The notes under the pieces: generated by a model
The model's database searches: none
What the model saw: the letters and a program-made list of their open reading frames with translations, nothing else
What the model was told of the DNA's origin: nothing
In this document: one piece after another, positions 1 through 64,000 of the stretch
How positions within the stretch are numbered: the stretch's first letter is position 1
How the letters are laid out: the number at the start of each line of letters is the position of its first letter
NCBI GenBank assembly: GCA_051294375.1
Contig: CM119270.1
Coordinates: 19,223,572 to 19,287,571 of the forward strand
DNA: 64,000 nt
DNA from: Paraspadella gotoi
Taxonomy: Eukaryota; Animalia; Chaetognatha
Direction: 5' to 3'
Made by a program: the position numbers and the translations under genes

Positions 1-49
1 TTTCTTAAAGAAATACAAACAAGTTCTTAATTAATATTTCTATTTTTAG

Positions 50-357
50 GTTTTTGACTGGTTAGTCGAAATGCCAGTTGGTCATCCTAAAAATCCCTAT
101 CATACAACTGTCTGGGGAGATTTTTATGAACTCAGCATAAATAGGAGTCTACGTCGTTCTTAGAAATCGAGGAAGACTTTTTCAATGGAGATTTTCACAA
201 CAGCGACCATGCTGAAATGAGACGAGTCGATAATGCGAGACTTCAGATCCAATTCCATCCAAAATCGGAAAACAAAGCTTTAACAGTATTGATTTTATCG
301 ACTTTTGATGCTAGTTTAACAATGTCATCTGACAGAAAAGTGTCAAAAGATTACTAA
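50..357 (+). pseudogene. Polinton/Maverick major capsid protein, C-terminal fragment
   Basis: 160-357 translates LEIEEDFFNGDFHNSDHAEMRRVDNARLQIQFHPKSENKALTVLILSTFDASLTMSSDRKVSKDY*. This fits the Polinton capsid C-terminal pattern (H..x.GN.RL.x.F...T.x.xx..FD..x.I...R.V..DY*). Frameshift near 160, candidate splice acceptor at 48-49, and the protease start follows immediately. Confidence 0.7.
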
Positions 358-374
358 AAAAACAAACAAAAAAC

Positions 375-479
375 ATGAATACTTTGGAAATTGAAAAAAT
401 TCTAACCGAGGACGTCTGTACTAAAAATCTATTTTTGGGAGTTTTTCCCATGAATCGCGTCCCTTCAAAAATTCCCAGT
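375..479 (+). pseudogene. Polinton adenain-like cysteine protease, N-terminal fragment truncated by a repeat end
   Basis: MNTLEIEKILTEDVCTKNLFLGVFPMNRVPSKIP resembles the MNT.QI..IL..D......F.GVFP.D.LP start of Polinton proteases. Similarity stops at 480, before the catalytic His. Confidence 0.7.
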
Positions 480-585
480 AGAGATAGTAAAAGGTCTGTT
501 CTATTGCGAAAAATGCCAAGAATGTTGATGTACATTCCTTTCTGATGACGTCATCACTTCCGGCCACACCCACTACTTCCGGTAT
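480..585 (+). repeat. TIR-like end starting AGAGATAG with GATGACGTCATCACTTCCGG motif
   Basis: About 488-552 is the reverse complement of about 2061-2128. Shares its start and CRE/ETS motif with the ends at 6100 and 34010. Confidence 0.6.
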
Positions 586-1513
586 GGGCAGTGATTTCTA
601 TCGAGGAATTTAGCAAAAAAACCACTTTTTTCAATACTGTTAGAATATTACCAACAAAAATGATTAAATTTTAACTCTAAGACAAAGTTGGCGAGACTAC
701 AGATTAATTAAAATCATCTGCTGCATTTTCTAATCAAGAATCAATATCATTTTTGCTACTTTTAATAAAAAAAATTATGTCCATTTTTGTCCATTTTGAC
801 TTTTGTCTTGAGATTTGAACGCTAAGATCATTGAAGAAAAATTTTTTACTCCGGCTTTTGGGTCCTTCTTATCTTCTTTACCTCTGAGTTGGTTCATTTG
901 CCATTAGTCATCTATTGTTTGCCTATGTATTAATTTTTAAATTGATGAGTAAAAAACTTACATTTTTATATTTTATTACAATTTGTTAAACGAAAATACT
1001 TCAAAATGTCCACAATTCTAATCAAATATTCCCTATTGTTGGTGCTTCTGGTACCTAAAAAATTAGGGCAAAAAATTTAATAGTTTGGCTGCAAAAAATT
1101 TTTAAGCCTACTTTTAATTTGTGAGTATTGTGAGGTGCGTTTATTTTAAACTAAAACTCGGTTTTTGACTTATTTTATAGTTTTAATAGATGAGAAATAT
1201 ACTAAGGTTAACGAATTAAAAAAACCGGCATTCTTTTAAATGTAATGGAAAGCGTCAGTAATTTTTTTCCTCTCAATCGACAGGTTTTTGCGGAAAAAAT
1301 TTCCGCAAAATCTGTCCGATTTTTTTAAATCTGCTTGGCAACCAAAACTTTGAATAAATCATACGCCTACCGAAGTTTTCTCGAAATAAAATTGAGAGAG
1401 AAAACAAGTTTATTTTTGTTTACAAACACGAGTTTTATTTTTGAAATGGACATGTTTGAATCTTTTTCGAGTCTTCTTCAGCGCAGTGTTAATTTTATCA
1501 AACATTATGATGA

Positions 1514-1555
<42 letters not shown>

Positions 1556-2055
1556 GTCCACCAAAGAATTGAGTTATGGATAGTATTGAGGGTGAAAACA
1601 GTTGTAGGACAGGAGTGACTGACTATGACGAATTAAAATAAAATTTAACGCTTATTATGTTGGCGTGAAGAATCAAAATACTTCACACAGATAGAAAGAG
1701 AAAAAGAGAGTCAGAGCGAAAGTTCGAGAAAGAAAGAAACAAGAAAAGCAGTGGAAAACAAAAACAAAGTTTAATAATATAGCGTGCCGGTTTTTTTGCC
1801 TAAGCAGTAGTATATCTAAAAAACGCGACAGATCTTACGAGCAATTTTATCATTAAAAGTTCTTACCATGAAAAATCGTTTTTAGTTTCTTTTAATAAAG
1901 GCTGATACCGTAATTGGAATGAAATCATGTCTTACCCGTATTTGAAAGCATAGAAATTCACCCAGTGAGTTCTATGTTATAAGGAGAAGATAACTAATGC
2001 CAACGTTTTAAGTTTCAATTTCAATGTTGAAATACCCAAATCAAAATCACTGCCT

Positions 2056-2305
2056 ATGACATGACGTCATCGGAAAGGAATGTACATCCGCATTCTCGGC
2101 ATTTTTCGCAATAGAACAGACCTTTTTTTATCCTAACAATTTCTTTTATATTTTTACCGATATGACATGACGTCACCACTTCCGACCACACCCACTACTC
2201 CCGGTATTACACGACGTCATCACTTTAGACACACCCACTACTCTCTGGTATACGACGTCATCAATTTGACTGTACTAACTTCTTTGTATGACATGACGTC
2301 ATCAC
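2056..2305 (-). repeat. Inverted partner of the 480 end plus a cluster of ATGACGTCA/CACTTCCG motifs
   Basis: ATGACGTCATCGGAAAGGAATGTACATC...GCATTTTTCGCAATAGAACAGACCTTTT mirrors 488-552. 2167-2205 is a direct copy of 545-585. Confidence 0.6.
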
Positions 2306-2935
2306 ACAGTCATCGACTCTTTAGCCGCGCCTACGACTTGTTTCGTATGACACGCGTGTGTATTATTGCATTCATAACATATTTGCAATAGTATAGACTG
2401 TCTTTATTCTAACGGCAATCTTTTAATAACTTTATCAAATTGTTTAGTATTTTAGATAATGTCATAGTTTTAAAAAACAAAGTCTTATTTAATATTTAAC
2501 ATGTCTATATAATAAACTAGAAACGTTACTCGAAAATCAAGATCATTTGTTATTAACTCGACTAAGAAAATGTGAAGGCGTAGTCTATCGAAAAGACGAC
2601 ATCGTAAACAAAAGAACATTTATTAGAAAATATAGGACAGCAAAGAAATGGAACTAATAATGGAAATCGAATTGGAACTACGAAGCAAAAAATGCCAACG
2701 GGGAAGCAAGCTTCCCCGGTGGGATTTTTTATTTAGGTATTAAAGTTTGGCGGGTCATGCGAAGCATGGGCCGCCAAACGATTGTGGTTGATTGTGGGCG
2801 ACGTCGTCAAAAGATTGAGTCCTTTGTTTGAGTAATCGCTGCCGTCTTTGTACTTGAAGTGGGAGTGGAAGAGGAGGTTGCAATTGATCGTAATACCGAT
2901 GAAGATGATGATCGATTGTTGTTAATGTGGGCGAG

Positions 2936-3268
2936 TTATTGAAGAGAGTGAGTCCTTTGTTGAGCAATCGTCGTCGTCTTTGTAAATGAAGTGGGAGTAG
3001 AAGAGAAGGTTTTAGTCGTGAATAGGTAGTTTATCGAAGTGACGATTGCCGGCGGCATCGTTGACGTCATTGAGACCTTCGTCGACCTTTTCCAAGGCGG
3101 AATGTCATCGGGACCAATTGTTTCCAACTTTAAGGAAAAAAAAAACCTTTCTTTTACCAATTGAAAGACGAAAAAGATAATAAACAATAGACTTACATCG
3201 TCAGGTCCCAAATCTCCCACGATGCTTGGAATCAAAGAAAAGAAATGAATGATGACAAAGAGATGCAT
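2936..3268 (-). CDS. Thr/Ser-rich mucin-like protein with signal peptide (paralog 1, possibly truncated)
   Basis: Exon 1 (3268-3197) MHLFVIIHFFSLIPSIVGDLGPDD; GT-AG intron 3196-3128; exon 2 LETIGPDDIPPW followed by a Thr-rich tract. A degenerate Thr-rich continuation extends past the stop to about 2740. Confidence 0.6.
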   Translation of the reverse strand: MHLFVIIHFFSLIPSIVGDLGPDDVSLLFIIFFVFQLVKERFFFSLKLETIGPDDIPPWKRSTKVSMTSTMPPAIVTSINYLFTTKTFSSTPTSFTKTTTIAQQRTHSLQ

Positions 3269-3659
3269 CTTTCGAAAATGGCGGAAAAGAGACGCAAAGG
3301 CGGTGGAATGAATGAATGCGAAATGAGAACAATTGAAAATAAAAGATTTGGATTAAAAAGAAACTTAAAAAAACTGTCTGGTGATAAGAAAGAATTATGT
3401 CTTTTGGCCCGCCTCTTATAAAAAATCCTTATCTTTAGATTTTGATCTCTTCTTTAAGATGAACATTCCGCAATGTTCTTTGGGGGAAAAAAGGGTTTAA
3501 ACCTTTACAATTTACTTTGTTGAAATTTTACCATCTAATTTTTTTTTTCTTTTAATCTTTTTTTTTTGTTTGTCGCCCTCGCAGATTTCTCATGCTATAA
3601 AAAGCCTCGTCTTTTTTGATTTTTTCAGATTGTCGGTTTTTTAAGATCATTTTCTTTAT

Positions 3660-5201
3660 ATGGAGGTTGACCAAGACATTGTTACATCTTTAAGTTGTCC
3701 AGTTTGTTTTTTGCATTTTACGACGAAAGATAAAATCTATACCTGCACTCAAGGTGAGAATAGAAAAAAATGTGTGTATTTTGTTTTCTTAAAAATATTT
3801 TTCATTTTCTCATCGATCCAAAAGATCGCTCTTATTAAAGTTTTTTCTCGTTTAAAAACATAAGATTCTCTTTTCCCCTTACCCTGTTAAAAATAGGGCA
3901 CCCCATCTGTTCTCAATGTTTTGAAAAAATTATTTGCAATAAAAGCCCAACCTGCGCAATCTGTCGAAATTCGGTAATTAATATTAAGAAGTTAATGGAA
4001 TAAAATAGAAATATTGTATATGGTTTTTTTATTTAGTTTATAACTTGCTGCGAAATTTGTCATCAGTTTAAATTTACAACATATTCAAGAGGCAGAGCTT
4101 TGGAAGAAGCTATTGCCGTCATTGAAAAAAACAAGTAACACCTCATTAATGATACCCTTATTAATGTTTTTTTTTAAATATTCATATCTGTCTCTATCTC
4201 AGATCTGACATCCAATCTCGTGACTCGACCATTAATTTCTTACAAAGTTCTTTAAGAGAAAATCAATTGGACTTGATTCGTTTAAGAAGAGAAATTAGAC
4301 GCAGAGATGAATTCGAACAAAACCAATGCCCGCAAAAAGGTTAATATTTATGTCTATATTTTTATTTTATATATTTTTATTATCAATGTTTGTAATATTT
4401 AGGCGCTTGGATTTGACATCGAGTCAGGGAGATGATGTAATTCCTATCGATCAATCAATCGTTTTAATCGAAAACGATTTTTTAGCGGACAATGCTGCCA
4501 ATCAGAGTACCGGCAGTGTCTCATCGACGACCGCTAAGAAGCAATGCAAGAGGTAAATGAAAAAAAAATAGATCTCTCTCTGTCTCTGACTTTTTTTTAT
4601 TTTATTTTATTATTTTAAGACCTCAAAATCTGTCTCTACGCCAATCAACCCTACACGAGTCCGATGGATTTGACGACATGCATCGTGGGTCAAAGATGGT
4701 CTTGTCTGACTACTGGGTTCTTTCTCCCTACGTCATTGTCAAGTTCACCGAGGATGAGAGTGGCATTTGGATCTACAAGGAAAGATACGTCACTAATCCT
4801 CATATTGGCCACGGAGATGGATCGGTTACTACGATTGCTTCAAAATCTCGAGCCATCGAACCGGTCACAAAAATTACCGTGAACAAAGAGGAGTCGGAAC
4901 GTCTCATTCATCTGTACGAAACGAAAGCCAAAGACGAGCTGAAGAAAGCTGGAGAGTCTCAGCGACATCGCCGACACTTAACGGCCCGCGTTATGCCGTG
5001 ACGGAGAGTTTGGGAATATCGATGAGCGTCTACAAGACCAAGGACGACTTATCGAAGGTTAACGTGTCCTTGCGTCCATATTTTATGGATCCAAATCTGG
5101 GTTTGCTATTCGTCACGTCTAATTTGGCCGGAATCTCTTTAAGCGCCGATGAATTTCATGGATTGCTTAAATTGATCCAAAAGATTGTCAAAGTGATCTA
5201 A
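3660..5201 (+). CDS. Six-exon gene: C3HC4 RING finger, coiled coil, KRRL motif, tandem PC4-like domains (two single-base frameshifts)
   Basis: Exons 3660-3753, 3897-3973, 4037-4134, 4203-4339, 4403-4552, 4620-5201, all GT-AG. Splicing assembles CPVC..CTQGHPICSQC..CAIC. The C-terminal VSLRPYFMDP..GISLSADEFHGL resembles PC4 IDIREYWMDP..GISLNPEQWSQL. Frameshifts near 4320 and 4960. Confidence 0.75.
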
Positions 5202-5347
5202 AAAAAAAACAAACTCAAAAAGAAACATTAATAATTGTTTATAATTGGGAAATGCCATCTATGTAATCGTTACTATTAAGCTTGCCAAAAAAAATAAAAT
5301 AAAATGCGCGCGCATTATGCTTAATCTTATTATTATTAATATATCAG

Positions 5348-6099
5348 ATGAAAAGAAGAAAAAAAATGGACGACGCCGAGATAGACTTGCTTAAAGAGAA
5401 AGACTTTGTCGATGATTCGTCGAAAGATTTTTGGTTTATGACTCCGGGAGTGGGCGTGAGAGTCTCTTCGCCACCGAGAAGTTATCACAAATCGCATTTT
5501 GGCTTTTTAGCGAAACGTCTCCTTCAGTCTCTCATCGAGGTGGATCGAATCCTTCACGACAATTTTCGCCCGCTCGATCACGCCGCTAACTTGACCGACA
5601 ATCTATCGTCGTCGTCGGAGCGATTCGCCTCAATCTTGGCGAGAGGCAAAGGAAGATGTTTGTAGAACTCTGAGCACCTGCGCGGCGCCCAACCTTCATT
5701 TATTGGGGATGTTTATGGATAGGGCTCTTTACGACGCTACTTTGATGACCGATATTATATCGGGTTTAAAACTAACTCAAAACTATTTTTCTCAAAACAA
5801 TGAAAATAGTCGCCATCTTCCGAAGGAAATGATTGTCATTCTCAGCACCATTGGTTGTGAACTTCATCATTTATGTAAATGGTTCGAACGTTACGACGCC
5901 TGCTTGCCTTTAGCCATTTTGCTAAATGCGGAGGGAAAGATTTGGCGTTATAATGTTATCAGTCATAACAACATCTTTAAGGAGGATAACAAAAATCTTT
6001 TTAATAAGTATCATTTATATTGGCAGAGAGAAGTAAATATTTTGTGTCATGTAAATTCTCCTCACGTTTATTTTTCAGATCCGTATGAGGGTAATTGTA
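5348..6099 (+). pseudogene. Hypothetical element-borne protein, disrupted near 5665-5700
   Basis: Two consecutive protein-like ORFs (5348-5665 and 5703-6152). The last codons run into the terminal repeat. No recognisable domain. Confidence 0.4.
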
Positions 6100-6850
6100 A
6101 GAGAGGGAAATATAGGCGTTCAGACGCAAAAATTCTTGACATACCTATCTGATGACGTCATCACTTCTGGTCATGACGTCATCACTTCCGGTCATGACGT
6201 CATCACTTCCGGTCATGACGTCATCACTTCCGGACATGACGTCATCACTTCTGGGGCATGACGTCATTTGCAGCCTTTGGCTATAACGTCATTGAAACAC
6301 TCCTATATTTTTTCCGTTATGACATCACCACTTAGCATTAAAGACGACGTCACTCTCACTATTTGCTGTAATTTTCTTTCTTGCGACTCTGAGAATGTTT
6401 TATGAAAGATGTCAGATTTTAGGTAATTAGTATTATCTTTTTAGCTAGCTGAATTCGATTTAATAGAAAAGAATTCCATGTATTTCGATTCACACCTAAT
6501 TCAACTGAAGAACTGGATGTTTACTGTCACCCATGGAACTTATGAATTTGAAACATTCGGGATTCTCGAAGAGAATCCCGAATGTTTCATTAAATCCTTT
6601 ATCATTTGTAGAAATTAAATTAAATGAATATTTGAAGGTAAAGATCGAGTTTAATATTTTGTTTTTTTCTTTATCGGTAGCCAGAGACATCACTCGCGAA
6701 TAAAGCGAAATCAAGACAAAAGATAAAGATCGATTATGGATATCAGTGAGACACTGATGGAAGTAGTATAGACAGAAACATTAGGGGATTCTCTTGTGAG
6801 AGAGAATCCCCTAATGTTTCATTAATAAACCTTTATCATTTGTAGACGTT
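6100..6850 (+). repeat. Left terminal inverted repeat (diverged) of a Polinton-like element
   Basis: Starts AGAGAG. 6100-6730 is a diverged reverse complement of about 33060-34010, for example GAGAATGTTTTATGAAAGAT and AATATTTGAAGGTAAAGATCGAGTTTAATATTTTG. Confidence 0.7.
6151..6270 (+). repeat. 21-bp tandem array (ATGACGTCATCACTTCCGGTC), about 5 copies
   Basis: Directly visible. The unit holds the palindrome ATGACGTCAT and ACTTCCGG. Confidence 0.95.
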
Positions 6851-6879
6851 AAACAATCATAATTATTATGACTGTGTAT

Positions 6880-7407
6880 CTATTTTATTTTTTGAACAAT
6901 TATGACACACATGATTGCAATTTTCACATCTAAAAGGATACATATCGAGTATTGTTTCAAATTTATAATACAAGAAATCGATAAATTGTTCAACATTATT
7001 TGTCCTTCGATTTTGAGGCCAGTAAAATCTTCGCTTCTCAGAATGTCATTGTCTTCGTTATCAACCTTTATCAAATTAGGTATAATTTCTAGGGTTGTGT
7101 CATCTTCATCATAATCGTTAGAATGGAAATCGATGAAAAAGTTTTTTTTACTTATACGCATAGTTTCGTCGTCGTCATAATCTCCCGTTTCATCGAATGA
7201 TAACATCTTAGGTTCGTACAAATGGTCGTTAATTATTTTTATATTTTCATTGATGAGACTTTTGTATTCTTGTAAATCGATGATGGTTGAAGTTGTTACA
7301 TGCATTTTGGGATCATTCAGTTCTATCTTTATGATTTTAATCTTTTCATTTTTTAGTCCCACAAAAAACAAGTTTTCGGTTATTTCATATTTTGTTTCTA
7401 ATTCCAT
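6880..7407 (-). CDS. Hypothetical 175-aa protein, possibly divergent PC4-like fold
   Basis: Intact ATG ORF. The beta-strand then IIDLQEYKSL helix pattern loosely recalls PC4. Co-oriented with its neighbours. Confidence 0.5.
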   Translation of the reverse strand: MELETKYEITENLFFVGLKNEKIKIIKIELNDPKMHVTTSTIIDLQEYKSLINENIKIINDHLYEPKMLSFDETGDYDDDETMRISKKNFFIDFHSNDYDEDDTTLEIIPNLIKVDNEDNDILRSEDFTGLKIEGQIMLNNLSISCIINLKQYSICILLDVKIAIMCVIIVQKIK

Positions 7408-7435
7408 CTATTAAAAAATACAAATTATTAAAGCT

Positions 7436-7867
7436 TTATTTGTACAACGACAAAATTGAATCATGAGTATCATAAAAGAATTTTAAAAACGAAATATTTT
7501 TTTCATTTCCTCTGATGGCAATGTCAAATTTGCTTTTATTATCGCCCATCTTGCGAATGAATAGTTTGTTTCCCTCTGAGTTGTCGCCAGATTTTAATAT
7601 TATTTCCATTTTGATTTCATGACCGAATTGTATTTTCACGCTTTGAAGCCATTCTTTTTTTTCAGTCTTTTTTACAAATTTGAGAAGTCTTGATAAGTTT
7701 TCTTTATTCACGTAATTTTTAAATTCTTCTCCCGTCCAACAAATTTTTTTACGAACGCAAAAATTAATGCCAGTTTTTCTAATTTGTTTAATGTAAAGAT
7801 AACCATCATCGTTAGCGCGAAAATGTATTTGGTGACAAATATTTACACGTTCGTTCAATTTCGCCAT
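7436..7867 (-). CDS. Hypothetical basic 143-aa protein, possibly tandem PC4-like
   Basis: Intact ORF with good ATG context (AAGATGG) and TATAAA about 35 nt upstream. Contains LYIKQI..KICWTGEEFKNY. Confidence 0.55.
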   Translation of the reverse strand: MAKLNERVNICHQIHFRANDDGYLYIKQIRKTGINFCVRKKICWTGEEFKNYVNKENLSRLLKFVKKTEKKEWLQSVKIQFGHEIKMEIILKSGDNSEGNKLFIRKMGDNKSKFDIAIRGNEKNISFLKFFYDTHDSILSLYK

Positions 7868-7988
7868 CTTTAATGTTATCTAATTTAATCAAAAATGATT
7901 TATATGGACGTTTTTTTTCTATTTCCTTATATTGTGACTTATCATACATTACTCATAGGTACAAACGTGCCCGTTAGGCGTAACCCAA

Positions 7989-8166
7989 TGATTCATTTCC
8001 TCCACTCCTATAATACGATAATGCATAAATTCTAAAAGGAGTTTATTTACCTCAGGCGTCAACTTCTCTTTCCCCTTTAGCTGCAACACACTGACTCATT
8101 TCCCCACTCCCATAGTTTGATAATGCGATAAAATGTTAAAAGGAGTCTATTTAAACAGGTGTCAAT
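7989..8166. promoter_or_regulatory. Two-copy direct repeat (about 103-bp period) with AP-1-like TGA(C/T)TCA sites
   Basis: TGATTCATTTCCTCCACTCC...GATAATGC...AAAAGGAGTTTATTTA repeats as TGACTCATTTCCCCACTCC...GATAATGC...AAAAGGAGTCTATTTA, upstream of the 7867 gene. Confidence 0.5.
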
Positions 8167-8303
8167 ATCCATTTCGGTTTCTATTTCCCACACCTTAGTA
8201 TAACAGAAGAAGTTTAAAAGACTTTAGATATGAGAATTTATTAAGGGAGTCAGCCATTTTTTCTACTCCACTCCACTCCTTGGGCATACATGCGTCATAA
8301 AAA

Positions 8304-8926
8304 TTAAGTGGCGGTATAGGCGTAGTCCCAACGCAATTCTTCGTCGTTGGGCCTTTCATTGATTTCTTCGAGTTCTGTTGTATGTAAAAGATATATGTAT
8401 GATATAATATTTTTAAAATAAAGTAACGTATATTTTTACCTATATTTTCGTAGACATCATTATCCGTGGGATCATCCACGTTTCTGTACCATCCAACCGC
8501 AATTGATTCATCCCTTGTCTGTAGATCATCTCTAACTCTGTCCATTAACACTCTCACCTCCTGCCCTACTCTTTCGTTGTCGTATTTGTTTATGTAATCT
8601 TCGTCGTTGTCGCTAAAATCATCCCATTCTGCTTCTGGAGGCGCCGCCAACGGAACACGAGGTGGCGGTGGTAAATTTGCTAACATCAAATCCATTTCGT
8701 CTTTATTAACGGGTATCATGATCGCCGGTTGTAGATATTCCTCGGGGTTTAAGTTTGTGATGGTCGTTTCCCCCCTATGACGTCGCATATCCTGAAAGTT
8801 AGGCGTCCTCAGTCGTTTTTTTGCAATGGCTAATAATTTTGTTATTATCCATCCGGTTATCATGAATAGAATAATTGCTTGCAAAATCTTTATGATTCTG
8901 AGATCGTAATCATTTTTCCTGGTCAC
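8304..8926 (-). CDS. Single-pass membrane protein with Tyr- and Pro-motif-rich acidic tail
   Basis: Hydrophobic IIKILQAIILFMITGWIITKLLAIA then KKRLR. The tail has LPPPPRVP, YIN, YDN, YRN and YENI. A GT-AG intron at 8439-8375 gives the C-terminus ELEEINERPNDEELRWDYAYTAT*. The start is uncertain. Confidence 0.65.
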
Positions 8927-8954
8927 GATACAAAAAATGAAATTATATTAGAAC

Positions 8955-9537
8955 TTATTCGTAATGAAAAACAAAATTTAAAATGAGTCGTTGTTGTTGT
9001 TCTCTCCCCCCTTCGAGAGCAACGGCGTCGTCGTCCTTGTTTTTTTCGTTTCGACGACGCCTTTTGTTTTTTTTACCGTCGACGGTGAGAGAGGGAGAGG
9101 GAGGAGGAAGAGGAGGAGGAAGAGAGGAAGGAAGAAGAGTAAGATGGAGAATGGGGGGAGAGAAAGGGAGAAGGATGGCGATAGGTCGACGTCGAAGACG
9201 ACGACGATGACGATGGCAACGTCGCCGACGCGGTCGATGACTTTTCTTCTTACTCTCCTCGACGACAAACTGGTCGCCGCCTCCCGCGGCGAATGGAATT
9301 TCGCCGAGATATTCGGCCACCCCCGAAGCAGCGATGGCGGCGTTTAAGGCGCCTTTGTCTGAGTTTATGTGAGAGAGATTTAACCTCTCTCCAAATCCGG
9401 AGTCCTTGTATAACGCGGCGATGATTTCGTTCGTCGACTTCGCCGTACGCTCGCGCGATTCAAAATTGTCGATGCTGAGGCATCGACTAGAATTTCGTCT
9501 CAACGCCGAGGTTACCGCCGAGGAGACGAATCTGTAA

Positions 9538-9575
<38 letters not shown>

Positions 9576-9901
9576 TAAAAAGAATGTACATCCGAAGAAA
9601 ACGAACTAACGAACGAATAATTACCTCAGAGTTCGAAAATTCCTCGGGTTCGAGGACGAGGGCGGTTCCGTAAGGTCCCATTTCTGATTTCCAAGAACTC
9701 GCCGGATTCCCGCAAACTTCGGAATCGGCCGCTCCTTCGCCGCCGTCACGAAGGGAATCCCCTTATCGCCACCCTGGGGAAAATTCGTCCGTCGATTTCA
9801 AGATGGAAACGACTAGCGACCATCTGTCCTGTATTTTAAACCGCGGCTCCATGCCACCCATTCTCCCGCCGACTCTATTTAGTCTACTCTCGACGTAAGT
9901 A
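8955..9901 (-). pseudogene. 3' part of a tandem PC4-like gene split by the Tc1/mariner element
   Basis: Removing three apparent 1-nt insertions gives GIREFWKSEMGPYGTALVLEPEEFRTLR|FVSSAVTSAL (PC4: DIREYW..GISLNPEQWSQL). The domain opens with RFKIQDRWSLVV. GT-AG intron 9624-9532 has a (TC)n tract. Confidence 0.6.
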
Positions 9902-10739
9902 CGTAACTTTTCTCTAGACTCACGAAGTTCAGGGCTCTCATAACTCTCGAAATATGGGCTAAAATTTCTTTATATTCGAGGATCAGATGCGGGAATAATC
10001 GGTTTATTGCCCACCTGACGGATTTTAAGAAATTTCAAAATTTTGCGCTCCAAGCCCTAAATTTTTTTAAAATTATTTCTCATCTAGTCTTAAAAGTATT
10101 AACCCAAAATAATTAAAATTTTTATTGAAAGTCGTCCTAAGTTGAAGCTATAAAATGACGTAAAAAAATTTAAAAAAATATTTCTAATTTTTATGTTATT
10201 TTGAAAAGTTGTAAAAAAGCTATGATACCATTGTTCCTTTAAAAAGGGTTCAATTTTAAAAATTTTGGATACAAACAATTCTCTCTCTCGTGAGAATGTT
10301 GTAAGATTACTTTATCATTAAAAAAAATTTGTTTAACTAATGAAAATCTTTTTACAATTTGTCAAAAAAAAAGGAAATGCTAAATATATATGTTTAAATC
10401 TGAATTGTCTCAGTACATCCAAAAGTAGAAGCTATACTGATTCTAAATATACTTTCACATTTAAAAAATATTTTTTACAACCAGAGATATTTATTTACAA
10501 AGTGACAAAAAATTGTAAAATCAACCTTTTTTAAAGCTTAATAAAAACTGATGGAATGAATATTATTCAATGAAATTTTGCATTCTAATCCAAATAACCA
10601 ACAATTTTAAGACAACCAAAACTTGCAACCACTCACTTTCCCAAAAAAAAGATATACATTGAAAAAGATATATTTTTTAATTTGAAATCTATTTTTTTTA
10701 ATTTTCAATGAATTTTGATCGTTATTAATTAAAAAATCA

Positions 10740-11130
10740 TAATAGATCAGTCAGTTCCTGGATAATCTATATACTCAATAAGTATTCATTCTGTCGAGAT
10801 CCACAGTTAGAATTATAAAAATAGGCTAATGATTGGTCAAATAAATATGGTAGGTAAATTTTGGAAGAAAATGATTGAATTAATTAAATCTTTTATGTTC
10901 ACCATAAGATAGCCCCTTTTCAAAGTTTTCTTGTTCCAAACGTCTGCCCTCGGCAAAGACAAAAAGAAGGACCCTGTTATGCAACTTACCATAAGGTAAG
11001 GTCGACAGTCTTGAAAATAATCTAACAAAGATAACAAGACCAAAATATTATTTAAGCGCTTTGCTTCATTAATCATTAACGATTCCCCAGTTGTTGTAAA
11101 AGTCTGAAAAATTTTCATCGCTGCTTTTAG
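10740..11130 (-). pseudogene. Possible highly decayed Penelope GIY-YIG endonuclease
   Basis: Fragments across frames: VSC..., GQT, EHKR...KFTYHIYLTNH..FIIL..MN. Many stops and shifts. Confidence 0.3.
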
Positions 11131-11624
11131 TTAAGGTTATTGAGGGGTTGTTGAAAAGTGGTCAGTGTGAAATAGTAATAAAAATAATGAGTGAGAGATT
11201 AATGGAAAGAATGAAATATTCAATGTGAGATTGATGGAGAGAAAGAAAGATTGATTGGGAAATTGATAAAGAGAAAGGAAGAGAGAGTGAGAGTTTGATG
11301 GAGAGAAAGAAAAATTGAGAAATTGAAGGAGAAAAAAAAAGATTGATTAAGAAATTGATGTAGAGAGAAAGATTGATTGAGAGATAAATAAAATAATATT
11401 ATGGCAACGTGAATAAATTAGACAAAGTTTTAAATATTTAAAAATTAAAATTTTTAAAAATATATTCTGATAAAGATTAAAAAGTTAGATAAAGGTAAGT
11501 ACTACAAATTTTAAAAATATTAATGATAAATGGGTTAAATTAGACTTTTACTCACTCTTCATCCCTGTCCTCATCTTCACCTATTCTCACATCTTACCAC
11601 TGTCCCTTACTAAATTCTTTGTTG

Positions 11625-11661
<37 letters not shown>

Positions 11662-11693
11662 ACTCAATGTTTGTAAAAAATTTTTGTGTCTTT

Positions 11694-11745
11694 TTCAAAT
11701 GCTGATGAAGGCTTGAAGAACAAAGCCGAAACATGTCCAAATTTT
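11694..11745 (+). ncRNA. Minimal type I hammerhead ribozyme (Penelope-like)
   Basis: CTGATGA (11702), A-GGCTT/AAGCC stem II, GAAA, palindromic CATG, then TC. AATAAA follows at 11751. Stem I is weak. Confidence 0.75.
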
Positions 11746-12069
11746 ATGCTAATAAAATTATTTTGTTGTTCCACGAAAATTTCGTTTCTTCTAATTCAAC
11801 AAAACAACAAAAAGAAAGGATTAACACAATGTCTACCGAGAAAAACCTTAAAAATTATCATCATCATTGTTGAGGAACTAGTAGTCAGCCTGCCTTGCCA
11901 GGTGTATCTCCATCCTATGACCCATCGCGCCATTACTGGGGAGACTGCCGTCAACTTCCTCGCCGGAAGTGGCGCGGCCGCATACAGCGCCCCTTTGGTG
12001 GCGCCGTTGCGAGTGACGCCGAGACCCTTTGTCGGCGAGGGTGTCAGCCTCTTTGTCACTGCCTCAGTC

Positions 12070-12240
12070 AGTTGTCCACAAGTCCATCAGAAGTGTGGGA
12101 CACCACAAAGTCTATTGCCCTCGTACAAGACGTCATGATCTGCTACAAGTGGTGACAAAACGTGACTGAGTGGCAACGTGCCTCAGGTCCCTGTAAAAAG
12201 GTCGTTTAGGACGGGTTGAGGTCTCACAGTGACTGGTCTC
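12070..12240. repeat. Dispersed repeat of unknown family (also about 15910-16095 and 20340-20540)
   Basis: Shared ACAAGACGTCATGATCTGCTACAAGTGGTGACAAAACGTGACTG core. Confidence 0.7.
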
Positions 12241-12409
12241 TCTGTGAAACGTGAAAAGGTAAGAGCATAGAAAGGCAGATAGGCTTGAGTAGAACAAATG
12301 TAGAAAGCGAATCATGATGAGCAAAATACTATCTAGGAAAAAGTTAGCAAACATTTTTTTTTATAGTTCATTTATTCAATAAAAAATATACAAACATGGT
12401 AAAACATTC

Positions 12410-12630
12410 TCATATTTGTATGCCCTCCTCGGCATCGACATGCCTGCATTTGTTCTGGGCATGCTCTCGTAAAGTGAATTGAGGTAGAAGTAAATGTTTT
12501 TCCACACCGTAAAAAATTGCAATGGTGGAACGAGGGATTCCAAGTCTATTGCTGATGAATTGTTGCGTCTTTCCTCTTTCTCAGAGCTACATTCACTTTA
12601 TGAACCAAGAAGGGGCTGTCTATTCGGCAT
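12410..12630 (-). pseudogene. Tc1-type transposase remnant: N-terminal HTH joined to the C-terminus
   Basis: ERGKTQQFISNRLGIPRSTIA is directly followed by VWKNI..YLNSLYESMPR..MQAC.DAE.GHT.Y* (with frameshifts). The DDE core is deleted. Confidence 0.7.
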
Positions 12631-13355
12631 AACCAAATTAAAAAAATGAAAAAAATAACTAACTCAATTTGAAATAGCAAACAATAACTCAATACCAAGA
12701 ATTGTGGAAAACTAAAGGATTTTTTCGCCATTTTCACTTGAGGTAGCAATCTTATTTTGCCTCTCACTTCTATACGGTGATCTACGAAAAATGGAAGGAA
12801 GCAACTGAAGGAAATTTAGTGTAGAATCTGAAACATCCTGATTTTTTAAAAATCGACAATTTTTCGAGTAGATATCCTCAATTAAAAATGTTCTAACTTT
12901 TTCTAGATAGTAAACAGATAGCAATGGCATCTCTCAACAATAATCATCATCCATTAAATTTAATAGTTTTGTTAATTTTCATTGACAAATTCATTAAAAT
13001 TTCAAAAATTTCAAAAAAAATAATACTCTTCTAACTTTTCAATCTCTATCAGAATCCGTTAAAAAAATTAGAATTTAATAAAAAAATTTTGGACATTATA
13101 TAGTATTTGGATAATATAAAATAGCTTCCATGCGTTTAACCATAAGATAAATATTAATTTTTTAAATTTTACATCTTTAATAAACACATTAACATATTTA
13201 TACCAGACTTTTGTTAGTTCATTACTTATTACTCTGTTGTCGGTCCGTCGGTCCTCCCAACTTTTGTTGGTAAAATCATTTTATCATATCAGAAAATCGA
13301 ATTATGATAAATAATGCAAAAAAAAAGAATTTGATATTCAACAACAATTTTTTTA

Positions 13356-13410
13356 TTTATAAACGGACATGTTTCGGCTTTGTAATTCAAAACCATCATC
13401 AAGGTTTATA
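13356..13410 (-). ncRNA. Degenerate hammerhead ribozyme (Penelope-like), second copy
   Basis: Minus strand reads TATAAACC-TTGATGA-TGGTTTT-GAATTAC-AAAGCC-GAAA-CATG-TC-CGTTTATA-AATAAA. Stem I is 7 bp; the core C is altered. Confidence 0.65.
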
Positions 13411-14744
13411 GAATTTGTAAAATTATAGGCAAACTACGTATGTGAAAAAGAAGAGGGAGAGAGAGAGAGAGAGAGAGAGAGACTGTCATAGACATAGGTA
13501 CAAGTATTCGAATATAGCTCTCTCTCTCTCTCTCTCTCTTTCTAACTGCTTATCCCTAATCCCAACGCTAATCCTAAAACCAGATTTCTAATCCTTATCC
13601 CTTGCCTTAATCCTCATCCTTAACCCTAATCCCTAACCCTATCCATAAATTATTCCCTCAATCTAAACTTATCCCTAACCAAAACCCTAAGAAAAACTTA
13701 ATGAGAACGCCGGCCGTAATTTTCATTGGTAAGCTTTCAGCAATAACAACGCGCAACCTTTGATTTCTGCCCTCTCTCTTTTTCTCACTCACTCACTCAC
13801 TTGCTAACTCACTTACTCGTCAATTACTTTTCACACACTCTTTTTCAACTGATGTCTTTGTCTTTGTTTTTTCCGCACTGTCTGTAAATATTGACGCGAC
13901 GCTTACTGTTATAAATATTTTTACCCTACAAAAAATTAATTTTCTCAATCTTAAACTTGTTGTGTTAACACTGCACATTTTGGTTAATAACTTTGAAACT
14001 AATCAAAAATTTTAAAATCTGTTTTCTTTCATTTTAAACTTTAAGTGGTATAAAATTACAGATACAAAATTTTAATTAATAATTTTTAGTGGCTAGTTTT
14101 TATAAGTGATTGAAAATTGTGTTTTTTTAGGTATTTTTGACAGTTATTGGGTCATATTACTCAAAGTTAATTTTTAAAAGTCTATATATATACATATATT
14201 TGGAATCAGCTTGATCCCCTCTTTGTCTTGGGACAGAAAAATTTAATATAGACTGCATATCTCAAAAAAGGACAAAATGTTTTAATCTTGTAATCCAAGT
14301 TTTTCTAATGTGGTAATATTTTTTTTTTAATTTGGGGTTGTCTTAGGTTAAAGTGCACGTTTTACAATATTTTAAAATCATCACGTAATTTGATTTATTA
14401 TTTTTGACTATTTTAGTAAAAAAGTTTTTAAACTGATTTTTATGTGATAACTCCTAATGTTTTTTAAAATACCTCCCTGAAATTACATCAATATGTGCGG
14501 GCATGTTAGTCGATTATATGGACCAAAATAAAACAATTAAAAAAGAAATAGCTGTTTTAGAAGCAAAACAAAATAAAAAATAAATCAAGACCTTAGCGCA
14601 AAATTTTTGAATTGATTATTTTCCATCAGGTGGGCAATAGAGCAAATTTTCCTTCATCTTTTTACGAAATCTTAGCTCATTATAACGATAACTTTATGAG
14701 TTATTCATTCCCTGAACTTCGTGGAGTCTAGAGAAAAGGTACTG

Positions 14745-14918
14745 TAAGTTCTTCGTCTCCAACGCCCTCCACTCGGCGAGCTTAAACCACAGAGTCAAGA
14801 GTTCGCTTCCATTCGGTTTTGTCTCTTGAATTCTCACGGAATTTGTCTTTAAGTTTGCGTGACAAGTGACGCTAATGCGCTCTCCGATTGAAAACCGAGT
14901 AAACACGGACGAGTTCAT
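14745..14918 (-). pseudogene. 5' PC4-like domain of the split gene
   Basis: MNSSVFTRFSIGERISVTCH..SVRIQET..LTLWFKLAEWRALET resembles PC4 FQIGKMRYVSV..IDIRE..ISLNPEQWSQL. TATAAAAG lies near 15035. The ORF tail at 14694-14744 is transposon TIR. Confidence 0.55.
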
Positions 14919-15059
14919 CTTCTTTTTTTTTTCTTCTTTCACCTTCGATGTAATAAATAAGACGAGGGCGATGATTTAAGAGATCGCGATTGTCACGAAG
15001 AAAAGTTTGTTTGATCTTCTAATGGATCCTCTTTTATACTCTGGTTCGCTAAGAGCGTC

Positions 15060-16265
15060 TTTCTCGAAGGAAAAAAAGAGAGAGAGAGACAGAGAGAGAG
15101 GGAGATTGAGAGAGAGAGAAAAATGCGGGATCTCTTAGTGTATCACTCTCTCTTTTTTTTTTCCCCCCGATGTTGTCTCGCAATAAGTTATCGTCATTTT
15201 GGCTTTTTTTTTATTTGGAATCAATTCAACTTTTTTTTATATTTAAAAACAGATATCTCCGCCTCCACATTAGCCGCTCTTTAACATCTAGAGCCGTCGA
15301 TGGGGGGCAAGGGAAAGGACTGTCTCTCTCTCTCCCAAACTCTCCCGCCAACCAAACGTCGTCCCTTCGCCATTCCGACCAGACATCGTCCCTTTGCCAT
15401 CTTTGCCATCGTCGTCTTCTCTCACATTTTTTGGATTATTTTTTTGGATTAAACAATGTAAGTTGATTTATTTTAAATTTTTAAATTTTTTTTGTAGAGA
15501 TTTAGTCGCGACATATTATCACCAGTTAATGAATTATCCGATGCCAGCTTTTTTTTTTGGGAGTGTCTACGAAAAGCCTTTCTTAAACTATAGATTTCAA
15601 ACTAATAAAATTACTACTTTCTAGGGTTTCATTTAATTCTTCGGGTCATTCTTGATTTTAAAAATCGGTTTGGAATAGTTATCTTGTCATTAAGCACAAC
15701 GCACTGTTGCTTATTCTAAGACTTCAAAATTCGCTATGACAAAAGTTTCTTTCAGAGTTTTTGAACTAATTGAGCAGAAAAAATCTATTTTAACTGTTGC
15801 GTTATAAATCTACTTTTAACTATTGGCTTAAAAAAAAAAGGAAAATTAAGCTTCTCGCGAGAAGAAATCGAGCGTAGACACTCACGACTTAGTTAGAATC
15901 AGCGATTTTTGTCCACAAATCCATTGAAAGTGTCTGGGGTCGAAGAAGTGGGACTCCACAAGTCTATTTGCCACATGACAAGACGTCATGATTCTGCTAC
16001 AAGTGGTGACAAAACGTGACTGCAGTGACAACGTGCCTCATGTGTCCCCATAAAAAGGCAGTTTTGGGACGGGCACAGTCTCACTGTGACTGGTCCCAGT
16101 CTCACAAAATTTTAAAATTTCATGCAACATTTTTCGAATCTAAACATGTTTTCTCACTTTCCATTCCCCATACCCCTAAAATCGCTATCTAATAAATGTT
16201 TATAACAATTATAAAAAGTTCTTTACAATGATTTTCTAATTGGTTTAGACATAAATTTTGTCTAA
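15060..16265. repeat. Block duplicated at about 19270-20720
   Basis: Colinear copies that differ mainly by small indels. Confidence 0.8.
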
Positions 16266-17224
16266 ATTCTTCGCCATCGAATTCCTCTTCTCGCCCGAAT
16301 CGGGATCTCTCCCTGTTTCTTCTCATATTTTCTAATACTCTTATTTTTTCTTTTATAGTATTTATTAATGCTCGATGTTCGTTTGGGCAGAGAGGGTCGA
16401 TTTTTTAATTGATGTTGAATCAATTTATTTACTTTTAATAAAATGGTGAAAACCACCAATAAAGATTCCTACGGTCAATCCCGACTGTAAAAAATTTATC
16501 ACCAAATTCATCGTTACATCGCCTTCTTCCTTTATTCTCTGTTGCAGTTTAGCAGTTTTGGTTATTCCCAACGAAATGGTCGAATCTTCATAACCTATGG
16601 AACTAGTCCATGGGTTAGTTATTTTTGAAAGCGGTTTTATTTTGTTCCATCTTACTAGTAGTATGAATTCCATCATCATTTGTTATCCTGTTGTCATCAT
16701 CGTTGTCCAAGTTAACTCCGTGGAACTTAACATTTTGCCGCTCGTGCTTTTTGTTTCATCAATTTTGGTCGTTTTCGTCGGTTCCAGCGGTTTTAGTGGT
16801 GGTGGGTGGTTCTATCGTCGCTTCCATGTGCCGTCGTCGTCTCTTCGTCTACTCTCCTACCAGTTACTCCCTTGGTCGTCATCGTCATTTTGTTCGTCTC
16901 GCTCACTTCTTTTGTTCATCTCGCTCGTGTTGAACTTATTTCGATATCGTTCGATCCGTGCTCCATGGTGGTGTCGTGATGGAAACGTCTCGTCCTAACT
17001 ATCGTCGTTGACTTTTTTGTCCACCAGAAAGGGGGACGCGTTTTCTTCACCGTTGACCCTTTCGGTTTTACCGTAAGTATCTTAATGGGTTTTTTTTATT
17101 ATTTAAACAATATTTTAATAAAATAAAGTATTACTAACGAGTTTACCTGATCGGGTTCCACCACGCAAAAAACATCTTTTAACAGTAAGTAAAAGATTAA
17201 CGAGGTTGTAAGGACAGTTTTCAT
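16262..17224 (-). pseudogene. Mucin-like type I membrane protein (paralog 2, frameshifted)
   Basis: Exon 1 (17224-17147) MKTVLTTSLIFYLLLKDVFCVVEPDQ; intron 17146-17081; then TRPPFWWT, a Thr-rich region, TM FLQSGLTVGIFI(V)VFTILLKV and basic tail KNRPSLPKRTSSI. Confidence 0.7.
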
Positions 17225-17447
17225 TTTTAGCTGTTATTACGTTATTACAACGTCGATTTTGGATCGAGACTGATTTCTTTAAAAAGAATCGATAAGGCCG
17301 GCGGAACGTAGCCAAAGTTTTTTTGATAATAGAGAGATAGAGGGAAAAAAATAAAAAATACACACTGTGTAATCATGAAACCGAGCCACTTATTCTTGAC
17401 TTTTGAGTTTTGACATTTCAAGTGCTTTCAATATGGGTATAAATAAG

Positions 17448-18390
17448 NNNNNNNNNNNNNNNNNNNNNNNNNNNNNNNNNNNNNNNNNNNNNNNNNNNNN
17501 NNNNNNNNNNNNNNNNNNNNNNNNNNNNNNNNNNNNNNNNNNNNNNNNNNNNNNNNNNNNNNNNNNNNNNNNNNNNNNNNNNNNNNNNNNNNNNNNNNNN
17601 NNNNNNNNNNNNNNNNNNNNNNNNNNNNNNNNNNNNNNNNNNNNNNNNNNNNNNNNNNNNNNNNNNNNNNNNNNNNNNNNNNNNNNNNNNNNNNNNNNNN
17701 NNNNNNNNNNNNNNNNNNNNNNNNNNNNNNNNNNNNNNNNNNNNNNNNNNNNNNNNNNNNNNNNNNNNNNNNNNNNNNNNNNNNNNNNNNNNNNNNNNNN
17801 NNNNNNNNNNNNNNNNNNNNNNNNNNNNNNNNNNNNNNNNNNNNNNNNNNNNNNNNNNNNNNNNNNNNNNNNNNNNNNNNNNNNNNNNNNNNNNNNNNNN
17901 NNNNNNNNNNNNNNNNNNNNNNNNNNNNNNNNNNNNNNNNNNNNNNNNNNNNNNNNNNNNNNNNNNNNNNNNNNNNNNNNNNNNNNNNNNNNNNNNNNNN
18001 NNNNNNNNNNNNNNNNNNNNNNNNNNNNNNNNNNNNNNNNNNNNNNNNNNNNNNNNNNNNNNNNNNNNNNNNNNNNNNNNNNNNNNNNNNNNNNNNNNNN
18101 NNNNNNNNNNNNNNNNNNNNNNNNNNNNNNNNNNNNNNNNNNNNNNNNNNNNNNNNNNNNNNNNNNNNNNNNNNNNNNNNNNNNNNNNNNNNNNNNNNNN
18201 NNNNNNNNNNNNNNNNNNNNNNNNNNNNNNNNNNNNNNNNNNNNNNNNNNNNNNNNNNNNNNNNNNNNNNNNNNNNNNNNNNNNNNNNNNNNNNNNNNNN
18301 NNNNNNNNNNNNNNNNNNNNNNNNNNNNNNNNNNNNNNNNNNNNNNNNNNNNNNNNNNNNNNNNNNNNNNNNNNNNNNNNNNNNNNNNNN
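17448..18390. other. Assembly gap
   Basis: Run of N. Smaller gaps occur throughout the window. Confidence 1.
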
Positions 18391-18669
18391 TGATTATGAA
18401 TGATGTCCTGATCTTTTCCATCCTTGGCCCGCAACTCCTCGATCCTTTGCGCCGTGACCTCCATCTTCTTTTCATTTTCAATAAAATTGTTTGACGCCTG
18501 AGTAAACTCAACGACTTCCTTTTGCAAGACACAGGTTGGTTAAAGTTTCAGATCTTCGGGACTGTGCTCTCTCTCTCCAACAAAAGTTTTTTTTACACCT
18601 CAAATCGAGCACCACTATGTCGGAATAATACTTGCACAGAGAAAAATATACTTTGTCTCTCATCTTGCC

Positions 18670-18825
18670 TCGAACTTTGCACAGGCTTTGGTCGGTTTAA
18701 GGCCTCCATCACTCTTTCACAAGATAATACATAGCAGTCCCTGCAAGCTTTCCTATTCAAGGTCAAGACTTCTCACAGTCGCCTGGTTTTTATTCACCAT
18801 CCCAGAGTACCTGCTCCCTATCAAT
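18670..18825. repeat. Short interspersed repeat (also about 41570-41715 and 44170-44320)
   Basis: Shared TTAAGGCCT..CTGCAAGCTTT..CTCACAG..GTACCTG..CCCTATC. Truncates the 18391-18660 gene copy. Confidence 0.55.
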
Positions 18826-21341
18826 AGAAGTGTAATAAATTTAAAACAGGATTTTTTCAAAAATACTTTATTGATGCACCACAATCAATATTTAAAATTA
18901 TTTGGTTTTTGTTTTATTATGATTTATAAAAAAAATTTATCCCTGTTGATGGTACCAAATTCATCATTAATATTAATTGTTGAGCCAGCCGGGGTTTGCA
19001 ATAATAGCAATACCGAAAAATTTTTTTAAGAAAAGTTTTTTGATTTTAATAATTTTGTATAGTTGTTATTATGAATTGTATTTCTTTTAAACAGTAATCC
19101 AGAAAATTTGAAGTTTTTTTCCTTTGATTCCGTCAACAGTGTATATTATCTCATTTCTAAGAAAAAGATTTTGCGCGAAGAAAAAGTTGTTGTTGTTTGT
19201 GTCTTGCTTTGTTGTTCTTTCAACCCGAACCTTATTTAATCTGAGTTAGGGACGCCAAACAAACGCTATTTCGGGGAGAGGAAAGAAAAGAGAGAGAGAT
19301 GAAGAGAGAGAAAGAAAGAGTGAGAGAGAGAGAGAGATTTTATAATTTTTTGTGATTTGTCCTAATATCCAAACAATTCTCTTTAATCTTTCAGTATTTT
19401 TCTGTTTAAGATTTCTCTTTCTCTCTCTCTCTCTCCTCTCTCAAAAGTCATCTCTCTCTCGTCGGAAACTCTCTCTCTTCTCATGCTCAGTCTCCTTCCA
19501 TAATCTTCTCTCTCTCTCGTTCTCTCACTCCTCGTTCCTCTATGACATGGACGAATTCGCAATTCGAGCTGCACTTTCAATCATCTCTCTCTCATCATCG
19601 CTCATCACTCTCTCTCTCCTCTATCTCGGTCATCATCTCTTCTCTCACTCTCCAACAACCGCTCTGTTACCTTAGCCTCCTGATCAGGAATCTCAGGAAC
19701 GTCTCTCTCTTTCTCTCTCCCCCAAACTCCCGGCAACCCAAACGTCGGGTCCTTTCGCACATTCCGCCAACATTATACGGTCCCTTTGGCCAATCTTTGC
19801 CGACGTCGTCTTCTCTCACATTTTTAATTATTTTTCTTTGGGAATAAACAATGTAAAGTTGATTTATTTAAATTTTAAAATTTTTTGTAAAGATTTAAGC
19901 GCGACACTTATTATCACACGCATAATGATAATCCGATGGCGCTTTTTTTTTGGCCTGTCTACAAAGCCTTGTTCTTAAACTAATTCGATCATCACAACTA
20001 ATTAAAATTACTACCTTTTCTAGGTTTCATTTAAATCTTCGGGTCCATTCTTGATTTTAAAAATCAGTTTGGAATAGCTATCTGCTCTGTCATTAAGCAC
20101 AACGCCAGGCACTGTTCTTATTCTAAGAGCTTCAAAATTCGCTATGACAAAGAGTCTATTCAGAGTTTTGAACTAATTGAGCAGAAAAAATCTATTTTAA
20201 CTGTTGCGTGTATAAATAAATCTACTGTTTAACATATTGCTTAAAAAGAAAGAAAATTTTTAGCCCTTTCCCCCTCGGGATCGAAGGGGAAAAAGAAATC
20301 GAGCGTAGACACTCACGACTAGTTAGAATCAGCGATTTTTGTACCAGGGCGAACAATTTCCATTGAAGCAGGTCTGGGGTCGAAAGTGGGACCTCCACAT
20401 CCTATTGTCCACATGAAACAAGCGTCTGAATCTGCTACCAATGTGCAAAACGTGACTGAGTGACAACGTGCCTCAAGTTGTCCCCGGTAAAAAGGCCGTT
20501 GGAACGGCTGAAGTCTCAAACTGAGTGGACTGGTCTCAGTCTTCCACAAAATTTAAATATTTTCACTGAAATTTCTTCGAAATCTAAACATGTTTTCTTC
20601 ACTTTTCACATTTCCCCCCATCAACCCCTAAAATCGCATAATCTAATTAATGTTCTACTAACAATTATAAAAGTTCTTTACAAATGATTCTACATTGGTT
20701 AGACATAAATTTGTTCCTAATTCTTCAAGATAAAGCGTTACAAGCATCTAAATAATTTTTTCAAAAAACATTTATCATCAGCTCTCTCTCTTAAATTTTA
20801 TCAGAAAAAGGTCTACTTAAGTTACCATGAATTTATTTTAAAAAGGAAGAGTCCGTCTTCGACCAAATGCTAAAAAAGGATGAATGTTTCAATCCGTTAT
20901 TGATAGTAAGGAATTAAAGGATTCCTGATCTTCTCCATCTTGCCTGCACTCCGCTCGCTTCTGCGCCGACCGCCGCGACCCATCGTCCATTTCTTGTTCA
21001 GTTTTCAATAAAATGTTTGAGCCCGCCTGATAAACCAAACGACTTTCCTTTTCAAAGAACCACACAGTTACGTTCAATTTCAAGATCTTCGGGCAACTGG
21101 TGCGCTCTCTCTCCTCCTACCAACAAAAGTTCTTTACACCTAAAATCGACTGCGCGCGCACTACGCTCCGAAATCACTTGCAGAAATAACTTTGCTTCTA
21201 TGAAAAACAACTTCTTCCACGAGTGTGCAGATTTAAAAAACACGTTTGATTTTCTTGGAATTGANNNNNNNNNNNNNNNNNNNNNNNNNGAATTGAGAAG
21301 GGCATATTTTGTTTTAACTAAAATGTAAGCTAATTATTTAA

Positions 21342-22150
21342 TCATGAGATAATTTGACGGCGTCCCATTTGATAATATAAATTTTGTAAAATAGTTAAAC
21401 ATCTATATACACACTGACAATTATTTTTTAAAAAATTTTCATCTAAATGGATATCTAACCCATATTTTTCTACTAATTTTTTTACGCACAAAATCCACTT
21501 TTCATTTGATTTGTTAATTAACTCCAAATTAAGCTTACTTTTAAATAACGCCCTTATTAACATTTGATTAATTAAAAAAACATCCCCATCATAATTTTTA
21601 AAATCCACACAATTTAAAATTTCATAGGAATATGAATACATATGAAATGTGTTTTTAAAACAAAAAAATATTTGGCTAATTTCTAATAATAAAAATGAAA
21701 TGTCCCTAAAATTCCCACCCTCCCACTCTACGTTACAGTAATTTAAGGCGAAACGTAAAAATACTAATTGATTAATGCCTAATTTTTTAATGTCCAGAAT
21801 TGGCAAATGATGATCGAAAGTAAAGAGCTCTTCCTTCTTCTTTCCCAAACTTTCCAAAGCCTGCCCCATCACCTGCGATTCCACCATAATCGTCGATTGT
21901 CTCCAGAAATGATAATTCGTATTTGGTCGCATCAATCAATGTTGATAATCGAGTCACGTGAACGATATTCACGAATGGAAGGCTTGGTTCACTTCCACCA
22001 AGACGTGCAGATTCAACGCCGGTTTATAACGTCATCGGATGTGCGATCAATGACTTCGGATCACTTTCGGAAACAGATCACACACACTATTGGTCCATCA
22101 TTGAGTGGTGTTATGCTAGAAAGTTTTAGTTAAAACTATTATTTTTATAA
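21342..22150 (-). pseudogene. Hypothetical gene B, copy 1 (about 260 aa, frameshifted)
   Basis: 197-aa ORF plus upstream frames, homologous to 28265-29063. Confidence 0.55.
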
Positions 22151-23414
22151 TCAAAATATAATAATTTAATTTTCTTTATTATTAATTTTAACCTATTCAC
22201 AATTTAAAAAATTCACATTTCATGAAAAAGTTTTTTATTAAGTCACTCCTTTCGAAGGTTTTTTTTGACAGAATCCGGGGAACGTCAAAAAAAGGTTCGC
22301 TCCAGCGTCGTCATTGTCGTCGTCGTTGTCCTCACATCATCCCCTCACCACGTCGCGTTTAACGTAATCCATCAGGTTTCCATAACTAGAACAGCGAGAG
22401 ATATACGTCCCCAAATTTAAGACCACGGTTTTTTGACGTCGGGCAAGGCCGGTTGAAATGATGCAAGGCTGAAAAAGTATTACAAAAAATAGATTAATGT
22501 TAACTGTTATGTCACGTGATAAAAGGTCGACATGTAAATGTATTATTTTATGTCTGCTAAAGACATGAGACAACGAAATAGGAAAAAAAAAATTTACGGC
22601 GAAGCTGACCGTGCCTTGGTTGTCCGTGAAGGGGTTTCCAGAGTAAGACAAGGCGAACAAGAGGGAGTGCGATATTGGAAGACCTTCTCCGCAGTTGGCG
22701 TTCGTATATCTGGTGGCGTTTTTTCGCACATCCCTTAAAAAAAATAAAATAATAGTAAATATCTAATTTTTTAAGAATATAATAGTATTGTTATAAAAAA
22801 TAAATAACTCTAAAAATTAATAAAACTCAACGTCTCAAAATCGGCCGATGTCTTCTTTCAATTCTCGCTGGATACGCGGGCGGTAAGAGGGCTACCAAGC
22901 TCCTGCCTGGACATCTCCAGATGGTACAAATAAGGGGCAATGTTACTACCACTGGCCAAAAGAACCGGAAGACGATGAACGACGACGATGAGAGCATCAT
23001 ATTCGTCTTTTTTCCAGACAAAGTGTGATCTTTTGTTCATCAATGTCGTGTAGCTGTGACGCGGAATGACACCCAGCGACAATTAATTACAAGGAAAATA
23101 AAAAAAATTAGCGATGAGAAAAATCCTCTTTATTTTAATTCATTCATTCATTCATTCATATCACTTACCGAATAGTCTTGACGCGAGTGTACTTGTCCAT
23201 TTTCAATTTTTATCCAGCTCCACGGATATATTCTAAACGAGAAGAAAATTAAATTCATAATATTAACTATCATATATTATGTTTAATGTTTAATAATATA
23301 CACAACAATAAGAAATAAAAATACACGGATAACTTACTTCCTGTCGTCGTCGTTGTTGCCCTTGGATTTTTCTTTTCACACTTGAGCCATTTTTTTTTCT
23401 TAAAAAGCAGCACA

Positions 23415-24671
23415 TAGTTTAAATGCTTGATCTTCTTTAAATTGGCAACCGCCGAGCAGGACAAGTTTCCCGAAAGATCGGCCAAGTTAATTTCACGGAC
23501 GGCGGGTACGCCGAAGAATATTCGTTACGCCCTAGGACTTTGAGTTCGTAATCTCTGGGTATCAGGGAAGCTAACAGAGACAAGAGTTAAACAATCTTGC
23601 TCCGAGATTAATATTTACGACGCCTCTCTTTTTTTCGATAAAATTTTCGGGGTAGCCAGGGATGAAAGACACCGACTTTCTTCTTTCTTTCTTAAAATTG
23701 TACGAAAAAGGATGGTAACATAACGAATAAAGGTCAAGTCGCGCAATGTTTCCAGCCTTTGGAGATGAGAAAAGCTACCGTGAATAGAAAGAGAAAAAAT
23801 GAAATAAAAAAAGATGCCTCGGTGAACAAAAAACACTAAAACAAAACGAAAAAGTCCAATCGTAAATGATTAGCCTGACTCCCAGTTTATTACTACTTGA
23901 AAGTAAATATTTCCATGATGGTATCACAAAACCTCATCAAGTCTGTTCCCAAATTAATGCAATTCCGATTTTGTGTCGTAAAAGAAGGATAAACCAAGGA
24001 ATTGTCGTCAGGATGCAGGTAGGAATACAATATACAAATGTGAACTTTCACAACTGGAAAGCGTCTCAACATTTTTTTAATGTATGTTTTATAATTCCGT
24101 TTTCAGCAGACGCATCAGGGCTATCTTGTAGTCAGCCCTTACCAACTTGGGGACCAAACAAAGACCAGATTTGTACAACGTCCTTATTTTTTGCGACATA
24201 CCATGCCGGGCTGACATAGATACATCTGCACCTCCGACCAACATCATATTCGTTATCTTTTTCTCCTCCTCATGCCTCGCTCTTCTTCTTTCCTTCTGTC
24301 CTCCATTCAACGGGGCAAAGTTAGATGATCGACAGAAACGAACACGCCGGGTTTGACGCCGTGATTTCCCGTTGCTGTCGTTGTCGTCAGCTGGAGCGTT
24401 TCCGCAGCGCCTTTCCAATCTTGCGGGTTCGCAAGCTGCGACTGGCAGCCAAGGTTTGCTGCTCTCGTCCGGCGACGCGGGATGAACCAAGGAGAAGGGA
24501 TTTTCCCGGTTCTCTCACGAAAAGGTATGCGGGAGAATACGGAGGAGAAGAAGGAGGAATTGCCATCGATCTTCGTTTGTCATCATCGTTCATTGTCACG
24601 AGTCATTGTCATCATCTAGTTTTTAAATTCTTCGCTGTCTATATCATGTTAGAGAAAGGCAAGAAGCCATC
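23415..24671 (-). pseudogene. Polinton pPolB N-terminal region, noisy copy
   Basis: Colinear with 26366-27551, with more indels. Confidence 0.7.
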
Positions 24672-26365
24672 TGTGCTTTTTTTTTTAGCACGTGTGCAAA
24701 ATCGTTTATTTTTTATTTACACATGATTTTAAAAATTTCATGCAACATTTTCGGAATCAAACATGTTTTCTCAACTTTCCATTGCCCCGCATACCCCTAA
24801 AATCGGCTATCTAATAATGTTTAAAGCAATTTATAAAAGTTCTTTACAATGATTTATTGGTTAGACATAAAATTTGGTCTAATTCTATGTCAGGAGGGTT
24901 ACGAAGCATCTAAACAAATAATTTTTTAAAAAATATTTATCATTCACGCTCTCTCTTAAATTTATAANNNNNNNNNNNNNNNNNNNNNNNNNAACCCGAG
25001 TTTAAACGTCACGGATGTGCGATCAATGACTTTGCACACTTTAGGAAACGGATCCACAAACATTTGGTCAGTCATGGTGGTGTTATTAGAAAGCTTAGTT
25101 AAACTATTATTTTAATAATCAAAAATATAATATTTAATTTCTTTATTAAAATTTTTAACTATTCACAATTTAAAAAATTCACATTTACATGAAGAAGTTA
25201 TCTACATTAAAGTCACTCCTTTCGAGGTTTTTTGACGATCCACCGGGAACGTCAAAAGGTTCGTTCACGCATCTCATTGTCGTCGTCGTTTCCTCACCAT
25301 CATCCCTCACGCACGGTGGCGTTTAAGTAATCATACAGGTTACCTCCAAACTAGAACAGCGAGAGATATACGTCCCCCAAATTTAAGACCCACGGTTTTG
25401 GACTCGGCCAAAGGCGGTTGAAATGATGCAGGCTGAAAAAATGTATTAAAAAATAGATTAATGTTAATGTTTATGTCACGTGATAAAAAGGTCAACAATG
25501 TAAATGTATTATTTATATGTCTTAAAGACAAGTGAGACAACAGAATAGGAAAACAAAAATTACCGAAGCTGAACCGTGTCCTTGGTTGTCCGTGCAGGGG
25601 GTTTCCAGTAAGGACAAGGCGAAAAGAGGGAGTGCGATAATGAAGACCTTCTTCGCGTGGCGCTTCGTAATATCGTGCGTTTTGCACTCCTTAAAAAAAA
25701 AAATAATACGTAAATATCTAATTTTTTAAGAATAGAATTATTGTTATAAAAAAATAAATAACTCAATAAATAATAAAAACTCACGTCTCAAATCGGCCAA
25801 TGTCTTCTTTCAGTCCCTGCTGGTACCGGCGGAAGAGGGCTACCAGCTCCTGCCTGGACTCTCCAGATGGTACAAATAAGGGGCAATGTTACTACCACTG
25901 GCCGAAGAACCGGAAGACGAGGACGATGACGACGACGATGAGGCATTATATTTGTCTTTTTTCAAGACAAAGTGTGATCTTTTGTCAATCAATGTCATGT
26001 ACTGCGACAGTGGAATGACCCACGAACTAATTAAAGGAAAATAAAAAAAATTAGCGATGAGAAAAATCTCTTTTTATTATTAATTCATTCATTCATTCAT
26101 TCATTCATTCACTTACCGAATAGTCTTGACGCAATTGTACTTGTCATTTTCAATTTTTATCGCCTCCATGGATAGTAATCTAAACGAGAAGAAAATTAAA
26201 TTCATAATAATAATATCATATATTTAATGTTTAATGTTAATATATACACAACAATAAGAAATAAAAAACACAGATAACTTACTTTCCCTCGTCGTCATCG
26301 TTGCTGCCCTTGGATTTTCTTTTCATCCCGAAATATTGAGCTATTTTTTTTTCTTAAAAAGCAGC

Positions 26366-27551
26366 AATCGTTTAAATGCTCGATCTTCTTTAAATCGGCA
26401 ACCGCCACGGGACAAGTTTTCGAAAGATCGCCAAAGTTAATTTCGGAGGCGTACCAAAGATATTTGTTAGCCCTGGACTTTGAGTCCGTAATCTCTGGGT
26501 GAAGGGAAGCTAACAGAGACAAGAGTAAACAATCTTGCTCACGAGACTTAATGTTTACGACCGCCTTCTTTTTTTCGATAAATTTCGGGGTAGGGATGAA
26601 AGAACCGACTTTCTTCTTCTTTCTTAAATTGTAGAAAAAGGATGGTAACATACGAATAAAGGTCAAGTCCACATGTTCCAGCCTTTGGAAGATGAGAAAG
26701 CTTCCTGAAAGAAGAGAAAAAATGAAATAAAAAAAAGATTGCCTCGGTGAAAAACAGTAAAATAAACAAAACGAAAAAAGTCAATAGTAAATGATACCTG
26801 ACTCCAGTTTATTTACTATTTGTAAAGTAAATATTTCCATGATGGTATCCAAAACCTCATCCAAGTCTGTTCCCAAATTAATCAATTCCAATTTTGTGTC
26901 GTAAAAGAAGGATACCAAGGAATTGTCGTCAGGATGCAGGTAGGATACCAATATACAAATGTGAACTTTCACAACTGGAACGCGTCTCAACATTTTTTTA
27001 ATGTATGTTTTTAATTGCGTTTTCAGACGCATCAGGGCTATTTTGTAGTTAGCCACTTCCAACTTGGGGACCAAACAAACCGTTTTTACAACGTCCTTAT
27101 ATTTGCAACAACCATCCGGGCTGACAGAATACATCTGACCTCCAACATCATCTTCGTAATCTTTCTCCTCCTCATCCTCCTCTTCTTCTTCCTTCTGTCC
27201 TCCATTCAACGGGGCAAAGTTGATGATCGAAGAACGAACACCGGGTTTGACGGCCGTGATTTCCACGTTGCTGTCGTTGTCGTCAGCTGGGCGTTTCGCA
27301 GCGCCTCCAATTTGCGGCTGCAAGCTGCGACTGCAGCAAGGTTGCTGCTCATCGTCGGCGACGGCGGATGAACCCACAAGGAGAAGGGATTTTCCCGGTT
27401 CTCTCACGAAAGGTATGGGAGAATACGGAGGAGAAGAGGAGGAATTGCCATCATCTTCGTTGTCATCATCTTCATTGTCACGATCATTGTCATCATCTAG
27501 TTTTTAAATCTCTTCGCTGGTCTTATCATGGTTTAGAGAAGAAGAAGCCAT
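26366..27551 (-). pseudogene. Polinton/adintovirus protein-primed DNA polymerase B, N-terminal region, intron-containing and truncated
   Basis: Splicing out 26797-26705 gives KLESGSFLIFQRLEHVDLTF..GSFIPTPKFIEKKKAVVNIKSREQDCLLLSLLASLHP..RANKY..EINFGDL..PVAVADLKKIEHLN. This fits the GSGW..GSYIPLP..KKAxxNxxN.D..CF..LA.LHP..FE..N block. No exonuclease or polymerase motifs follow. Confidence 0.8.
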
Positions 27552-27859
27552 CTGTTTTTTTTTACACATGTGCAAATCGTTTATTTTTATTTACAATGAT
27601 TTTAAAAATTTCATGCAACATTTTCGAATCTAAACATGTTTTCTCACTTTCCATTCCCCCCATACCCCTAAAATCGCTATCTAATAGTTTATAACAATTA
27701 TAAAGTTCTTTACAATGATTCTATTGGTTAGACATAAATTTGGTCTAATTCTATGTAAGGAAGGGTTACAAGCATTAAAATAATTTTTTCAAAAAATTTA
27801 TCATCAACGCTCTTTCTCCTTAAATTTATAAAAAGAAGAGTCCGCTTCACAAAATGCTA

Positions 27860-28230
27860 AAAAAGATGAATTTTCAATTGTTTGATTAGGTTAATGATGT
27901 CCTGATCTTCTCCATCCTTGGCCCGCAACTCCTCGATCCTTTGCGCCGCGACCTCCATCTTCTTTTCATTTTCAATAAAATTGTTTGACGCCTGAGTAAA
28001 CTCAACAGACTTCTCTTTGCAAGACACACAGGTTGGTTAAAGTTTCAGATCTTCGGGACTGGCTCTCTCTTCTCCAACAAAAGTTTTCTTTACACCTCGA
28101 ATCGACGCCCCTACGTCGGAATAATACTTGCACAGAGAAAAATATACTTTGTCTATGAAAAGCATACTTTTCCCAGAGTTGTGCAAGAATTAAAAAACAG
28201 TTTGATCTCTTCCGGAATTGAGAAGGGCAT
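27860..28230 (-). pseudogene. Hypothetical gene A (about 120 aa, coiled-coil C-terminus); other copies at 18391-18660 and 20870-21305
   Basis: MPFSIPEEIKLFF...VEFTQASNNFIENEKKMEVAAQRIEELRAKDGEDQDII, with indels. Confidence 0.5.
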
Positions 28231-28264
28231 AATTTGTTTTAACTAAAATGTAAGTTAATTATTT

Positions 28265-29063
28265 AATCACGAGATAATTTGACGGCGTCCCATTTGATAA
28301 TATAAATTTTGTAAAATAGTTAAACATCTATATACACACTGACAATTATTTTCTAAATAATTTTCATCTAAATGGATATCTAACCATATTTTTCTACTAA
28401 TTTTTTACACAAAATCCACTTTTCATATGATTTGTTAATTAACTCCAAATTAAGCTTACTTTTAAATAACGCCCTTATTGATATTTGATTAATTAAAAAA
28501 TCATCCCATCATAATATTTTTAAATCCACACAATTTAAAATTTCATAGGAATATGAACATATGAAATGTGTTTTTAAAACAAAAAAATATTTGGCTAATT
28601 TCTAATAATAAAAACAAAATGTCCCTAAAATTCCCACCCCCACTCTACGTTACAGTAATTTAAGGCAAAACGTAAAATACTAATTGATTAATGCCTAATT
28701 TTCTAAAGTATGAGAAATATGAGTTCAGATGATAATGTCCATGGCAAATGGTGATCGAAAGTAAAGAGCTCTTCCTTCTTCTTTCCCAAACCTGACCCAT
28801 CACCTGCATCCACCATATCGTCGATTGTCTCCAGATGATAATTGTATCGGTCCATAATCATGTTGATAATCGAGTCCTTGACGATATTCACGATGGAAGG
28901 CTTGGTTCACTTCCACCAAGACGTGAAGAATCAACCCGAGTTTAAACGTCACGGATGTGCGATCAATGACTTCGGACACTTTAGGAAACGGATCCACACA
29001 CATTTGGTCAGTCATGGTGGTGTTATTAGAAAGCTTAGTTAAACAATTATTTTTAATAATCAA
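28265..29063 (-). pseudogene. Hypothetical gene B, second full copy
   Basis: MTDQMCVDPFPKVSEVIDRTSVTFKLGLILHVLVEVNQAFH... continuing to the same C-terminus as copy 1. Confidence 0.55.
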
Positions 29064-29149
29064 AAATATAATATTTAATTTCTTTATTATAATTTTTACC
29101 TATTCACAATTTAAAAAATTCACATTTCATGAAAAAGTTTTTATTAAAG

Positions 29150-30370
29150 TCACTCCTTTCGAGGTTTTTTTGAACATCCGGGAACGTCAAAAGGTTCGTC
29201 TCCAGCGTCGTCATTGTCGTCGTCGTTGTCCTCACATCATCCTCACGCACGTGCGTTTAACGTAAATACCATGCAGGTATTCCAAACTAGAACAGCGAGA
29301 GATATACGTCCCCCAAATTTAAGACCACGGTTTTGGAATCGGCCAAGGTCGGGTTGAAATGATGCAGGCTGAAAAAAGTATTAAAAAATAGATTAATGTT
29401 AATGTTTATGTCACGTGATAAAAAGGTCAACAATGTAAATGTATTATTTATGTCTTTAAAGACAATGAGACAACGAATAGGAAAAAAAAAATTTACCGAA
29501 GCTGAACCGTGTCCTTGGGTTGTCCGTGAGGGGGTTTCCAGTAAGACAAGGCAAACAAAAGGGAGTGCGATATGAAGACCTTTTCCGCGGTGGCGTTCGT
29601 ATATCCGTGCGTTTTGCACATCCTTAAAAAAAAAAAATAATAGTAAATATCTAATTTTTTAAGAATAGAATTATTGTTATAAAAAAATAAATAACTCGAA
29701 TAAATTAATAAAAACTCACGTCTCAAATCGGCCAATGTCTTCTTTCAGTCCCTGCTGGTACCGGCGGAAGAGGGCTACCAGCTCCTGCCTGGACAACTCC
29801 AGATGGTACAAATAAGGGGCAACGTTACTACCACCGGCCGAAGAACCGGAAGACGAGAACGATGACGACGACGATGAGGCATCATATTTGTCTTTTTTCA
29901 AGACAAAGTGTAATCTTTTGTCGATCAATGTCGCGTACTGTGACAGTGGAATGACCCATGAACTAATTAAAGGAAAATAAAAAAAATTAGCGATGAGAAA
30001 AATCTCTTTTTATTATTAATTCATTCATTCATTCATTCATTCATTCATTCACTCACTTACTGAATAGTCTTGACGCGATTGTACTTGTCATTTTCAATTT
30101 TTATCGCCTCCACGGTCAGTAATCTAAACGAGAAGAAAATTAAATTCATAATATTAATATCATGTATTTAATGTTTAATGTTAATATATACACAACAATA
30201 AGAAATAAAAAACACATAACTTACTTTCCCTCGTCGTCGTCGTTGTTGCCCTTGGATTTTCTTTTCATCCCGAAATATTGAGCCAATTTTTTTTCTTAGA
30301 AACCAGCAACTCGGCGCATNNNNNNNNNNTGAGCCAATTTTTTTTTTTAGAAAGCAGCAACTCGGCGCAT
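29150..30370 (-). pseudogene. Hypothetical multi-exon gene C (about 5 exons); copies at 22230-23410 and 25200-26362
   Basis: GTAAGT/GTGAGT donors near 30222, 30060 and 29719. Exons include VEAIKIENDKYNRVKTI and SWVIPLSQYATLIDKRLHFVLKK..YLYHLELSRQELVALF. Boundaries approximate. Confidence 0.5.
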
Positions 30371-30452
30371 AATCTTAAATTATGTTTCCTTTAAACGAAT
30401 TGAAAAAAATCTTTAAGTATTTTATTATGATAATAAAATATATATAATTAAA

Positions 30453-30704
30453 TCACCTCAATTTTAAATTTTCCATCTTAAGTTTGTTATTTATTCCTAC
30501 GTGTTGAACAACTTCAACATCGTGAGAATAAATTCCTATTAAATTTCGTTTACAACCTTGCCCCTGACATAATTTATAATAGTTTGTTCTACAAACTGAA
30601 CAATTAGGAATTATTTTTTGTTTTTCATCGCGAATTTTAATCTTTTTAAAACAATCGGTACAAACGACATGTCCATTTTCGCAAACAATTAATTGTGACG
30701 TCAT
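30453..30704 (-). CDS. Partial RING-finger protein lacking the first CxxC
   Basis: CENGHVVCTDC..CSVCR is similar to the 3660 RING. TATAAAAAG lies about 45 nt upstream. Confidence 0.65.
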   Translation of the reverse strand: MTSQLIVCENGHVVCTDCFKKIKIRDEKQKIIPNCSVCRTNYYKLCQGQGCKRNLIGIYSHDVEVVQHVGINNKLKMENLKLR

Positions 30705-30948
30705 GATGAAAATTTGTCGCTTTGAAAATGTAAAAAATTTGGTTCTCTTTTTATATCCCTGTTAAAAACACTCAAAGACTCAAAAGTCATCGGTTGAGTA
30801 TCCGGTTTTCGTAATCACACAATATTCTCTCTTTTTTTTTTCTAGCGAGATAACTATTATCAAAAAACAAAGTTTTGCCAAGTTTCAGTAACTAATCGAA
30901 GATTTGAAAAGAAATTTCTAATGCTAAAAAATTTCCTAGTAAATTAAA

Positions 30949-32069
30949 ATGTTAATTTGGACATTAATATTCTTAGTAAAACTCGTTGAGGGTGTGGTGG
31001 AACCGGATCAGGTAATATTAAAAATGTTTTGATGTATTTTTTTACTGCAAAAAAATTTTTAATAAATGTAACACGTATTTAAGATTGTAACCATTGGAAC
31101 GGATTTACCGCTCTTAACACGACCGCCACTATGGTGGACAACAACGACAACAACAAGGATGAAGACGATGGAAACAATGACAAGCATGATGAAGACGACG
31201 AGCGGCACTACCAGGATGATGGCGACAGATACTACGACAAGCAAAAAAGAGACGACAATGACGAAAGAAAGCACGACGCAAACAACTACTAAAACAAACG
31301 CCAGCACCCCACTGAGAAAGTTTGTATAGAGAGACCTCCAGGTTAATATCCCGCTCTTCTCCCCCACCCACCAATCGCCTACACTGAGAAAGCTTGTATA
31401 GAGAGACCTCCAGGTTAATCTCTCGCTCTTCTCCCCCACCCACCAGGGTGCACCCTAGAAGCGTCCGTAACAAAAGAGATCGTGACGGAAGCCACTGTGA
31501 CGGAAGGGAGCACGACGGAAGGGAGCATGACGGAAGGGAGCACGACAGAAAAAAGAACAATGGAAGGGAGCGCCACAAAAAAAAGAACAATTGAAGCGAG
31601 CGAAACCACAATGGAAACAAGGACAATAGAAAAAAGTACGATGGAAGGGAATATAGCATCATCCACAAAAACTACATCTAATTCATTATGGAATACCTCA
31701 ATTGAAACCATGACTATTTCGTTAAAACCGGCGCAAAGCAGACAAGCAGAAAGAATAAATGATAAACGTAAATCAACGATAGAAATTTTTTTTGACATTT
31801 TTAATTCCGGATTAAATATAGGAATTTTCATAATGGTCTTAATAATTTTAAAAAAGATGAGTAACGACATTCAGAATGTAAGTAGAAAAAATCGACCTTA
31901 TCCGCCAAAAAGCACTTCATCAATTGAAAAAAGGGTTAAACAAAGGAACATTAGAAAGTTTGAAAATAAAAGTAACGAGGAACCAAATGATGAAGAAGAC
32001 ATAAAAATAGAGAATGAAATCCCAAAGAGGAAAAAAAAAAGCTTTCACGTCGTTACTAAAAAGAAATAA
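30949..32069 (+). CDS. Mucin-like type I membrane protein (paralog 3), interrupted near 31310-31445
   Basis: Exon 1 (30949-31011) MLIWTLIFLVKLVEGVVEPDQ; intron 31012-31083; IVTIGTDLPLLTRPPLWWTTTT; TEGST repeats; TM IFNSGLNIGIFIMVLIILKK; basic tail. A duplicated segment (about 72-bp period) introduces a stop. Confidence 0.75.
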
Positions 32070-33059
32070 AAAAAGATATCAAATAACGAACGAAGGTTAC
32101 AACAAGGAAGAATCTACACCATCGTCATCCTCGTCTGAAGATGGATCGACGCCGCCGACTTTGCAATCATTCGGCAAAAAGTCAAACGAAAAAAAAAGGA
32201 TGAAAATAAGGTTGAAATCCTTAGCTTTGACGAAATCAATATCGAAAATCAAAAAGAGGAAACGAAAAAAAATCCGGTTTCACTTTCACCTATAATTTTA
32301 GCCAATGTTCCATTTTTAATCAAAAATCCTAATGCGGAATCTAATTTGTTTGAGTAAAGTATTTTTTCTTATATAAAAAAACAAATTATGGGAATTAAAT
32401 TGATATAATTCGTTTTAATGATTGATAAATATAAAAATTTAACAATGGTGAAAATATAACTAGAAAACTAATTTAAAACACTGTGCATATTTATCATCTG
32501 ACAAAGGTAAAAAGGTTCAATGGTTTCAACGGTCACAAAAAGCCGGCTAAATCTTTTCCACGTAACAATTTCACGTGAAGACCTGCCCATGAAATCGCTA
32601 TTTTTTTTTTTGCCCGATGAACTTAGATAGGAATTAGGACCCGGAGGTTATGAGAAAAAAAGGTTTGAGTCATGGAATCAGCCCAGCTTTTATCAACCGA
32701 TTAGAAAACTAGCGAGTTTTTTTTGGCAATCTGATTGTTTAAGTTGGCAATCGGCGAGACTCGGTTAGAGACTTTAGTGTTTATTGTTTACCAATCGCTA
32801 ACTTTTATTTCCTCATAGTTGTCTATTATTGAGCATCTCTACTAATTTGGCAAAAACATTAAGACTATCAAGCGATTGTTCAGTATCTCTACTAATTCAA
32901 CAAAAAACAGTAATACTAACAATCGAAATCTTTTTTCTCAAGTATCTCCGTCGATTTAATCACAAGATTCAGATTAAAAACAGATTTAATCACAGGATTC
33001 CGATTAAAACACTCGAGTTCGCTTCGCTTATCCTTATCACTGATGGCTAGAAGGTAAAA

Positions 33060-34010
33060 ACATATATCTCTCATGTTTATCTTTTGTCTTTCAACAACTA
33101 GATTGCGCTTTATTCGCGAGTGATGTCTCTGGCTACCGATAGAAAAAACAAAATATTAAACTCGATCTTTACCTTCAAATATTCATTGTAATTATTGTTA
33201 TAAAATACAAGACCATTTAATTTCTACAAATGATGAAGGATTTAAAGAAACATTCGGGGATTCTCTTCAAGAATCCCCGAATGTTTCACATTCATAAGTT
33301 CCAGGCGTGATTGTTTACATCCAGTTTTTCATTTATATGCTTTGTTTCGTTAATTGAATTAGGAGTGAGTCACAATACACAGAATTCTTTTTTATTAAAT
33401 CGAATTCAGATGGCTAATAAGATAATTTTAATTATGATACTAATTACGAAAAATCTGAAATCTTTCATAAAACATTCTCAGTCGCAAGAAAGAAAAATGC
33501 AGCAAATGTTGAAATAGCGAGAGTGACGTCATCTTTAATGCTAAAGTGGTGACGTATTTTGATGACGTTATAACAGAAATTGATGACATAATATAGGAGT
33601 GTTTTAATGACGTAATAGCCAAAGGTAATGACGTCATAACCGAAGGTGACCTTGGCAAAGTGATGGCGTATTTTGGTGACGTCATAACAGGGAAGTGATG
33701 ACGTCATGACCGGAAGTGATGACGTCATGACCGGAAATGATGACGTCATAACCGGATGTGATGACGTCATGACCGGAAGTGAAAACGTCATGACCGGAAG
33801 CGATGACGTCATAACCGGAAGTGATGACGTCATAACCGAAAATGATGACGTCATGACCGGAAGTGGTGACGTCATGACTGGAAGTGATGACGTCATGACC
33901 GGAAGTGATGACGTCATAACCGGAAGTGATGACGTCATGACCGGAAGTGATGACGTCATGACCGGAAGTGATGACGTCATCTGCGCCTGAAAGCTTGTTT
34001 TTCTATCTCT
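33060..34010 (-). repeat. Right terminal inverted repeat, ending CTATCTCT
   Basis: Reverse complement of 6100-6730; host-type sequence follows. Confidence 0.7.
33680..33981 (-). repeat. 21-bp tandem array (GATGACGTCATGACCGGAAGT), about 14 copies
   Basis: Directly visible; inverted relative to 6151-6270. Confidence 0.95.
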
Positions 34011-34467
34011 TACATCTATATTTAGAATTTAAACTCATGATACAATTTTGACTTGTCCCAGAGTGATTTAGATTTATATCAATTGTGAAATCCAACTCGC
34101 GAAATTATTGACGTGATTCCAACTTATGACCTTTTTAAGACTCCCGGCGTCGAAAAAATACTAATCTGTTTTATTGATTGATTAATTAATATATATATAT
34201 ATATATTAATCATCGTTTTATTTCAGGTCGTGATTGTCAGTTGGTATTTTTAGTTAAATTCCGAAAATAAATTATACATAATTTTTTTCGCATTTAGGCA
34301 TTATTTTAAATATATTTTCCTAGTATTTTTATAACATCCCTTTGTCGAATTAAGCTAGCATAATAGTTAGCCTAATAGCCTTTTAAAATCCTATTTTTAG
34401 AAATCCTCCTCTTTCATTACCCATCTTTTCCTCACCAATTTTACCCCCCGCCCCATAATTAACTTAC

Positions 34468-35054
34468 CCCATCGTCTCGATCTTAACTTCCCCGCGACAA
34501 TCGACGCGCAGACCTCCGCGCGGGTAAGTCTCCCCCGCAGCTACTTCCCTCTCGTCGACTGTCAAGTAACAAACTTTCCCCGCCTGAGATTCGCTCTCGT
34601 CGAAACATCGGCTTCTCTTTTTATTCAATTCTTTGTCGTAGCAAAATTGGATCATCGGGTAATAAGGCAAGAGATAATCGGGTAATCGACATTCTTCGAA
34701 AGAGTTTTCCAAGACGAACGGCATCATGTTGACGCGAATCCCCGTCGGCGGAGGAAATTGGACCGCGTATTCTTGATCCGCGCGACGCGTCAATTTCGCG
34801 AAAAAGATGAGCGTGTCTTCCTCGTTCGACTTTCGACCGTACCACGGTTCGCACAATTTCTCCAACAAATCCCCGTACATTTCCACGGAAAAGTATTTGA
34901 CGTGTCTGCGCCATCGGGACTCGTTGGTGGCCAGAGTGACGATGGCGTCGACGAGGTGGGGCGTGCCGCGGAGAAGAGAGAGGGCGCTGTCGTCGTCGGC
35001 GACGCCTGAGTGGATGAGAGAGCAGACGACGGAGGGATGAAGGGGAGACGCCAT
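34468..35054 (-). CDS. First exon of a host gene, uncharacterised 2OG-Fe(II) oxygenase-like (DSBH) family
   Basis: FPPPTGIRVNMMPF..RLPDYLLPYYPMI..GKVCYLTVDEREVAAGETYPRGGLRVD. AAGATGG start and GTAAGT donor at 34467. Confidence 0.65.
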
Positions 35055-35855
35055 CTTGGTTTTTGTGGTTTTAAATATTTTTTAAATTAGATTTTTATTT
35101 AGCATTAATACGAGATCAGTCACGATTAAAACAATCTGTTCCACTACAGTTACAGGTCTCGAACCTAAGATCTTTGAAGGAAAAGGTTTTACCTCTGGCC
35201 CCTAAGAGGCGATATGGACGGCGAGCAGATTCTCAGTTTGCTCAACATTAATCTGGAGATTCACGTAATAACGAAATGAAGAGCTTAGGAGGAAAAGTAG
35301 CTCGAACAGGTTTAGGGAAACATAAAAATCAGTTTCTAAGCATTAAATTTTATTTTTTAGGGCTACTGTCGCTCGCAATTTTTATGACACTTTTCATTAT
35401 ATGTTTAGTCATTAAAATGAAATGAAAATACGTAATTAAAAAGTTTAATATATTATTCATGAATTGCGAAAACCAAAAATTGGTTCGGAATTAAGATTTT
35501 AATTTTTAATTAATTAATTAATTAATTAATTAATTAATTTTTTTAACTTGAGAAGTGTTATGAAAATAGTACTTAAGATCAAAAGCTTTTTGATGGAACC
35601 GATCATGCGATCGATCAAAAAAAAAAAAAAAGAACGAAATAGGACCAGTTTTCTTTTCAACGCCACTTTTCCGATTGACTATTATATACCATATCTTGTT
35701 TTATATTGACAAAGTCGTTAGGTTCCGAACTCGAACCAGTTTGACAAGTTTGAGAATTGTTGTGTCGGTGAAAGTCGGTCGCACGATTTTGCAGCAAAAT
35801 TTATCGAAAAAAAAGTCATTAAAAATATATTTAATGAAACATCTATAATGAATAC

Positions 35856-36468
35856 TAAGGCGTAGTGAAAGTTACATACGAAAATTCTAAAAAGTCAATT
35901 ATGAACAACATACCATCAGTGAACATTAATTTGTAAAAAAAATAATTTTATGTTTTTTAATTTTCGCAGTAGGCCTATATTTATATATAGTACTATCTTT
36001 ATAAAATTGAAAAATTTCAAAATAAGCTTTTCTTAATTTTGATTGCAGATTTGAATTCCTCGTCAAAAGTTAATAAAAGAAAATATAAATCATTTTTAAA
36101 AATTCTTTCATTAAGTGGGTTAAAAATTAAAAAAACTATATTATATATATAAAAAGTTAATTTTCAGCTTAAAATATAGCTTTTTCTAATTTTTGACCCA
36201 CTTAATGAAGGATTTTTTCAAAAAGAGTTATATTTCTTTTACCAACTTTTTAAGACGAATCCAAATCTGCAAAAAAATCTTAGGAAAAACTGTTTTGAAA
36301 TTTTAACATTTTATTGGTTTAGTACTAGTATAAATATGGCCTACTGCGTAAATTGTAAAATTTATTATGAATTTTTTGATTACATAAATGTTCATTAATA
36401 TAATGTTGTTCGTTCCTCACTTTTAGAATTCTAATTAAAGTTAAATTTAGAAATTTTACTACGCCTTA
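35856..36468. mobile_element. Foldback MITE with about 290-bp inverted arms and target-site duplication
   Basis: TAAGGCGTAGT...ACTACGCCTTA flanked by ATGAATAC on both sides (35848-35855 and 36469-36476). Arms pair internally (GCAGTAGGCC/GGCCTACTGC, CATTAAGTGGGT/ACCCACTTAATG). Confidence 0.85.
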
Positions 36469-36792
36469 ATGAATACTCATTCACGTATGAACTTTAGATC
36501 GATTAAATTAACAGAAAAAGCCCATTCGAGAAACTACTTGGAACCATTAGGGAAGACCTTCGTACATGCCCAAGAGCGGTTTTTAAATTTTTTCCAAAGC
36601 AAGTTTTTGAGAAAATTTAATTTAAAAAAATTTAAAAAATTTTAGTAAAAAATAATTTAAACAAAATTCATGTACGACTGTATTTAAGATAAGGAAGTAA
36701 AATTAGGTATTCATCCTGATGTATTTTTCAAGACCTTTCGGATGAACCTATTTTCATCGTTGTACGATGCATTACTTATGAAATTGGTACAA

Positions 36793-36835
<43 letters not shown>

Positions 36836-37784
36836 TATCAGCAGATGAATTTTGGTTAATCCTCAGGAGTTCAAACATATCATATTATCCTCATTGTATT
36901 GATAATAATTTTCGTGACATTTATGAAGAATACTATATGCGCTTTTGTTTTATAAAATTATTCATCACGAGCGCGTGAGATGTCGCTATGCATGCGATTT
37001 ACCGGCGAGGGAAGTTAAGGTAAACAAAACGACAAAATATTAACGAGCAAAATAATCTAATATTAATGCGAAACGTTCGAAAACTATTTTAATTCTTTAT
37101 TTTTAAAGTATTTCAAAGTTTTTTGAATTTTTTAAAAACTCTGTAATGGAGAGAATTATAAAAAAATGACATAGCCTGGCAAATATGGGGAAAGATAGCA
37201 TATTTATTAAATAAATGGATAAATTTTATATATAGGTTGTACCAATTTCATAAAGGCAAAAGGAAAAGATGAAATAAAAGAAAAGCTAAGAATATATTAT
37301 AATGTGTTATGTTATCGATATAAGATAAACGAGTAAATGAAAATAATGGGAGAGGAAAAGGAAAGGAATGGATGGGAATTAAAGAGGGGAAGGCTAAAAG
37401 GAAAGGAAGGGGAGAAGGAGGAGGAGGAGGAAGAGGAGGAAGGAGGAAGATTGGGCGTCGCTCTCGTCAGAAATTGTGACCCAGAGGTTTTCTTATCTTT
37501 ATTCATTCCTCTCAATCTCTTCCGACTCTGTCTCCCTACGGGTTTGTCCTTTGCGAGAGCGAGAGTGAGAGCAAGTGGGGAGATAGAGAAAGAAAGTGTG
37601 TGAGAGTGAAAGCGACACGCAGTGTGAGACTTAAAGGAAGTTAGTTAAAGAGGAAGAGTTTAAGAGAGAAAGAAAGAAAGAAAGAAAAAAAGAAAGAAAG
37701 AAAATAAGAAAGAAAGAAAGGAAGCAAGAAAGAAAAAGAAGAAAGCAAGAAAGAAAAAAAATAAAGAAAGAGAGAAAGAAAAGA

Positions 37785-37834
<50 letters not shown>

Positions 37835-37835
37835 T

Positions 37836-38035
37836 GGAGTCGTGTTTCTTCAAATTGGGTTCTATTCTTCCTCCCGTCTTGGGACCCATTATTGAAACGG
37901 TAACTTGGTTTCCAAACTTCCGTCTCGCAGAAGATTCTTCTTTCTTTACAAAAGGCCGAGATCCGCCTCAATGCTTTGTCTGCGGTATTTTTCTTACTGC
38001 CAAAAGCTGTATTTTTTTGTCTCTGCAGCATTTAC
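37836..38035 (+). pseudogene. Decayed non-LTR retrotransposon C-terminal zinc-knuckle region (RNase H-bearing I-group-like)
   Basis: KLGSILPPVLGP..SFFTKGRDPPQCFVCGIFLTAK resembles KL..IKP.LG..SYLL.G.DPP.C..CG..LTVKH. Confidence 0.45.
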
Positions 38036-38188
38036 TAAAAAAGCTACAAGCATCTTGGTTCTTCTTGTTATCTTTAATAAGACGTTTCTCTCTAAATATT
38101 TTATTATACCATTTCAATTCCCAAATTTTCTTCTAAATGTGTTTTTCGGTTGCATTCTCTCTTTCTCTCTCTCTCTCTCTCTCCTCTC

Positions 38189-38240
<52 letters not shown>

Positions 38241-39453
38241 TTTTTTTTTTTCTCATCAATCGCCATCTCTACTCTCTTTGTGCAAATTCTCTTTCTTCTT
38301 CAAATGCCTGGACTTACTTTTTCCACTGACCCTCGTTTTCAAAAAAAGTCGCTTTCTTCATTCTCGTCGTCGTCATCATCGTCGTCGTGGTCGTCGTCGA
38401 AAGCGTCATGGTCCGTATCGTCATCGCAGTCAACGTCGTCGTCGTCGTCGTCGNNNNNNNNNNCGTCGTCGTCGTCGTCGTCGTCCTCATAAGCGTCGCT
38501 CCGTGTTGTTTCTTGTCAAAGTTTGTTATTCTAACCTGAGAGGAAACGGCGTCGGGGCGAAGGAAAGTAAGTTAAGTTTTTTTTTTGAGGAAAGTTAATG
38601 GAAAATTTCGAAATTGGATTTTCTGGTTTTAAACTCGCTTGGACTGTTATATATTATACAATTAAATACATATTTTAATTCTGTGAGAAAAATCCAAAGA
38701 TTGTTTAAAAGACGAAAAAAAAACTTAAGTGAGTGGTCATTTTATACGGCCGTACCAATTTCATAATTTTTTTTTTAAAAGAAACCAGACTTGGGGGTTT
38801 CTCCAGCCCACAAGGTGGTTTACGGCCGTGCTCACGCTTACCGCAGGGGAGGCAACATGTGGTGGTCATAAGCCACCGAGTCGCGGCTGAAGGTGTCATG
38901 CTTATAATATTACATAAAGTGATAAGTTATAAGCTATTAGTTACTGCTATAGGTTATAGGCGGGGTGAACCTATACAATGCCCGACTAAAAGATTAAGAC
39001 GAAAGAAACATAGAAAGATAGAAAGAATAAAAGCAAGACAGAGAGATAAAACAAAAGAAAGAAAGAAAAACCCAAAAGAAAGAAAAAGAAAGAAAGAAAG
39101 AATCCGGCTTGAGTCTGGTCGGGGATCGATCGGCGGACGGGCCCATAATTCAAGGGAATCCAATAAATATTAAGGAGAAAATCCGAAAGAACATGAAAAG
39201 AAAAAAAGGGAAAAAAAGGAAAAAAAGGGAAAAAAAAGGAGCGAAGATTGGAGAGAGAATCTTTAGACGAAGAGTGTAAATCACTCAAAAATAGAAAGCA
39301 CAGAGAGAAAGAGATGAGAGAGAGATGAGAGAGGAGCGAGAGAGAGAGAGAGAGAGAGAGAGATGAGAGAGAGACGAGAGGAGAGAGAGAGGAGGGGGGG
39401 GTGAGCGAGATAAAAATGCTGCCATTTAAGTTAGCAATAAGAAGATCGGAGAG

Positions 39454-39491
<38 letters not shown>

Positions 39492-39728
39492 AGAGAGAGA
39501 CGAGAGGAGAGAGATGGAGAAGAGAGAGAGAGAGAGAGAAAGAACAGAGAGAAAAACAAAGAGGGATAGAGAGAGGGAGTGGGGTTTTCTTTTCTTCTGA
39601 CAAACGCAGCTTTTTACGGAATGGCTTTTAACACGCAATAGTTTTGTTGGAGGCGGGGAACGTTGTCTTCGTCGTCGTCTCCGGTATCGTCGTTTTTGTC
39701 GTCGTTGTCGGTGTCGTCGTCATCGTCA

Positions 39729-39767
<39 letters not shown>

Positions 39768-39934
39768 TCGTCTCCGAATCAAGTTTCTCCCTGCAAATTC
39801 TTTGGGTGATTCCGAATTAACAATGAAACGGAAGTTTTGAAATTATTTGTTTTCCCGAATTAACTTTTTGACACGCATGGTTACACGCATTCCTCCTTAC
39901 CTGTAGGTCCTACTAGACTCTACTGTGTAGGGAT

Positions 39935-40974
39935 TTATCACATTGCTTACAAGCAATCTCTGGTTCTTCTTGTTATTGCTTTAATAAGACGTTTCTCTCT
40001 AGAATATTTTATTATAACCATTTCAATTCCGCAAATTTTCTTCTAATGTGTTTTTCGGTTGCATTTCTCTTTCCTTTCTCTCTCTCTCTGTATCTCTCTA
40101 TCTCTGATCTCTCTCATCTCCTCATCTCTCTCTCTCTCTCCTCTCTCATCAGTCTCTCCTTTTTTTTTTTCTGCATCAATCGGCATCTCCTACTCTCTCT
40201 GTGTCAACATTCCTCTTCTTCTTCAAAATGCCTAGACTTACTTTTTCCACTGACGCCTCGTTTTCAAAAAAAAAGTCGCTTTCTTTATTCTCAGTCGTCG
40301 TCATCATCGTCGTCGTGGTCGTCGTCGAAAGCGTCATGGTCCACGAATCGTCTTCCAGGTTATCGTCGTTTGTTCGTCGTTGTCGGTCGTCGTCGTCATC
40401 GTCATCGTCTCGTCGTCGTTTCGTCCGTCGTCGTCATCGTCGTCGTCATTCGTCTCCGAATCAAGTTTCTCCTGCAAATTTCTTTGGGTGATTCGAATTA
40501 ACAATGAAAACGGAAGTTTTGGAAAATTATTTTGTTGCCCGAATTAACTTTTGACACGCATGGTTACACGCATTCTTCCTTACCTGTAGGGTCTACTAGA
40601 CTCTACTGTGTAGGGATATGATTTTATGGTTCCTAAACAATGGACGCTATGTTTTATGACGAACCTGCTCGTCGGCGCCGTATCTTGTATTTCGTCTCTT
40701 GTCAGATTTTCGAAAAAGGGGGTTTGTTATATTATGTCAGTGCTTTCCTCTGCATTTAAATTGCAGAGAGAAGTATCATTAAATGGTATCGTTCTAGAAT
40801 TATCATCAAAAACAACAATGAAAACTTGCACTGAGTACCATTGAATATGACCATCGAAAAGAAAAACAAAGCAAAAAGAGCAAACGAGTATAAACTCGAT
40901 TAGATGAAGAGACTTTGTTTTGTCCGGAGATTTCCCGCCTTTTGAGACTAAAGCTCTTTCCTTTGGTACGAGGC

Positions 40975-41010
<36 letters not shown>

Positions 41011-41018
41011 CTATCCTA

Positions 41019-41085
<67 letters not shown>

Positions 41086-43657
41086 TCTCTCGCCTGGTGT
41101 TTACTTTTTATCGCGCCTCCCACTCTCGGCTTTCCTCGCGCTTAATGATCTTCATTCCTCACCGTTCTCCGCCGCTGCGGTCTCCATTTCCTTACCCATA
41201 CCTTACCCCCTCCTCCCTCTCTCTCTCTTCTTTCTCTCTGTTTCTATTCCTCCCCAATTCTCTGTCGTTCGTTCTTCTTTGGCCTTCCTCTTTTTACCCT
41301 TTTATTCTCACTCTCTCCTTTTTCACTATATTCCTTTTTTCACCCTTACCTGACTCTCTTTCTCAAACTTACCTATTGATTCCATGGTTTTCCCTTCTTC
41401 TCTCCTCTTCCTCTTCTTTTTATCTCTTGGATCTCTTTCCCAACTCTATTTTTCATATTTTCAATTTTTCATTTCCTTCATGTATTTCTTACCTTCCTTG
41501 TGTCTACTATTTAATTGGTATAAACCAATATAAATCTTTCCATTCATTAGATAATTAACCTATCTTGCCCCTGACTTTGAATAGGCCATGTGCGTTAAGG
41601 CCTTTATCCCTCTCACACTCTAATAACATAGTAAGCAAGTCACTGCAAGCTTTAAATCAAACTCTCACAGACTCGTTTGTTCACTCCCACAGTACCTGGC
41701 TTCCCTATCCTGCAATATTATATATTGTTTAAGTATTAGTATTAGTGTTAGTATTAGTAATTAGTATTGTACTCTCGATCATTCACTTACCTTCTTAATC
41801 CTTTCCTTCCTCCTTCATCTTTNNNNNNNNNNNNNNNNNNNNNNNNNGCTTCCTCACCTTTGAATAACCCCTTTCCCCAGTTTTTCTCAAACGCCGCCAA
41901 AGGATCTAGATTTCAACCTTCCCTAGAGACTCGTAATTCATCCAGCGAGCGCTCGCCTAGATACAACAACAACGGAAAGCGCTTAGTTTTTACGCCTCGG
42001 CGAAAGATAAATCATTAAAAACTGAGTAAAGATTCTTTCAGCAGCACCCATATTCTTTCTACATCCACTGGCCTCTCGAATCGAGAATCCCGAAAACTAC
42101 AGATCGGTCTTATTTTCCCAAAACGCCCCTTTCCGTCTTAAATTCGAAATTAAATTAGTTTTTAAGTTAAGAAAAAATGATAATAAATTAATGTTAAGGA
42201 TTAAGTTAGTAATTACTTAGGGTTAGGATTTAGAGTTAAAAATAGGTTATGAGTTGGGTCAAAGGATACTATTAAGAATTAAAATTAATTTTAATAATTA
42301 AGTAATCGAGATGAGGCTCTCTTGGAAAAGACAGCCTAAATATATACGAGAAGGCTAAGCGCTCGAGAAGCTATTTCTCGATGAAGCGCCCGTTTGTATC
42401 TAAGCTCCTGCCCGCGAGATGTCTCTCCACGCAGTTTTCGTATCTTGTACCAGACTTTCATTGTTCTTCTGTTTGTTTGGTTTCGAGTGGCCTCTTCTTG
42501 TCTTTTGTTTGTTTTCGTTTTTCCCTCTTGGACGTATCGGCCAATAGAGAGGGTGTGATTGGTTTATCACATTGCTTACAAGCAATCTCTGGTTCTTCTT
42601 GTTATTGCTTTAATAAGACGTTTCTCTCTAGAATATTTTATTATAACCATTTCAATTCCGCAAATTTTCTTCTAATGTGTTTTTCGGTTGCATTTCTCTT
42701 TCCTTTCTCTCTCTCTCTGTATCTCTCTATCTCTGATCTCTCTCATCTCCTCATCTCTCTCTCTCTCTCCTCTCTCATCAGTCTCTCCTTTTTTTTTTTC
42801 TGCATCAATCGGCATCTCCTACTCTCTCTGTGTCAACATTCCTCTTCTTCTTCAAAATGCCTAGACTTACTTTTTCCACTGACGCCTCGTTTTCAAAAAA
42901 AAAGTCGCTTTCTTTATTCTCAGTCGTCGTCATCATCGTCGTCGTGGTCGTCGTCGAAAGCGTCATGGTCCACGAATCGTCTTCCAGGTTATCGTCGTTG
43001 TCGTCGTTGTCGTCGTCGTCGTCATCGTCATCGCTCGTCGTCGTCGTCCGTCGTCGTCATCGTCGTCGTCATCGTCTCCGAATCAAGTTTCTCCCTGCAA
43101 ATTGCTTTCGGGTGATTCGATTAAGCAATGAAAACGGAAAGTTTTTGGAAAATTATTTGTATGCGACCGAATTAACTTTGACACGCATGGTTATCACGCA
43201 TTCTCCTTACCTGTAGGTCCTACTAGACTCTACTGTGTAGGGATATGATTTTATGGTTCCTAAACAATGGACGCTATGTTTATGACGAACCTGTGTCGGC
43301 GCCGTAATCTGTATTTCGTCTCTTGTCAGATTTTCGAAAAAGGGGGTTTGTTATATTATGTCAGTGCTTTCCTCTGCATTTAAATGCAGAGAGAAGTATC
43401 ATTAAATGGTATCGTTCTAGAATTATCATCAAAAACAACAATGAAAACTTGCACTGAGTACCATTGAATATGACATCGAAAGAAAAACAAAAGCAAAAAG
43501 AGCAAACGAGTATAAACTCGATTAGATGAGAGGACTTTGTTTGTCCGGAGATTTCCCGCCTTTGAGGACTAAGCTCTTTCCTTGGTAGAGCCTCTCTCTC
43601 TCTCTCTCTCTTCTCTATCTCTCTCTCCTCACTATCTCTCTCTCTCTCTCTCTCTCT

Positions 43658-43691
<34 letters not shown>

Positions 43692-45210
43692 ATCTCTCTC
43701 TCTCTGCCTGTGTTTACTTTTATCGCGCCTCCCACTCTCGGCTTTCCTCGCGCTTAATGACCTCTTCATTCCTCACCGTTCTCCGCCGCTGCGGTCTCCA
43801 TTGCCTTACCCATACCTTACCCCCTCCTCCCTCTCTCTCTCTCTTTCTTCTGTTTCTATTCCTCCCCATTCTCTGTCGTTCGTTCTTCTTTGCCTTCCTC
43901 TTTTACCCTTTTATTCTCACTCTCTCCTTTTTCACTATATTTCCTTTTTTCACCCTACCTGACTTCTTTCTCAACTTACTATGATTCCATGGTTTTCCCT
44001 TATTCTCTCCTCTTCCTCTTCTTTTTATCTCTTGATCTCTTTCCCAACTCTTTTTCATATTTTTCATTTTTTCATTTCTTCATGTATTTTCGCTTACCTT
44101 CCTTGTGTCTACTATTTAATTGGTATAAACCAATATAAATCTTTCCATTCATTAGATAATTAACCTATCTTGCCCCTGACTTTGAATAGGCCATGTGCGT
44201 TAAGGCCTTTATCCCTCTCACACTCTAATAACATAGTAAGCAAGTCACTGCAAGCTTTAAATCAAACTCTCACAGACTCGTTTGTTCACTCCCACAGTAC
44301 CTGGCTTCCCTATCCTGCAATATTATATATTGTTTAAGTATTAGTATTAGTGTTAGTATTAGTAATTAGTATTGTACTCTCGATCATTCACTTACCTTCT
44401 TAATCCTTTCCTTCCTCCTTCATCTTTGCTTCCTCACCTTTGAATAACCCCTTTCCCCAGTTTTTCTCAACGCCGCCAAAGGATCTAGATTTCAACCTTC
44501 CCTAGAGACTCGTAAATTAATCCAGCGAGCGCTCGCCTAGATACAAAACAACGGAAAGCGCTTAGTTTTTAACGCCTCGCGAAAAGATAAATCATTAAAA
44601 AGGCTGAGTAAAGATTCGTTCGTAGCAGCACTCCGAAAAGGCGATATTCTTTCTACAGTCCACTGGCTCTCGAATCCGAAGAAATCCCGAAGACTACAGG
44701 ATCGGTCTTATTTTCCCCCAAAACGACAGCCCTTTCCTGTCTTAAATTCGAAATTTAAATTAGTTTTTAAGTTAAGAAAAAATGATAATTAAGATTAATG
44801 TTAGGATTACTAAGTTAGCCAATTATGTTAATTTGGTGTTAGATTGGGAATTTAGAGTTAAAAAATAGGTCTATGAGTTTGGGGTCAAACACATACTATT
44901 AAGATAAAACATTAATTTTTACTAATTAAGTAGATCGAGATAGAGGCTCTCCTTGGGAAAAGACCAGCCTAAATATATACGAAAAGCGAAGGCATTTAAA
45001 GCCGCCTCGAAGAAGCTATTTCCTCGATGAAGCGCCCGTTTGTATCTAGAGCTCCTCGCCCGCGAGATGTCTCATCCACGCCAGTTTTTCGTATCGTTGT
45101 ACCAGACTTTCATTGTTCTTCTGTTTGTTTTCGGTTTCGAGTGGCCTCTTCTTGTCTCTTTGTTTGTTTTCGATTTTTCACCTCTTTGGACGATTACATC
45201 GGCCATAGAC
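39935..45210. repeat. About 2.63-kb tandem duplication (39935-42560 and 42563-45210), with partial copies at 38040-38480 and 39700-39930
   Basis: Near-identical blocks that differ by indels. Includes candidate minus-strand Asp-rich exons with GTAAG donors. Confidence 0.85.
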
Positions 45211-45435
45211 GAGCGTGTGATCTGGGAGACGAAGAGAGAGAGAGAGAGAGAGAGAGAATGGGAAGAAAAAAGAAGAGAAGAGAGAAGAGAGAGAGAGAGA
45301 CGAGGAGAGAGGAAGAGGGAACGTAACATCCGGATTAAAATCCTCGGTCTCCTAAATCACCCTACGCGATGTTAGAGGTTGGTGAAGAAAACGCAATGAG
45401 AAGAAGGCGAGTACAAGCCTTGTGTGTGTGTGTGA

Positions 45436-45469
<34 letters not shown>

Positions 45470-45473
45470 CGAA

Positions 45474-45505
<32 letters not shown>

Positions 45506-45669
45506 AGAGAGAGAGAGAGAGAGAGAGAAGAGAAGAGAGAGAGGAGAGAGCCAGACAGAGAGGAGAGAGTAGAGAGNNNNNNNNNNNNNNNNNNNNNNNN
45601 NAGAGAGAGTCAGTCGTCAATTGCTGTCACACGCGACTGGGATTCCCAACGACTTCCGTCAACACGATC

Positions 45670-45860
45670 TCGACCAATCAGCTTCTCGCTTCGCCGGTTG
45701 CCTTCTGTCTCTTGACCAATGAACGACCTTTGTGGTTTCCATTTAGCCAATCAAAAACCGGCTTTCGCGCGAACGGAATCCCTCGGGTGATATGAAGGAG
45801 GCGTTGTTGCGCAGAGCAACCAATCAGCGATCGGAGCCCGTGAACGTCAGCCAATCAGGA
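45670..45860 (+). promoter_or_regulatory. Cluster of five CCAAT (NF-Y-type) boxes
   Basis: CCAAT at 45674, 45716, 45747, 45820 and 45851; four are CCAATCA. Confidence 0.65.
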
Positions 45861-46288
45861 ACGAGGGTGCGTGAGTAGAGGCGAACGACGACACGGACTA
45901 CGAGCTAAAACAACGGCTGGTCTGTGAGGTCTCACTATGGTAAAGGAAAGGATTATGGTGCTGGAAAATGAAGGGTCTGCGAAATGTCACTGTGGAAAAG
46001 AAAGAGAAGGACATTGTGCTGGAGAAATGACGTGTCTGAAGGGATGTTCATTGTTCAATATTCACTACTGGCTTACAAAACTTTAAGAGCATAGAGCACC
46101 ATAGATCTTTTTTGTAGTCACTACGGTTAAATATCGATTGTCACGTAACAAGAAGGAAACAGAGTAGAAGAAGACGATGAATAAAAGTATAATAGGAAGA
46201 AAGAGAAAAGAAAAAGAAGAAAAAGAAAAAAAAAGAGAAGAAGAGTAACGATTAAATAAGGAAAACGTGGAAATGTGAACAGAGCGAG

Positions 46289-46344
<56 letters not shown>

Positions 46345-47104
46345 TGCCAGCGCATCCCCAATTCCCAAGGGTCATGCATGCGTGAAAAAGGGAGGAGGAG
46401 CTCGGGATAGAATTCCCGCAGTCAGACGCTCAGTGACTCGATCGAGCAATTCATTCTGTGAGTCTTTCACAGAAGACGGAAGGCGTAATCACACGGTTAA
46501 CTTATGAAATTGCGTCGAATAATTTAAAATTAGCTATTTGTACAATAAAAAAGTTATCTTGTCGTTGGAAAGACCACAATCTCTCTTAACAAATTGGTAT
46601 GATATTTGATATGGAATATGTGGTATGCGATATTTTCAATTTTGAAGTGTGCCGTCAACTTTATGTTCTTATTATTTTACTTATTGCCCTTTTGGCATTT
46701 ATTTTTTTCATCACTACAACAGAAGAATCCCACCCTTCGTTTCCACCCACCCACCCATTAGCCGACCACCCCCCCAAACGCCGCTCCCACATAATCGTCG
46801 AAACGAAACCAAAAAAGGTCACGTGACTCGCCGATCGAAATCCAAAGGCGAGTTTTGTTTTCCAAATTAAAAATTGTGGAAAAAGAATTAGGGCGACGAC
46901 GGTTTTGAGCGGCGGGGGAGGAGGATGATGCAACCCACCCTGACCACCCACCACCACCACCACCTTTTACTACCCTAACCACCCTTTCGCTCACTCGCGC
47001 AGTCGACGATTTCCCCTCGCTCTATTAGCGGGGGGGGACTCGCGAGCGGCGGGGCGACGCGTCGAAGGTGGGGGGAAAGTGAATGAGAGGGGGCGGTTAG
47101 GGGG

Positions 47105-47334
47105 CACAGAGGCTCGAATTATAAGCACCCCTGCAAAATTCCCTAACTCCTCATTCGCCCTGCCAATCAAGTATATATATATACACAGAGGCTCGAATTA
47201 TAAGCACCACCTGCAAAATTCCCTAATCCTCATTCGCCCTGCCAATCAAGTATATATATATACACAGAGGCTCGAATTATAAGCACCACCCTGCAAAATT
47301 CCCTAACTCCTCATTCGCCCTGCCAATCAAGTAT
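47105..47334. repeat. About 78-bp tandem repeat, 3 copies
   Basis: CACAGAGGCTCGAATTATAAGCACC...GCCCTGCCAATCAAGTAT repeated three times. Confidence 0.95.
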
Positions 47335-47345
47335 GGGGGGTGGGG

Positions 47346-49712
47346 CAGGGATGCTGGAGGCGGTGAATTCGCACCGCCTCCACTCCCGCCTCGAGACCCC
47401 CTCGCCTCCGGTTTTGCGTTTCGCCTCTCTTTTTTTTAGCCCGGATCGCCTCCGCGTTCGCCTCTTGAACGCCTCCGGCTTTTTGTTTAAAATTTATTTA
47501 TAGTTTTGTATTTGATAATATGTTTTTTTAATTCAGATCAATGACATGAAAAAACTTTCAAATTTGTTATGTTTAAAATTAATAAATAAATAAATAAATA
47601 TTTTTTTTTTTTTTAAATGTATATGTTTTAACTTTTCAAATCTTTTAACAAAATATATATTTTAAACAATTTTTGCAAGACATTTTAAAAAAGAGAGGAG
47701 GAGAGAGAGGAGAAAGAGAAAGAAAGAAAAAAAAAAAGAAATGGGAGAGAAAGAGATAAAGCTTCTAAAAAATACTTAGGAAAGGATATTATTGAGAATA
47801 AAATAAATTTATTTTATATGACTTTATTCATTTCTTTTATTTACTCTTATTCTCTTCACTCACTCTTTTTCCTCTTTCTCTCTCTCTTACTTTCTCTGTT
47901 TCCTTTATTTTTTTATTTTACTATTTTTTTTTTCTATTCTTTTTTACTTCTCAATCAACATTTTATTAATTTAATATGATAATTAAATTAAAAAAGACAA
48001 TATATTATTTTAACTAATTGTTTAAAAAAATATCAATTAAAAATCAAAAATGTTAGTAGTATTCCAAATCAGTAAAAATCGAATTGTATAATTTCTTTAA
48101 AAAATTATAATATTACATAATTTTATATATTTTTATTATTTGGCATAGAAAAAAATTTCTTCTTGTTTTCAATTCAAGCTGAAAGTTTTTAGTTTTACTT
48201 AGAATAAAAAAAACAAAAATGCTGGATCTGTGACGATCATTAGCGATAATTAATTAATTAGTTAAAATAATAATTAATTAGTTTCTTATATATTAATTAT
48301 TAATAAATTAATTATTCTTACAAACTAACAACAAATGGATAATTGTTATATTGTTTGTACCAATTTTATAATTGTTTTTTAAATAAAAATGATAATTTAA
48401 ATTTAATATAAAATTAAAACCATATAAGTTAAAAGGTAATATAAATTTAAAAAATTACAAAAAGAGAAAAATAAATATAAGTTAAAAAATAATATAAGTT
48501 AAGAAAATAGGCAAGTTTAAAAAATGCTGCAATTGAAAAAAAATGATGAAGTTGAAAATGATATAGTTAAAAAATTATGCATTCAAAAAATGATGCGAGA
48601 TAAAAATGATTTAAAATTAAAAAAATGATATAAGGTGCAAAAATGATGTAAGTTAAAAAATAATGCAAATCAAAAAAAATGTAAATCAAAAAAATATTAT
48701 AAATCAAAAAAATAATGGAAGTTAAAAAATGATGCAAGTTTCAAAATAATGCAAATTAAAAACAATGAAATGAATTAAAAATGATGCAAGTTAAAAAATT
48801 AATGCAAATCAAAAAAAATATACAACTTAAAAATGAAGCTAGTTTAAAAAAATGATGCAAGTTAAAAAATGATCCAAGATAAAAAGCATGATGCAAGTTG
48901 GAAAAATAATACAAATTAAAAAAATAATGCAATTCAAAAATTATATAGGTTAAAAAAATAATGCAAATTAAAAATATGATTCAAGTTGTAAATAATATAA
49001 ATAAAAAAATAATCCATGTTAAAAAAATTATGCAGTTGAAAAAATGATGCCAGTTAAAATAATAATGCAAATTCAAAAAAAGATCCAAGTTAAAAAATGA
49101 TGCTAGATAAAAAATTATTTGATTAATAAAATCAATAAAGTAAATGAATAAATAAATAGAATTATGAATAAATGATTTAATTAAATATTCATAGGAATAA
49201 ATTAACAAATTTAATTAATTATTCATAGGAATAAATTAACAATTTAATTAAATAATTCATAGGAATAAATTAACAATTAATTATCTTTTATTTAAAATAA
49301 AAAAAATTGAGTGAATGAATGCATTAAAAGAAAAAGATATAAAATATATGCTTATGTACAACTTATTAGATAAAATAATATAAACAGAACCAAATTTTTT
49401 TTTTGAATAAAAATATGTTAATAAAAACAATGGCAGCTGATAAACGCTTCAGAATTTTAGCAATATCTAAATTTGAAAAAAAGAACAATTTTTGGAACAA
49501 TAGAAAGGTTTTTAATTTGGCAAAAACCTTTTGATTTTCGCCTATTAAAAACAAAAGCACAAGAGGCCGAACGCGCAACGTTTTTTTTTGGCGGCCTCCG
49601 CATTCGTCTCCTTCTCCCAATTTTTGACTTCTTGTCCAAGTTCGCCACCTCAAAAAACATGCGCCTTCCGCGCGTTTCCAACTCCGCCTCCCGGATCGCG
49701 TCTGCATCTCTG
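47346..49712. mobile_element. Non-autonomous hAT-like element
   Basis: Ends CAGGGATGC...GCATCTCTG flanked by GGTGGGG on both sides. Subterminal CGCCTC repeats at both ends. AT-rich interior with a degenerate AAAAATGATGCAAGTT minisatellite (about 48400-49110). Confidence 0.75.
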
Positions 49713-49809
49713 GGTGGGGTAGGGGGTAGGTGCGGCCTAAGAAGAAATTCCGACGAAGAGAGAAAAAAAAATTCCATCGCAAAAATCCTTTTATTTTCAT
49801 CGACGGAAA

Positions 49810-50090
49810 ATTTTAATGAACAATTGTTCTGCTTAAATATTTTTCCAATATATATTTACAATTCTATGTCGAATATTTTTGCAAGTTATACTTCATTCAA
49901 CGCCAGAGTTGTTACAAAATTTCTACTGTTTATTGAAGTACAGAGGAGTGGTCGATTTAAAAAATATTTTTTTTAATTTTAAATGTTTTTTTCTTTTTGG
50001 ATTTGATACATCGGAAACTGACTTTAAAGTATGACATAAAAGATGTCAGTAGAATTTATTTTCATTTTTATTTAGGCGATATAATACTCT

Positions 50091-50148
<58 letters not shown>

Positions 50149-50271
50149 CTCTCTCTCCTATATCGTTCGACCTTTTCGTCTTGTATTGTAAGCGACAGAA
50201 ATTGTTTTGAGAGGAAACAAAGTCGGGGGGAAATCGTGTTCGGAGGAGAAGAGAGAGAGAGAGAAAGAGAG

Positions 50272-50342
<71 letters not shown>

Positions 50343-51295
50343 CAAGAGAGAGCAAGCGATAGGAACTGGAATATCCTAACCGTGATGACGGCGGAGAATC
50401 GATTACACGCAACGCCACGCTGCGTTTCGCAGATGGTCCGTTGCACGAGGTGAATATTGAGCGAGCGACGCCCGGGCCGAAACATGAAACATGGTTTATG
50501 ACATATTACATACGAAGACACCGACTAAAATTTTATGTCATATAAAAATAGTGTTGGCCCCAAAAATTGAAATGAAATTATTAAATGCGAGAGATTTAGC
50601 AAATATACAGCATGGAAAACGAAAGCATGGGAGGCAAAAGCATGCTGGCCGAGCATGGAATCAAGGATATAACGCAATGGGGAAATTAGAGGAGACATGC
50701 CGGGATGCGGNNNNNNNNNNNNNNNNNNNNNNNNNAATGAAAAATTGTTCTGATTAAATATTTTTCCAATATATATTTACAATTCTATGTCGATATTTTT
50801 GCAGTTATACTTCATTCAAGGCCAGAGTTGTTACAAATTTCTACTGTTTATTTGAAGTACAGAGGCGTGGTCGATTTAAAAAAAATATTTTTTTAATTTT
50901 AAAATTTTTTTTCTTTTGGATTTGATACATCGGAAACTGACATTAAAGTATGACATAAAAGATGTCAGTAGAATTTTATTTTCATTTTCATTTAGGCGAT
51001 ATAATNNNNNNNNNNNNNNNNNNNNNNNNNNNNNNNNNNNNNNNNNNNNNNNNNNNNNNNNNNNNNNNNNNNNNNNNNNNNNNNNNNNNNNNNNNNNNNN
51101 NNNNNNNNNNNNNNNNNNNNNNNNNNNNNNNNNNNNNNNNNNNNNNNNNNNNNNNNNNNNNNNNNNNNCTCTCTCTCTCTCTCTCTCTCCTATTTCGTTC
51201 GACTTTTCGTCTTGTATTGTAAGCGACAGAAATTGTTTTGAGAGGAAACAAAGTCGGCGGGAAATCGTGTTCGGAGGAGAAAGAGAGAGAGAGAG

Positions 51296-51345
<50 letters not shown>

Positions 51346-51730
51346 CAAGAGAGAGCAAGCGATAGGAACCTGGAATATCCTAGACCGTTGATGACGGCGG
51401 AGAATCGATTACACGCAACGCCAACGCTGCGTTTCGCAGATGGTCGTTGCACGAGGTGAATATTGAGCGAGCGACGCCCGGGGCCGAAACATGAAACATG
51501 GTTTATGACATATTACATACGAAGACAACCGACTAAAATCGTTTTATGTCATATAAAAATAGTGTTGGCCCCAAAAATTGAAATGGAAATTATTAAATGC
51601 GAGAGATTTAGCAAATATACAGCATGGAAAACGATAGCATGGGAGGCAAAAGCATGCTGGACGAGCATGGAATCAAGGATATAACGCAATGGGGAAGTTA
51701 GAGGAGACATGCCGGGTATGCGGTTCATGT
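49810..51730. repeat. Duplicated block across a gap (49810-50710 and 50737-51730)
   Basis: Colinear near-identical copies either side of a short N run; probably an unmerged overlap. Confidence 0.8.
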
Positions 51731-52264
51731 AGGGCGTCATGGGGGCAAGGGTGTCATAAATACGGCTTGAGGAAAATTCGAAATATCACAGGGTGTGATA
51801 AGCGGGCATGCGGTTATTTAAGAAAGGCATGAAATGGGGACATGANNNNNNNNNNNNNNNNNNNNNNNNNNNNNNNNNNNNNNNNNNNNNNNNNNNNNNN
51901 NNNNNNNNNNNNNNNNNNNNNNNNNNNNNNNNNNNNNNNNNNNNNNNNNNNNNNNNNNNNNNNNNNNNNNNNNNNNNNNNNNNNNNNNNNNNNNNNNNNN
52001 NNNNNNNNNNNNNNNNNNNNNNNNNNNNNNNNNNNNNNNNNNNNNNNNNNNNNNNNNNNNNNNNNNNNNNNNNNNNNNNNNNNNNNNNNNNNNNNNNNNN
52101 NNNNNNNNNNNNNNNCTCTCTCTCTCTCTCTCGCGGTCGAGTCCGGAGATTCTGTTTGTTCAACGGGATGGACAGACTCATTCATTTGCATAATGAGGAT
52201 ACGCGAACGGCTTTTGGCCGCTCATTTTTCGACGGCGGCTTTCGGCGGCGATTGTAGGGCACAA

Positions 52265-52297
<33 letters not shown>

Positions 52298-52829
52298 GTT
52301 GTCACCATGACTTACTTTCTACGCTGTTTCCAGCTCATTGCTGTGCGTCCATACGTCGTTGGCTTCATTGATGACGAGCTACAGCGAAGGAAAAAAAATA
52401 TTAGAAAGCTTTCTGATTGGTTGATTTGGGATGAATGATTGGTCGAGATTGCTGTTGATCCTAAGTCTAACCCTTTTCTGTGTTTTAATATGTGAAAACT
52501 ATCTCATATCTAATACGTGATATAACGTAAACTATAATAAAATTCAATATATACAAAAATTAGGTCGAATTAAAAATGAGAAACACAACAAAAATACCTG
52601 AGCGACTTTGACTCAAAGAAAACCGAACGATGAGTGACGAGTGAGGTGAAAAAGGTCGAGTGTCATAGGTGTTGTGTCCCGTAACAGTCGCCAACAAGAG
52701 TAGCAGTGAGAGAGAAAAGAAGAAGAGAGCGAGAGCAAGAGAGAGGATGCAGAAGCGATGAAGGAGACTGAGACGAGCGAAGAGAGAGAGAGACGAAGAG
52801 TGGAGGAGCAGAGAGAGAAGTAGTAGAGA

Positions 52830-55800
52830 GTGCAACCAATTGTCGCGCAGGGAGGGTGGTAGTAGTGGACGTCAGTCTCGTGTGTAGGAAGCAGTCATGT
52901 AGGCCAAAGGTGTGCAACGCGCCGCGGTCCGAGAACGCAACTTCGCCCCGTACCGTACGTGTGTGTGTGTCGTCGTCGTGTTCGTCCGTCCGTACCTGCC
53001 GTCGGTCCGTCCCACCTCCGTCCGTGTCCGTCCGTCCTCCGTTCTACGTGTACCGTCCGTCGGTGTCCCCATAAGCAGTCGTTCCTGTCGTCGTCACGTG
53101 TCCGTCGGTTCCTCGTGTCGTTGTGTCCGTTCGGTCCACTCCGAGTAGTGTGTACCACCGTCGTCACAGTGTTCGTGTGTGTGTCCGTGTGTTGTGTTAT
53201 CGTTTGTGTTTCGTTGTGTCGTCCGTCAGTGTTATCAGTGTCTGTTATCTTCTGTTTCAACCCGTGTGCGTTTAGTGTATGTCAAGTTAAGTAGTACAAG
53301 TGTGTCGTGAAAAAGATGTAAACGTGTGTCGTTCGTGTTGGTATCCACGTGTCTGTAAAGATTCGTGTCGTGTCGTAGTTGTCGTAAAGTGTGTCTCCGT
53401 GTCCGTGTGTGTCGTGGTAGTGTCATAGTCGTGTGTGTGTCGTGTCTGTACCTATCGTAACGTGTCCACGTGTCCGTGTTCTCCAGTCCACCGTAATCGG
53501 TCTGTGTGTCTGTCGTGTGTCCGCCAGTCGTGTCCGTCCGTCGTGTCCGTCCGTCCGTCCTGTCTCCGTACCGTCCGTCCGTCCCGTCCTCCCCTACCAC
53601 ACACAAAACAAGTGTCCGTACCGTCGTTCCAGTAGAATCGTGTCTCGTGTTGTCACGAAAGTGAAAAGAGAAAAAAGTCGTGTCGTAGTGTCGTCCGTTG
53701 TCGTTTTCCAGTGTGTGTAGTCCAGTGTCGTCGTAGTTTGTCCCAGTGTGTTTGTACAGTGTGTGTTCGTGTGTAGTGTTCCGTGTGTGTGTGTGTCCCG
53801 TGTGTGTGTCGCTGTGTCGCTGTCCAGTCTGTCGTTGTGTACACGTGTCCGTGTGTGTCGTGTCGCGCGTAGTGTCGAAGGTCGTGCGATGATGTGTTTG
53901 TGTCGTTGTCACGGTCTGTCGTGTCAGTTTCACCGTGTCAAGTGTAGTTGTTGTGTCGTTTGTGTGTCACGGGTGAAGTAGTTGTTTGTTTCGTCGTGTC
54001 CGTGTGTCACGGTGTTTCAGTGGATTCAAAGTGTCCCGTGTTTTGTGTCAAAAAAAAAGAATACAATGTGTAAAATGAAAAGTCCGTGTCGGTCGGTTAA
54101 AGTATCGGATAGTAACGAAGTTGTGTGTGTGTGTGTCGGTGTGTTAACGGACAGTGCGTGGAACGCGAGTTTGTAGCGGAGTGTTGTGGTGAAGTGTCGG
54201 TGTTGGTATGTCGAGTCGTGGAGTCAAAGGAAGTGTGTTAACCAACCACGGAGTGTTTACGTATGTTGAAGTGCCGAGTGTCACGCACGTTACCACCGGT
54301 TCAAGTACGACCATGCATACGAATTCTGCGTGTACGACGTAGTAGCCAGCGACCATGTCGAACGTACCCAGTCGTGTAGCGACCAGTGTCGTACGACTCG
54401 TGCACTACTTCAGTGGCGTGTGGCCGGACCAGGCCGGAGAACGTGTAGTCTGTCGTACCGGTCACGTACGACCAGTGCGTGTCCGATAGTAGTGGTGTGT
54501 GTCGAAGCATAGGTGTAGCGTGTCCAGTGCCGTCACTACGACCAGTGCCAGCGAGTGGCAGTCCGAGCAACGAAGCGTCCCTGTGTAGTCCGAGTGTGTC
54601 CAAATCGGCCGAAACCAAGAGTGACAACAGTTGTGTGTAACCTCACGAAAAAAAGGAAAAGTTGTTCGTGTTGTTGTCGTCAGTCAGGTCGGATGTGTGT
54701 GGTGTCCGGTGTAAGTAGGAAGGGTCAGTGTCAGCGTGTCGTGCGTAGTGTCGGTAAAAGTTTGTGTGTGAGTTTGTGTTACGGCAGGTAGTTTTCCAAA
54801 CGCGCCCAGTGTGTCAGCTGTAAATGTCCAGAATGAAACGTAGTGTGTGTAAAGATAGTGCGGGTGTAAGAGAGTAGTAACGTGAGCGACGGGTGGCGGT
54901 GTAAAAGGTAGGGTAGTAGAAGTGTGGGTTTAGCAGAGTAGTGTTAAGGAGTCAGCGGCGTGAGGAACAGAAACGTTGTGCAGGGAACGTGTGTCCGTAA
55001 AAGTAGGTGCCGAATTCTTGTGTGTGTCGTCGTCGTCCGTGTGTTATTGTTGTGTTGTCCGTTCCGTTGTGATGAGTGTCAGTGTCAAGTGTTGTCGTGT
55101 GTGTGTCGGTCGTCGAAAGTGTGTGGGGTGTCAAAAAAAGTGTGTTGAAGGAGCAAAAAAAAAGTCGTGTCGGTGTGTTGTGTGTGGGGTGTCGCAGTGT
55201 TAGTGTGTGTGGAAGAAAAGTTCAAAAACGTGTAACGTCGCCTCCTCGAGTGTGGTGTGTCGGTCCCGATGGTGTCCACGTGCGTGTCAGTAGTGTTGTC
55301 CAAAGTGTGGTGTGTTCTGGTCGTAGAGAAGTTGTAGGTCAGTCAACGAAAGTCAGTGTGTTGTCAACGCGTGTTCACAAAAAGTAGTACGGTGTGTGTG
55401 GTCGGAAAAAGTCGGCGCGATAGTTGAAAAGTGTTTTCAGTGTGTGTAAAGTAAGTGTGTATGTTGGGACGAGGTCATTGAAGTAGTTGTGTGTGTGTAA
55501 AGTTGTGTGTACCACTGCAGGTGTTACTGTTGCACGTAAGTGTGTCCCTGCGTGTGTGTGTGTGTCGGTCAGGTAAAACCGTCGTACAAGTACAAGGTCG
55601 ATCAGTCGAGTACAGGTGTGACACAACATGTCAACTGCGGTGTTAGTGCGTAGTCGGTAAGTGTGTCTGACAAACTCCGTGGTGGTGTCAGTAGTGAAAC
55701 CGTCGTGTGGGTCAAACGTCCTCAGTCGTCGGTGTACTGTGTAAAAAGTCGTCGTTGGTGTAGTAAAAGGTGCGTGCACAAACGTCGCGCGTCGTGCCTG

Positions 55801-56543
55801 TCGTCGTCGGGTCGTGTGTCGTGTGTTGTTTGTTGTCCCCGGGCTGCGGAGGTGTGTATGCACAAAGTGTAAAAGTGCAAACGGCAGCGCACAAGTCGGA
55901 CGTGTGTGTAGTGATGAGTGTGTCAGCGCGTATTCGAAGCCGTAATGTGTGTGTGGACCGAAAACAGAGAAGAGAAACCAGCGTGTGCTGTTGTGGGGTC
56001 AGTGTGTGAGCGCGGAGGAAGGTGTGTGTGTTTCAAAAAAAGTGTGTTTGTGGGGGTCAGTGTGTTGAGAGGTGTTGTGTGTTGTTCAGTTTGAGATGAA
56101 GTGTGTGCGGTGTGTAGCAGAAAACGCGTGTGTGTGTAGTGTCAAGAGTAGTCAGTAAGTGCAAGCGCGTAGTAGGTAGTAAGTGTCGTGTCGTAATACA
56201 ACAGTGTACAAAGAACAAAGAATAACAACGTGTACGTCATGTAATGTAGTAGTCGTCAAAAGTGTGTACAAATCGTCAAAAGTTGTGTGTAAGTGTTGTG
56301 TCGTGGCAACAAGTGACGGCCATAAAAAGTGTTGTGTGTGTGTGTGTCGTTGTAGTGTGGTAGTTGTCGTCGGGCTCCCGCGTGTATAAGTGTGTAGTTC
56401 AGTTAGAGTCGTCGTGTCAGTGTCAAGTGCAGTTGGGGTCGTCGTGGTCCCTCGTTATTCGTCGTGTATGTCCGTCCCCCCGCCCCCAAATGTACCCTCC
56501 CCCCCCCCGTAATCAAGTGTCGTGTTCGTCGTCCTGTTGTGTT
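52830..56543. other. Corrupted copy of 56581-59310 with G inserted before most T (probable sequencing artefact)
   Basis: CCTCCTACTTTTTTCTCTC becomes CCGTACCGTACGTGTGTGTGTGTCGTCGTC. Colinear over the whole block. Confidence 0.9.
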
Positions 56544-59500
56544 NNNNNNNNNNNNNNNNNNNNNNNNNGAGAGAGAGAGAGTGGAACCAATTTTCGAGGC
56601 GAGGTGGATATGGACTCATCTCTTTAGGAAGAGTCATACGGCCAAGTGTGCAACGCGCGCGTCCGAAACGCAACTCGCCCCTCCTACTTTTTTCTCTCTT
56701 TCTCCTCCTCCTCCTCCTCCTCCTCCTCCTTCCTCCTCCTCCTTCTACTTCCTCCTCTTCCCCAAAGATCTTCCTTCTCTCACTTCCTCTTCCTCTTCTT
56801 TTCCGTTCGTCCACTCCGATGATTTCCACCTTCCATTTCTTTTTCCTTTTTTTTCTTTTTTTCTTTTCTCCTTTTATCATTTCTTTTCTCTTTTCAACCC
56901 TTTGTTTATTATTCAATTAATAAACATTTTGTAAAAAGATAAACTTTCTTCTTTGTATCCACTTCTTAAAGATTCTTCTTCTATTTCTCATTTCTCCTTC
57001 CTTTTCTTATTCATATCTTTTTCTTCTCCTACTAACTTCCACTTCCTTCTCCATCCACCGTAATCGTCTTTTTTCTTCCGCCTCTTCCTCCTCTTCCTCC
57101 TCCTCCTTCTCCTCCTCCTCCTCCTCCTCCCCACACACACAAAACAATTCCTCCTCCTTCCATAGAATCTTCTCTTTTCACGAAATGAAAGGAAAAAATC
57201 GTTTTATTCTCCTTTCTTTTCCATTTTTCCCATTTTTTTCCCATTTTTTACATTTTTCTGTCCTTTTTTTCCCTTTTTCGCTTTCGCTTCCATTTTTTTT
57301 CACTTCCTTTTCTTCCGCTATTCGAGTCTGCGAGATTTTTTTCTTTCACGTCTCTTCAATTTCACCTTCAATTTTTTTTTCTTTTTTCACGGTGAATATT
57401 TTTTTTCTCTTCCTTTTCACGTTTTCATGGATTCAAATTCCCTGTTTTCAAAAAAAAAGAACCAATTTAAAAGAAAATCCTTCGTCGTAAATATCGGATA
57501 TAACGAATTTTTTTGTTCGTTTTAACGGACATGCTGAACGGATTTAGCGGATTTTGTGAATTCGTTTGTTTGATCTGGAGTCAAGAATTTTCCCAACCAC
57601 GGATTTTCTATTGAATGCGATCACGACTACCACCGTCAATACGACCATGCATACGAATCTGCTTACGACTATGCCAGCGACCATGCGAACTACCATCTTA
57701 GCGACCATGTCTACGACTCTGACTACCATGCTTGCGACCAGGCCGGAGAACTTATCTTCTACCGTCACTACGACCATGCTTCCGAATATGTTTTCGAGCA
57801 TGTTAGCTTCCATGCCTCACTACGACCATGCCAGCGAGGCATCGAGGCAACGAAGCTCCCTTATCCGATTTCCAAATCGGCGAAACCAAGAGACAACATT
57901 TTAACCTCACGAAAAAAAGGAAAATTTTCTTTTTTCTCATCATCGGATTTTGTTCCGTTAAGAGGAAGGGTCATTCAGCTTCTCTATTCGTAAAATTTTT
58001 TGATTTTTAGGCATTATTTTCCAAACGCGCCCATTTCAGCTTAAATTCAGAATGAAATATGTTTAAAGAATGGGTAAGAGATATAACTGAGGACGTGGGT
58101 TAAAAGTAAGGTTAGGGAATTGGGTTAGAGATATGGTTAAGGATCAGGGTGAGGAACAGAAATTGGGGACTTTCGTAAAATAGTGCCGAATCTTTTTTCT
58201 CTCTCCTTTTATTTTTTTCCTTCCTTTGAGATGTCAGTCAATTTTCTTTTTCGTCTCGAAATTTGGGTCAAAAAAATTTGAAGGAGAAAAAAAATCTTCG
58301 TTTTTTTGGGTTCGATTTAGTTTTGGAAGAAAATCAAAACTTAACTCGCTCCTCGATTGTTTCGTCCCCGATTTCACTGTTCATATTTTCCAAATTGTTT
58401 TCGTTAGAATTTGTCATCACGAAATCATTTTTCAACGTCTTTCACAAAATTACGTTTGTCGAAAAATCGGCGCGAAGTGAAAATTTTTATTTTAAATATT
58501 TATTGGGACCGAGTATGAATATTTTTTTAAATTTTTACCCTGCAATCTCTCTCTGACTAATTCATCTTTTTTTCTGTAGTAAAATCTGCTACAATACATC
58601 CGATCAATCGTGACACTTATACAACATCCACACCTAGGTTTTTGTACGTATATGTTCTGGTTGACAAACTGGCCTGTGGTGTCAGTTGAACTACGCGGTC
58701 TGAGCAACTCCTAATCTCGTTATAAATTCATGTGTTTAAAAGTCTTGACAAACTCGCGTCTGCCTCTCTCGGTCTTTCCTTTTTTTTTCCCCCGGGCTGC
58801 GGAGTTTATAGCTAATATAGACAATGCAACGAGGACATCGGCTTTTATGGATTTCAGCTTCGAAGCCTAATTTTGGGACCGAAAACGAGAGAGAACCAGC
58901 TTTTTTTGGGTCATTTGAGGGAGGGGAAGGGTTTTTTTCTAAAAAAAATTTTTGGTGGGTCATTTTGAGAGGGTTTTTTTTTTTCAGGAGAATTGTGCGT
59001 TGTAGCAGAAACGGTTTGTTCAAGATATCATAATGCAAGGTATATCGTGATATAATTCTTTCCTAACAACATTACAAAGAACAAAGAAAACAACTTACTC
59101 ATCTAATTTATTCCAAAAATTTAAACACAAAAATTTTTAATTTTTCTGGCAAAAATGACGAAAATGTTGTTTTTTTTTCTTATTGTATTCTCGGGTCCGT
59201 TAAATTATTAGATCTCTGTCATTCAATGCATTTGGTCTCTGTCCTCGTTTATTCTCTTATTCCTCCCCCCCCAAGATTACCCCCCCCCCTCCCTTACATC
59301 TTTCCCTTTTTTCTTCGCCTCTTTCACTAGAGAAACGTATCTTGTGTGTTTTTATGGTCGTCATCCCTATCTTAATGCCACCTCGGTTTCAGGCGTAGAC
59401 GAAACTATATCAATTCCCTAGTGAAGTAGCTCTCCTCCTCGCTTCGTTTTGAATAAGTCGAGATATCTCCAATGCTAAGCACAGATCCCGACGCTATTAT

Positions 59501-61264
59501 AATACTTCACCTTTTTATAAGAACACATCTTTCAGGGCAACTGTGATCTAGGTACTTCGTCTCCACCCCAGAGAGTAGATTCGAGAGGATACACATTTAT
59601 ATTCAAGATTCAGAAATCGAATTATGTATATTCAATTATTAAATATAATGATGTCGTCCGTCCGTCAGAGTACTTGTACGATCGATTCCGTGTAACGTCA
59701 TCCACCTTTTACAAAGACACCATAATACAACTCTGTGAATGGGATAGGGATAGTAATTAAATGAATTATGAGGGTGAGTGGGAGATAGGAGAGATGAGTG
59801 TGGATTGAGAAGGAGCATGATATGAAGTAGTCAGAGGAGAATCGATCCGAGTGAGGAGAGTGTAGAATGGAAAGAAAGAGAAAAAAAATATAATGACCTA
59901 TTTGTGAGAGGGCAACAGCAAGAGAGTAGGCAGACATAGAAGTGAGTGTGGAGCTCATTGAGGCTTCGGGAATTAACATGAGTATAATGGAGTAGAGAGT
60001 AGTGTATTGAAAACAGAATCAAGTTTTCGATGGTAATAGGTATTTGAGTCCGAATGAAGGATTATAATAAAACAATCAAAAAGCAATCTCTGTGTTTAAC
60101 AAGATATAATATGCTTCTTTTACACTTTTTATAAATAGTATCTGCAGATGATATTAAAAAATCAGGAGGATAGATAAATACAGAAGTATAATAACCATGA
60201 GATAAATAAAGAGTAGAATGACGAATAAAGTGATAAATGATAGAAGGAGGAGCAGAGATCAGAATCGCAGTCCACCCGGTCCCATCTTAGCAAAAGCTCA
60301 AATGGAAACCGTATGAATGAGCCAAGGGGAGAATTAAGAGGGGTAGAGGCCGAAACGTAGTAAAGGAGCGGATAGAGATAATTCTCCGTGATCGTGAATT
60401 CCTGTGTTGAGTGGAATATTCATAGTTAACACCGAGAACAACTGAAATCAATTTATAAAACTCTTACTTATATTTATCAATCAATATCTCTCAGAATATA
60501 TGTGGCACTAGATGAGTGAATTTGGAGTGAGAGTGTGGTAGCAGACGTTACACAGCAGAGAGAAATAGAGATATTCAGTAGAACACGTTACAGTGATGAG
60601 AGGATTAGAGATGGTTTTTCACTTGAATTCTTTTATTAAATACTTTTAAACGCATGATAGATTGAGATAGAAATTTTGTGAGCCGGTACGAAAGTGAGTG
60701 GAAGGAAGCTGATATTATCAGTTTTGGAGGGGGGGGGGGCGGCGGAGATGCAAGTTTGTACAAAAAATTGCAGTTGAAATGAGCAAGTTTTATCAAAAGC
60801 ATAAGGATCGTCGCCTATTGCTAATATAAAGAGAGAGATGATGACGAGAGAGAAAGAGAGAGTGAGAAGAGAGAGAGAGTGTGAGAGAGAGAGAGAGAGA
60901 GACATAATAAAAATCTTAAAAGACTCAAGATGCGAGGCAGAGCCCACGTACAAGAGAGAGAGATGAAATAAACCGGGAAAAAACGAAATGAAATCAATGC
61001 GAATAACGAATTGTTGATAGATTATAGTAATTTGATTGAGGTAATACTAATTGATTGCATGAAGAAGTAATTTTATTGATGTATAGGAAGTTCTGTTATT
61101 GATTCGATGATATTCCAATTATTGATGCGTATGATAGTCATTCACTGCCTTGTGATGATAGTCCATTCAGTGATGTGCGATGAAATTGCCATTCATTGAT
61201 TCAGATTGTCATTCATTGATGGCGAATGTATAGTCAATAAAAGCAACAAATGCGTGTATGAAGT

Positions 61265-61304
<40 letters not shown>

Positions 61305-61919
61305 AGAACCCAGAGAGAGAGACAGCAGAGAGAAAGCAGAAAGGGGAAGAGAATAAATCCTACGAAAATCTCGGATGAAAATATGGGATTTTTGTTTTTG
61401 GATATACAGTTGTCGTGAATATAATCGGCAATTATTTTGAGATGTATCATTCATGTAAATTTTTAAAACATCGATTCACTCAGCTAAAAGATGCGGGGAT
61501 CAGATAAAGGTGGCCAGTCTAGCAATATCACACTACAGAGTATTAGTATCAGAGAGACAAGAGAGAGAGGAAAAAGGAGAGAAGGGAGAGAGAGGACAGA
61601 AGGCCACGGACGCCTAGAGAGAGAAGAGAAGAAGAGGAGAGGCACGAGATGAGAGGAGAGGAGTAGAAGAGAGGGGAGAGAGAGGAGAGAGAGGAGAGCT
61701 CTAACAGCCAGAGTAATACACTACGTGATATCACGAAAACCTTTAGAATAAACCTCGATCCCCAATCACAAAGGCAGTACTTATGCGCCGCACGTAGCGT
61801 GAAGCTTCCATTCTCAATAACCCAATAGGATCCCGGGTTCGCGCCCTGTTCGCGCATCGTTTTTATACATTAGTGAATACCCATAAAATATATCTAAAAA
61901 ATTTTAGTTGATAAAAATC

Positions 61920-61951
<32 letters not shown>

Positions 61952-63294
61952 AGAGAAAAGAAGCTGGACAGACGCTGCAGAGCCGGAACTGTTTTAGAGA
62001 AGCATGACGGAGAAAAAGAGAGAGAGGAGAGAGAGCGACATATAATTTAAAAGTTTTGTTTTGTAAATAAAACATAACAAATCAAATATTGATATGAAAC
62101 ATGAGAAATTTTAAAACAGATCTTGATGATTAGAACCATATATGAATAATTACAACTCCCTATGAGAATATACATTTTCTTTCAGAAGCCATGATTGCAA
62201 AAAGCGAGCGAGGACAGCTTCCGAAAAAAATCTAGACAGACGGGCTTATGCCGCCTGCTCGATAATAGAGGATATTTGTTTTTTGATAAAATGTAAACAA
62301 ACATTTAACTAACTGTCCTGACCTGCAATTTTAAGGACATCGGATGATGTAAAGCTGAATAATAAATTATAATTATCTATTAATTAATTAATTATACTAT
62401 TTAATACATTAACTTAATCTATTATTATTAATTATCAATTAATATTAATTATCGTAGGCAGATCCGACATTGTTGCGCTCAAACCTTGTTTCTTTTTTTG
62501 TTTCTTATCTTTTTTTCTCCTCTTGTTTTTTTTTCCATCTCTCTGTTCTCTCTTTTGTTTTCCTTTCCTTCATTTGCATTTATAAAAAAAAATCCTCTTC
62601 TCCGTTTCTTACCCTAATTATCATATTATAATATTTTTTATCTTTCTTATTCATTTCCTTTTTTTTTCATTCCCGTTTTTTTCTTATCTGTTGCTCTTTT
62701 CATTTTTTTTTCTTTTCCCACGTGAATTACGTGATCAATGTTGTTTTTAAAAGTTCCTCTGTTTTTAAACGTTTCTGTTAATTAGAATGTTTTTTGTTCC
62801 AAAGTCAAGAAAGTTTAAATAAAATGAATTGATACAAAATCAGAAAAAGCTAAGTTTTTGTCACTAAAGTTTGTTATCCTAATCAAAATAATACAAGAAA
62901 ATATCTATAAAAAAACCAAGAAACATAACTAATGTAAAAGTAAGACATTAAAAACAGAAACAAAGAAAGTGAAAAAAAAACAAAAAAAACAAAACAAAAT
63001 CACATTAACCAGGACGAAACGAACGAAAGAAGAAATGAGGTCAAAAAGGAAATCGCGGTTAATTGATTCCGATATCGAATTAGGATTTTGACCGCGAGGG
63101 GGAATTAACGATCGTGAGGACGTCACGTGATCTTGACGTCATCATAATTAGTCAATGTTGCATACGAATTAGTCAATATCTAAAATTATTAAAATCATTA
63201 GTAAATTATTTAGATTATGTAGTCAACCGAGTGTGAACTTTATGTGTGCAAAGAAGTATTTGTCTCTCTCGCTCCATTTCTGTCGTTTGTTTTT

Positions 63295-63295
63295 T

Positions 63296-63390
<95 letters not shown>

Positions 63391-63404
63391 CTCTCTCTCT
63401 CTCT
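63295..63404. repeat. (TTTC)n / (TC)n microsatellite
   Basis: Directly visible; one of many GA/TC and TCG microsatellites in the window. Confidence 0.95.
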
Positions 63405-63524
63405 GTCACGTGACCCGGTCGGTTGGGAGCCTTTAATTCGGGGGCAAATTGACTTTTTCCTCGGATCTCAACTCCTGACTTCGTCGCCTTTTCGGATCCA
63501 GACCCAATTTTAACGCCTCTTTTC

Positions 63525-63790
63525 ATTATCCCTTTTTGGAAAGGGATCCATTTTGGATGGGGGATTCATTATCCCTTTTTGGAAAAGGATCCATTTTTGG
63601 AAGGAGATTCATCTTCCATTTTGGAAGGGGGATTCATTATCCATTTTGAAAAAAGGATTCGTTTTCCCTTTTAAAAAGGATTCATAATCTCTTTTTGATG
63701 GGGATCTATTTTTGGAAAGAGATCCATTTTTGGAAAGAGATCCATTTTTGGAAAGAGATCCATTTTGGGAAAGAGATCCATTTTGGGATT
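63525..63790. repeat. Degenerate 17-21 bp minisatellite (GATCCATTTTTGGAAAGA)
   Basis: Directly visible; the 18-bp unit is best conserved at 63703-63785. Confidence 0.85.
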
Positions 63791-64000
63791 AGGATTAATT
63801 ATCTCCTCTTGTAAAATAAGTTTCCATTTTAGGCAGGATGAGAGTAAATATATTTTTTACTGGAGAACTTGGGTATTTGATTATCCGATATTCATTTGTC
63901 TGTGTCAGTCTCTCATATATCCCATCCAAAGTAATTTTTTTAATAATTGATATCAACGGAGGAACTGGATTGACAAGCTGCTTGTCTCGTTTGACTTTTC

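What the first reader, a model, noticed from the sequence alone, without database searches (positions are those of the whole stretch)
3660..14918. Expansion of PC4-like ssDNA-binding domains, often in tandem pairs, across the viral gene cluster
Seen: good PC4-type motifs at 4990-5201 (LRPYFMDP..GISLSADEF), 9500-9860 (GIREFW..LVLEPEEF after indel correction) and 14745-14918 (FSIGERISV..FKLAEWRAL). Weaker ones lie at 4700-4930, 6880-7407 and 7436-7867. Established: PC4/Sub1 binds ssDNA as a homodimer and co-activates RNA polymerase II, and phage T5 encodes a PC4-like protein. Inference: tandem domains may form single-chain pseudo-dimers that serve as the strand-displacement SSB and/or transcription factors of this virus, in place of an adenoviral DBP.
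Basis: partly seen in the sequence, partly recalled or inferred. Interest (0 to 1): 0.8.

Follow-up and report, generated by a model that had tools for sequence, protein, structure and literature searches.

The report
One PC4-like domain in decayed Polinton

Summary
Partly confirmed. Of the six sites named, only 4986-5198 passes tests. It ranks first of 206 window frames against two PC4 profiles (HHalign probability 73% and 56%; 86% with a third), its only PDB sequence hits are PC4, and it folds alone to four strands plus a helix (pLDDT 72.5). Pfam and structure searches stay below significance. It likely ends a six-exon gene (3660-5201) with a RING finger and coiled coil, broken in this copy.

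The 9490-9860 motif lies in no single frame and is only suggestive. 14697-14918 and both halves of 6883-7407 weakly resemble each other but not PC4. 7439-7867 has only a low-confidence repeat-topology model (pLDDT 40). 4690-4950 has no support.

The context is a decayed, likely multi-copy Polinton-type element, supported by a polymerase N-terminal match (E 1e-8) and a protease N-terminus. Tandem PC4 proteins are already known in algae and oomycetes. My literature searches found no PC4 in Polintons, but this scan noted a PC4-like gene beside a Polinton polymerase on other DNA (e1-9963988, unchecked). The bulk-SSB role is untested.

The parts
4986..5201 (+). Domain B: diverged PC4-family domain (four strands plus helix); the one supported PC4-like unit
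   Evidence: PDB phmmer 3 of 3 hits are PC4, E 0.67-1.6; HHalign rank 1 of 206, P 85.6%; AF2 pLDDT 72.5, EEEE-H
3660..4998 (+). Predicted six-exon gene (exons 3660-3753, 3897-3973, 4037-4134, 4203-4339, 4403-4552, 4620-4998): RING finger, coiled coil, linker, domain A. The frame is broken between exons 4 and 5 and again between A and B
   Evidence: Five GT-AG introns of 63-143 nt, AT 73-89% against exons 52-67%; exons 1-4 give 135 codons and exons 5-6 give 176 codons without a stop (sites picked by eye). RING Pfam E 1.5e-4, below the curated cut-off
4690..4950 (+). Domain A: possible partner repeat of B by eye only; no statistical support
   Evidence: z -0.45; HHalign rank 13 and 21 of 206; no PDB hit
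6883..7407 (-). ORF C (175 aa): two units weakly like each other and like F; fold unknown
   Evidence: C1-F z 6.2, C1-C2 z 3.0, C2-F z 3.1; no PC4 match
7439..7867 (-). ORF D (143 aa): low-confidence model with (four strands + helix) x2 topology; not shown to be PC4
   Evidence: pLDDT 39.6; fold searches are noise; Atlas best 0.82, unnamed
9490..9860 (-). Locus E: broken across frames, with a possible 93-nt GT-AG intron (9624-9532); suggestive second PC4-like unit
   Evidence: 12-40 of 1000 controls reach its half-domain score; B-E z 5.4 with hand-chosen breaks; HHalign P up to 2.6%
14697..14918 (-). ORF F (74 aa): intact small ORF, gapless weak likeness to C1; not shown to be PC4
   Evidence: 12 of 62 identical and 28 similar to C1; PC4 z 1.7; PDB hits only antibody noise
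375..479 (+). N-terminus of an adenain-type protease, interrupted by a repeat insertion (context)
   Evidence: 21 of the top 50 matches among 8523 frames are protease ORFs, 0.84 expected; profile E only 1.1
145..357 (+). Possible major capsid protein C-terminus (label recalled; untested or unsupported by tools)
   Evidence: By eye only; no support
26367..26606 (-). N-terminal part of a Polinton/Maverick-type DNA polymerase, decayed, inside duplicated blocks (context)
   Evidence: 35% over 80 aa, E 1e-8, to the 1300-aa ORF beside a protease in L207; duplications
6100..6267 (+). End of a dispersed repeat with the 21-bp array; inverted relative at 33677-34014, shorter relatives at 479-561 and near 2060-2183
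   Evidence: depth about 10x its flanks in 2 of 4 runs, about 4x in the other two

Best explanation
This is the decayed accessory-gene region of a likely Polinton/Maverick-type endogenous virus, in which one domain (4986-5198) is likely a diverged PC4-family fold at the end of a predicted spliced RING and coiled-coil gene that would dimerise, bind melted single-stranded DNA and bring a likely ubiquitin ligase there. Shown: B's PC4-type sequence signal and topology, the RING motif, and the polymerase and protease fragments. Inferred: splicing, the A-B fusion, and pairing of B with itself or with A, since a lone four-strand-plus-helix unit is thought not to be stable (PMC7549692). Also inferred: a role as a nuclear regulator at opened viral promoters or origins rather than as the bulk strand-displacement SSB. 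E may be a second, broken PC4-like gene. C1, C2 and F are likely a small paralogue family of unknown fold. The copy in this window is broken and likely inactive.
For: B ranks 1 of 206 frames with two profiles (29.8 against next 15.8; 26.6 against 17.6), P 85.6% and E 5.5e-6 pairwise. Its only PDB hits are PC4. A single-sequence model gives E-E-E-E-H at pLDDT 72.5. In BFVD a PC4-domain protein ranks 2 (E 0.054). The strand-3 R-x-Y-aromatic motif is kept, with F at the place of the base-stacking W89 (role of W89 from PMC7145681 passages; numbering mapped by me). Five AT-rich GT-AG introns keep the RING in frame. Contigs of other copies show 3-4 gaps against the window across the A-B exon. Context: PolB E 1e-8, protease N-terminus. 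Contigs 3-5% divergent at about 5x the depth of a neighbouring stretch in X1 and X3 (the tool warns depth is no copy number).
Against: No Pfam PC4 hit. hmmsearch E is only 0.02-0.06 and a 22-codon frame beats it. Foldseek and VIA put COMMD and PH-like folds first, with PC4-fold structures at Z 3.1-4.0. The basic K-K-G loop of PC4 is replaced by L-A-G. No relatives of B were found. Splice sites were chosen by eye, and the A-B join is inferred across a frame break. 0 of 120 listed long PC4 proteins show a RING family (best 120 of 781). 0 of 145 protease-bearing viral loci carry PC4 (best E 0.45). The polymerase fragment lies 21 kb away across insertions and gaps, and no integrase or ATPase was found.
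Confidence: 0.55

Rival explanations
1. One reading: A, B, C1, C2, D1, D2, E and F are all PC4-fold units, too diverged for profiles, with tandem pairs forming single-chain dimers that act as the virus's SSB or transcription factors.
For: All units are 60-75 aa with a similar strand-and-helix pattern by eye. D's model reads (EEEE-H)x2. C1-F z 6.2 and B-E z 5.4. PC4-like folds often lack sequence similarity and single-chain forms exist (PMC7549692).
Against: 24 of 28 pairs have z of 2.0 or less, and nothing links the B/E pair to the C/F group. The F+C1 profile against PC4 gives P 0.1-0.7% and does not retrieve A, B, D or E. F alone ranks an unrelated frame above C, and BLASTP F-C gives only E 0.021 over 16 aa. 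D's pLDDT is 39.6 and its fold searches are noise.
Confidence: 0.25
2. B is a generic beta-meander plus helix (COMM-, NAC- or PH-like) and the PC4 resemblance is chance or convergence, so nothing here binds ssDNA.
For: The top structure hits are COMMD (E 0.17) and PH/FERM (Z 5.1). Pfam is silent. A short frame outscores B in hmmsearch.
Against: B alone stands clear in HHalign and full-domain tests, matching both PC4 motif blocks at the right spacing over 44-50 columns.
Confidence: 0.12
3. The RING and PC4-like gene is a host or transposon-borne gene, as in the PC4 expansions of bivalves, that merely lies among Polinton debris.
For: It has introns. The region is a nest of repeats and insertions. 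Bivalves carry 2-18 PC4 genes (PMC9223095, passages). No target-site duplication ties the gene to element ends.
Against: It is far more diverged than cellular PC4s, which are 27-60% alike within alignment A1. It sits 3 kb from the protease fragment among tightly packed orphan ORFs of similar read depth. A similar case was noted beside a Polinton polymerase elsewhere (unchecked).
Confidence: 0.12

Closest known systems
PC4/Sub1 C-terminal domain (Pfam PF02229; PDB 1pcf, 4usg, MoSub1 4bhm)
   Same: B: strand-3 and strand-4/helix motifs, 32% identity over 44 columns to the profile, four-strand-plus-helix topology.
   Different: Below the Pfam threshold; basic loop lost; likely fused behind a RING and coiled coil rather than a lysine/serine-rich tail (tail recalled); dimer and DNA binding untested.
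Phage T5 PC4 homologue (PDB 4bg7) and bacterial PC4-likes
   Same: Precedent for a virus-encoded PC4 fold in replication (PMC7549692); appears among B's weak structure hits (Z 3.1).
   Different: Standalone phage protein; this one is an intron-bearing gene in a eukaryotic element.
Single-chain PC4-like proteins (Pur-alpha, Whirly, MRP1/2) and multi-PC4 proteins of algae and oomycetes
   Same: Tandem architecture proposed for A-B, C and D; 120 of 120 listed long PC4 proteins have 2-4 domains.
   Different: No tandem pair here is shown to be PC4-fold; none of the 120 lists a RING family.
Polintons/Mavericks (adintoviruses)
   Same: Polymerase N-terminal match, protease N-terminus, variable accessory genes with zinc-binding motifs (PMC8502044, section 3.2).
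   Different: Heavily decayed; integrase, ATPase, matched ends and capsid not demonstrated; PC4 is not named in the main text of three Polinton papers searched.

Membership tests
PC4 family (domain B) | Pfam PF02229 at the gathering score | tested here: not met
   No hit at E up to 10
PC4 family (domain B) | Remote profile similarity over both motif blocks | tested here: met
   Rank 1 of 206; P 56-86%
PC4-like fold (domain B) | Four strands followed by a helix | tested here: met
   AF2 single sequence, pLDDT 72.5
PC4-like fold (domain B) | Structural superposition on PC4-fold proteins | tested here: inconclusive
   Pur-alpha Z 4.0, rmsd 4.7, 60 aligned; T5 homologue Z 3.1, rmsd 5.8, 62 aligned; others rank higher
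PC4-like fold (domain B) | Helix-swapped dimer | tested here: inconclusive
   See Tried and rejected
PC4-like fold (domain B) | ssDNA binding | not testable with these tools
   Needs a binding assay
PC4 family (A, C, D, F) | Profile similarity above window background | tested here: not met
   Ranks 9-151 of 206; z -1.1 to 1.7
PC4 family (E) | Profile similarity above background | tested here: inconclusive
   12-40 of 1000 controls, post hoc; HHalign P up to 2.6%
Single-chain PC4-like (D) | Repeat topology and superposition | tested here: inconclusive
   Topology fits, pLDDT 39.6, best Z 4.8 to a KA1 domain
PC4-like fold (A, C, E, F) | Predicted structure | not tested
   Both fold jobs went to B and D
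Polinton/Maverick | Protein-primed B-family polymerase | tested here: met
   N-terminal fragment only, E 1e-8 to the L207 ORF; that ORF's polymerase label rests on motifs I recall, Pfam gave only Endonuclease_7
Polinton/Maverick | Adenain-type protease | tested here: met
   35-aa N-terminus; 21 of top 50 matches are related protease ORFs; profile E 1.1
Polinton/Maverick | Capsid protein, integrase, packaging ATPase | tested here: inconclusive
   No Pfam hit in 93 frames; capsid piece unsupported; the element may extend beyond the window start
Polinton/Maverick | Terminal inverted repeats with target-site duplication | tested here: inconclusive
   Inverted arms 6096-6853 and 33073-34014 are only 74-84% alike, with no matching flanks

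The most novel reading that the evidence does not exclude
An animal Polinton-type virus lineage has amplified a PC4 fold into up to eight diverged units: single, tandem single-chain, and RING-fused. These supply its own ssDNA-binding and transcription-control kit and identify the missing SSB of Polinton strand-displacement replication; such elements could also be a source of the PC4 expansions seen in invertebrate genomes.
Probability: 0.2. Interest if true: 0.72.

Novelty: new variant of a known kind. Interest (0 to 1): 0.4.

Why it matters
Polintons are thought to replicate by protein-primed strand displacement (established knowledge), and my searches found no ssDNA-binding protein named for them. 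A PC4-family domain in such an element gives a small, directly testable candidate, and I did not see a RING plus PC4 fusion among the PC4 proteins listed. The value is limited by a broken copy, weak statistics, no relatives, and lack of proof for the expansion.

Tried and rejected
Homologue searches were empty: B by word search, full HMMER (0 hits), Atlas and phage tblastn; D; the F/C profile; capsid and polymerase pieces in viral contigs or phages. No whole genome is held. The homodimer prediction for B returned no answer and is no evidence either way. Sequencing runs: no RNA holder listed; the four runs laid are contigs and showed no spliced joint among the rows displayed, so splicing is open; F lies outside the stretch laid. 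A first PC4 motif scan of viral contigs gave 3 chance hits. Rows dropped: 3 of 9 genome hits were out of frame; 31 of 88 PC4 domains were dropped as incomplete; L234 was dropped as a duplicate of L207. The 12604-12669 hit was rejected as chance: 22 codons, one motif block only, antisense to a frame that looks by eye like a transposase helix-turn-helix (Pfam silent). Frame 9766-9969 ranked 2 but in a register that does not match E, so it was not counted. Joining E's presumed exons added nothing to its score. The 21-bp repeat was rejected as a specific PC4 target: it belongs to a dispersed repeat family, and PC4 binding is recalled as sequence-unspecific. PHROGs gave nothing for the candidates.
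Full report
Setting. The window is AT-rich, full of microsatellites and gaps, and has no held genome, which fits a draft animal assembly (inference). Parts of 3600-9900 occur in 9 runs of 3 studies of one organism. In the 4 runs laid, all 30 bins of 1-11300 are covered. Long contigs over 3959-7852 differ from the window by about 3-5% and have depth 127-159 in X1, against 28-30 for near-identical contigs over 7823-9030; in X3 the figures are about 1060-1230 against 203. The tool warns that depth is no copy number, so multi-copy status is a likely reading only.

Viral identity. Frame 26298-26780 matches a 1300-aa ORF beside a protease in viral contig L207 (35% over 80 aa, E 1e-8). I call that ORF a Polinton-type polymerase from recalled motifs; Pfam gave only Endonuclease_7. 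The 35 codons at 375-479 pull 21 protease ORFs into the top 50 of 8523 frames, against 0.84 expected. These hits are related to each other, and a profile gave only E 1.1. The capsid label for 145-357 is recalled and unsupported. No integrase or ATPase appeared in 93 frames. The inverted arms at 6096-6853 and 33073-34014 are 74-84% alike with no matching flanks, whereas Polintons have terminal repeats with 5-8 bp duplications (10.1101/2023.08.22.554363, passages). I read the region as nested, decayed Polinton-type debris.

Building a test. Pfam found PC4 in 0 of 7 frames and 0 of 8 trimmed domains. I therefore gathered real PC4 genes by motif scan (88 distinct domains, 57 kept as complete) and 369 domains from 120 proteins. 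The first set was selected on the motif itself and is over-conserved there.

Domain B (4986-5198). Its only PDB hits among 177,635 sequences are 3 near-identical PC4 chains (E 0.67-1.6). HHalign ranks it first of 206 frames: 29.8 against 15.8, and 26.6 against 17.6. A 28-sequence profile gives P 85.6% over 44 columns. Full-domain scoring gives z 6.1, and 0 of 400 controls reach it. Folded without an alignment it gives four strands and a helix at pLDDT 72.5. Against this: hmmsearch E is 0.023-0.063 and a 22-codon frame scores higher. Foldseek gives nothing at E 0.001, with COMMD first and Pur-alpha, PP7 coat, MoSub1 and the T5 homologue at ranks 9-33. VIA tops at Z 5.1 for a PH-like domain, with Pur-alpha at Z 4.0, rmsd 4.7, 60 aligned. 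BFVD ranks a PC4-domain protein second (E 0.054). I put B's PC4 ancestry near 80%.

The other sites. A, C, D and F rank 9-151 of 206, with z from -1.1 to 1.7, and 21-163 of 400 controls reach them. PDB searches of them gave noise or nothing. E is split over frames. After I narrowed the test to the C-terminal half and made frame changes cheap, 12-40 of 1000 controls reached it; C2 did almost as well (15-66 of 1000); HHalign gave P up to 2.6%. Of 28 pairs among the eight units, four stand out: C1-F z 6.2, B-E z 5.4 (breaks chosen by hand), C2-F z 3.1 and C1-C2 z 3.0. F and C1 align without gaps, with 12 of 62 residues identical. However, BLASTP finds only E 0.021 over 16 residues, and the F/C profile matches neither PC4 (P up to 0.7%) nor A, B, D or E. 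D's model reads four strands plus helix twice, at pLDDT 39.6, and its fold searches are noise. An expansion is therefore neither shown nor excluded: PC4-like folds often lack sequence similarity (PMC7549692, parts 1-2 of 6 read).

Gene anatomy. From the ATG at 3660, five GT-AG introns of 63-143 nt, richer in AT than the exons, join a complete RING motif and a likely coiled coil (135 codons without a stop), and then a linker and domain A (176 codons without a stop). Read straight, the frame fails at codon 140, and A and B lie in different frames. RING support is Pfam E 1.5e-4, under the cut-off. Splice sites were picked by eye and are untested. Contigs of other copies carry 3-4 gaps against the window over 4622-5298, and one carries 25 gaps over 9585-9901, so the breaks may be specific to this copy or to the assembly.

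Mechanism. Shown: sequence signal and topology of B. From papers: PC4 dimerises by swapping helices and binds ssDNA on its sheets, single-chain forms exist, and phage T5 has a homologue (PMC7549692); W89 stacks a base (PMC7145681, passages). Inferred: B pairs with itself or with A, binds melted DNA at viral promoters or origins, and brings a RING ligase there. A multi-domain RING protein fits a regulator better than a stoichiometric SSB. If F, C or D prove to be PC4-fold, they are the better SSB candidates.

Novelty. Tandem PC4 proteins are not new: all 120 listed long hits hold 2-4 domains (59 with four, 11 with three, 50 with two), the named ones from algae and oomycetes, and none lists a RING family (best 120 of 781). 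Bivalves hold 2-18 PC4 genes (PMC9223095, passages). Full-text searches for Polinton or Maverick with PC4 returned one paper, where PC4 is a cluster label. Adintovirus with 'single-stranded DNA binding' returned none. Searches were seen as listings only. PC4 occurs 0 times in the main text of PMC11071308, PMC8502044 (section 3.2 also read) and PMC11071296. Their supplements, which hold gene tables, were not examined and could name it. A PC4 profile found nothing in 145 protease-bearing viral loci, which are mostly not of the animal type (inference; a close polymerase match occurs in 3 of them).

Verdict. One likely PC4-family domain, likely RING-fused, in a decayed Polinton-type region: a new variant of a known kind, interest 0.4. 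The full expansion with an SSB role has probability about 0.2.

Noticed in passing
window 479-2140: A roughly 1.6-kb element with inverted ends (483-554 and 2061-2132) interrupts the protease gene; it has very high read depth and shares the TGACGTCATCACTTCC motif with the 21-bp arrays.
   Followed up: partly
window 6152-6267 and 33677-33980: 21-bp arrays (5.5 and 14.4 copies) hold CRE-like and ETS-like motifs (labels recalled); the repeat end at 6100 begins AGAGA and appears to truncate ORF 5595-6152.
   Followed up: partly
window 30456-30761 (-): A second RING ORF (Sina_RING E 2.5e-5), weakly like the RING at 3839-4000 (tblastn E 0.001).
   Followed up: no
window 15325-30309: Blocks of 1-3 kb repeated two or three times at 80-92% identity, holding the decayed polymerase N-terminus.
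   Followed up: partly
window 34467-35081 (-): A 205-aa ORF matches phrog_8970 (unknown function, E 3.3e-8), the only clear family hit outside the RINGs.
   Followed up: no
window 8198-8947 (-): A 250-aa orphan ORF with a hydrophobic N-terminal segment, in a stretch of low read depth and near-identical contigs.
   Followed up: no
window 12380-12930 (-): Fragments that look by eye like a Tc1/mariner-type helix-turn-helix; Pfam silent. The opposite strand gives the chance PC4 motif hit.
   Followed up: partly
window 31419-32069 (+) and 16192-17095 (-): Two similar-looking Thr/Ser-rich, membrane-anchor-like ORFs in opposite orientation (by eye).
   Followed up: no
L207 1-4206: An environmental viral contig with a protease convergent on a 1300-aa polymerase-like ORF carrying an endonuclease VII insert.
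   Followed up: partly

What the first reader, a model, noticed from the sequence alone, without database searches (positions are those of the whole stretch)
3660..5201. RING-coiled coil-PAKRRLDL-tandem PC4 fusion assembled only by splicing
Seen: six GT-AG exons join a full C3HC4 RING, a coiled coil and two PC4-like domains. The exon 4/5 junction creates PAKR|RLDL. Established: E2F1 docks cyclin A through PVKRRLDL (RxL motif), and RING domains are E3 ligases. Inference: an ssDNA-targeted ubiquitin ligase that docks cyclin-CDK, like an immediate-early regulator. I do not recognise this architecture. The model needs two 1-nt frameshift corrections.
Basis: partly seen in the sequence, partly recalled or inferred. 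Interest (0 to 1): 0.78.

Follow-up and report, generated by a model that had tools for sequence, protein, structure and literature searches.

The report
Spliced RING–PC4 gene in Maverick virus
An intron-split gene, likely from a virus-like Maverick element in a eukaryote genome, encodes a RING zinc finger, a likely coiled coil and two likely single-stranded-DNA-binding repeats that would fuse only if one exon is skipped; the claimed cell-cycle docking motif is not supported by the copies sequenced in five public runs.

Summary
The exons are real. One GT-AG intron rebuilds a canonical C3HC4 RING: the only such case in 36 kb, and 0 of 755 shuffles gave one. The last repeat is weakly but consistently PC4-like; the first repeat is inconclusive.

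Across the break near 4960, copies in 4 of 4 runs keep both repeats in one frame. At the break near 4320, copies in 5 of 5 runs differ from the window but do not reach the PAKR frame; exon 4 joined to exon 5 then stops early (RING plus coiled coil, about 145 aa). PAKRRLDL is therefore unsupported.

A RING–PC4–PC4 protein (about 330 aa) is still possible by skipping exon 4. That join is open on the window's own letters and gives a weak KxLxL motif. No RNA junction was seen.

The context looks like nested Maverick/Polinton remnants, from (AG)3-started inverted arms and capsid/protease-like fragments recognised by eye. Adintovirus maps already label MOSUB and SSDBP genes. Verdict: new variant of a known kind; fusion unproven.

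The parts
3596..3601 (+). TATAAA box 64 nt upstream of the start codon
   Evidence: sequence
3660..3753 (+). Exon 1: ATG, first CxxC and third Cys of the RING
   Evidence: weak Pfam RING-type hits (E 0.039, 0.11)
3897..3973 (+). Exon 2: H-x2-C-x2-C...C-x2-C half of the C3HC4 RING
   Evidence: zf-C3HC4_3 E 0.0031; RNF4 and TRAF3 RINGs E 0.001 and 0.0034
4037..4134 (+). Exon 3: extra CC-x2-C and a helix after the RING; its donor is in the same phase as the acceptors of exons 4, 5 and 6
   Evidence: 3 of 5 copy differences at third codon positions
4203..4339 (+). Exon 4: likely coiled coil (a-positions I,I,L,L,I); broken near 4320 in the window
   Evidence: 1 substitution in 137 nt between copies; length difference in 5 of 5 runs
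4403..4552 (+). Exon 5: acidic Ser/Thr-rich linker in its one open frame; both other frames stop early
   Evidence: 5 of 8 listed copy differences at third positions of the open frame
4620..4962 (+). Exon 6, first part: repeat 1, strands then helix, possibly a degenerate PC4-like repeat; window broken near 4960
   Evidence: AF2 pLDDT 52; no PC4 match
4977..5201 (+). Exon 6, second part: repeat 2, PC4-like, and stop codon
   Evidence: AF2 pLDDT 71; Foldseek PDB ranks 1-6 all PC4/Pur/Sub1; BFVD ranks 1-2 viral PC4; the only 3 PDB sequence hits are human PC4, E 0.67-1.6
5293..5298 (+). AATAAA, the first one after exon 4; none lies between exons 4 and 6
1..476 (+). Context: end of a Maverick major-capsid-like gene followed by the start of an adenain-like protease gene, cut off at a terminus-like sequence
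   Evidence: translation; identity recognised by eye from recalled motifs; no database hit
6100..6853 (+). Context: arm starting AGAGAG with a 21-bp tandem repeat; inverted copy at about 33073-34010
   Evidence: (AG)3 end motif described in PMC8097293

Best explanation
This is an intron-split gene, likely an accessory gene of a Maverick/Polinton (adintovirus-type) endogenous virus, whose three RING exons would be spliced two ways: with exon 4 to give a short RING plus coiled-coil protein (about 145 aa), or skipping exon 4 to give a RING-linker-PC4-PC4 protein (about 330 aa). Shown: the exons, the RING pattern, the open exon 3-5-6 join, and the frame state of the copies in public runs. Predicted: repeat 2 has a PC4-like fold. 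Inferred: the two repeats fold together as one PC4/Pur-type domain that binds single-stranded DNA, such as the strand displaced during protein-primed replication; the RING recruits a host E2 and ubiquitylates host proteins at that DNA; the short form dimerises through its coiled coil and acts away from DNA. Cyclin docking is possible but weakly supported.
For: Spliced C3HC4 unique in 36 kb, 0 of 755 shuffles. Exon 3-5-6 join open for 248 codons with no correction, and copies in 4 of 4 runs are open across the second break. Exons 4, 5 and 6 all accept the exon 3 donor in frame. One TATA box upstream, and the first AATAAA after exon 4 lies behind exon 6, which fits one transcription unit. Exon 4 is nearly invariant between copies (1/137 nt) beside introns at 6/68 and 7/63; exon 5 differences fall 5 of 8 at third positions of its open frame, so both look used. 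PC4-like evidence for repeat 2 from sequence and from structure. Maverick-type inverted arms with an (AG)3 start. Several copy types per run. Adintovirus maps label MOSUB and SSDBP genes (PMC8502044 Fig. S2 text).
Against: No spliced read or contig: splicing and exon skipping are inferred. Third-position bias over all exons is not significant (12 of 26, p=0.12). The intron excess comes from introns 3 and 4 only (part of intron 1 has 1/73, intron 2 has 1/63). Every PC4 match is below usual thresholds (Foldseek E 0.06 in PDB, 0.007 in BFVD). Pfam did not report the PC4 family. By VIA Z-score unrelated folds tie with or beat PC4 (5.6 vs 5.0). Repeat 1 matches no PC4 protein, has no net basic charge (12 K/R vs 13 D/E) and does not align with repeat 2. 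The Maverick core-gene fragments got no database hit, no target-site duplication was seen at the arms, and intact vertebrate Mavericks are reported intronless (PMC8097293).
Confidence: 0.5

Rival explanations
1. RING and PC4 parts are never in one protein: a RING plus coiled-coil protein ends early in exon 5, and a separate tandem PC4-like protein starts at an ATG in exon 6 (4678 or 4696).
For: In 5 of 5 runs exon 4 joined to exon 5 ends at a stop. An ATG-started ORF exists at 4678. The window holds a stand-alone second RING ORF (30456-30703) and, by eye, stand-alone PC4-like ORFs.
Against: No TATAAA or AATAAA between exons 4 and 6. Exon 5 is open in the frame that links exon 3 to exon 6, has proper splice sites, and has 5 of 8 differences at third positions.
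Confidence: 0.25
2. The full RING-coiled coil-linker-PC4-PC4 chain exists, using a second acceptor 25 nt inside exon 5; it would carry no RRLDL motif.
For: An AG at 4426-4427 would link exon 4 of the sequenced copies to the open frame of exon 5 (sequence). Exon 4 is strongly conserved.
Against: That AG has a purine-rich upstream stretch and lies behind two other AGs, unlike the AT-rich intron ends before the five clear acceptors.
Confidence: 0.12
3. It is a host gene, or a domesticated copy, that merely lies among Maverick debris.
For: Five introns; intact vertebrate Mavericks are intronless (PMC8097293). No core viral gene was confirmed by a database hit.
Against: Several copy types per run and depth from 12 to 1511 between runs. 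Tight packing among short orphan ORFs between terminus-like repeats.
Confidence: 0.1
4. One reading: one six-exon protein with PAKRRLDL that docks cyclin-CDK like E2F1.
For: PAKR and RLDL lie in one window frame on either side of intron 4. E2F1 uses VKRRLDL (PMC12356897). In run X1 only 141 of 208 depth units at the break are accounted for.
Against: In X2, X3, X6 and X7 all depth at that place carries a length difference that leads to another frame. No copy showed the correction the model needs.
Confidence: 0.03

Closest known systems
Adintovirus / Maverick accessory genes labelled MOSUB and SSDBP (Starrett et al. 2021, PMC8502044, Supplementary Fig. S2)
   Same: PC4/Sub1-like or ssDNA-binding labels on accessory genes of animal Polintons; MOSUB is printed next to the ITR label in the map text.
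   Different: Labels only, on separate ORFs. The main text has no occurrence of RING, splic- or MOSUB. Here two repeats follow RING exons in one intron-split unit.
Human PC4 (SUB1) C-terminal domain, MoSub1, phage T5 PC4, Pur-alpha and Whirly (PC4-like family, PMC7549692)
   Same: Strands-then-helix topology. Repeat 2 aligns with human PC4 over the R-x-Y-aromatic-M-D-P and G-I-S-L stretches. Two repeats in one chain is the type I arrangement of Whirly, MRP1/2 and Pur-alpha.
   Different: The basic residues before GISL in PC4 are missing in repeat 2; repeat 1 is highly divergent. 'RING' does not occur in the review's text.
RING finger proteins of endogenous polinton-like viruses and virophages (bioRxiv 10.64898/2026.07.28.741278)
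   Same: RING genes are common accessory genes in this virus group (passage).
   Different: Protist elements; the passage gives no fusion to PC4-like domains and no splicing.
Baculovirus IE2/PE38/CG30 and herpesvirus ICP0; cellular RAD18 and RFWD3 (all recalled, not tested here)
   Same: Viral RING, often with a coiled coil, as early E3 ligases; cellular RING ligases recruited to ssDNA sites.
   Different: As recalled, none carries PC4-like repeats, and the cellular ones reach ssDNA mainly through RPA. No sequence similarity was tested.

Membership tests
C3HC4 RING finger | C-x2-C...C-x1-3-H-x2-3-C-x2-C...C-x2-C ligand spacing | tested here: met
   the exon 2 half matches RING profiles and solved RINGs
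C3HC4 RING finger | E2-dependent ubiquitin ligase activity | not testable with these tools
   needs an in vitro assay
PC4-like domain family | Four strands then a helix, resembling PC4/Pur/Sub1 (repeat 2) | tested here: met
   each match weak (E 0.007-1.6), with Z-scores tied with unrelated folds
PC4-like domain family | Same fold in repeat 1 | tested here: inconclusive
   low-confidence model, pLDDT 52; no PC4 row
PC4-like domain family | Helix-swapped pairing of the two repeats (type I domain) | not tested
PC4-like domain family | ssDNA/RNA binding | not testable with these tools
   needs a binding assay
Pfam PC4 family (PF02229) | Score above the family's profile threshold | tested here: not met
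   no Pfam family reported for either repeat at E<=1 or E<=10
Maverick/Polinton (adintovirus) | Core genes: pPolB, integrase, packaging ATPase, capsids, protease | tested here: inconclusive
   capsid-, protease- and polymerase-N-terminus-like fragments seen by eye only; no hit; the gene lies near the window's left edge
Maverick/Polinton (adintovirus) | Terminal inverted repeats with (AG)3 or (AGT)2 ends | tested here: inconclusive
   inverted arms 6152-6730 / 33073-33770 (74%) with AGAGAG at 6100, and 483-554 / 2061-2132 (92%) with AGTAGA at 477; they flank neighbouring segments, not the gene's own segment as a matched pair
Maverick/Polinton (adintovirus) | 6-bp target-site duplication | tested here: not met
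   flanks of the 6100 and 34010 ends differ; nested insertions may hide it
Cyclin-docking RxL motif | PAKRRLDL at the exon 4/5 junction | tested here: not met
   not in the window as it stands, nor reached in the copies of 5 of 5 runs
Cyclin-docking RxL motif | Strict consensus match at another junction | tested here: met
   KNKRLDLT at the exon 3/5 join; 0.76 matches expected by chance in 330 aa; under 15% of such matches bind (PMC12356897)
Adintovirus Oncoid proteins | LxCxE Rb-binding motif | tested here: not met
   none in any exon piece or in four neighbouring ORFs

The most novel reading that the evidence does not exclude
A still-active adintovirus-type element has an alternatively spliced early gene in the style of adenovirus early units. 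One RING module is joined either to a coiled coil or to a tandem PC4-like ssDNA-binding domain, giving a ubiquitin ligase aimed directly at single-stranded viral replication intermediates, with a cyclin-docking motif created by the splice into exon 5.
Probability: 0.2. Interest if true: 0.7.

Novelty: new variant of a known kind. Interest (0 to 1): 0.4.

Why it matters
How animal Mavericks/adintoviruses handle displaced single strands and host defences is largely unknown, and their genes are described as intronless in vertebrates. A spliced unit that can join an E3-type RING to PC4-like repeats would give a concrete, testable host-interaction protein, and a domain pairing that I did not find in the searches named in the report. 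The result also shows how a short motif can arise from choosing the wrong frameshift correction in an error-prone assembly.

Tried and rejected
No sequence relatives found. Repeat 1 against 1.84 billion representatives: 0 hits at E<=0.001; longer proteins: 0 of 14 candidates. Repeat 2 in viral contigs: 0 of 43 stretches; in metagenome contigs: 0 of 529. ESM Atlas gave no usable hit for either repeat. These blanks show neither novelty nor absence.

Context fragments got no confirmation. Capsid-like piece. Protease-like piece. Polymerase-N-terminus-like piece. The 20-nt core of the terminal repeat had 0 matches in viral contigs. Pfam on 148 ORFs gave only the second RING as a credible hit; PHROGs and NCBIfam on 13 pieces gave one hit outside the element.

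No RNA holder was listed by the run search. Run X7, guessed as RNA, holds a contig that keeps introns 1-4, so it does not test splicing. 5 of the 11 listed runs were laid. A short A-tailed contig at 5200-5235 in X7 has 6 differences in 36 nt and was set aside as unrelated. No whole genome is held for this window. Aligning the five PC4-like candidates gave no invariant column. Paper searches returned nothing; two returned one C. elegans annotation paper (listing only).

Full report
Setting. The window is a gapped eukaryotic scaffold: 11 runs of N, many of 10 or 25 letters, and several 1-3 kb repeats at 80-92% identity. No genome is held for it. An invertebrate animal host is my inference from the short AT-rich introns and the element type; it was not tested.

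The exons. Six segments are bounded by GT..AG, with introns of 143, 63, 68, 63 and 67 nt. On the window's own letters, exons 1-4 join in frame and give a canonical C3HC4 RING followed by a helix with hydrophobic a-positions in 5 of 6 heptads. A scan of candidate 50-200 nt GT-AG joins in 1-36000, both strands, found exactly one that builds a C3HC4 pattern, the 3754-3896 intron; 0 of 755 block shuffles gave any. The exon 2 half matches zf-C3HC4_3 at E 0.0031 and the RNF4 and TRAF3 RINGs. A TATAAA lies at 3596, and the first AATAAA after exon 4 is at 5293.

The C-terminal repeats. Repeat 2 (4977-5198) folds from a single sequence at pLDDT 71 into strands followed by a helix. Foldseek's first six PDB rows are T5 PC4, Pur-alpha, BPSL1147 and MoSub1 chains (E 0.06-0.14), and the first two viral rows are annotated PC4 proteins (E 0.007 and 0.009). 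The only 3 of 177,635 PDB sequences matched at E<=10 are human PC4. Against this, no match is significant alone, Pfam reports nothing, and by VIA Z-score DCAF15 (5.6) ties with BPSL1147 (5.0; rmsd 4.2 over 65 residues). Repeat 1 gave a poor model (pLDDT 52) with a similar strand-helix order and no PC4 row, and it does not align with repeat 2. Two such repeats in one chain is the type I arrangement described in PMC7549692 (abstract and sections 8 and 12 read). Whether they pair here is untested.

The two breaks. Nine runs from three studies hold part of the stretch. I laid 5 of the 11 listed runs, all kept as contigs. They contain copies mostly about 95% identical to the window, often several types per run, with introns retained and no joints. 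Near 4320, 5 of 5 runs carry a small length difference in exon 4: all depth in X2, X3, X6 and X7, and 141 of 208 in X1. It does not lead into the frame that reads PAKR. Followed through the 4340/4402 splice sites, those copies enter a frame of exon 5 that stops about ten codons in, and the contigs spanning that stop show no difference there. The product would be RING plus coiled coil, about 145 aa. The window's own letters stop at residue 140. PAKRRLDL thus has no support. No listed contig clearly shows the window's form at either break, so assembly error is the likelier cause, although a private mutation is not excluded.

What remains of the fusion. The exon 3 donor is in phase with the acceptors of exons 4, 5 and 6. 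Joining exons 1-2-3-5-6 is open for 248 codons up to the second break with no correction, and would give about 330 aa in the sequenced copies. Both exon 4 and exon 5 look used. In 3824-4453, chosen because the listed rows there are nearly complete (14 of 15 and 8 of 8 differences in two X6 contigs), introns differ at 15/267 nt and exons at 8/363 (p=0.021). Exon 4 differs at 1/137, and exon 5 differences fall 5 of 8 at third positions of its open frame. Caveats: one search listed 40 of 68 differences, the excess comes from introns 3 and 4, and the third-position bias over all exons is 12 of 26 (p=0.12). The simplest reading is one unit with alternative splicing, but no RNA evidence was obtained.

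The cyclin motif. E2F1 does use VKRRLDL (PMC12356897, passages). The exon 3/5 join gives KNKRLDLT, a strict-consensus match. By my reading, the short form's tail in the sequenced copies also fits the consensus. However, 0.76 strict matches are expected by chance in 330 residues of this DNA, Lys and Leu are the less preferred core residues, and under 15% of strict matches bound a cyclin in that study. Docking is possible, not indicated.

Context. Positions 1-476 translate to what I recognise, from memory only, as the end of a Maverick major capsid protein and the start of an adenain-type protease; no search confirmed this. Terminus-like sequences with a shared GATGACGTCAT core occur at about 477, 2140, 6100 and 34010, as two inverted pairs. 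The one at 6100 starts with AGAGAG, an end motif given for Mavericks in PMC8097293 (passages). That paper also places capsid and protease in one module, describes flanking accessory regions and reports intact vertebrate elements as intronless. No target-site duplication was found. The gene lies between these termini among short orphan ORFs, and the next ORF downstream follows it in the sequenced copies too. I put the Maverick assignment at about 80%.

What is known. Starrett et al. (PMC8502044; passages, section 3.2 and the text of Supplementary Fig. S2 seen) label MOSUB and SSDBP accessory genes on adintovirus maps. The slide figures and the sequence files of that supplement could not be seen and may hold RING or fused examples. 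RING proteins are shared accessory genes of endogenous polinton-like viruses (10.64898/2026.07.28.741278, passage). Searches and passages of 10.64898/2026.10.13.758929 and PMC5803895 showed no RING-PC4 fusion; the library lacks most subscription papers. Earlier notes of this scan report intron-split PC4-like genes in other Polintons; they are unchecked leads.

Verdict. A real, multi-copy, intron-split accessory gene with a solid RING, a likely coiled coil and at least one PC4-like repeat. The headline motif is unsupported, and the RING-PC4 fusion is plausible only through an unobserved splice form. New variant of a known kind; interest 0.4.

Noticed in passing
runs laid on window 3500-5400: Run X6 shows depth about 1000-1500 on single contigs of this gene, against 12-141 in four other runs. 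Not normalised to host genes; it could be deeper sequencing or amplification of the element in that sample.
   Followed up: no
window 6152-6267 (+) and 33677-33980 (-): 21-bp tandem repeat (5.5 and 14.4 copies) whose unit holds TGACGTCA next to CACTTCCGG, recalled as CRE-like and ETS-like factor sites; it sits inside the inverted arms and could act as a terminal enhancer or origin.
   Followed up: partly
window 477-554 and 2061-2140: 72-bp inverted pair at 92% identity enclosing about 1.6 kb without long ORFs; it cuts off the protease-like gene and may be a small non-autonomous derivative.
   Followed up: partly
window 6880-7407 (-), 7436-7867 (-), 14697-14918 (-): Three more short ORFs that by eye show a PC4-like strands-then-helix pattern; no Pfam support and no invariant column in an alignment.
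   Followed up: partly
window 30456-30703 (-): Second RING-type ORF (Sina_RING E 2.5e-05) behind a TATA-like box, lacking the first CxxC pair in its open frame; weakly similar to exon 2.
   Followed up: partly
window 26784-27020 (-) and 23873-24090 (-): Fragments recalled as resembling the N-terminal region of Polinton DNA polymerases, inside 3-kb repeats separated by N gaps that may be mis-assembled copies; no hit found.
   Followed up: partly
window 34464-35054 (-): 196-aa ORF just outside the right arm matching phrog_8970 (unknown function, E 3e-08).
   Followed up: no
window 5348-5665 (+) and 5595-6152 (+): Two orphan ORFs downstream of the gene; the second runs into the terminus-like sequence at 6100, as if interrupted by a later insertion.
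   Followed up: no

What the first reader, a model, noticed from the sequence alone, without database searches (positions are those of the whole stretch)
6100..34010. TIR-bounded Polinton-like element carrying an intron-containing host-manipulation gene set but no visible integrase, ATPase, capsid or polymerase core
Seen: inverted termini beginning AG and ending CT enclose co-oriented small genes with GT-AG introns. These are PC4-like genes, a YxN-rich membrane protein, two mucin-like proteins, a RING protein and a truncated pPolB N-terminus. Established: Polintons are about 15-20 kb, have AG...CT TIRs and encode pPolB, integrase, ATPase, protease and capsids. Inference: subtracting the 4.8-kb Tc1 insertion and duplicated blocks leaves roughly 14-17 kb. 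That suggests a defective or satellite member of an undescribed, intron-rich lineage with an unusually large accessory repertoire. Capsid and protease remnants at 50-479 show that full relatives exist in this genome.
Basis: partly seen in the sequence, partly recalled or inferred. Interest (0 to 1): 0.85.

Follow-up and report, generated by a model that had tools for sequence, protein, structure and literature searches.

The report
Coreless, intron-bearing Polinton arms, spliced polymerase stub
Two real end-arms of a virus-like jumping element (Polinton/Maverick) flank orphan genes with likely introns and a broken stub of its DNA polymerase gene, but the ends do not match and the middle is a gappy, noisy assembly patchwork, so this is likely a decayed hybrid of two related copies rather than a new helper-dependent element.

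Summary
The inverted ends are real: about 630 bp of homology, AG...CT tips and a 21-bp repeat array. The polymerase stub is real: a terminal-protein domain plus half a vOTU domain, split by a 93-nt GT-AG segment at which homologues are contiguous. No integrase, ATPase, capsid or polymerase core was found between the ends. But there is no target-site duplication. The two repeats differ at 57 of 554 aligned sites while the adjacent frames are open, which neutral ageing of one insertion fits poorly (P about 0.01). Four N gaps separate the ends, and the duplicated blocks carry long-read-type 1-bp indels, as do duplicates outside the element. Public contigs show that 6100 is an insertion point into a second, similarly built element. 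Best reading: a composite of arms of related decayed Polintons in a nested cluster. PC4 identity was not confirmed, and host manipulation is untested. Worth keeping: an orphan end module (mucin-like membrane gene, RING) seen in two subfamilies, and an intron in the predicted priming loop.

The parts
6100..6730 (+). Left terminal inverted repeat; tip AGAGAG; 21-bp array at 6152-6267
   Evidence: contigs of the interrupted neighbour stop at 6099 in 3 of 4 runs, and one joint places 6100 in a second context in 2 of 4 runs
6883..7407 (-). Open 175-codon acidic orphan frame
   Evidence: no Pfam or NCBIfam match
7439..7867 (-). Open 143-codon orphan frame; predicted strand-strand-strand-helix pattern twice (PC4-like only by recalled pattern)
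   Evidence: AF2 pLDDT 39.6; no match
8198..8947 (-). Open orphan frame: N-terminal hydrophobic segment, Pro-rich stretch, four YxN motifs; contigs at the lowest depth level
   Evidence: no homologue of similar length
8958..9860 (-). GC-rich orphan gene candidate with a GT-AG segment at about 9534-9623 and an Arg-rich stretch
   Evidence: no family match
9902..14742 (.). Tc1/mariner-type insertion, TA-flanked, decayed; breaks the small gene at 14744-14915
   Evidence: contigs in 2 of 4 runs run on past 9901 with other letters
14744..14915 (-).
15325..16102 (.). Block W: repeat-derived piece, also seen at 12095-12238 and as a noisy copy at 19712-20550
16270..17230 (-). Mucin-like type I membrane gene, copy 2, broken by stops and frameshifts; 66-nt GT-AG segment 17081-17146
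17448..18390 (.). Assembly gap of 943 N (further gaps at 21265-21289, 24968-24992, 30320-30329)
18391..27831 (-). Noisy repeated copies of blocks X, Y, Z and W around the 25-N gaps; likely long-read gap fill over one real tandem duplication
26367..27143 (-). pPolB stub: terminal-protein domain, 93-nt GT-AG segment 26705-26797, first half of vOTU; cut 53 residues after the Cys and joined to the start of block Y (noisier copy at about 23412-24500)
27599..30319 (-). Blocks X and Y: multi-exon orphan gene candidates upstream of the pPolB start
   Evidence: no family match
30456..30704 (-). Half RING finger lacking the first Cys pair
30949..32356 (+). Mucin-like type I membrane gene, copy 1, pointing at the right repeat; 72-nt GT-AG segment 31012-31083; reading frame broken near a 72-bp tandem duplication at 31310-31445
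33073..34010 (-). Right terminal inverted repeat; 21-bp array at 33677-33980
2135..6099 (+). Neighbouring outer element interrupted at 6100: similar repeat motifs, mucin-like gene pointing outward, two-exon RING, further orphan genes

Best explanation
The interval holds a left and a right end-arm of one low-copy Polinton/Maverick family, likely brought together from two related copies by deletion or recombination in a nested cluster, with the core genes lost and the middle likely inflated by long-read gap filling. Shown: homologous inverted ends, an insertion breakpoint at 6100 in a second Polinton-like element, a pPolB stub cut inside vOTU at a junction with block Y, a TA-flanked insertion, and no core-gene match in the sequenced part. 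Inferred: the parent elements carried their core between two accessory arms, as vertebrate Mavericks do. A tandem duplication with a breakpoint in pPolB, and a deletion joining two copies, removed the core. The locus cannot copy, integrate or package itself. The accessory genes (surface glycoprotein-like, RING, orphans) would be host-spliced products of the parent lineage; their role is untested.
For: No target-site duplication. The repeats differ at 10% of aligned sites with 17 gaps, while three frames covering 1,617 of the 2,065 bp next to the left repeat are open: 4.3 stops expected, P(0) 0.013, and about 25 indel events expected. Deeper contigs of the left arm differ from the window by only about 3-4% (26 of 698, 19 of 596), less than the two repeats differ. 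The stub ends 53 residues after the vOTU Cys, whereas the His motif lies 73-124 residues on in 12 of 14 homologues. The junction shares an 8-9 bp stretch with the sequence upstream of block Y. One-base gaps per mismatch are 0.29-0.70 in the six in-element block pairs, 0.78-1.86 in five pairs outside the element, and 0.09 for the two repeats. [quoted passage not shown]
Against: The ends are correctly inverted, with homology well beyond the repeat array, and most genes share one strand, as in a single element. The three open frames were chosen as the frames next to the repeat, and repeat arrays may diverge faster than coding DNA. One of the four natural control pairs (12095-12238 / 15948-16095) also has 0.38 one-base gaps per mismatch, inside the range of the blocks. 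The core-gene profiles came from 20 distant viral loci and missed the capsid piece at 145-354, so very diverged core remnants could be missed.
Confidence: 0.55

Rival explanations
1. Scaffolding chimera: the left piece (1-17447) and the right piece (24993 onward) come from different loci of the family and were joined across gaps by repeat-confused links; the 28-kb unit does not exist in the animal.
For: Four N gaps. Noisy redundant blocks around 25-N gaps inside and outside the element. Overfilled gaps are often scaffolding errors: 444 of 1007 in one assembly (PMC3504050, passages read). No target duplication and unequal tips.
Against: The 167-bp shared piece and block W occur on both sides of the large gap, which fits neighbouring sequence. 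The Z-to-Y junction is read the same way in two copies. Which gap-filling program made the assembly is not known.
Confidence: 0.22
2. One old insertion of a single Polinton that later lost its core by internal deletion, gained a Tc1-type insertion and decayed in place.
For: Inverted homologous ends, canonical AG-repeat tip, shared strand, about 15 kb remainder. Both mucin-like genes and the RING are broken.
Against: Open left-arm frames conflict with 5% decay per arm. No target duplication.
Confidence: 0.13
3. A helper-dependent satellite lineage: coreless elements that keep both ends, a spliced terminal-protein stub and accessory genes, and are copied and integrated by complete Polintons.
For: Contigs of both accessory arms examined (6826-7852 and 3089-6099) lie about 4-6 times deeper than contigs over the capsid/protease piece in runs X1 and X4, and copies differ by only about 3-4% (depth is a hint, not a copy number). 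The terminal-protein domain is kept whole. The same end module occurs in two subfamilies with no DNA likeness.
Against: The stub is cut mid-domain at a duplication junction. The ends are unequal and lack a target duplication. The capsid piece may belong to another subfamily, so the depth contrast need not mean that arms outnumber cores.
Confidence: 0.1

Closest known systems
Vertebrate Mavericks/Polintons (Barreat and Katzourakis 2021, PMC8097293; passages and section 7 read)
   Same: AG-repeat tip, long inverted ends within the 46-1,447 bp range, accessory regions beside the ends, mostly defective copies.
   Different: Intact elements there have eight intronless core genes and 6-bp target duplications; here the core is absent, the pPolB stub has a GT-AG segment and there is no duplication.
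Polinton pPolB with TP-vOTU N-terminus (Krupovic et al. 2024, PMC11071308; passages and section 7 read)
   Same: Domain order TP then vOTU; the TP model matches Y-family little-finger domains, the origin that paper proposes; Ser and Gly lie in the loop after the second helix. Of 16 homologues scanned, 6 match DNA_pol_B_2 and 6 Endonuclease VII; named ones are insect proteins.
   Different: vOTU is cut before the His, there is no exonuclease or palm, and a GT-AG segment lies in the predicted priming loop; 'intron' does not occur in that paper's main text.
Nematode Mavericks with cargo (Widen et al., bioRxiv 10.1101/2022.07.12.499685; passages read)
   Same: Intron-containing extra genes next to a terminal repeat.
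   Different: There the core genes are intronless and the cargo is a 2-5 kb host-derived protease or kinase region; here about 15 kb is orphan accessory sequence on both arms, with paralogous mucin-like membrane genes.
Polinton-like viral elements carrying introner introns in dinoflagellates (PMC12166617; abstract and passages read)
   Same: Spliceosomal introns inside integrated Polinton-type elements.
   Different: Protist hosts with active introners; no introner family was looked for here.
Adenovirus E3/E4 terminal regions (recalled, from no call)
   Same: Spliced genes for membrane glycoproteins and host-modulating proteins near the genome ends of a related virus group.
   Different: No sequence or structure match was found; analogy only.

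Membership tests
Polinton/Maverick | Long terminal inverted repeats with AG/AGT-repeat tips | tested here: met
   About 630 bp of homology; left tip AGAGAG, right tip AGAGAT; motif from PMC8097293 section 7
Polinton/Maverick | 6-bp (5-8 bp) target-site duplication | tested here: not met
   No direct repeat of 4-9 bp (one mismatch allowed from 6 bp) within 10 bp of either end
Polinton/Maverick | Protein-primed DNA polymerase (TP-vOTU-Exo-Palm) | tested here: not met
   Only TP and half of vOTU are present; 111 homologues of 200 aa or more and 26 viral-locus frames match nothing else in the window
Polinton/Maverick | Descent from a Polinton pPolB gene | tested here: met
   577 hits at E up to 0.001, best 3.9e-15; TP fold
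Polinton/Maverick | Retroviral-like integrase and packaging ATPase | tested here: not met
   Profiles from 19 integrase and 12 plus 7 ATPase-like frames gave no hit below E 0.26 in 2,474 window segments; 1,003 bases between the ends are N
Polinton/Maverick | Capsid proteins and protease between the ends | tested here: inconclusive
   No hit between the ends, but the same profiles also missed the capsid piece at 145-354 that the Atlas recognised
Non-autonomous (satellite) Polinton family | Several dispersed copies with the same coreless layout and matching ends | not testable with these tools
   No genome held; short contigs cover only 1-11380
PC4 (PF02229-like) proteins | PC4 profile or fold match | tested here: inconclusive
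   No Pfam PC4 hit at E up to 10 for the three candidate frames; model of 7439-7867 too poor to test (pLDDT 39.6)
RING E3 ligase | Eight metal ligands (C3HC4) | tested here: not met
   The in-element frame lacks the first Cys pair; the neighbour at 3660-3997 has both halves on two exons
Spliceosomal intron in pPolB | GT-AG bounds, and homologues contiguous across the segment | tested here: met
   93-nt segment; 31-residue gap in a homologue; profile positions 142 then 147 with four residues between. The GT and AG are not read in the noisier copy
Spliceosomal intron in pPolB | Spliced RNA | not testable with these tools
   No holder on record as RNA was listed
Tc1/mariner insertion | TA duplication, inverted ends, DDE transposase | tested here: inconclusive
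   TA flanks and inverted ends met; transposase only a weak HTH match

The most novel reading that the evidence does not exclude
This animal hosts an undescribed, host-spliced Polinton lineage whose ends carry an adenovirus-E3-like module (mucin-like surface glycoprotein plus RING), conserved across two subfamilies, and whose coreless arms spread as helper-dependent satellites that keep a spliced terminal-protein gene with an intron in its priming loop.
Probability: 0.1. Interest if true: 0.75.

Novelty: new variant of a known kind. Interest (0 to 1): 0.35.

Why it matters
Polinton core genes are described as intronless, and intact elements were defined by intronless frames (PMC8097293). A lineage with an intron in the terminal-protein domain and in its accessory genes would be scored as broken by such surveys and must use host splicing. 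Three related mucin-like membrane genes, twice paired with a RING next to an end, point to a surface-protein module in this lineage, which bears on whether animal Polintons make particles or alter the host cell surface. This locus itself is a wreck in a poor assembly, so it is a pointer to the lineage, not a working example.

Tried and rejected
No whole genome is held. Word-seeded protein searches found nothing at their cut-offs for the TP exon, the 143-aa frame and the YxN frame; these are weak negatives. The pPolB stub found no close locus in viral contigs. A 19-nt repeat motif gave 0 matches in viral contigs and 63 loci in metagenomes; only 1 of the 63 showed in the top BLASTN rows (repeat array only), and none carried a pPolB match. 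The Atlas gave only scores up to 0.82 for the 143-aa frame; its single-sequence model was unusable and the Foldseek search found no match. The TP model had no match at E up to 0.001 among viral predicted structures. PDB sequence searches for the 143-aa frame and the capsid piece gave nothing significant. Rfam: 0 matches. No RNA holder listed; run X7 is only guessed to be RNA, and no GT..AG joint appears among the 15 of 21 joints printed, which says nothing on expression. A 2-bp TA on both flanks of the 28-kb unit was noticed and set aside as too short. Reads were laid only on 1-11380, so the right junction and the duplicated blocks remain unchecked against raw data. The letters that follow 6099 in uninterrupted copies were not among the printed rows (583 loose-end rows not shown). 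Paper searches for introns in Polinton core genes and for non-autonomous or nested Polintons listed no description of this layout; the 2024 review PMC11426020 is not held, subscription journals and Repbase were not searched, and supplements were not read. Look-ups of earlier findings by place, by sequence and by one word set were empty.
Full report
Scope. The window is AT-rich animal-type DNA with AG microsatellites and short GT-AG segments; the host was not identified. No whole genome is held, so genome-wide checks rest on short public contigs laid on 1-11380 only.

The ends. BLASTN of the window against itself pairs 6096-6730 with 33073-34014 in inverted orientation (E 2e-135). The alignment has 57 mismatches in 554 aligned columns and 17 gap openings, only 5 of them one base long. 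Both ends carry a 21-bp tandem array, 5.5 copies on the left and 14.4 on the right; it contains CRE-like and ETS-like words (labels recalled). The left tip is AGAGAG, one of the end motifs listed for vertebrate Mavericks (PMC8097293 section 7); the right tip reads AGAGAT, and the first 50 bases of the two ends differ markedly. A scan of all end offsets within 10 bp found no target-site duplication of 4-9 bp. If one insertion with identical ends had aged to 10% difference, each arm would have drifted about 5%. The three frames that fill 1,617 of the 2,065 bp next to the left repeat would then be expected to hold 4.3 stops (P of none 0.013) and about 25 indel events; they are open. So the two ends probably differed before they were brought together.

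What public contigs add (4 of 11 listed runs laid). Contigs covering the gene at 5595-6099 stop matching at exactly 6099 and run on with 66, 1,093 and 1,093 other letters in X1, X5 and X7; the X4 contig shown ends at 6081. Position 6100 is therefore an insertion breakpoint in a neighbour that is uninterrupted elsewhere. A joint from 8934 to 6100 in X1 and X4 puts the same tip in a second context. Contigs nearly identical to the window have depths of about 29 (X1) and 203-235 (X4) at 7823-9030 and 197-479. Contigs over 6683-7852 and over the neighbour (3089-6099) lie at 91-159 and 1,094-1,231 and mostly differ from the window by 2-6%. The tool warns that depth is no copy number; I read this only as a hint of a small, fairly young family. 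Summed depth drops from 1,638 to 195 in X1 once past the repeat array and then stays level with the first genes, so the inner part of the repeat travels with these genes rather than alone. In 2 of 4 runs a contig runs on past 9901 with other letters, so other copies lack the 4.8-kb insertion.

The polymerase stub. The frame at 26298-26708(-) has 577 HMMER hits at E up to 0.001, best 3.9e-15. Of 16 hits scanned (the best one and 15 long ones out of 150 listed), 6 match DNA_pol_B_2 and 6 match Endonuclease VII, 9 one or both. Named cluster members are insect proteins (3 of 10 clusters). The upstream exon (26799-27143), folded with 29 homologues, gives a confident model (pLDDT 83.8). Its seven best matches among 48,161 chains are polymerase structures, six named as Y-family enzymes or their little-finger domain (Z 5.9-6.7, rmsd 2.8-4.5, 78-96 residues aligned). 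These Z values are below the tool's caution line of 8, but the match is the one reported for Polinton terminal proteins (PMC11071308, passages and section 7). Between the two exons lies a 93-nt segment, 26705-26797, bounded by GT and AG, AT-rich and holding a stop. A homologue aligns across it with a 31-residue gap, and the profile runs 65-142 then 147-249 with four residues between. It falls in the Ser/Gly loop after the second helix, where that paper places the priming residue (inference). Against it: the noisier second copy does not show the GT or the AG, and there is no RNA. The stub ends 53 residues after the vOTU Cys; the His motif lies 73-124 residues on in 12 of 14 homologues. At the cut the sequence joins the start of block Y through an 8-9 bp stretch also found upstream of the other Y copy.

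Missing core. TBLASTN with 111 homologues, and TBLASTN and profiles from 352 frames of 20 Polinton-type viral loci, matched only the stub. Integrase and ATPase-like profiles gave nothing below E 0.26. The capsid test is weak, since those profiles also missed the piece at 145-354, which the Atlas places at 0.98 beside Preplasmiviricota, nematode and Capsid_NCLDV clusters (recognition value below the tool's threshold). The protease remnant is a recalled likeness only. 1,003 bases between the ends are N.

Accessory genes. Two genes share a signal-peptide-like first exon ending at the same residue motif, an intron at the same position (72 and 66 nt), a Thr/Ser-rich exon and a hydrophobic segment. 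Both are broken in this sequence. A third gene of like build lies in the neighbour at about 2760-3270, without a significant alignment score to the other two. The in-element RING is a half domain; the neighbour's RING has its two halves on two exons. The order 'end, mucin-like gene pointing outward, RING pointing inward, multi-exon gene' recurs at the right end and in the neighbour, which share no DNA likeness beyond the repeat words. The 8198-8947 frame has a hydrophobic N-terminus and four YxN motifs (p 0.01 by shuffling, one motif tested) but no homologue of similar length. No tool supported PC4 for any frame. A role in host manipulation is a guess from motifs.

Assembly. The ends are separated by gaps of 943, 25, 25 and 10 N. 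The six in-element block pairs have 0.29-0.70 one-base gaps per mismatch; five pairs around N gaps outside the element have 0.78-1.86; three of four natural pairs have 0.00-0.09 and one has 0.38. This pattern fits raw long reads extended into gaps from both sides. Overfilled gaps are described for such filling, and 444 of 1,007 were scaffolding errors in one assembly (PMC3504050, passages); the program used here is not known. Block Y follows both the RING and the polymerase stub, so one duplication is probably real.

Mechanism. Most likely (0.55): parent Polintons with accessory arms inserted into one another; a duplication cut pPolB and a deletion or recombination joined the arms of two related copies, removing the core; a Tc1-type element then inserted. 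Rivals: scaffolding chimera (0.22), single old insertion (0.13), satellite family (0.10).

Comparison and novelty. It works like a defective Maverick. It fails membership as an intact one (no target duplication, no full polymerase, integrase or ATPase). Defective copies and flanking accessory regions are ordinary (PMC8097293), and intron-bearing cargo is known in nematode Mavericks, whose core genes are called intronless (10.1101/2022.07.12.499685, passages). Introns occur in dinoflagellate Polinton-like elements (PMC12166617, abstract and passages). PMC10748475 (passages, section 5), PMC3014272 (passages) and 10.1101/2025.02.07.637071 (passages) gave background only. I found no paper describing an intron in an animal Polinton polymerase, but this scan's own unchecked notes report that trait 13 times in at least 5 other genomes and mucin-type membrane genes in two, so it is a recurring variant rather than a singular case. 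Verdict: new variant of a known kind, interest 0.35.

Noticed in passing
window 480-2134: A 1.65-kb element with 72-bp inverted ends (92% alike) that resemble the Polinton ends; contig depth is tens to hundreds of times the lowest level, and it cuts the protease-like frame. An X4 contig runs on past 479 with 543 other letters, so it is absent there. Possibly a Polinton-end miniature element.
   Followed up: partly
window 2135-6099: A second Polinton-like arm with the same end order (repeat words, mucin-like gene, two-exon RING, orphans); uninterrupted in other copies.
   Followed up: partly
window 49-479: Capsid C-terminal piece preceded by a splice-acceptor-like site, then a protease-like start; the capsid gene may also carry an intron.
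   Followed up: partly
window 8934 and 6100: A contig joint in runs X1 and X4 links sequence like 8934 to the tip at 6100, hinting that this family also inserts into its own copies.
   Followed up: no
window 6096-6099 and 34011-34014: Both ends are preceded, in element orientation, by TGTA, which could be a target preference.
   Followed up: no
window 34467-35051: An open 195-codon frame on the - strand just outside the right end, with no Pfam or NCBIfam match.
   Followed up: partly
window 35883-36430: A 550-bp palindromic stretch, 76% self-complementary.
   Followed up: no
window 38045-45221 and 49815-51723: Indel-rich duplicates around N gaps outside the element, the same assembly signature.
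   Followed up: yes
window 52500-56100: Low-complexity sequence rich in G and T with odd composition, next to large N runs; probably poor-quality read sequence.
   Followed up: no
L019:6201-7595: A Polinton-type viral contig frame with phospholipase A2 and ADP-ribosyltransferase family matches.
   Followed up: no
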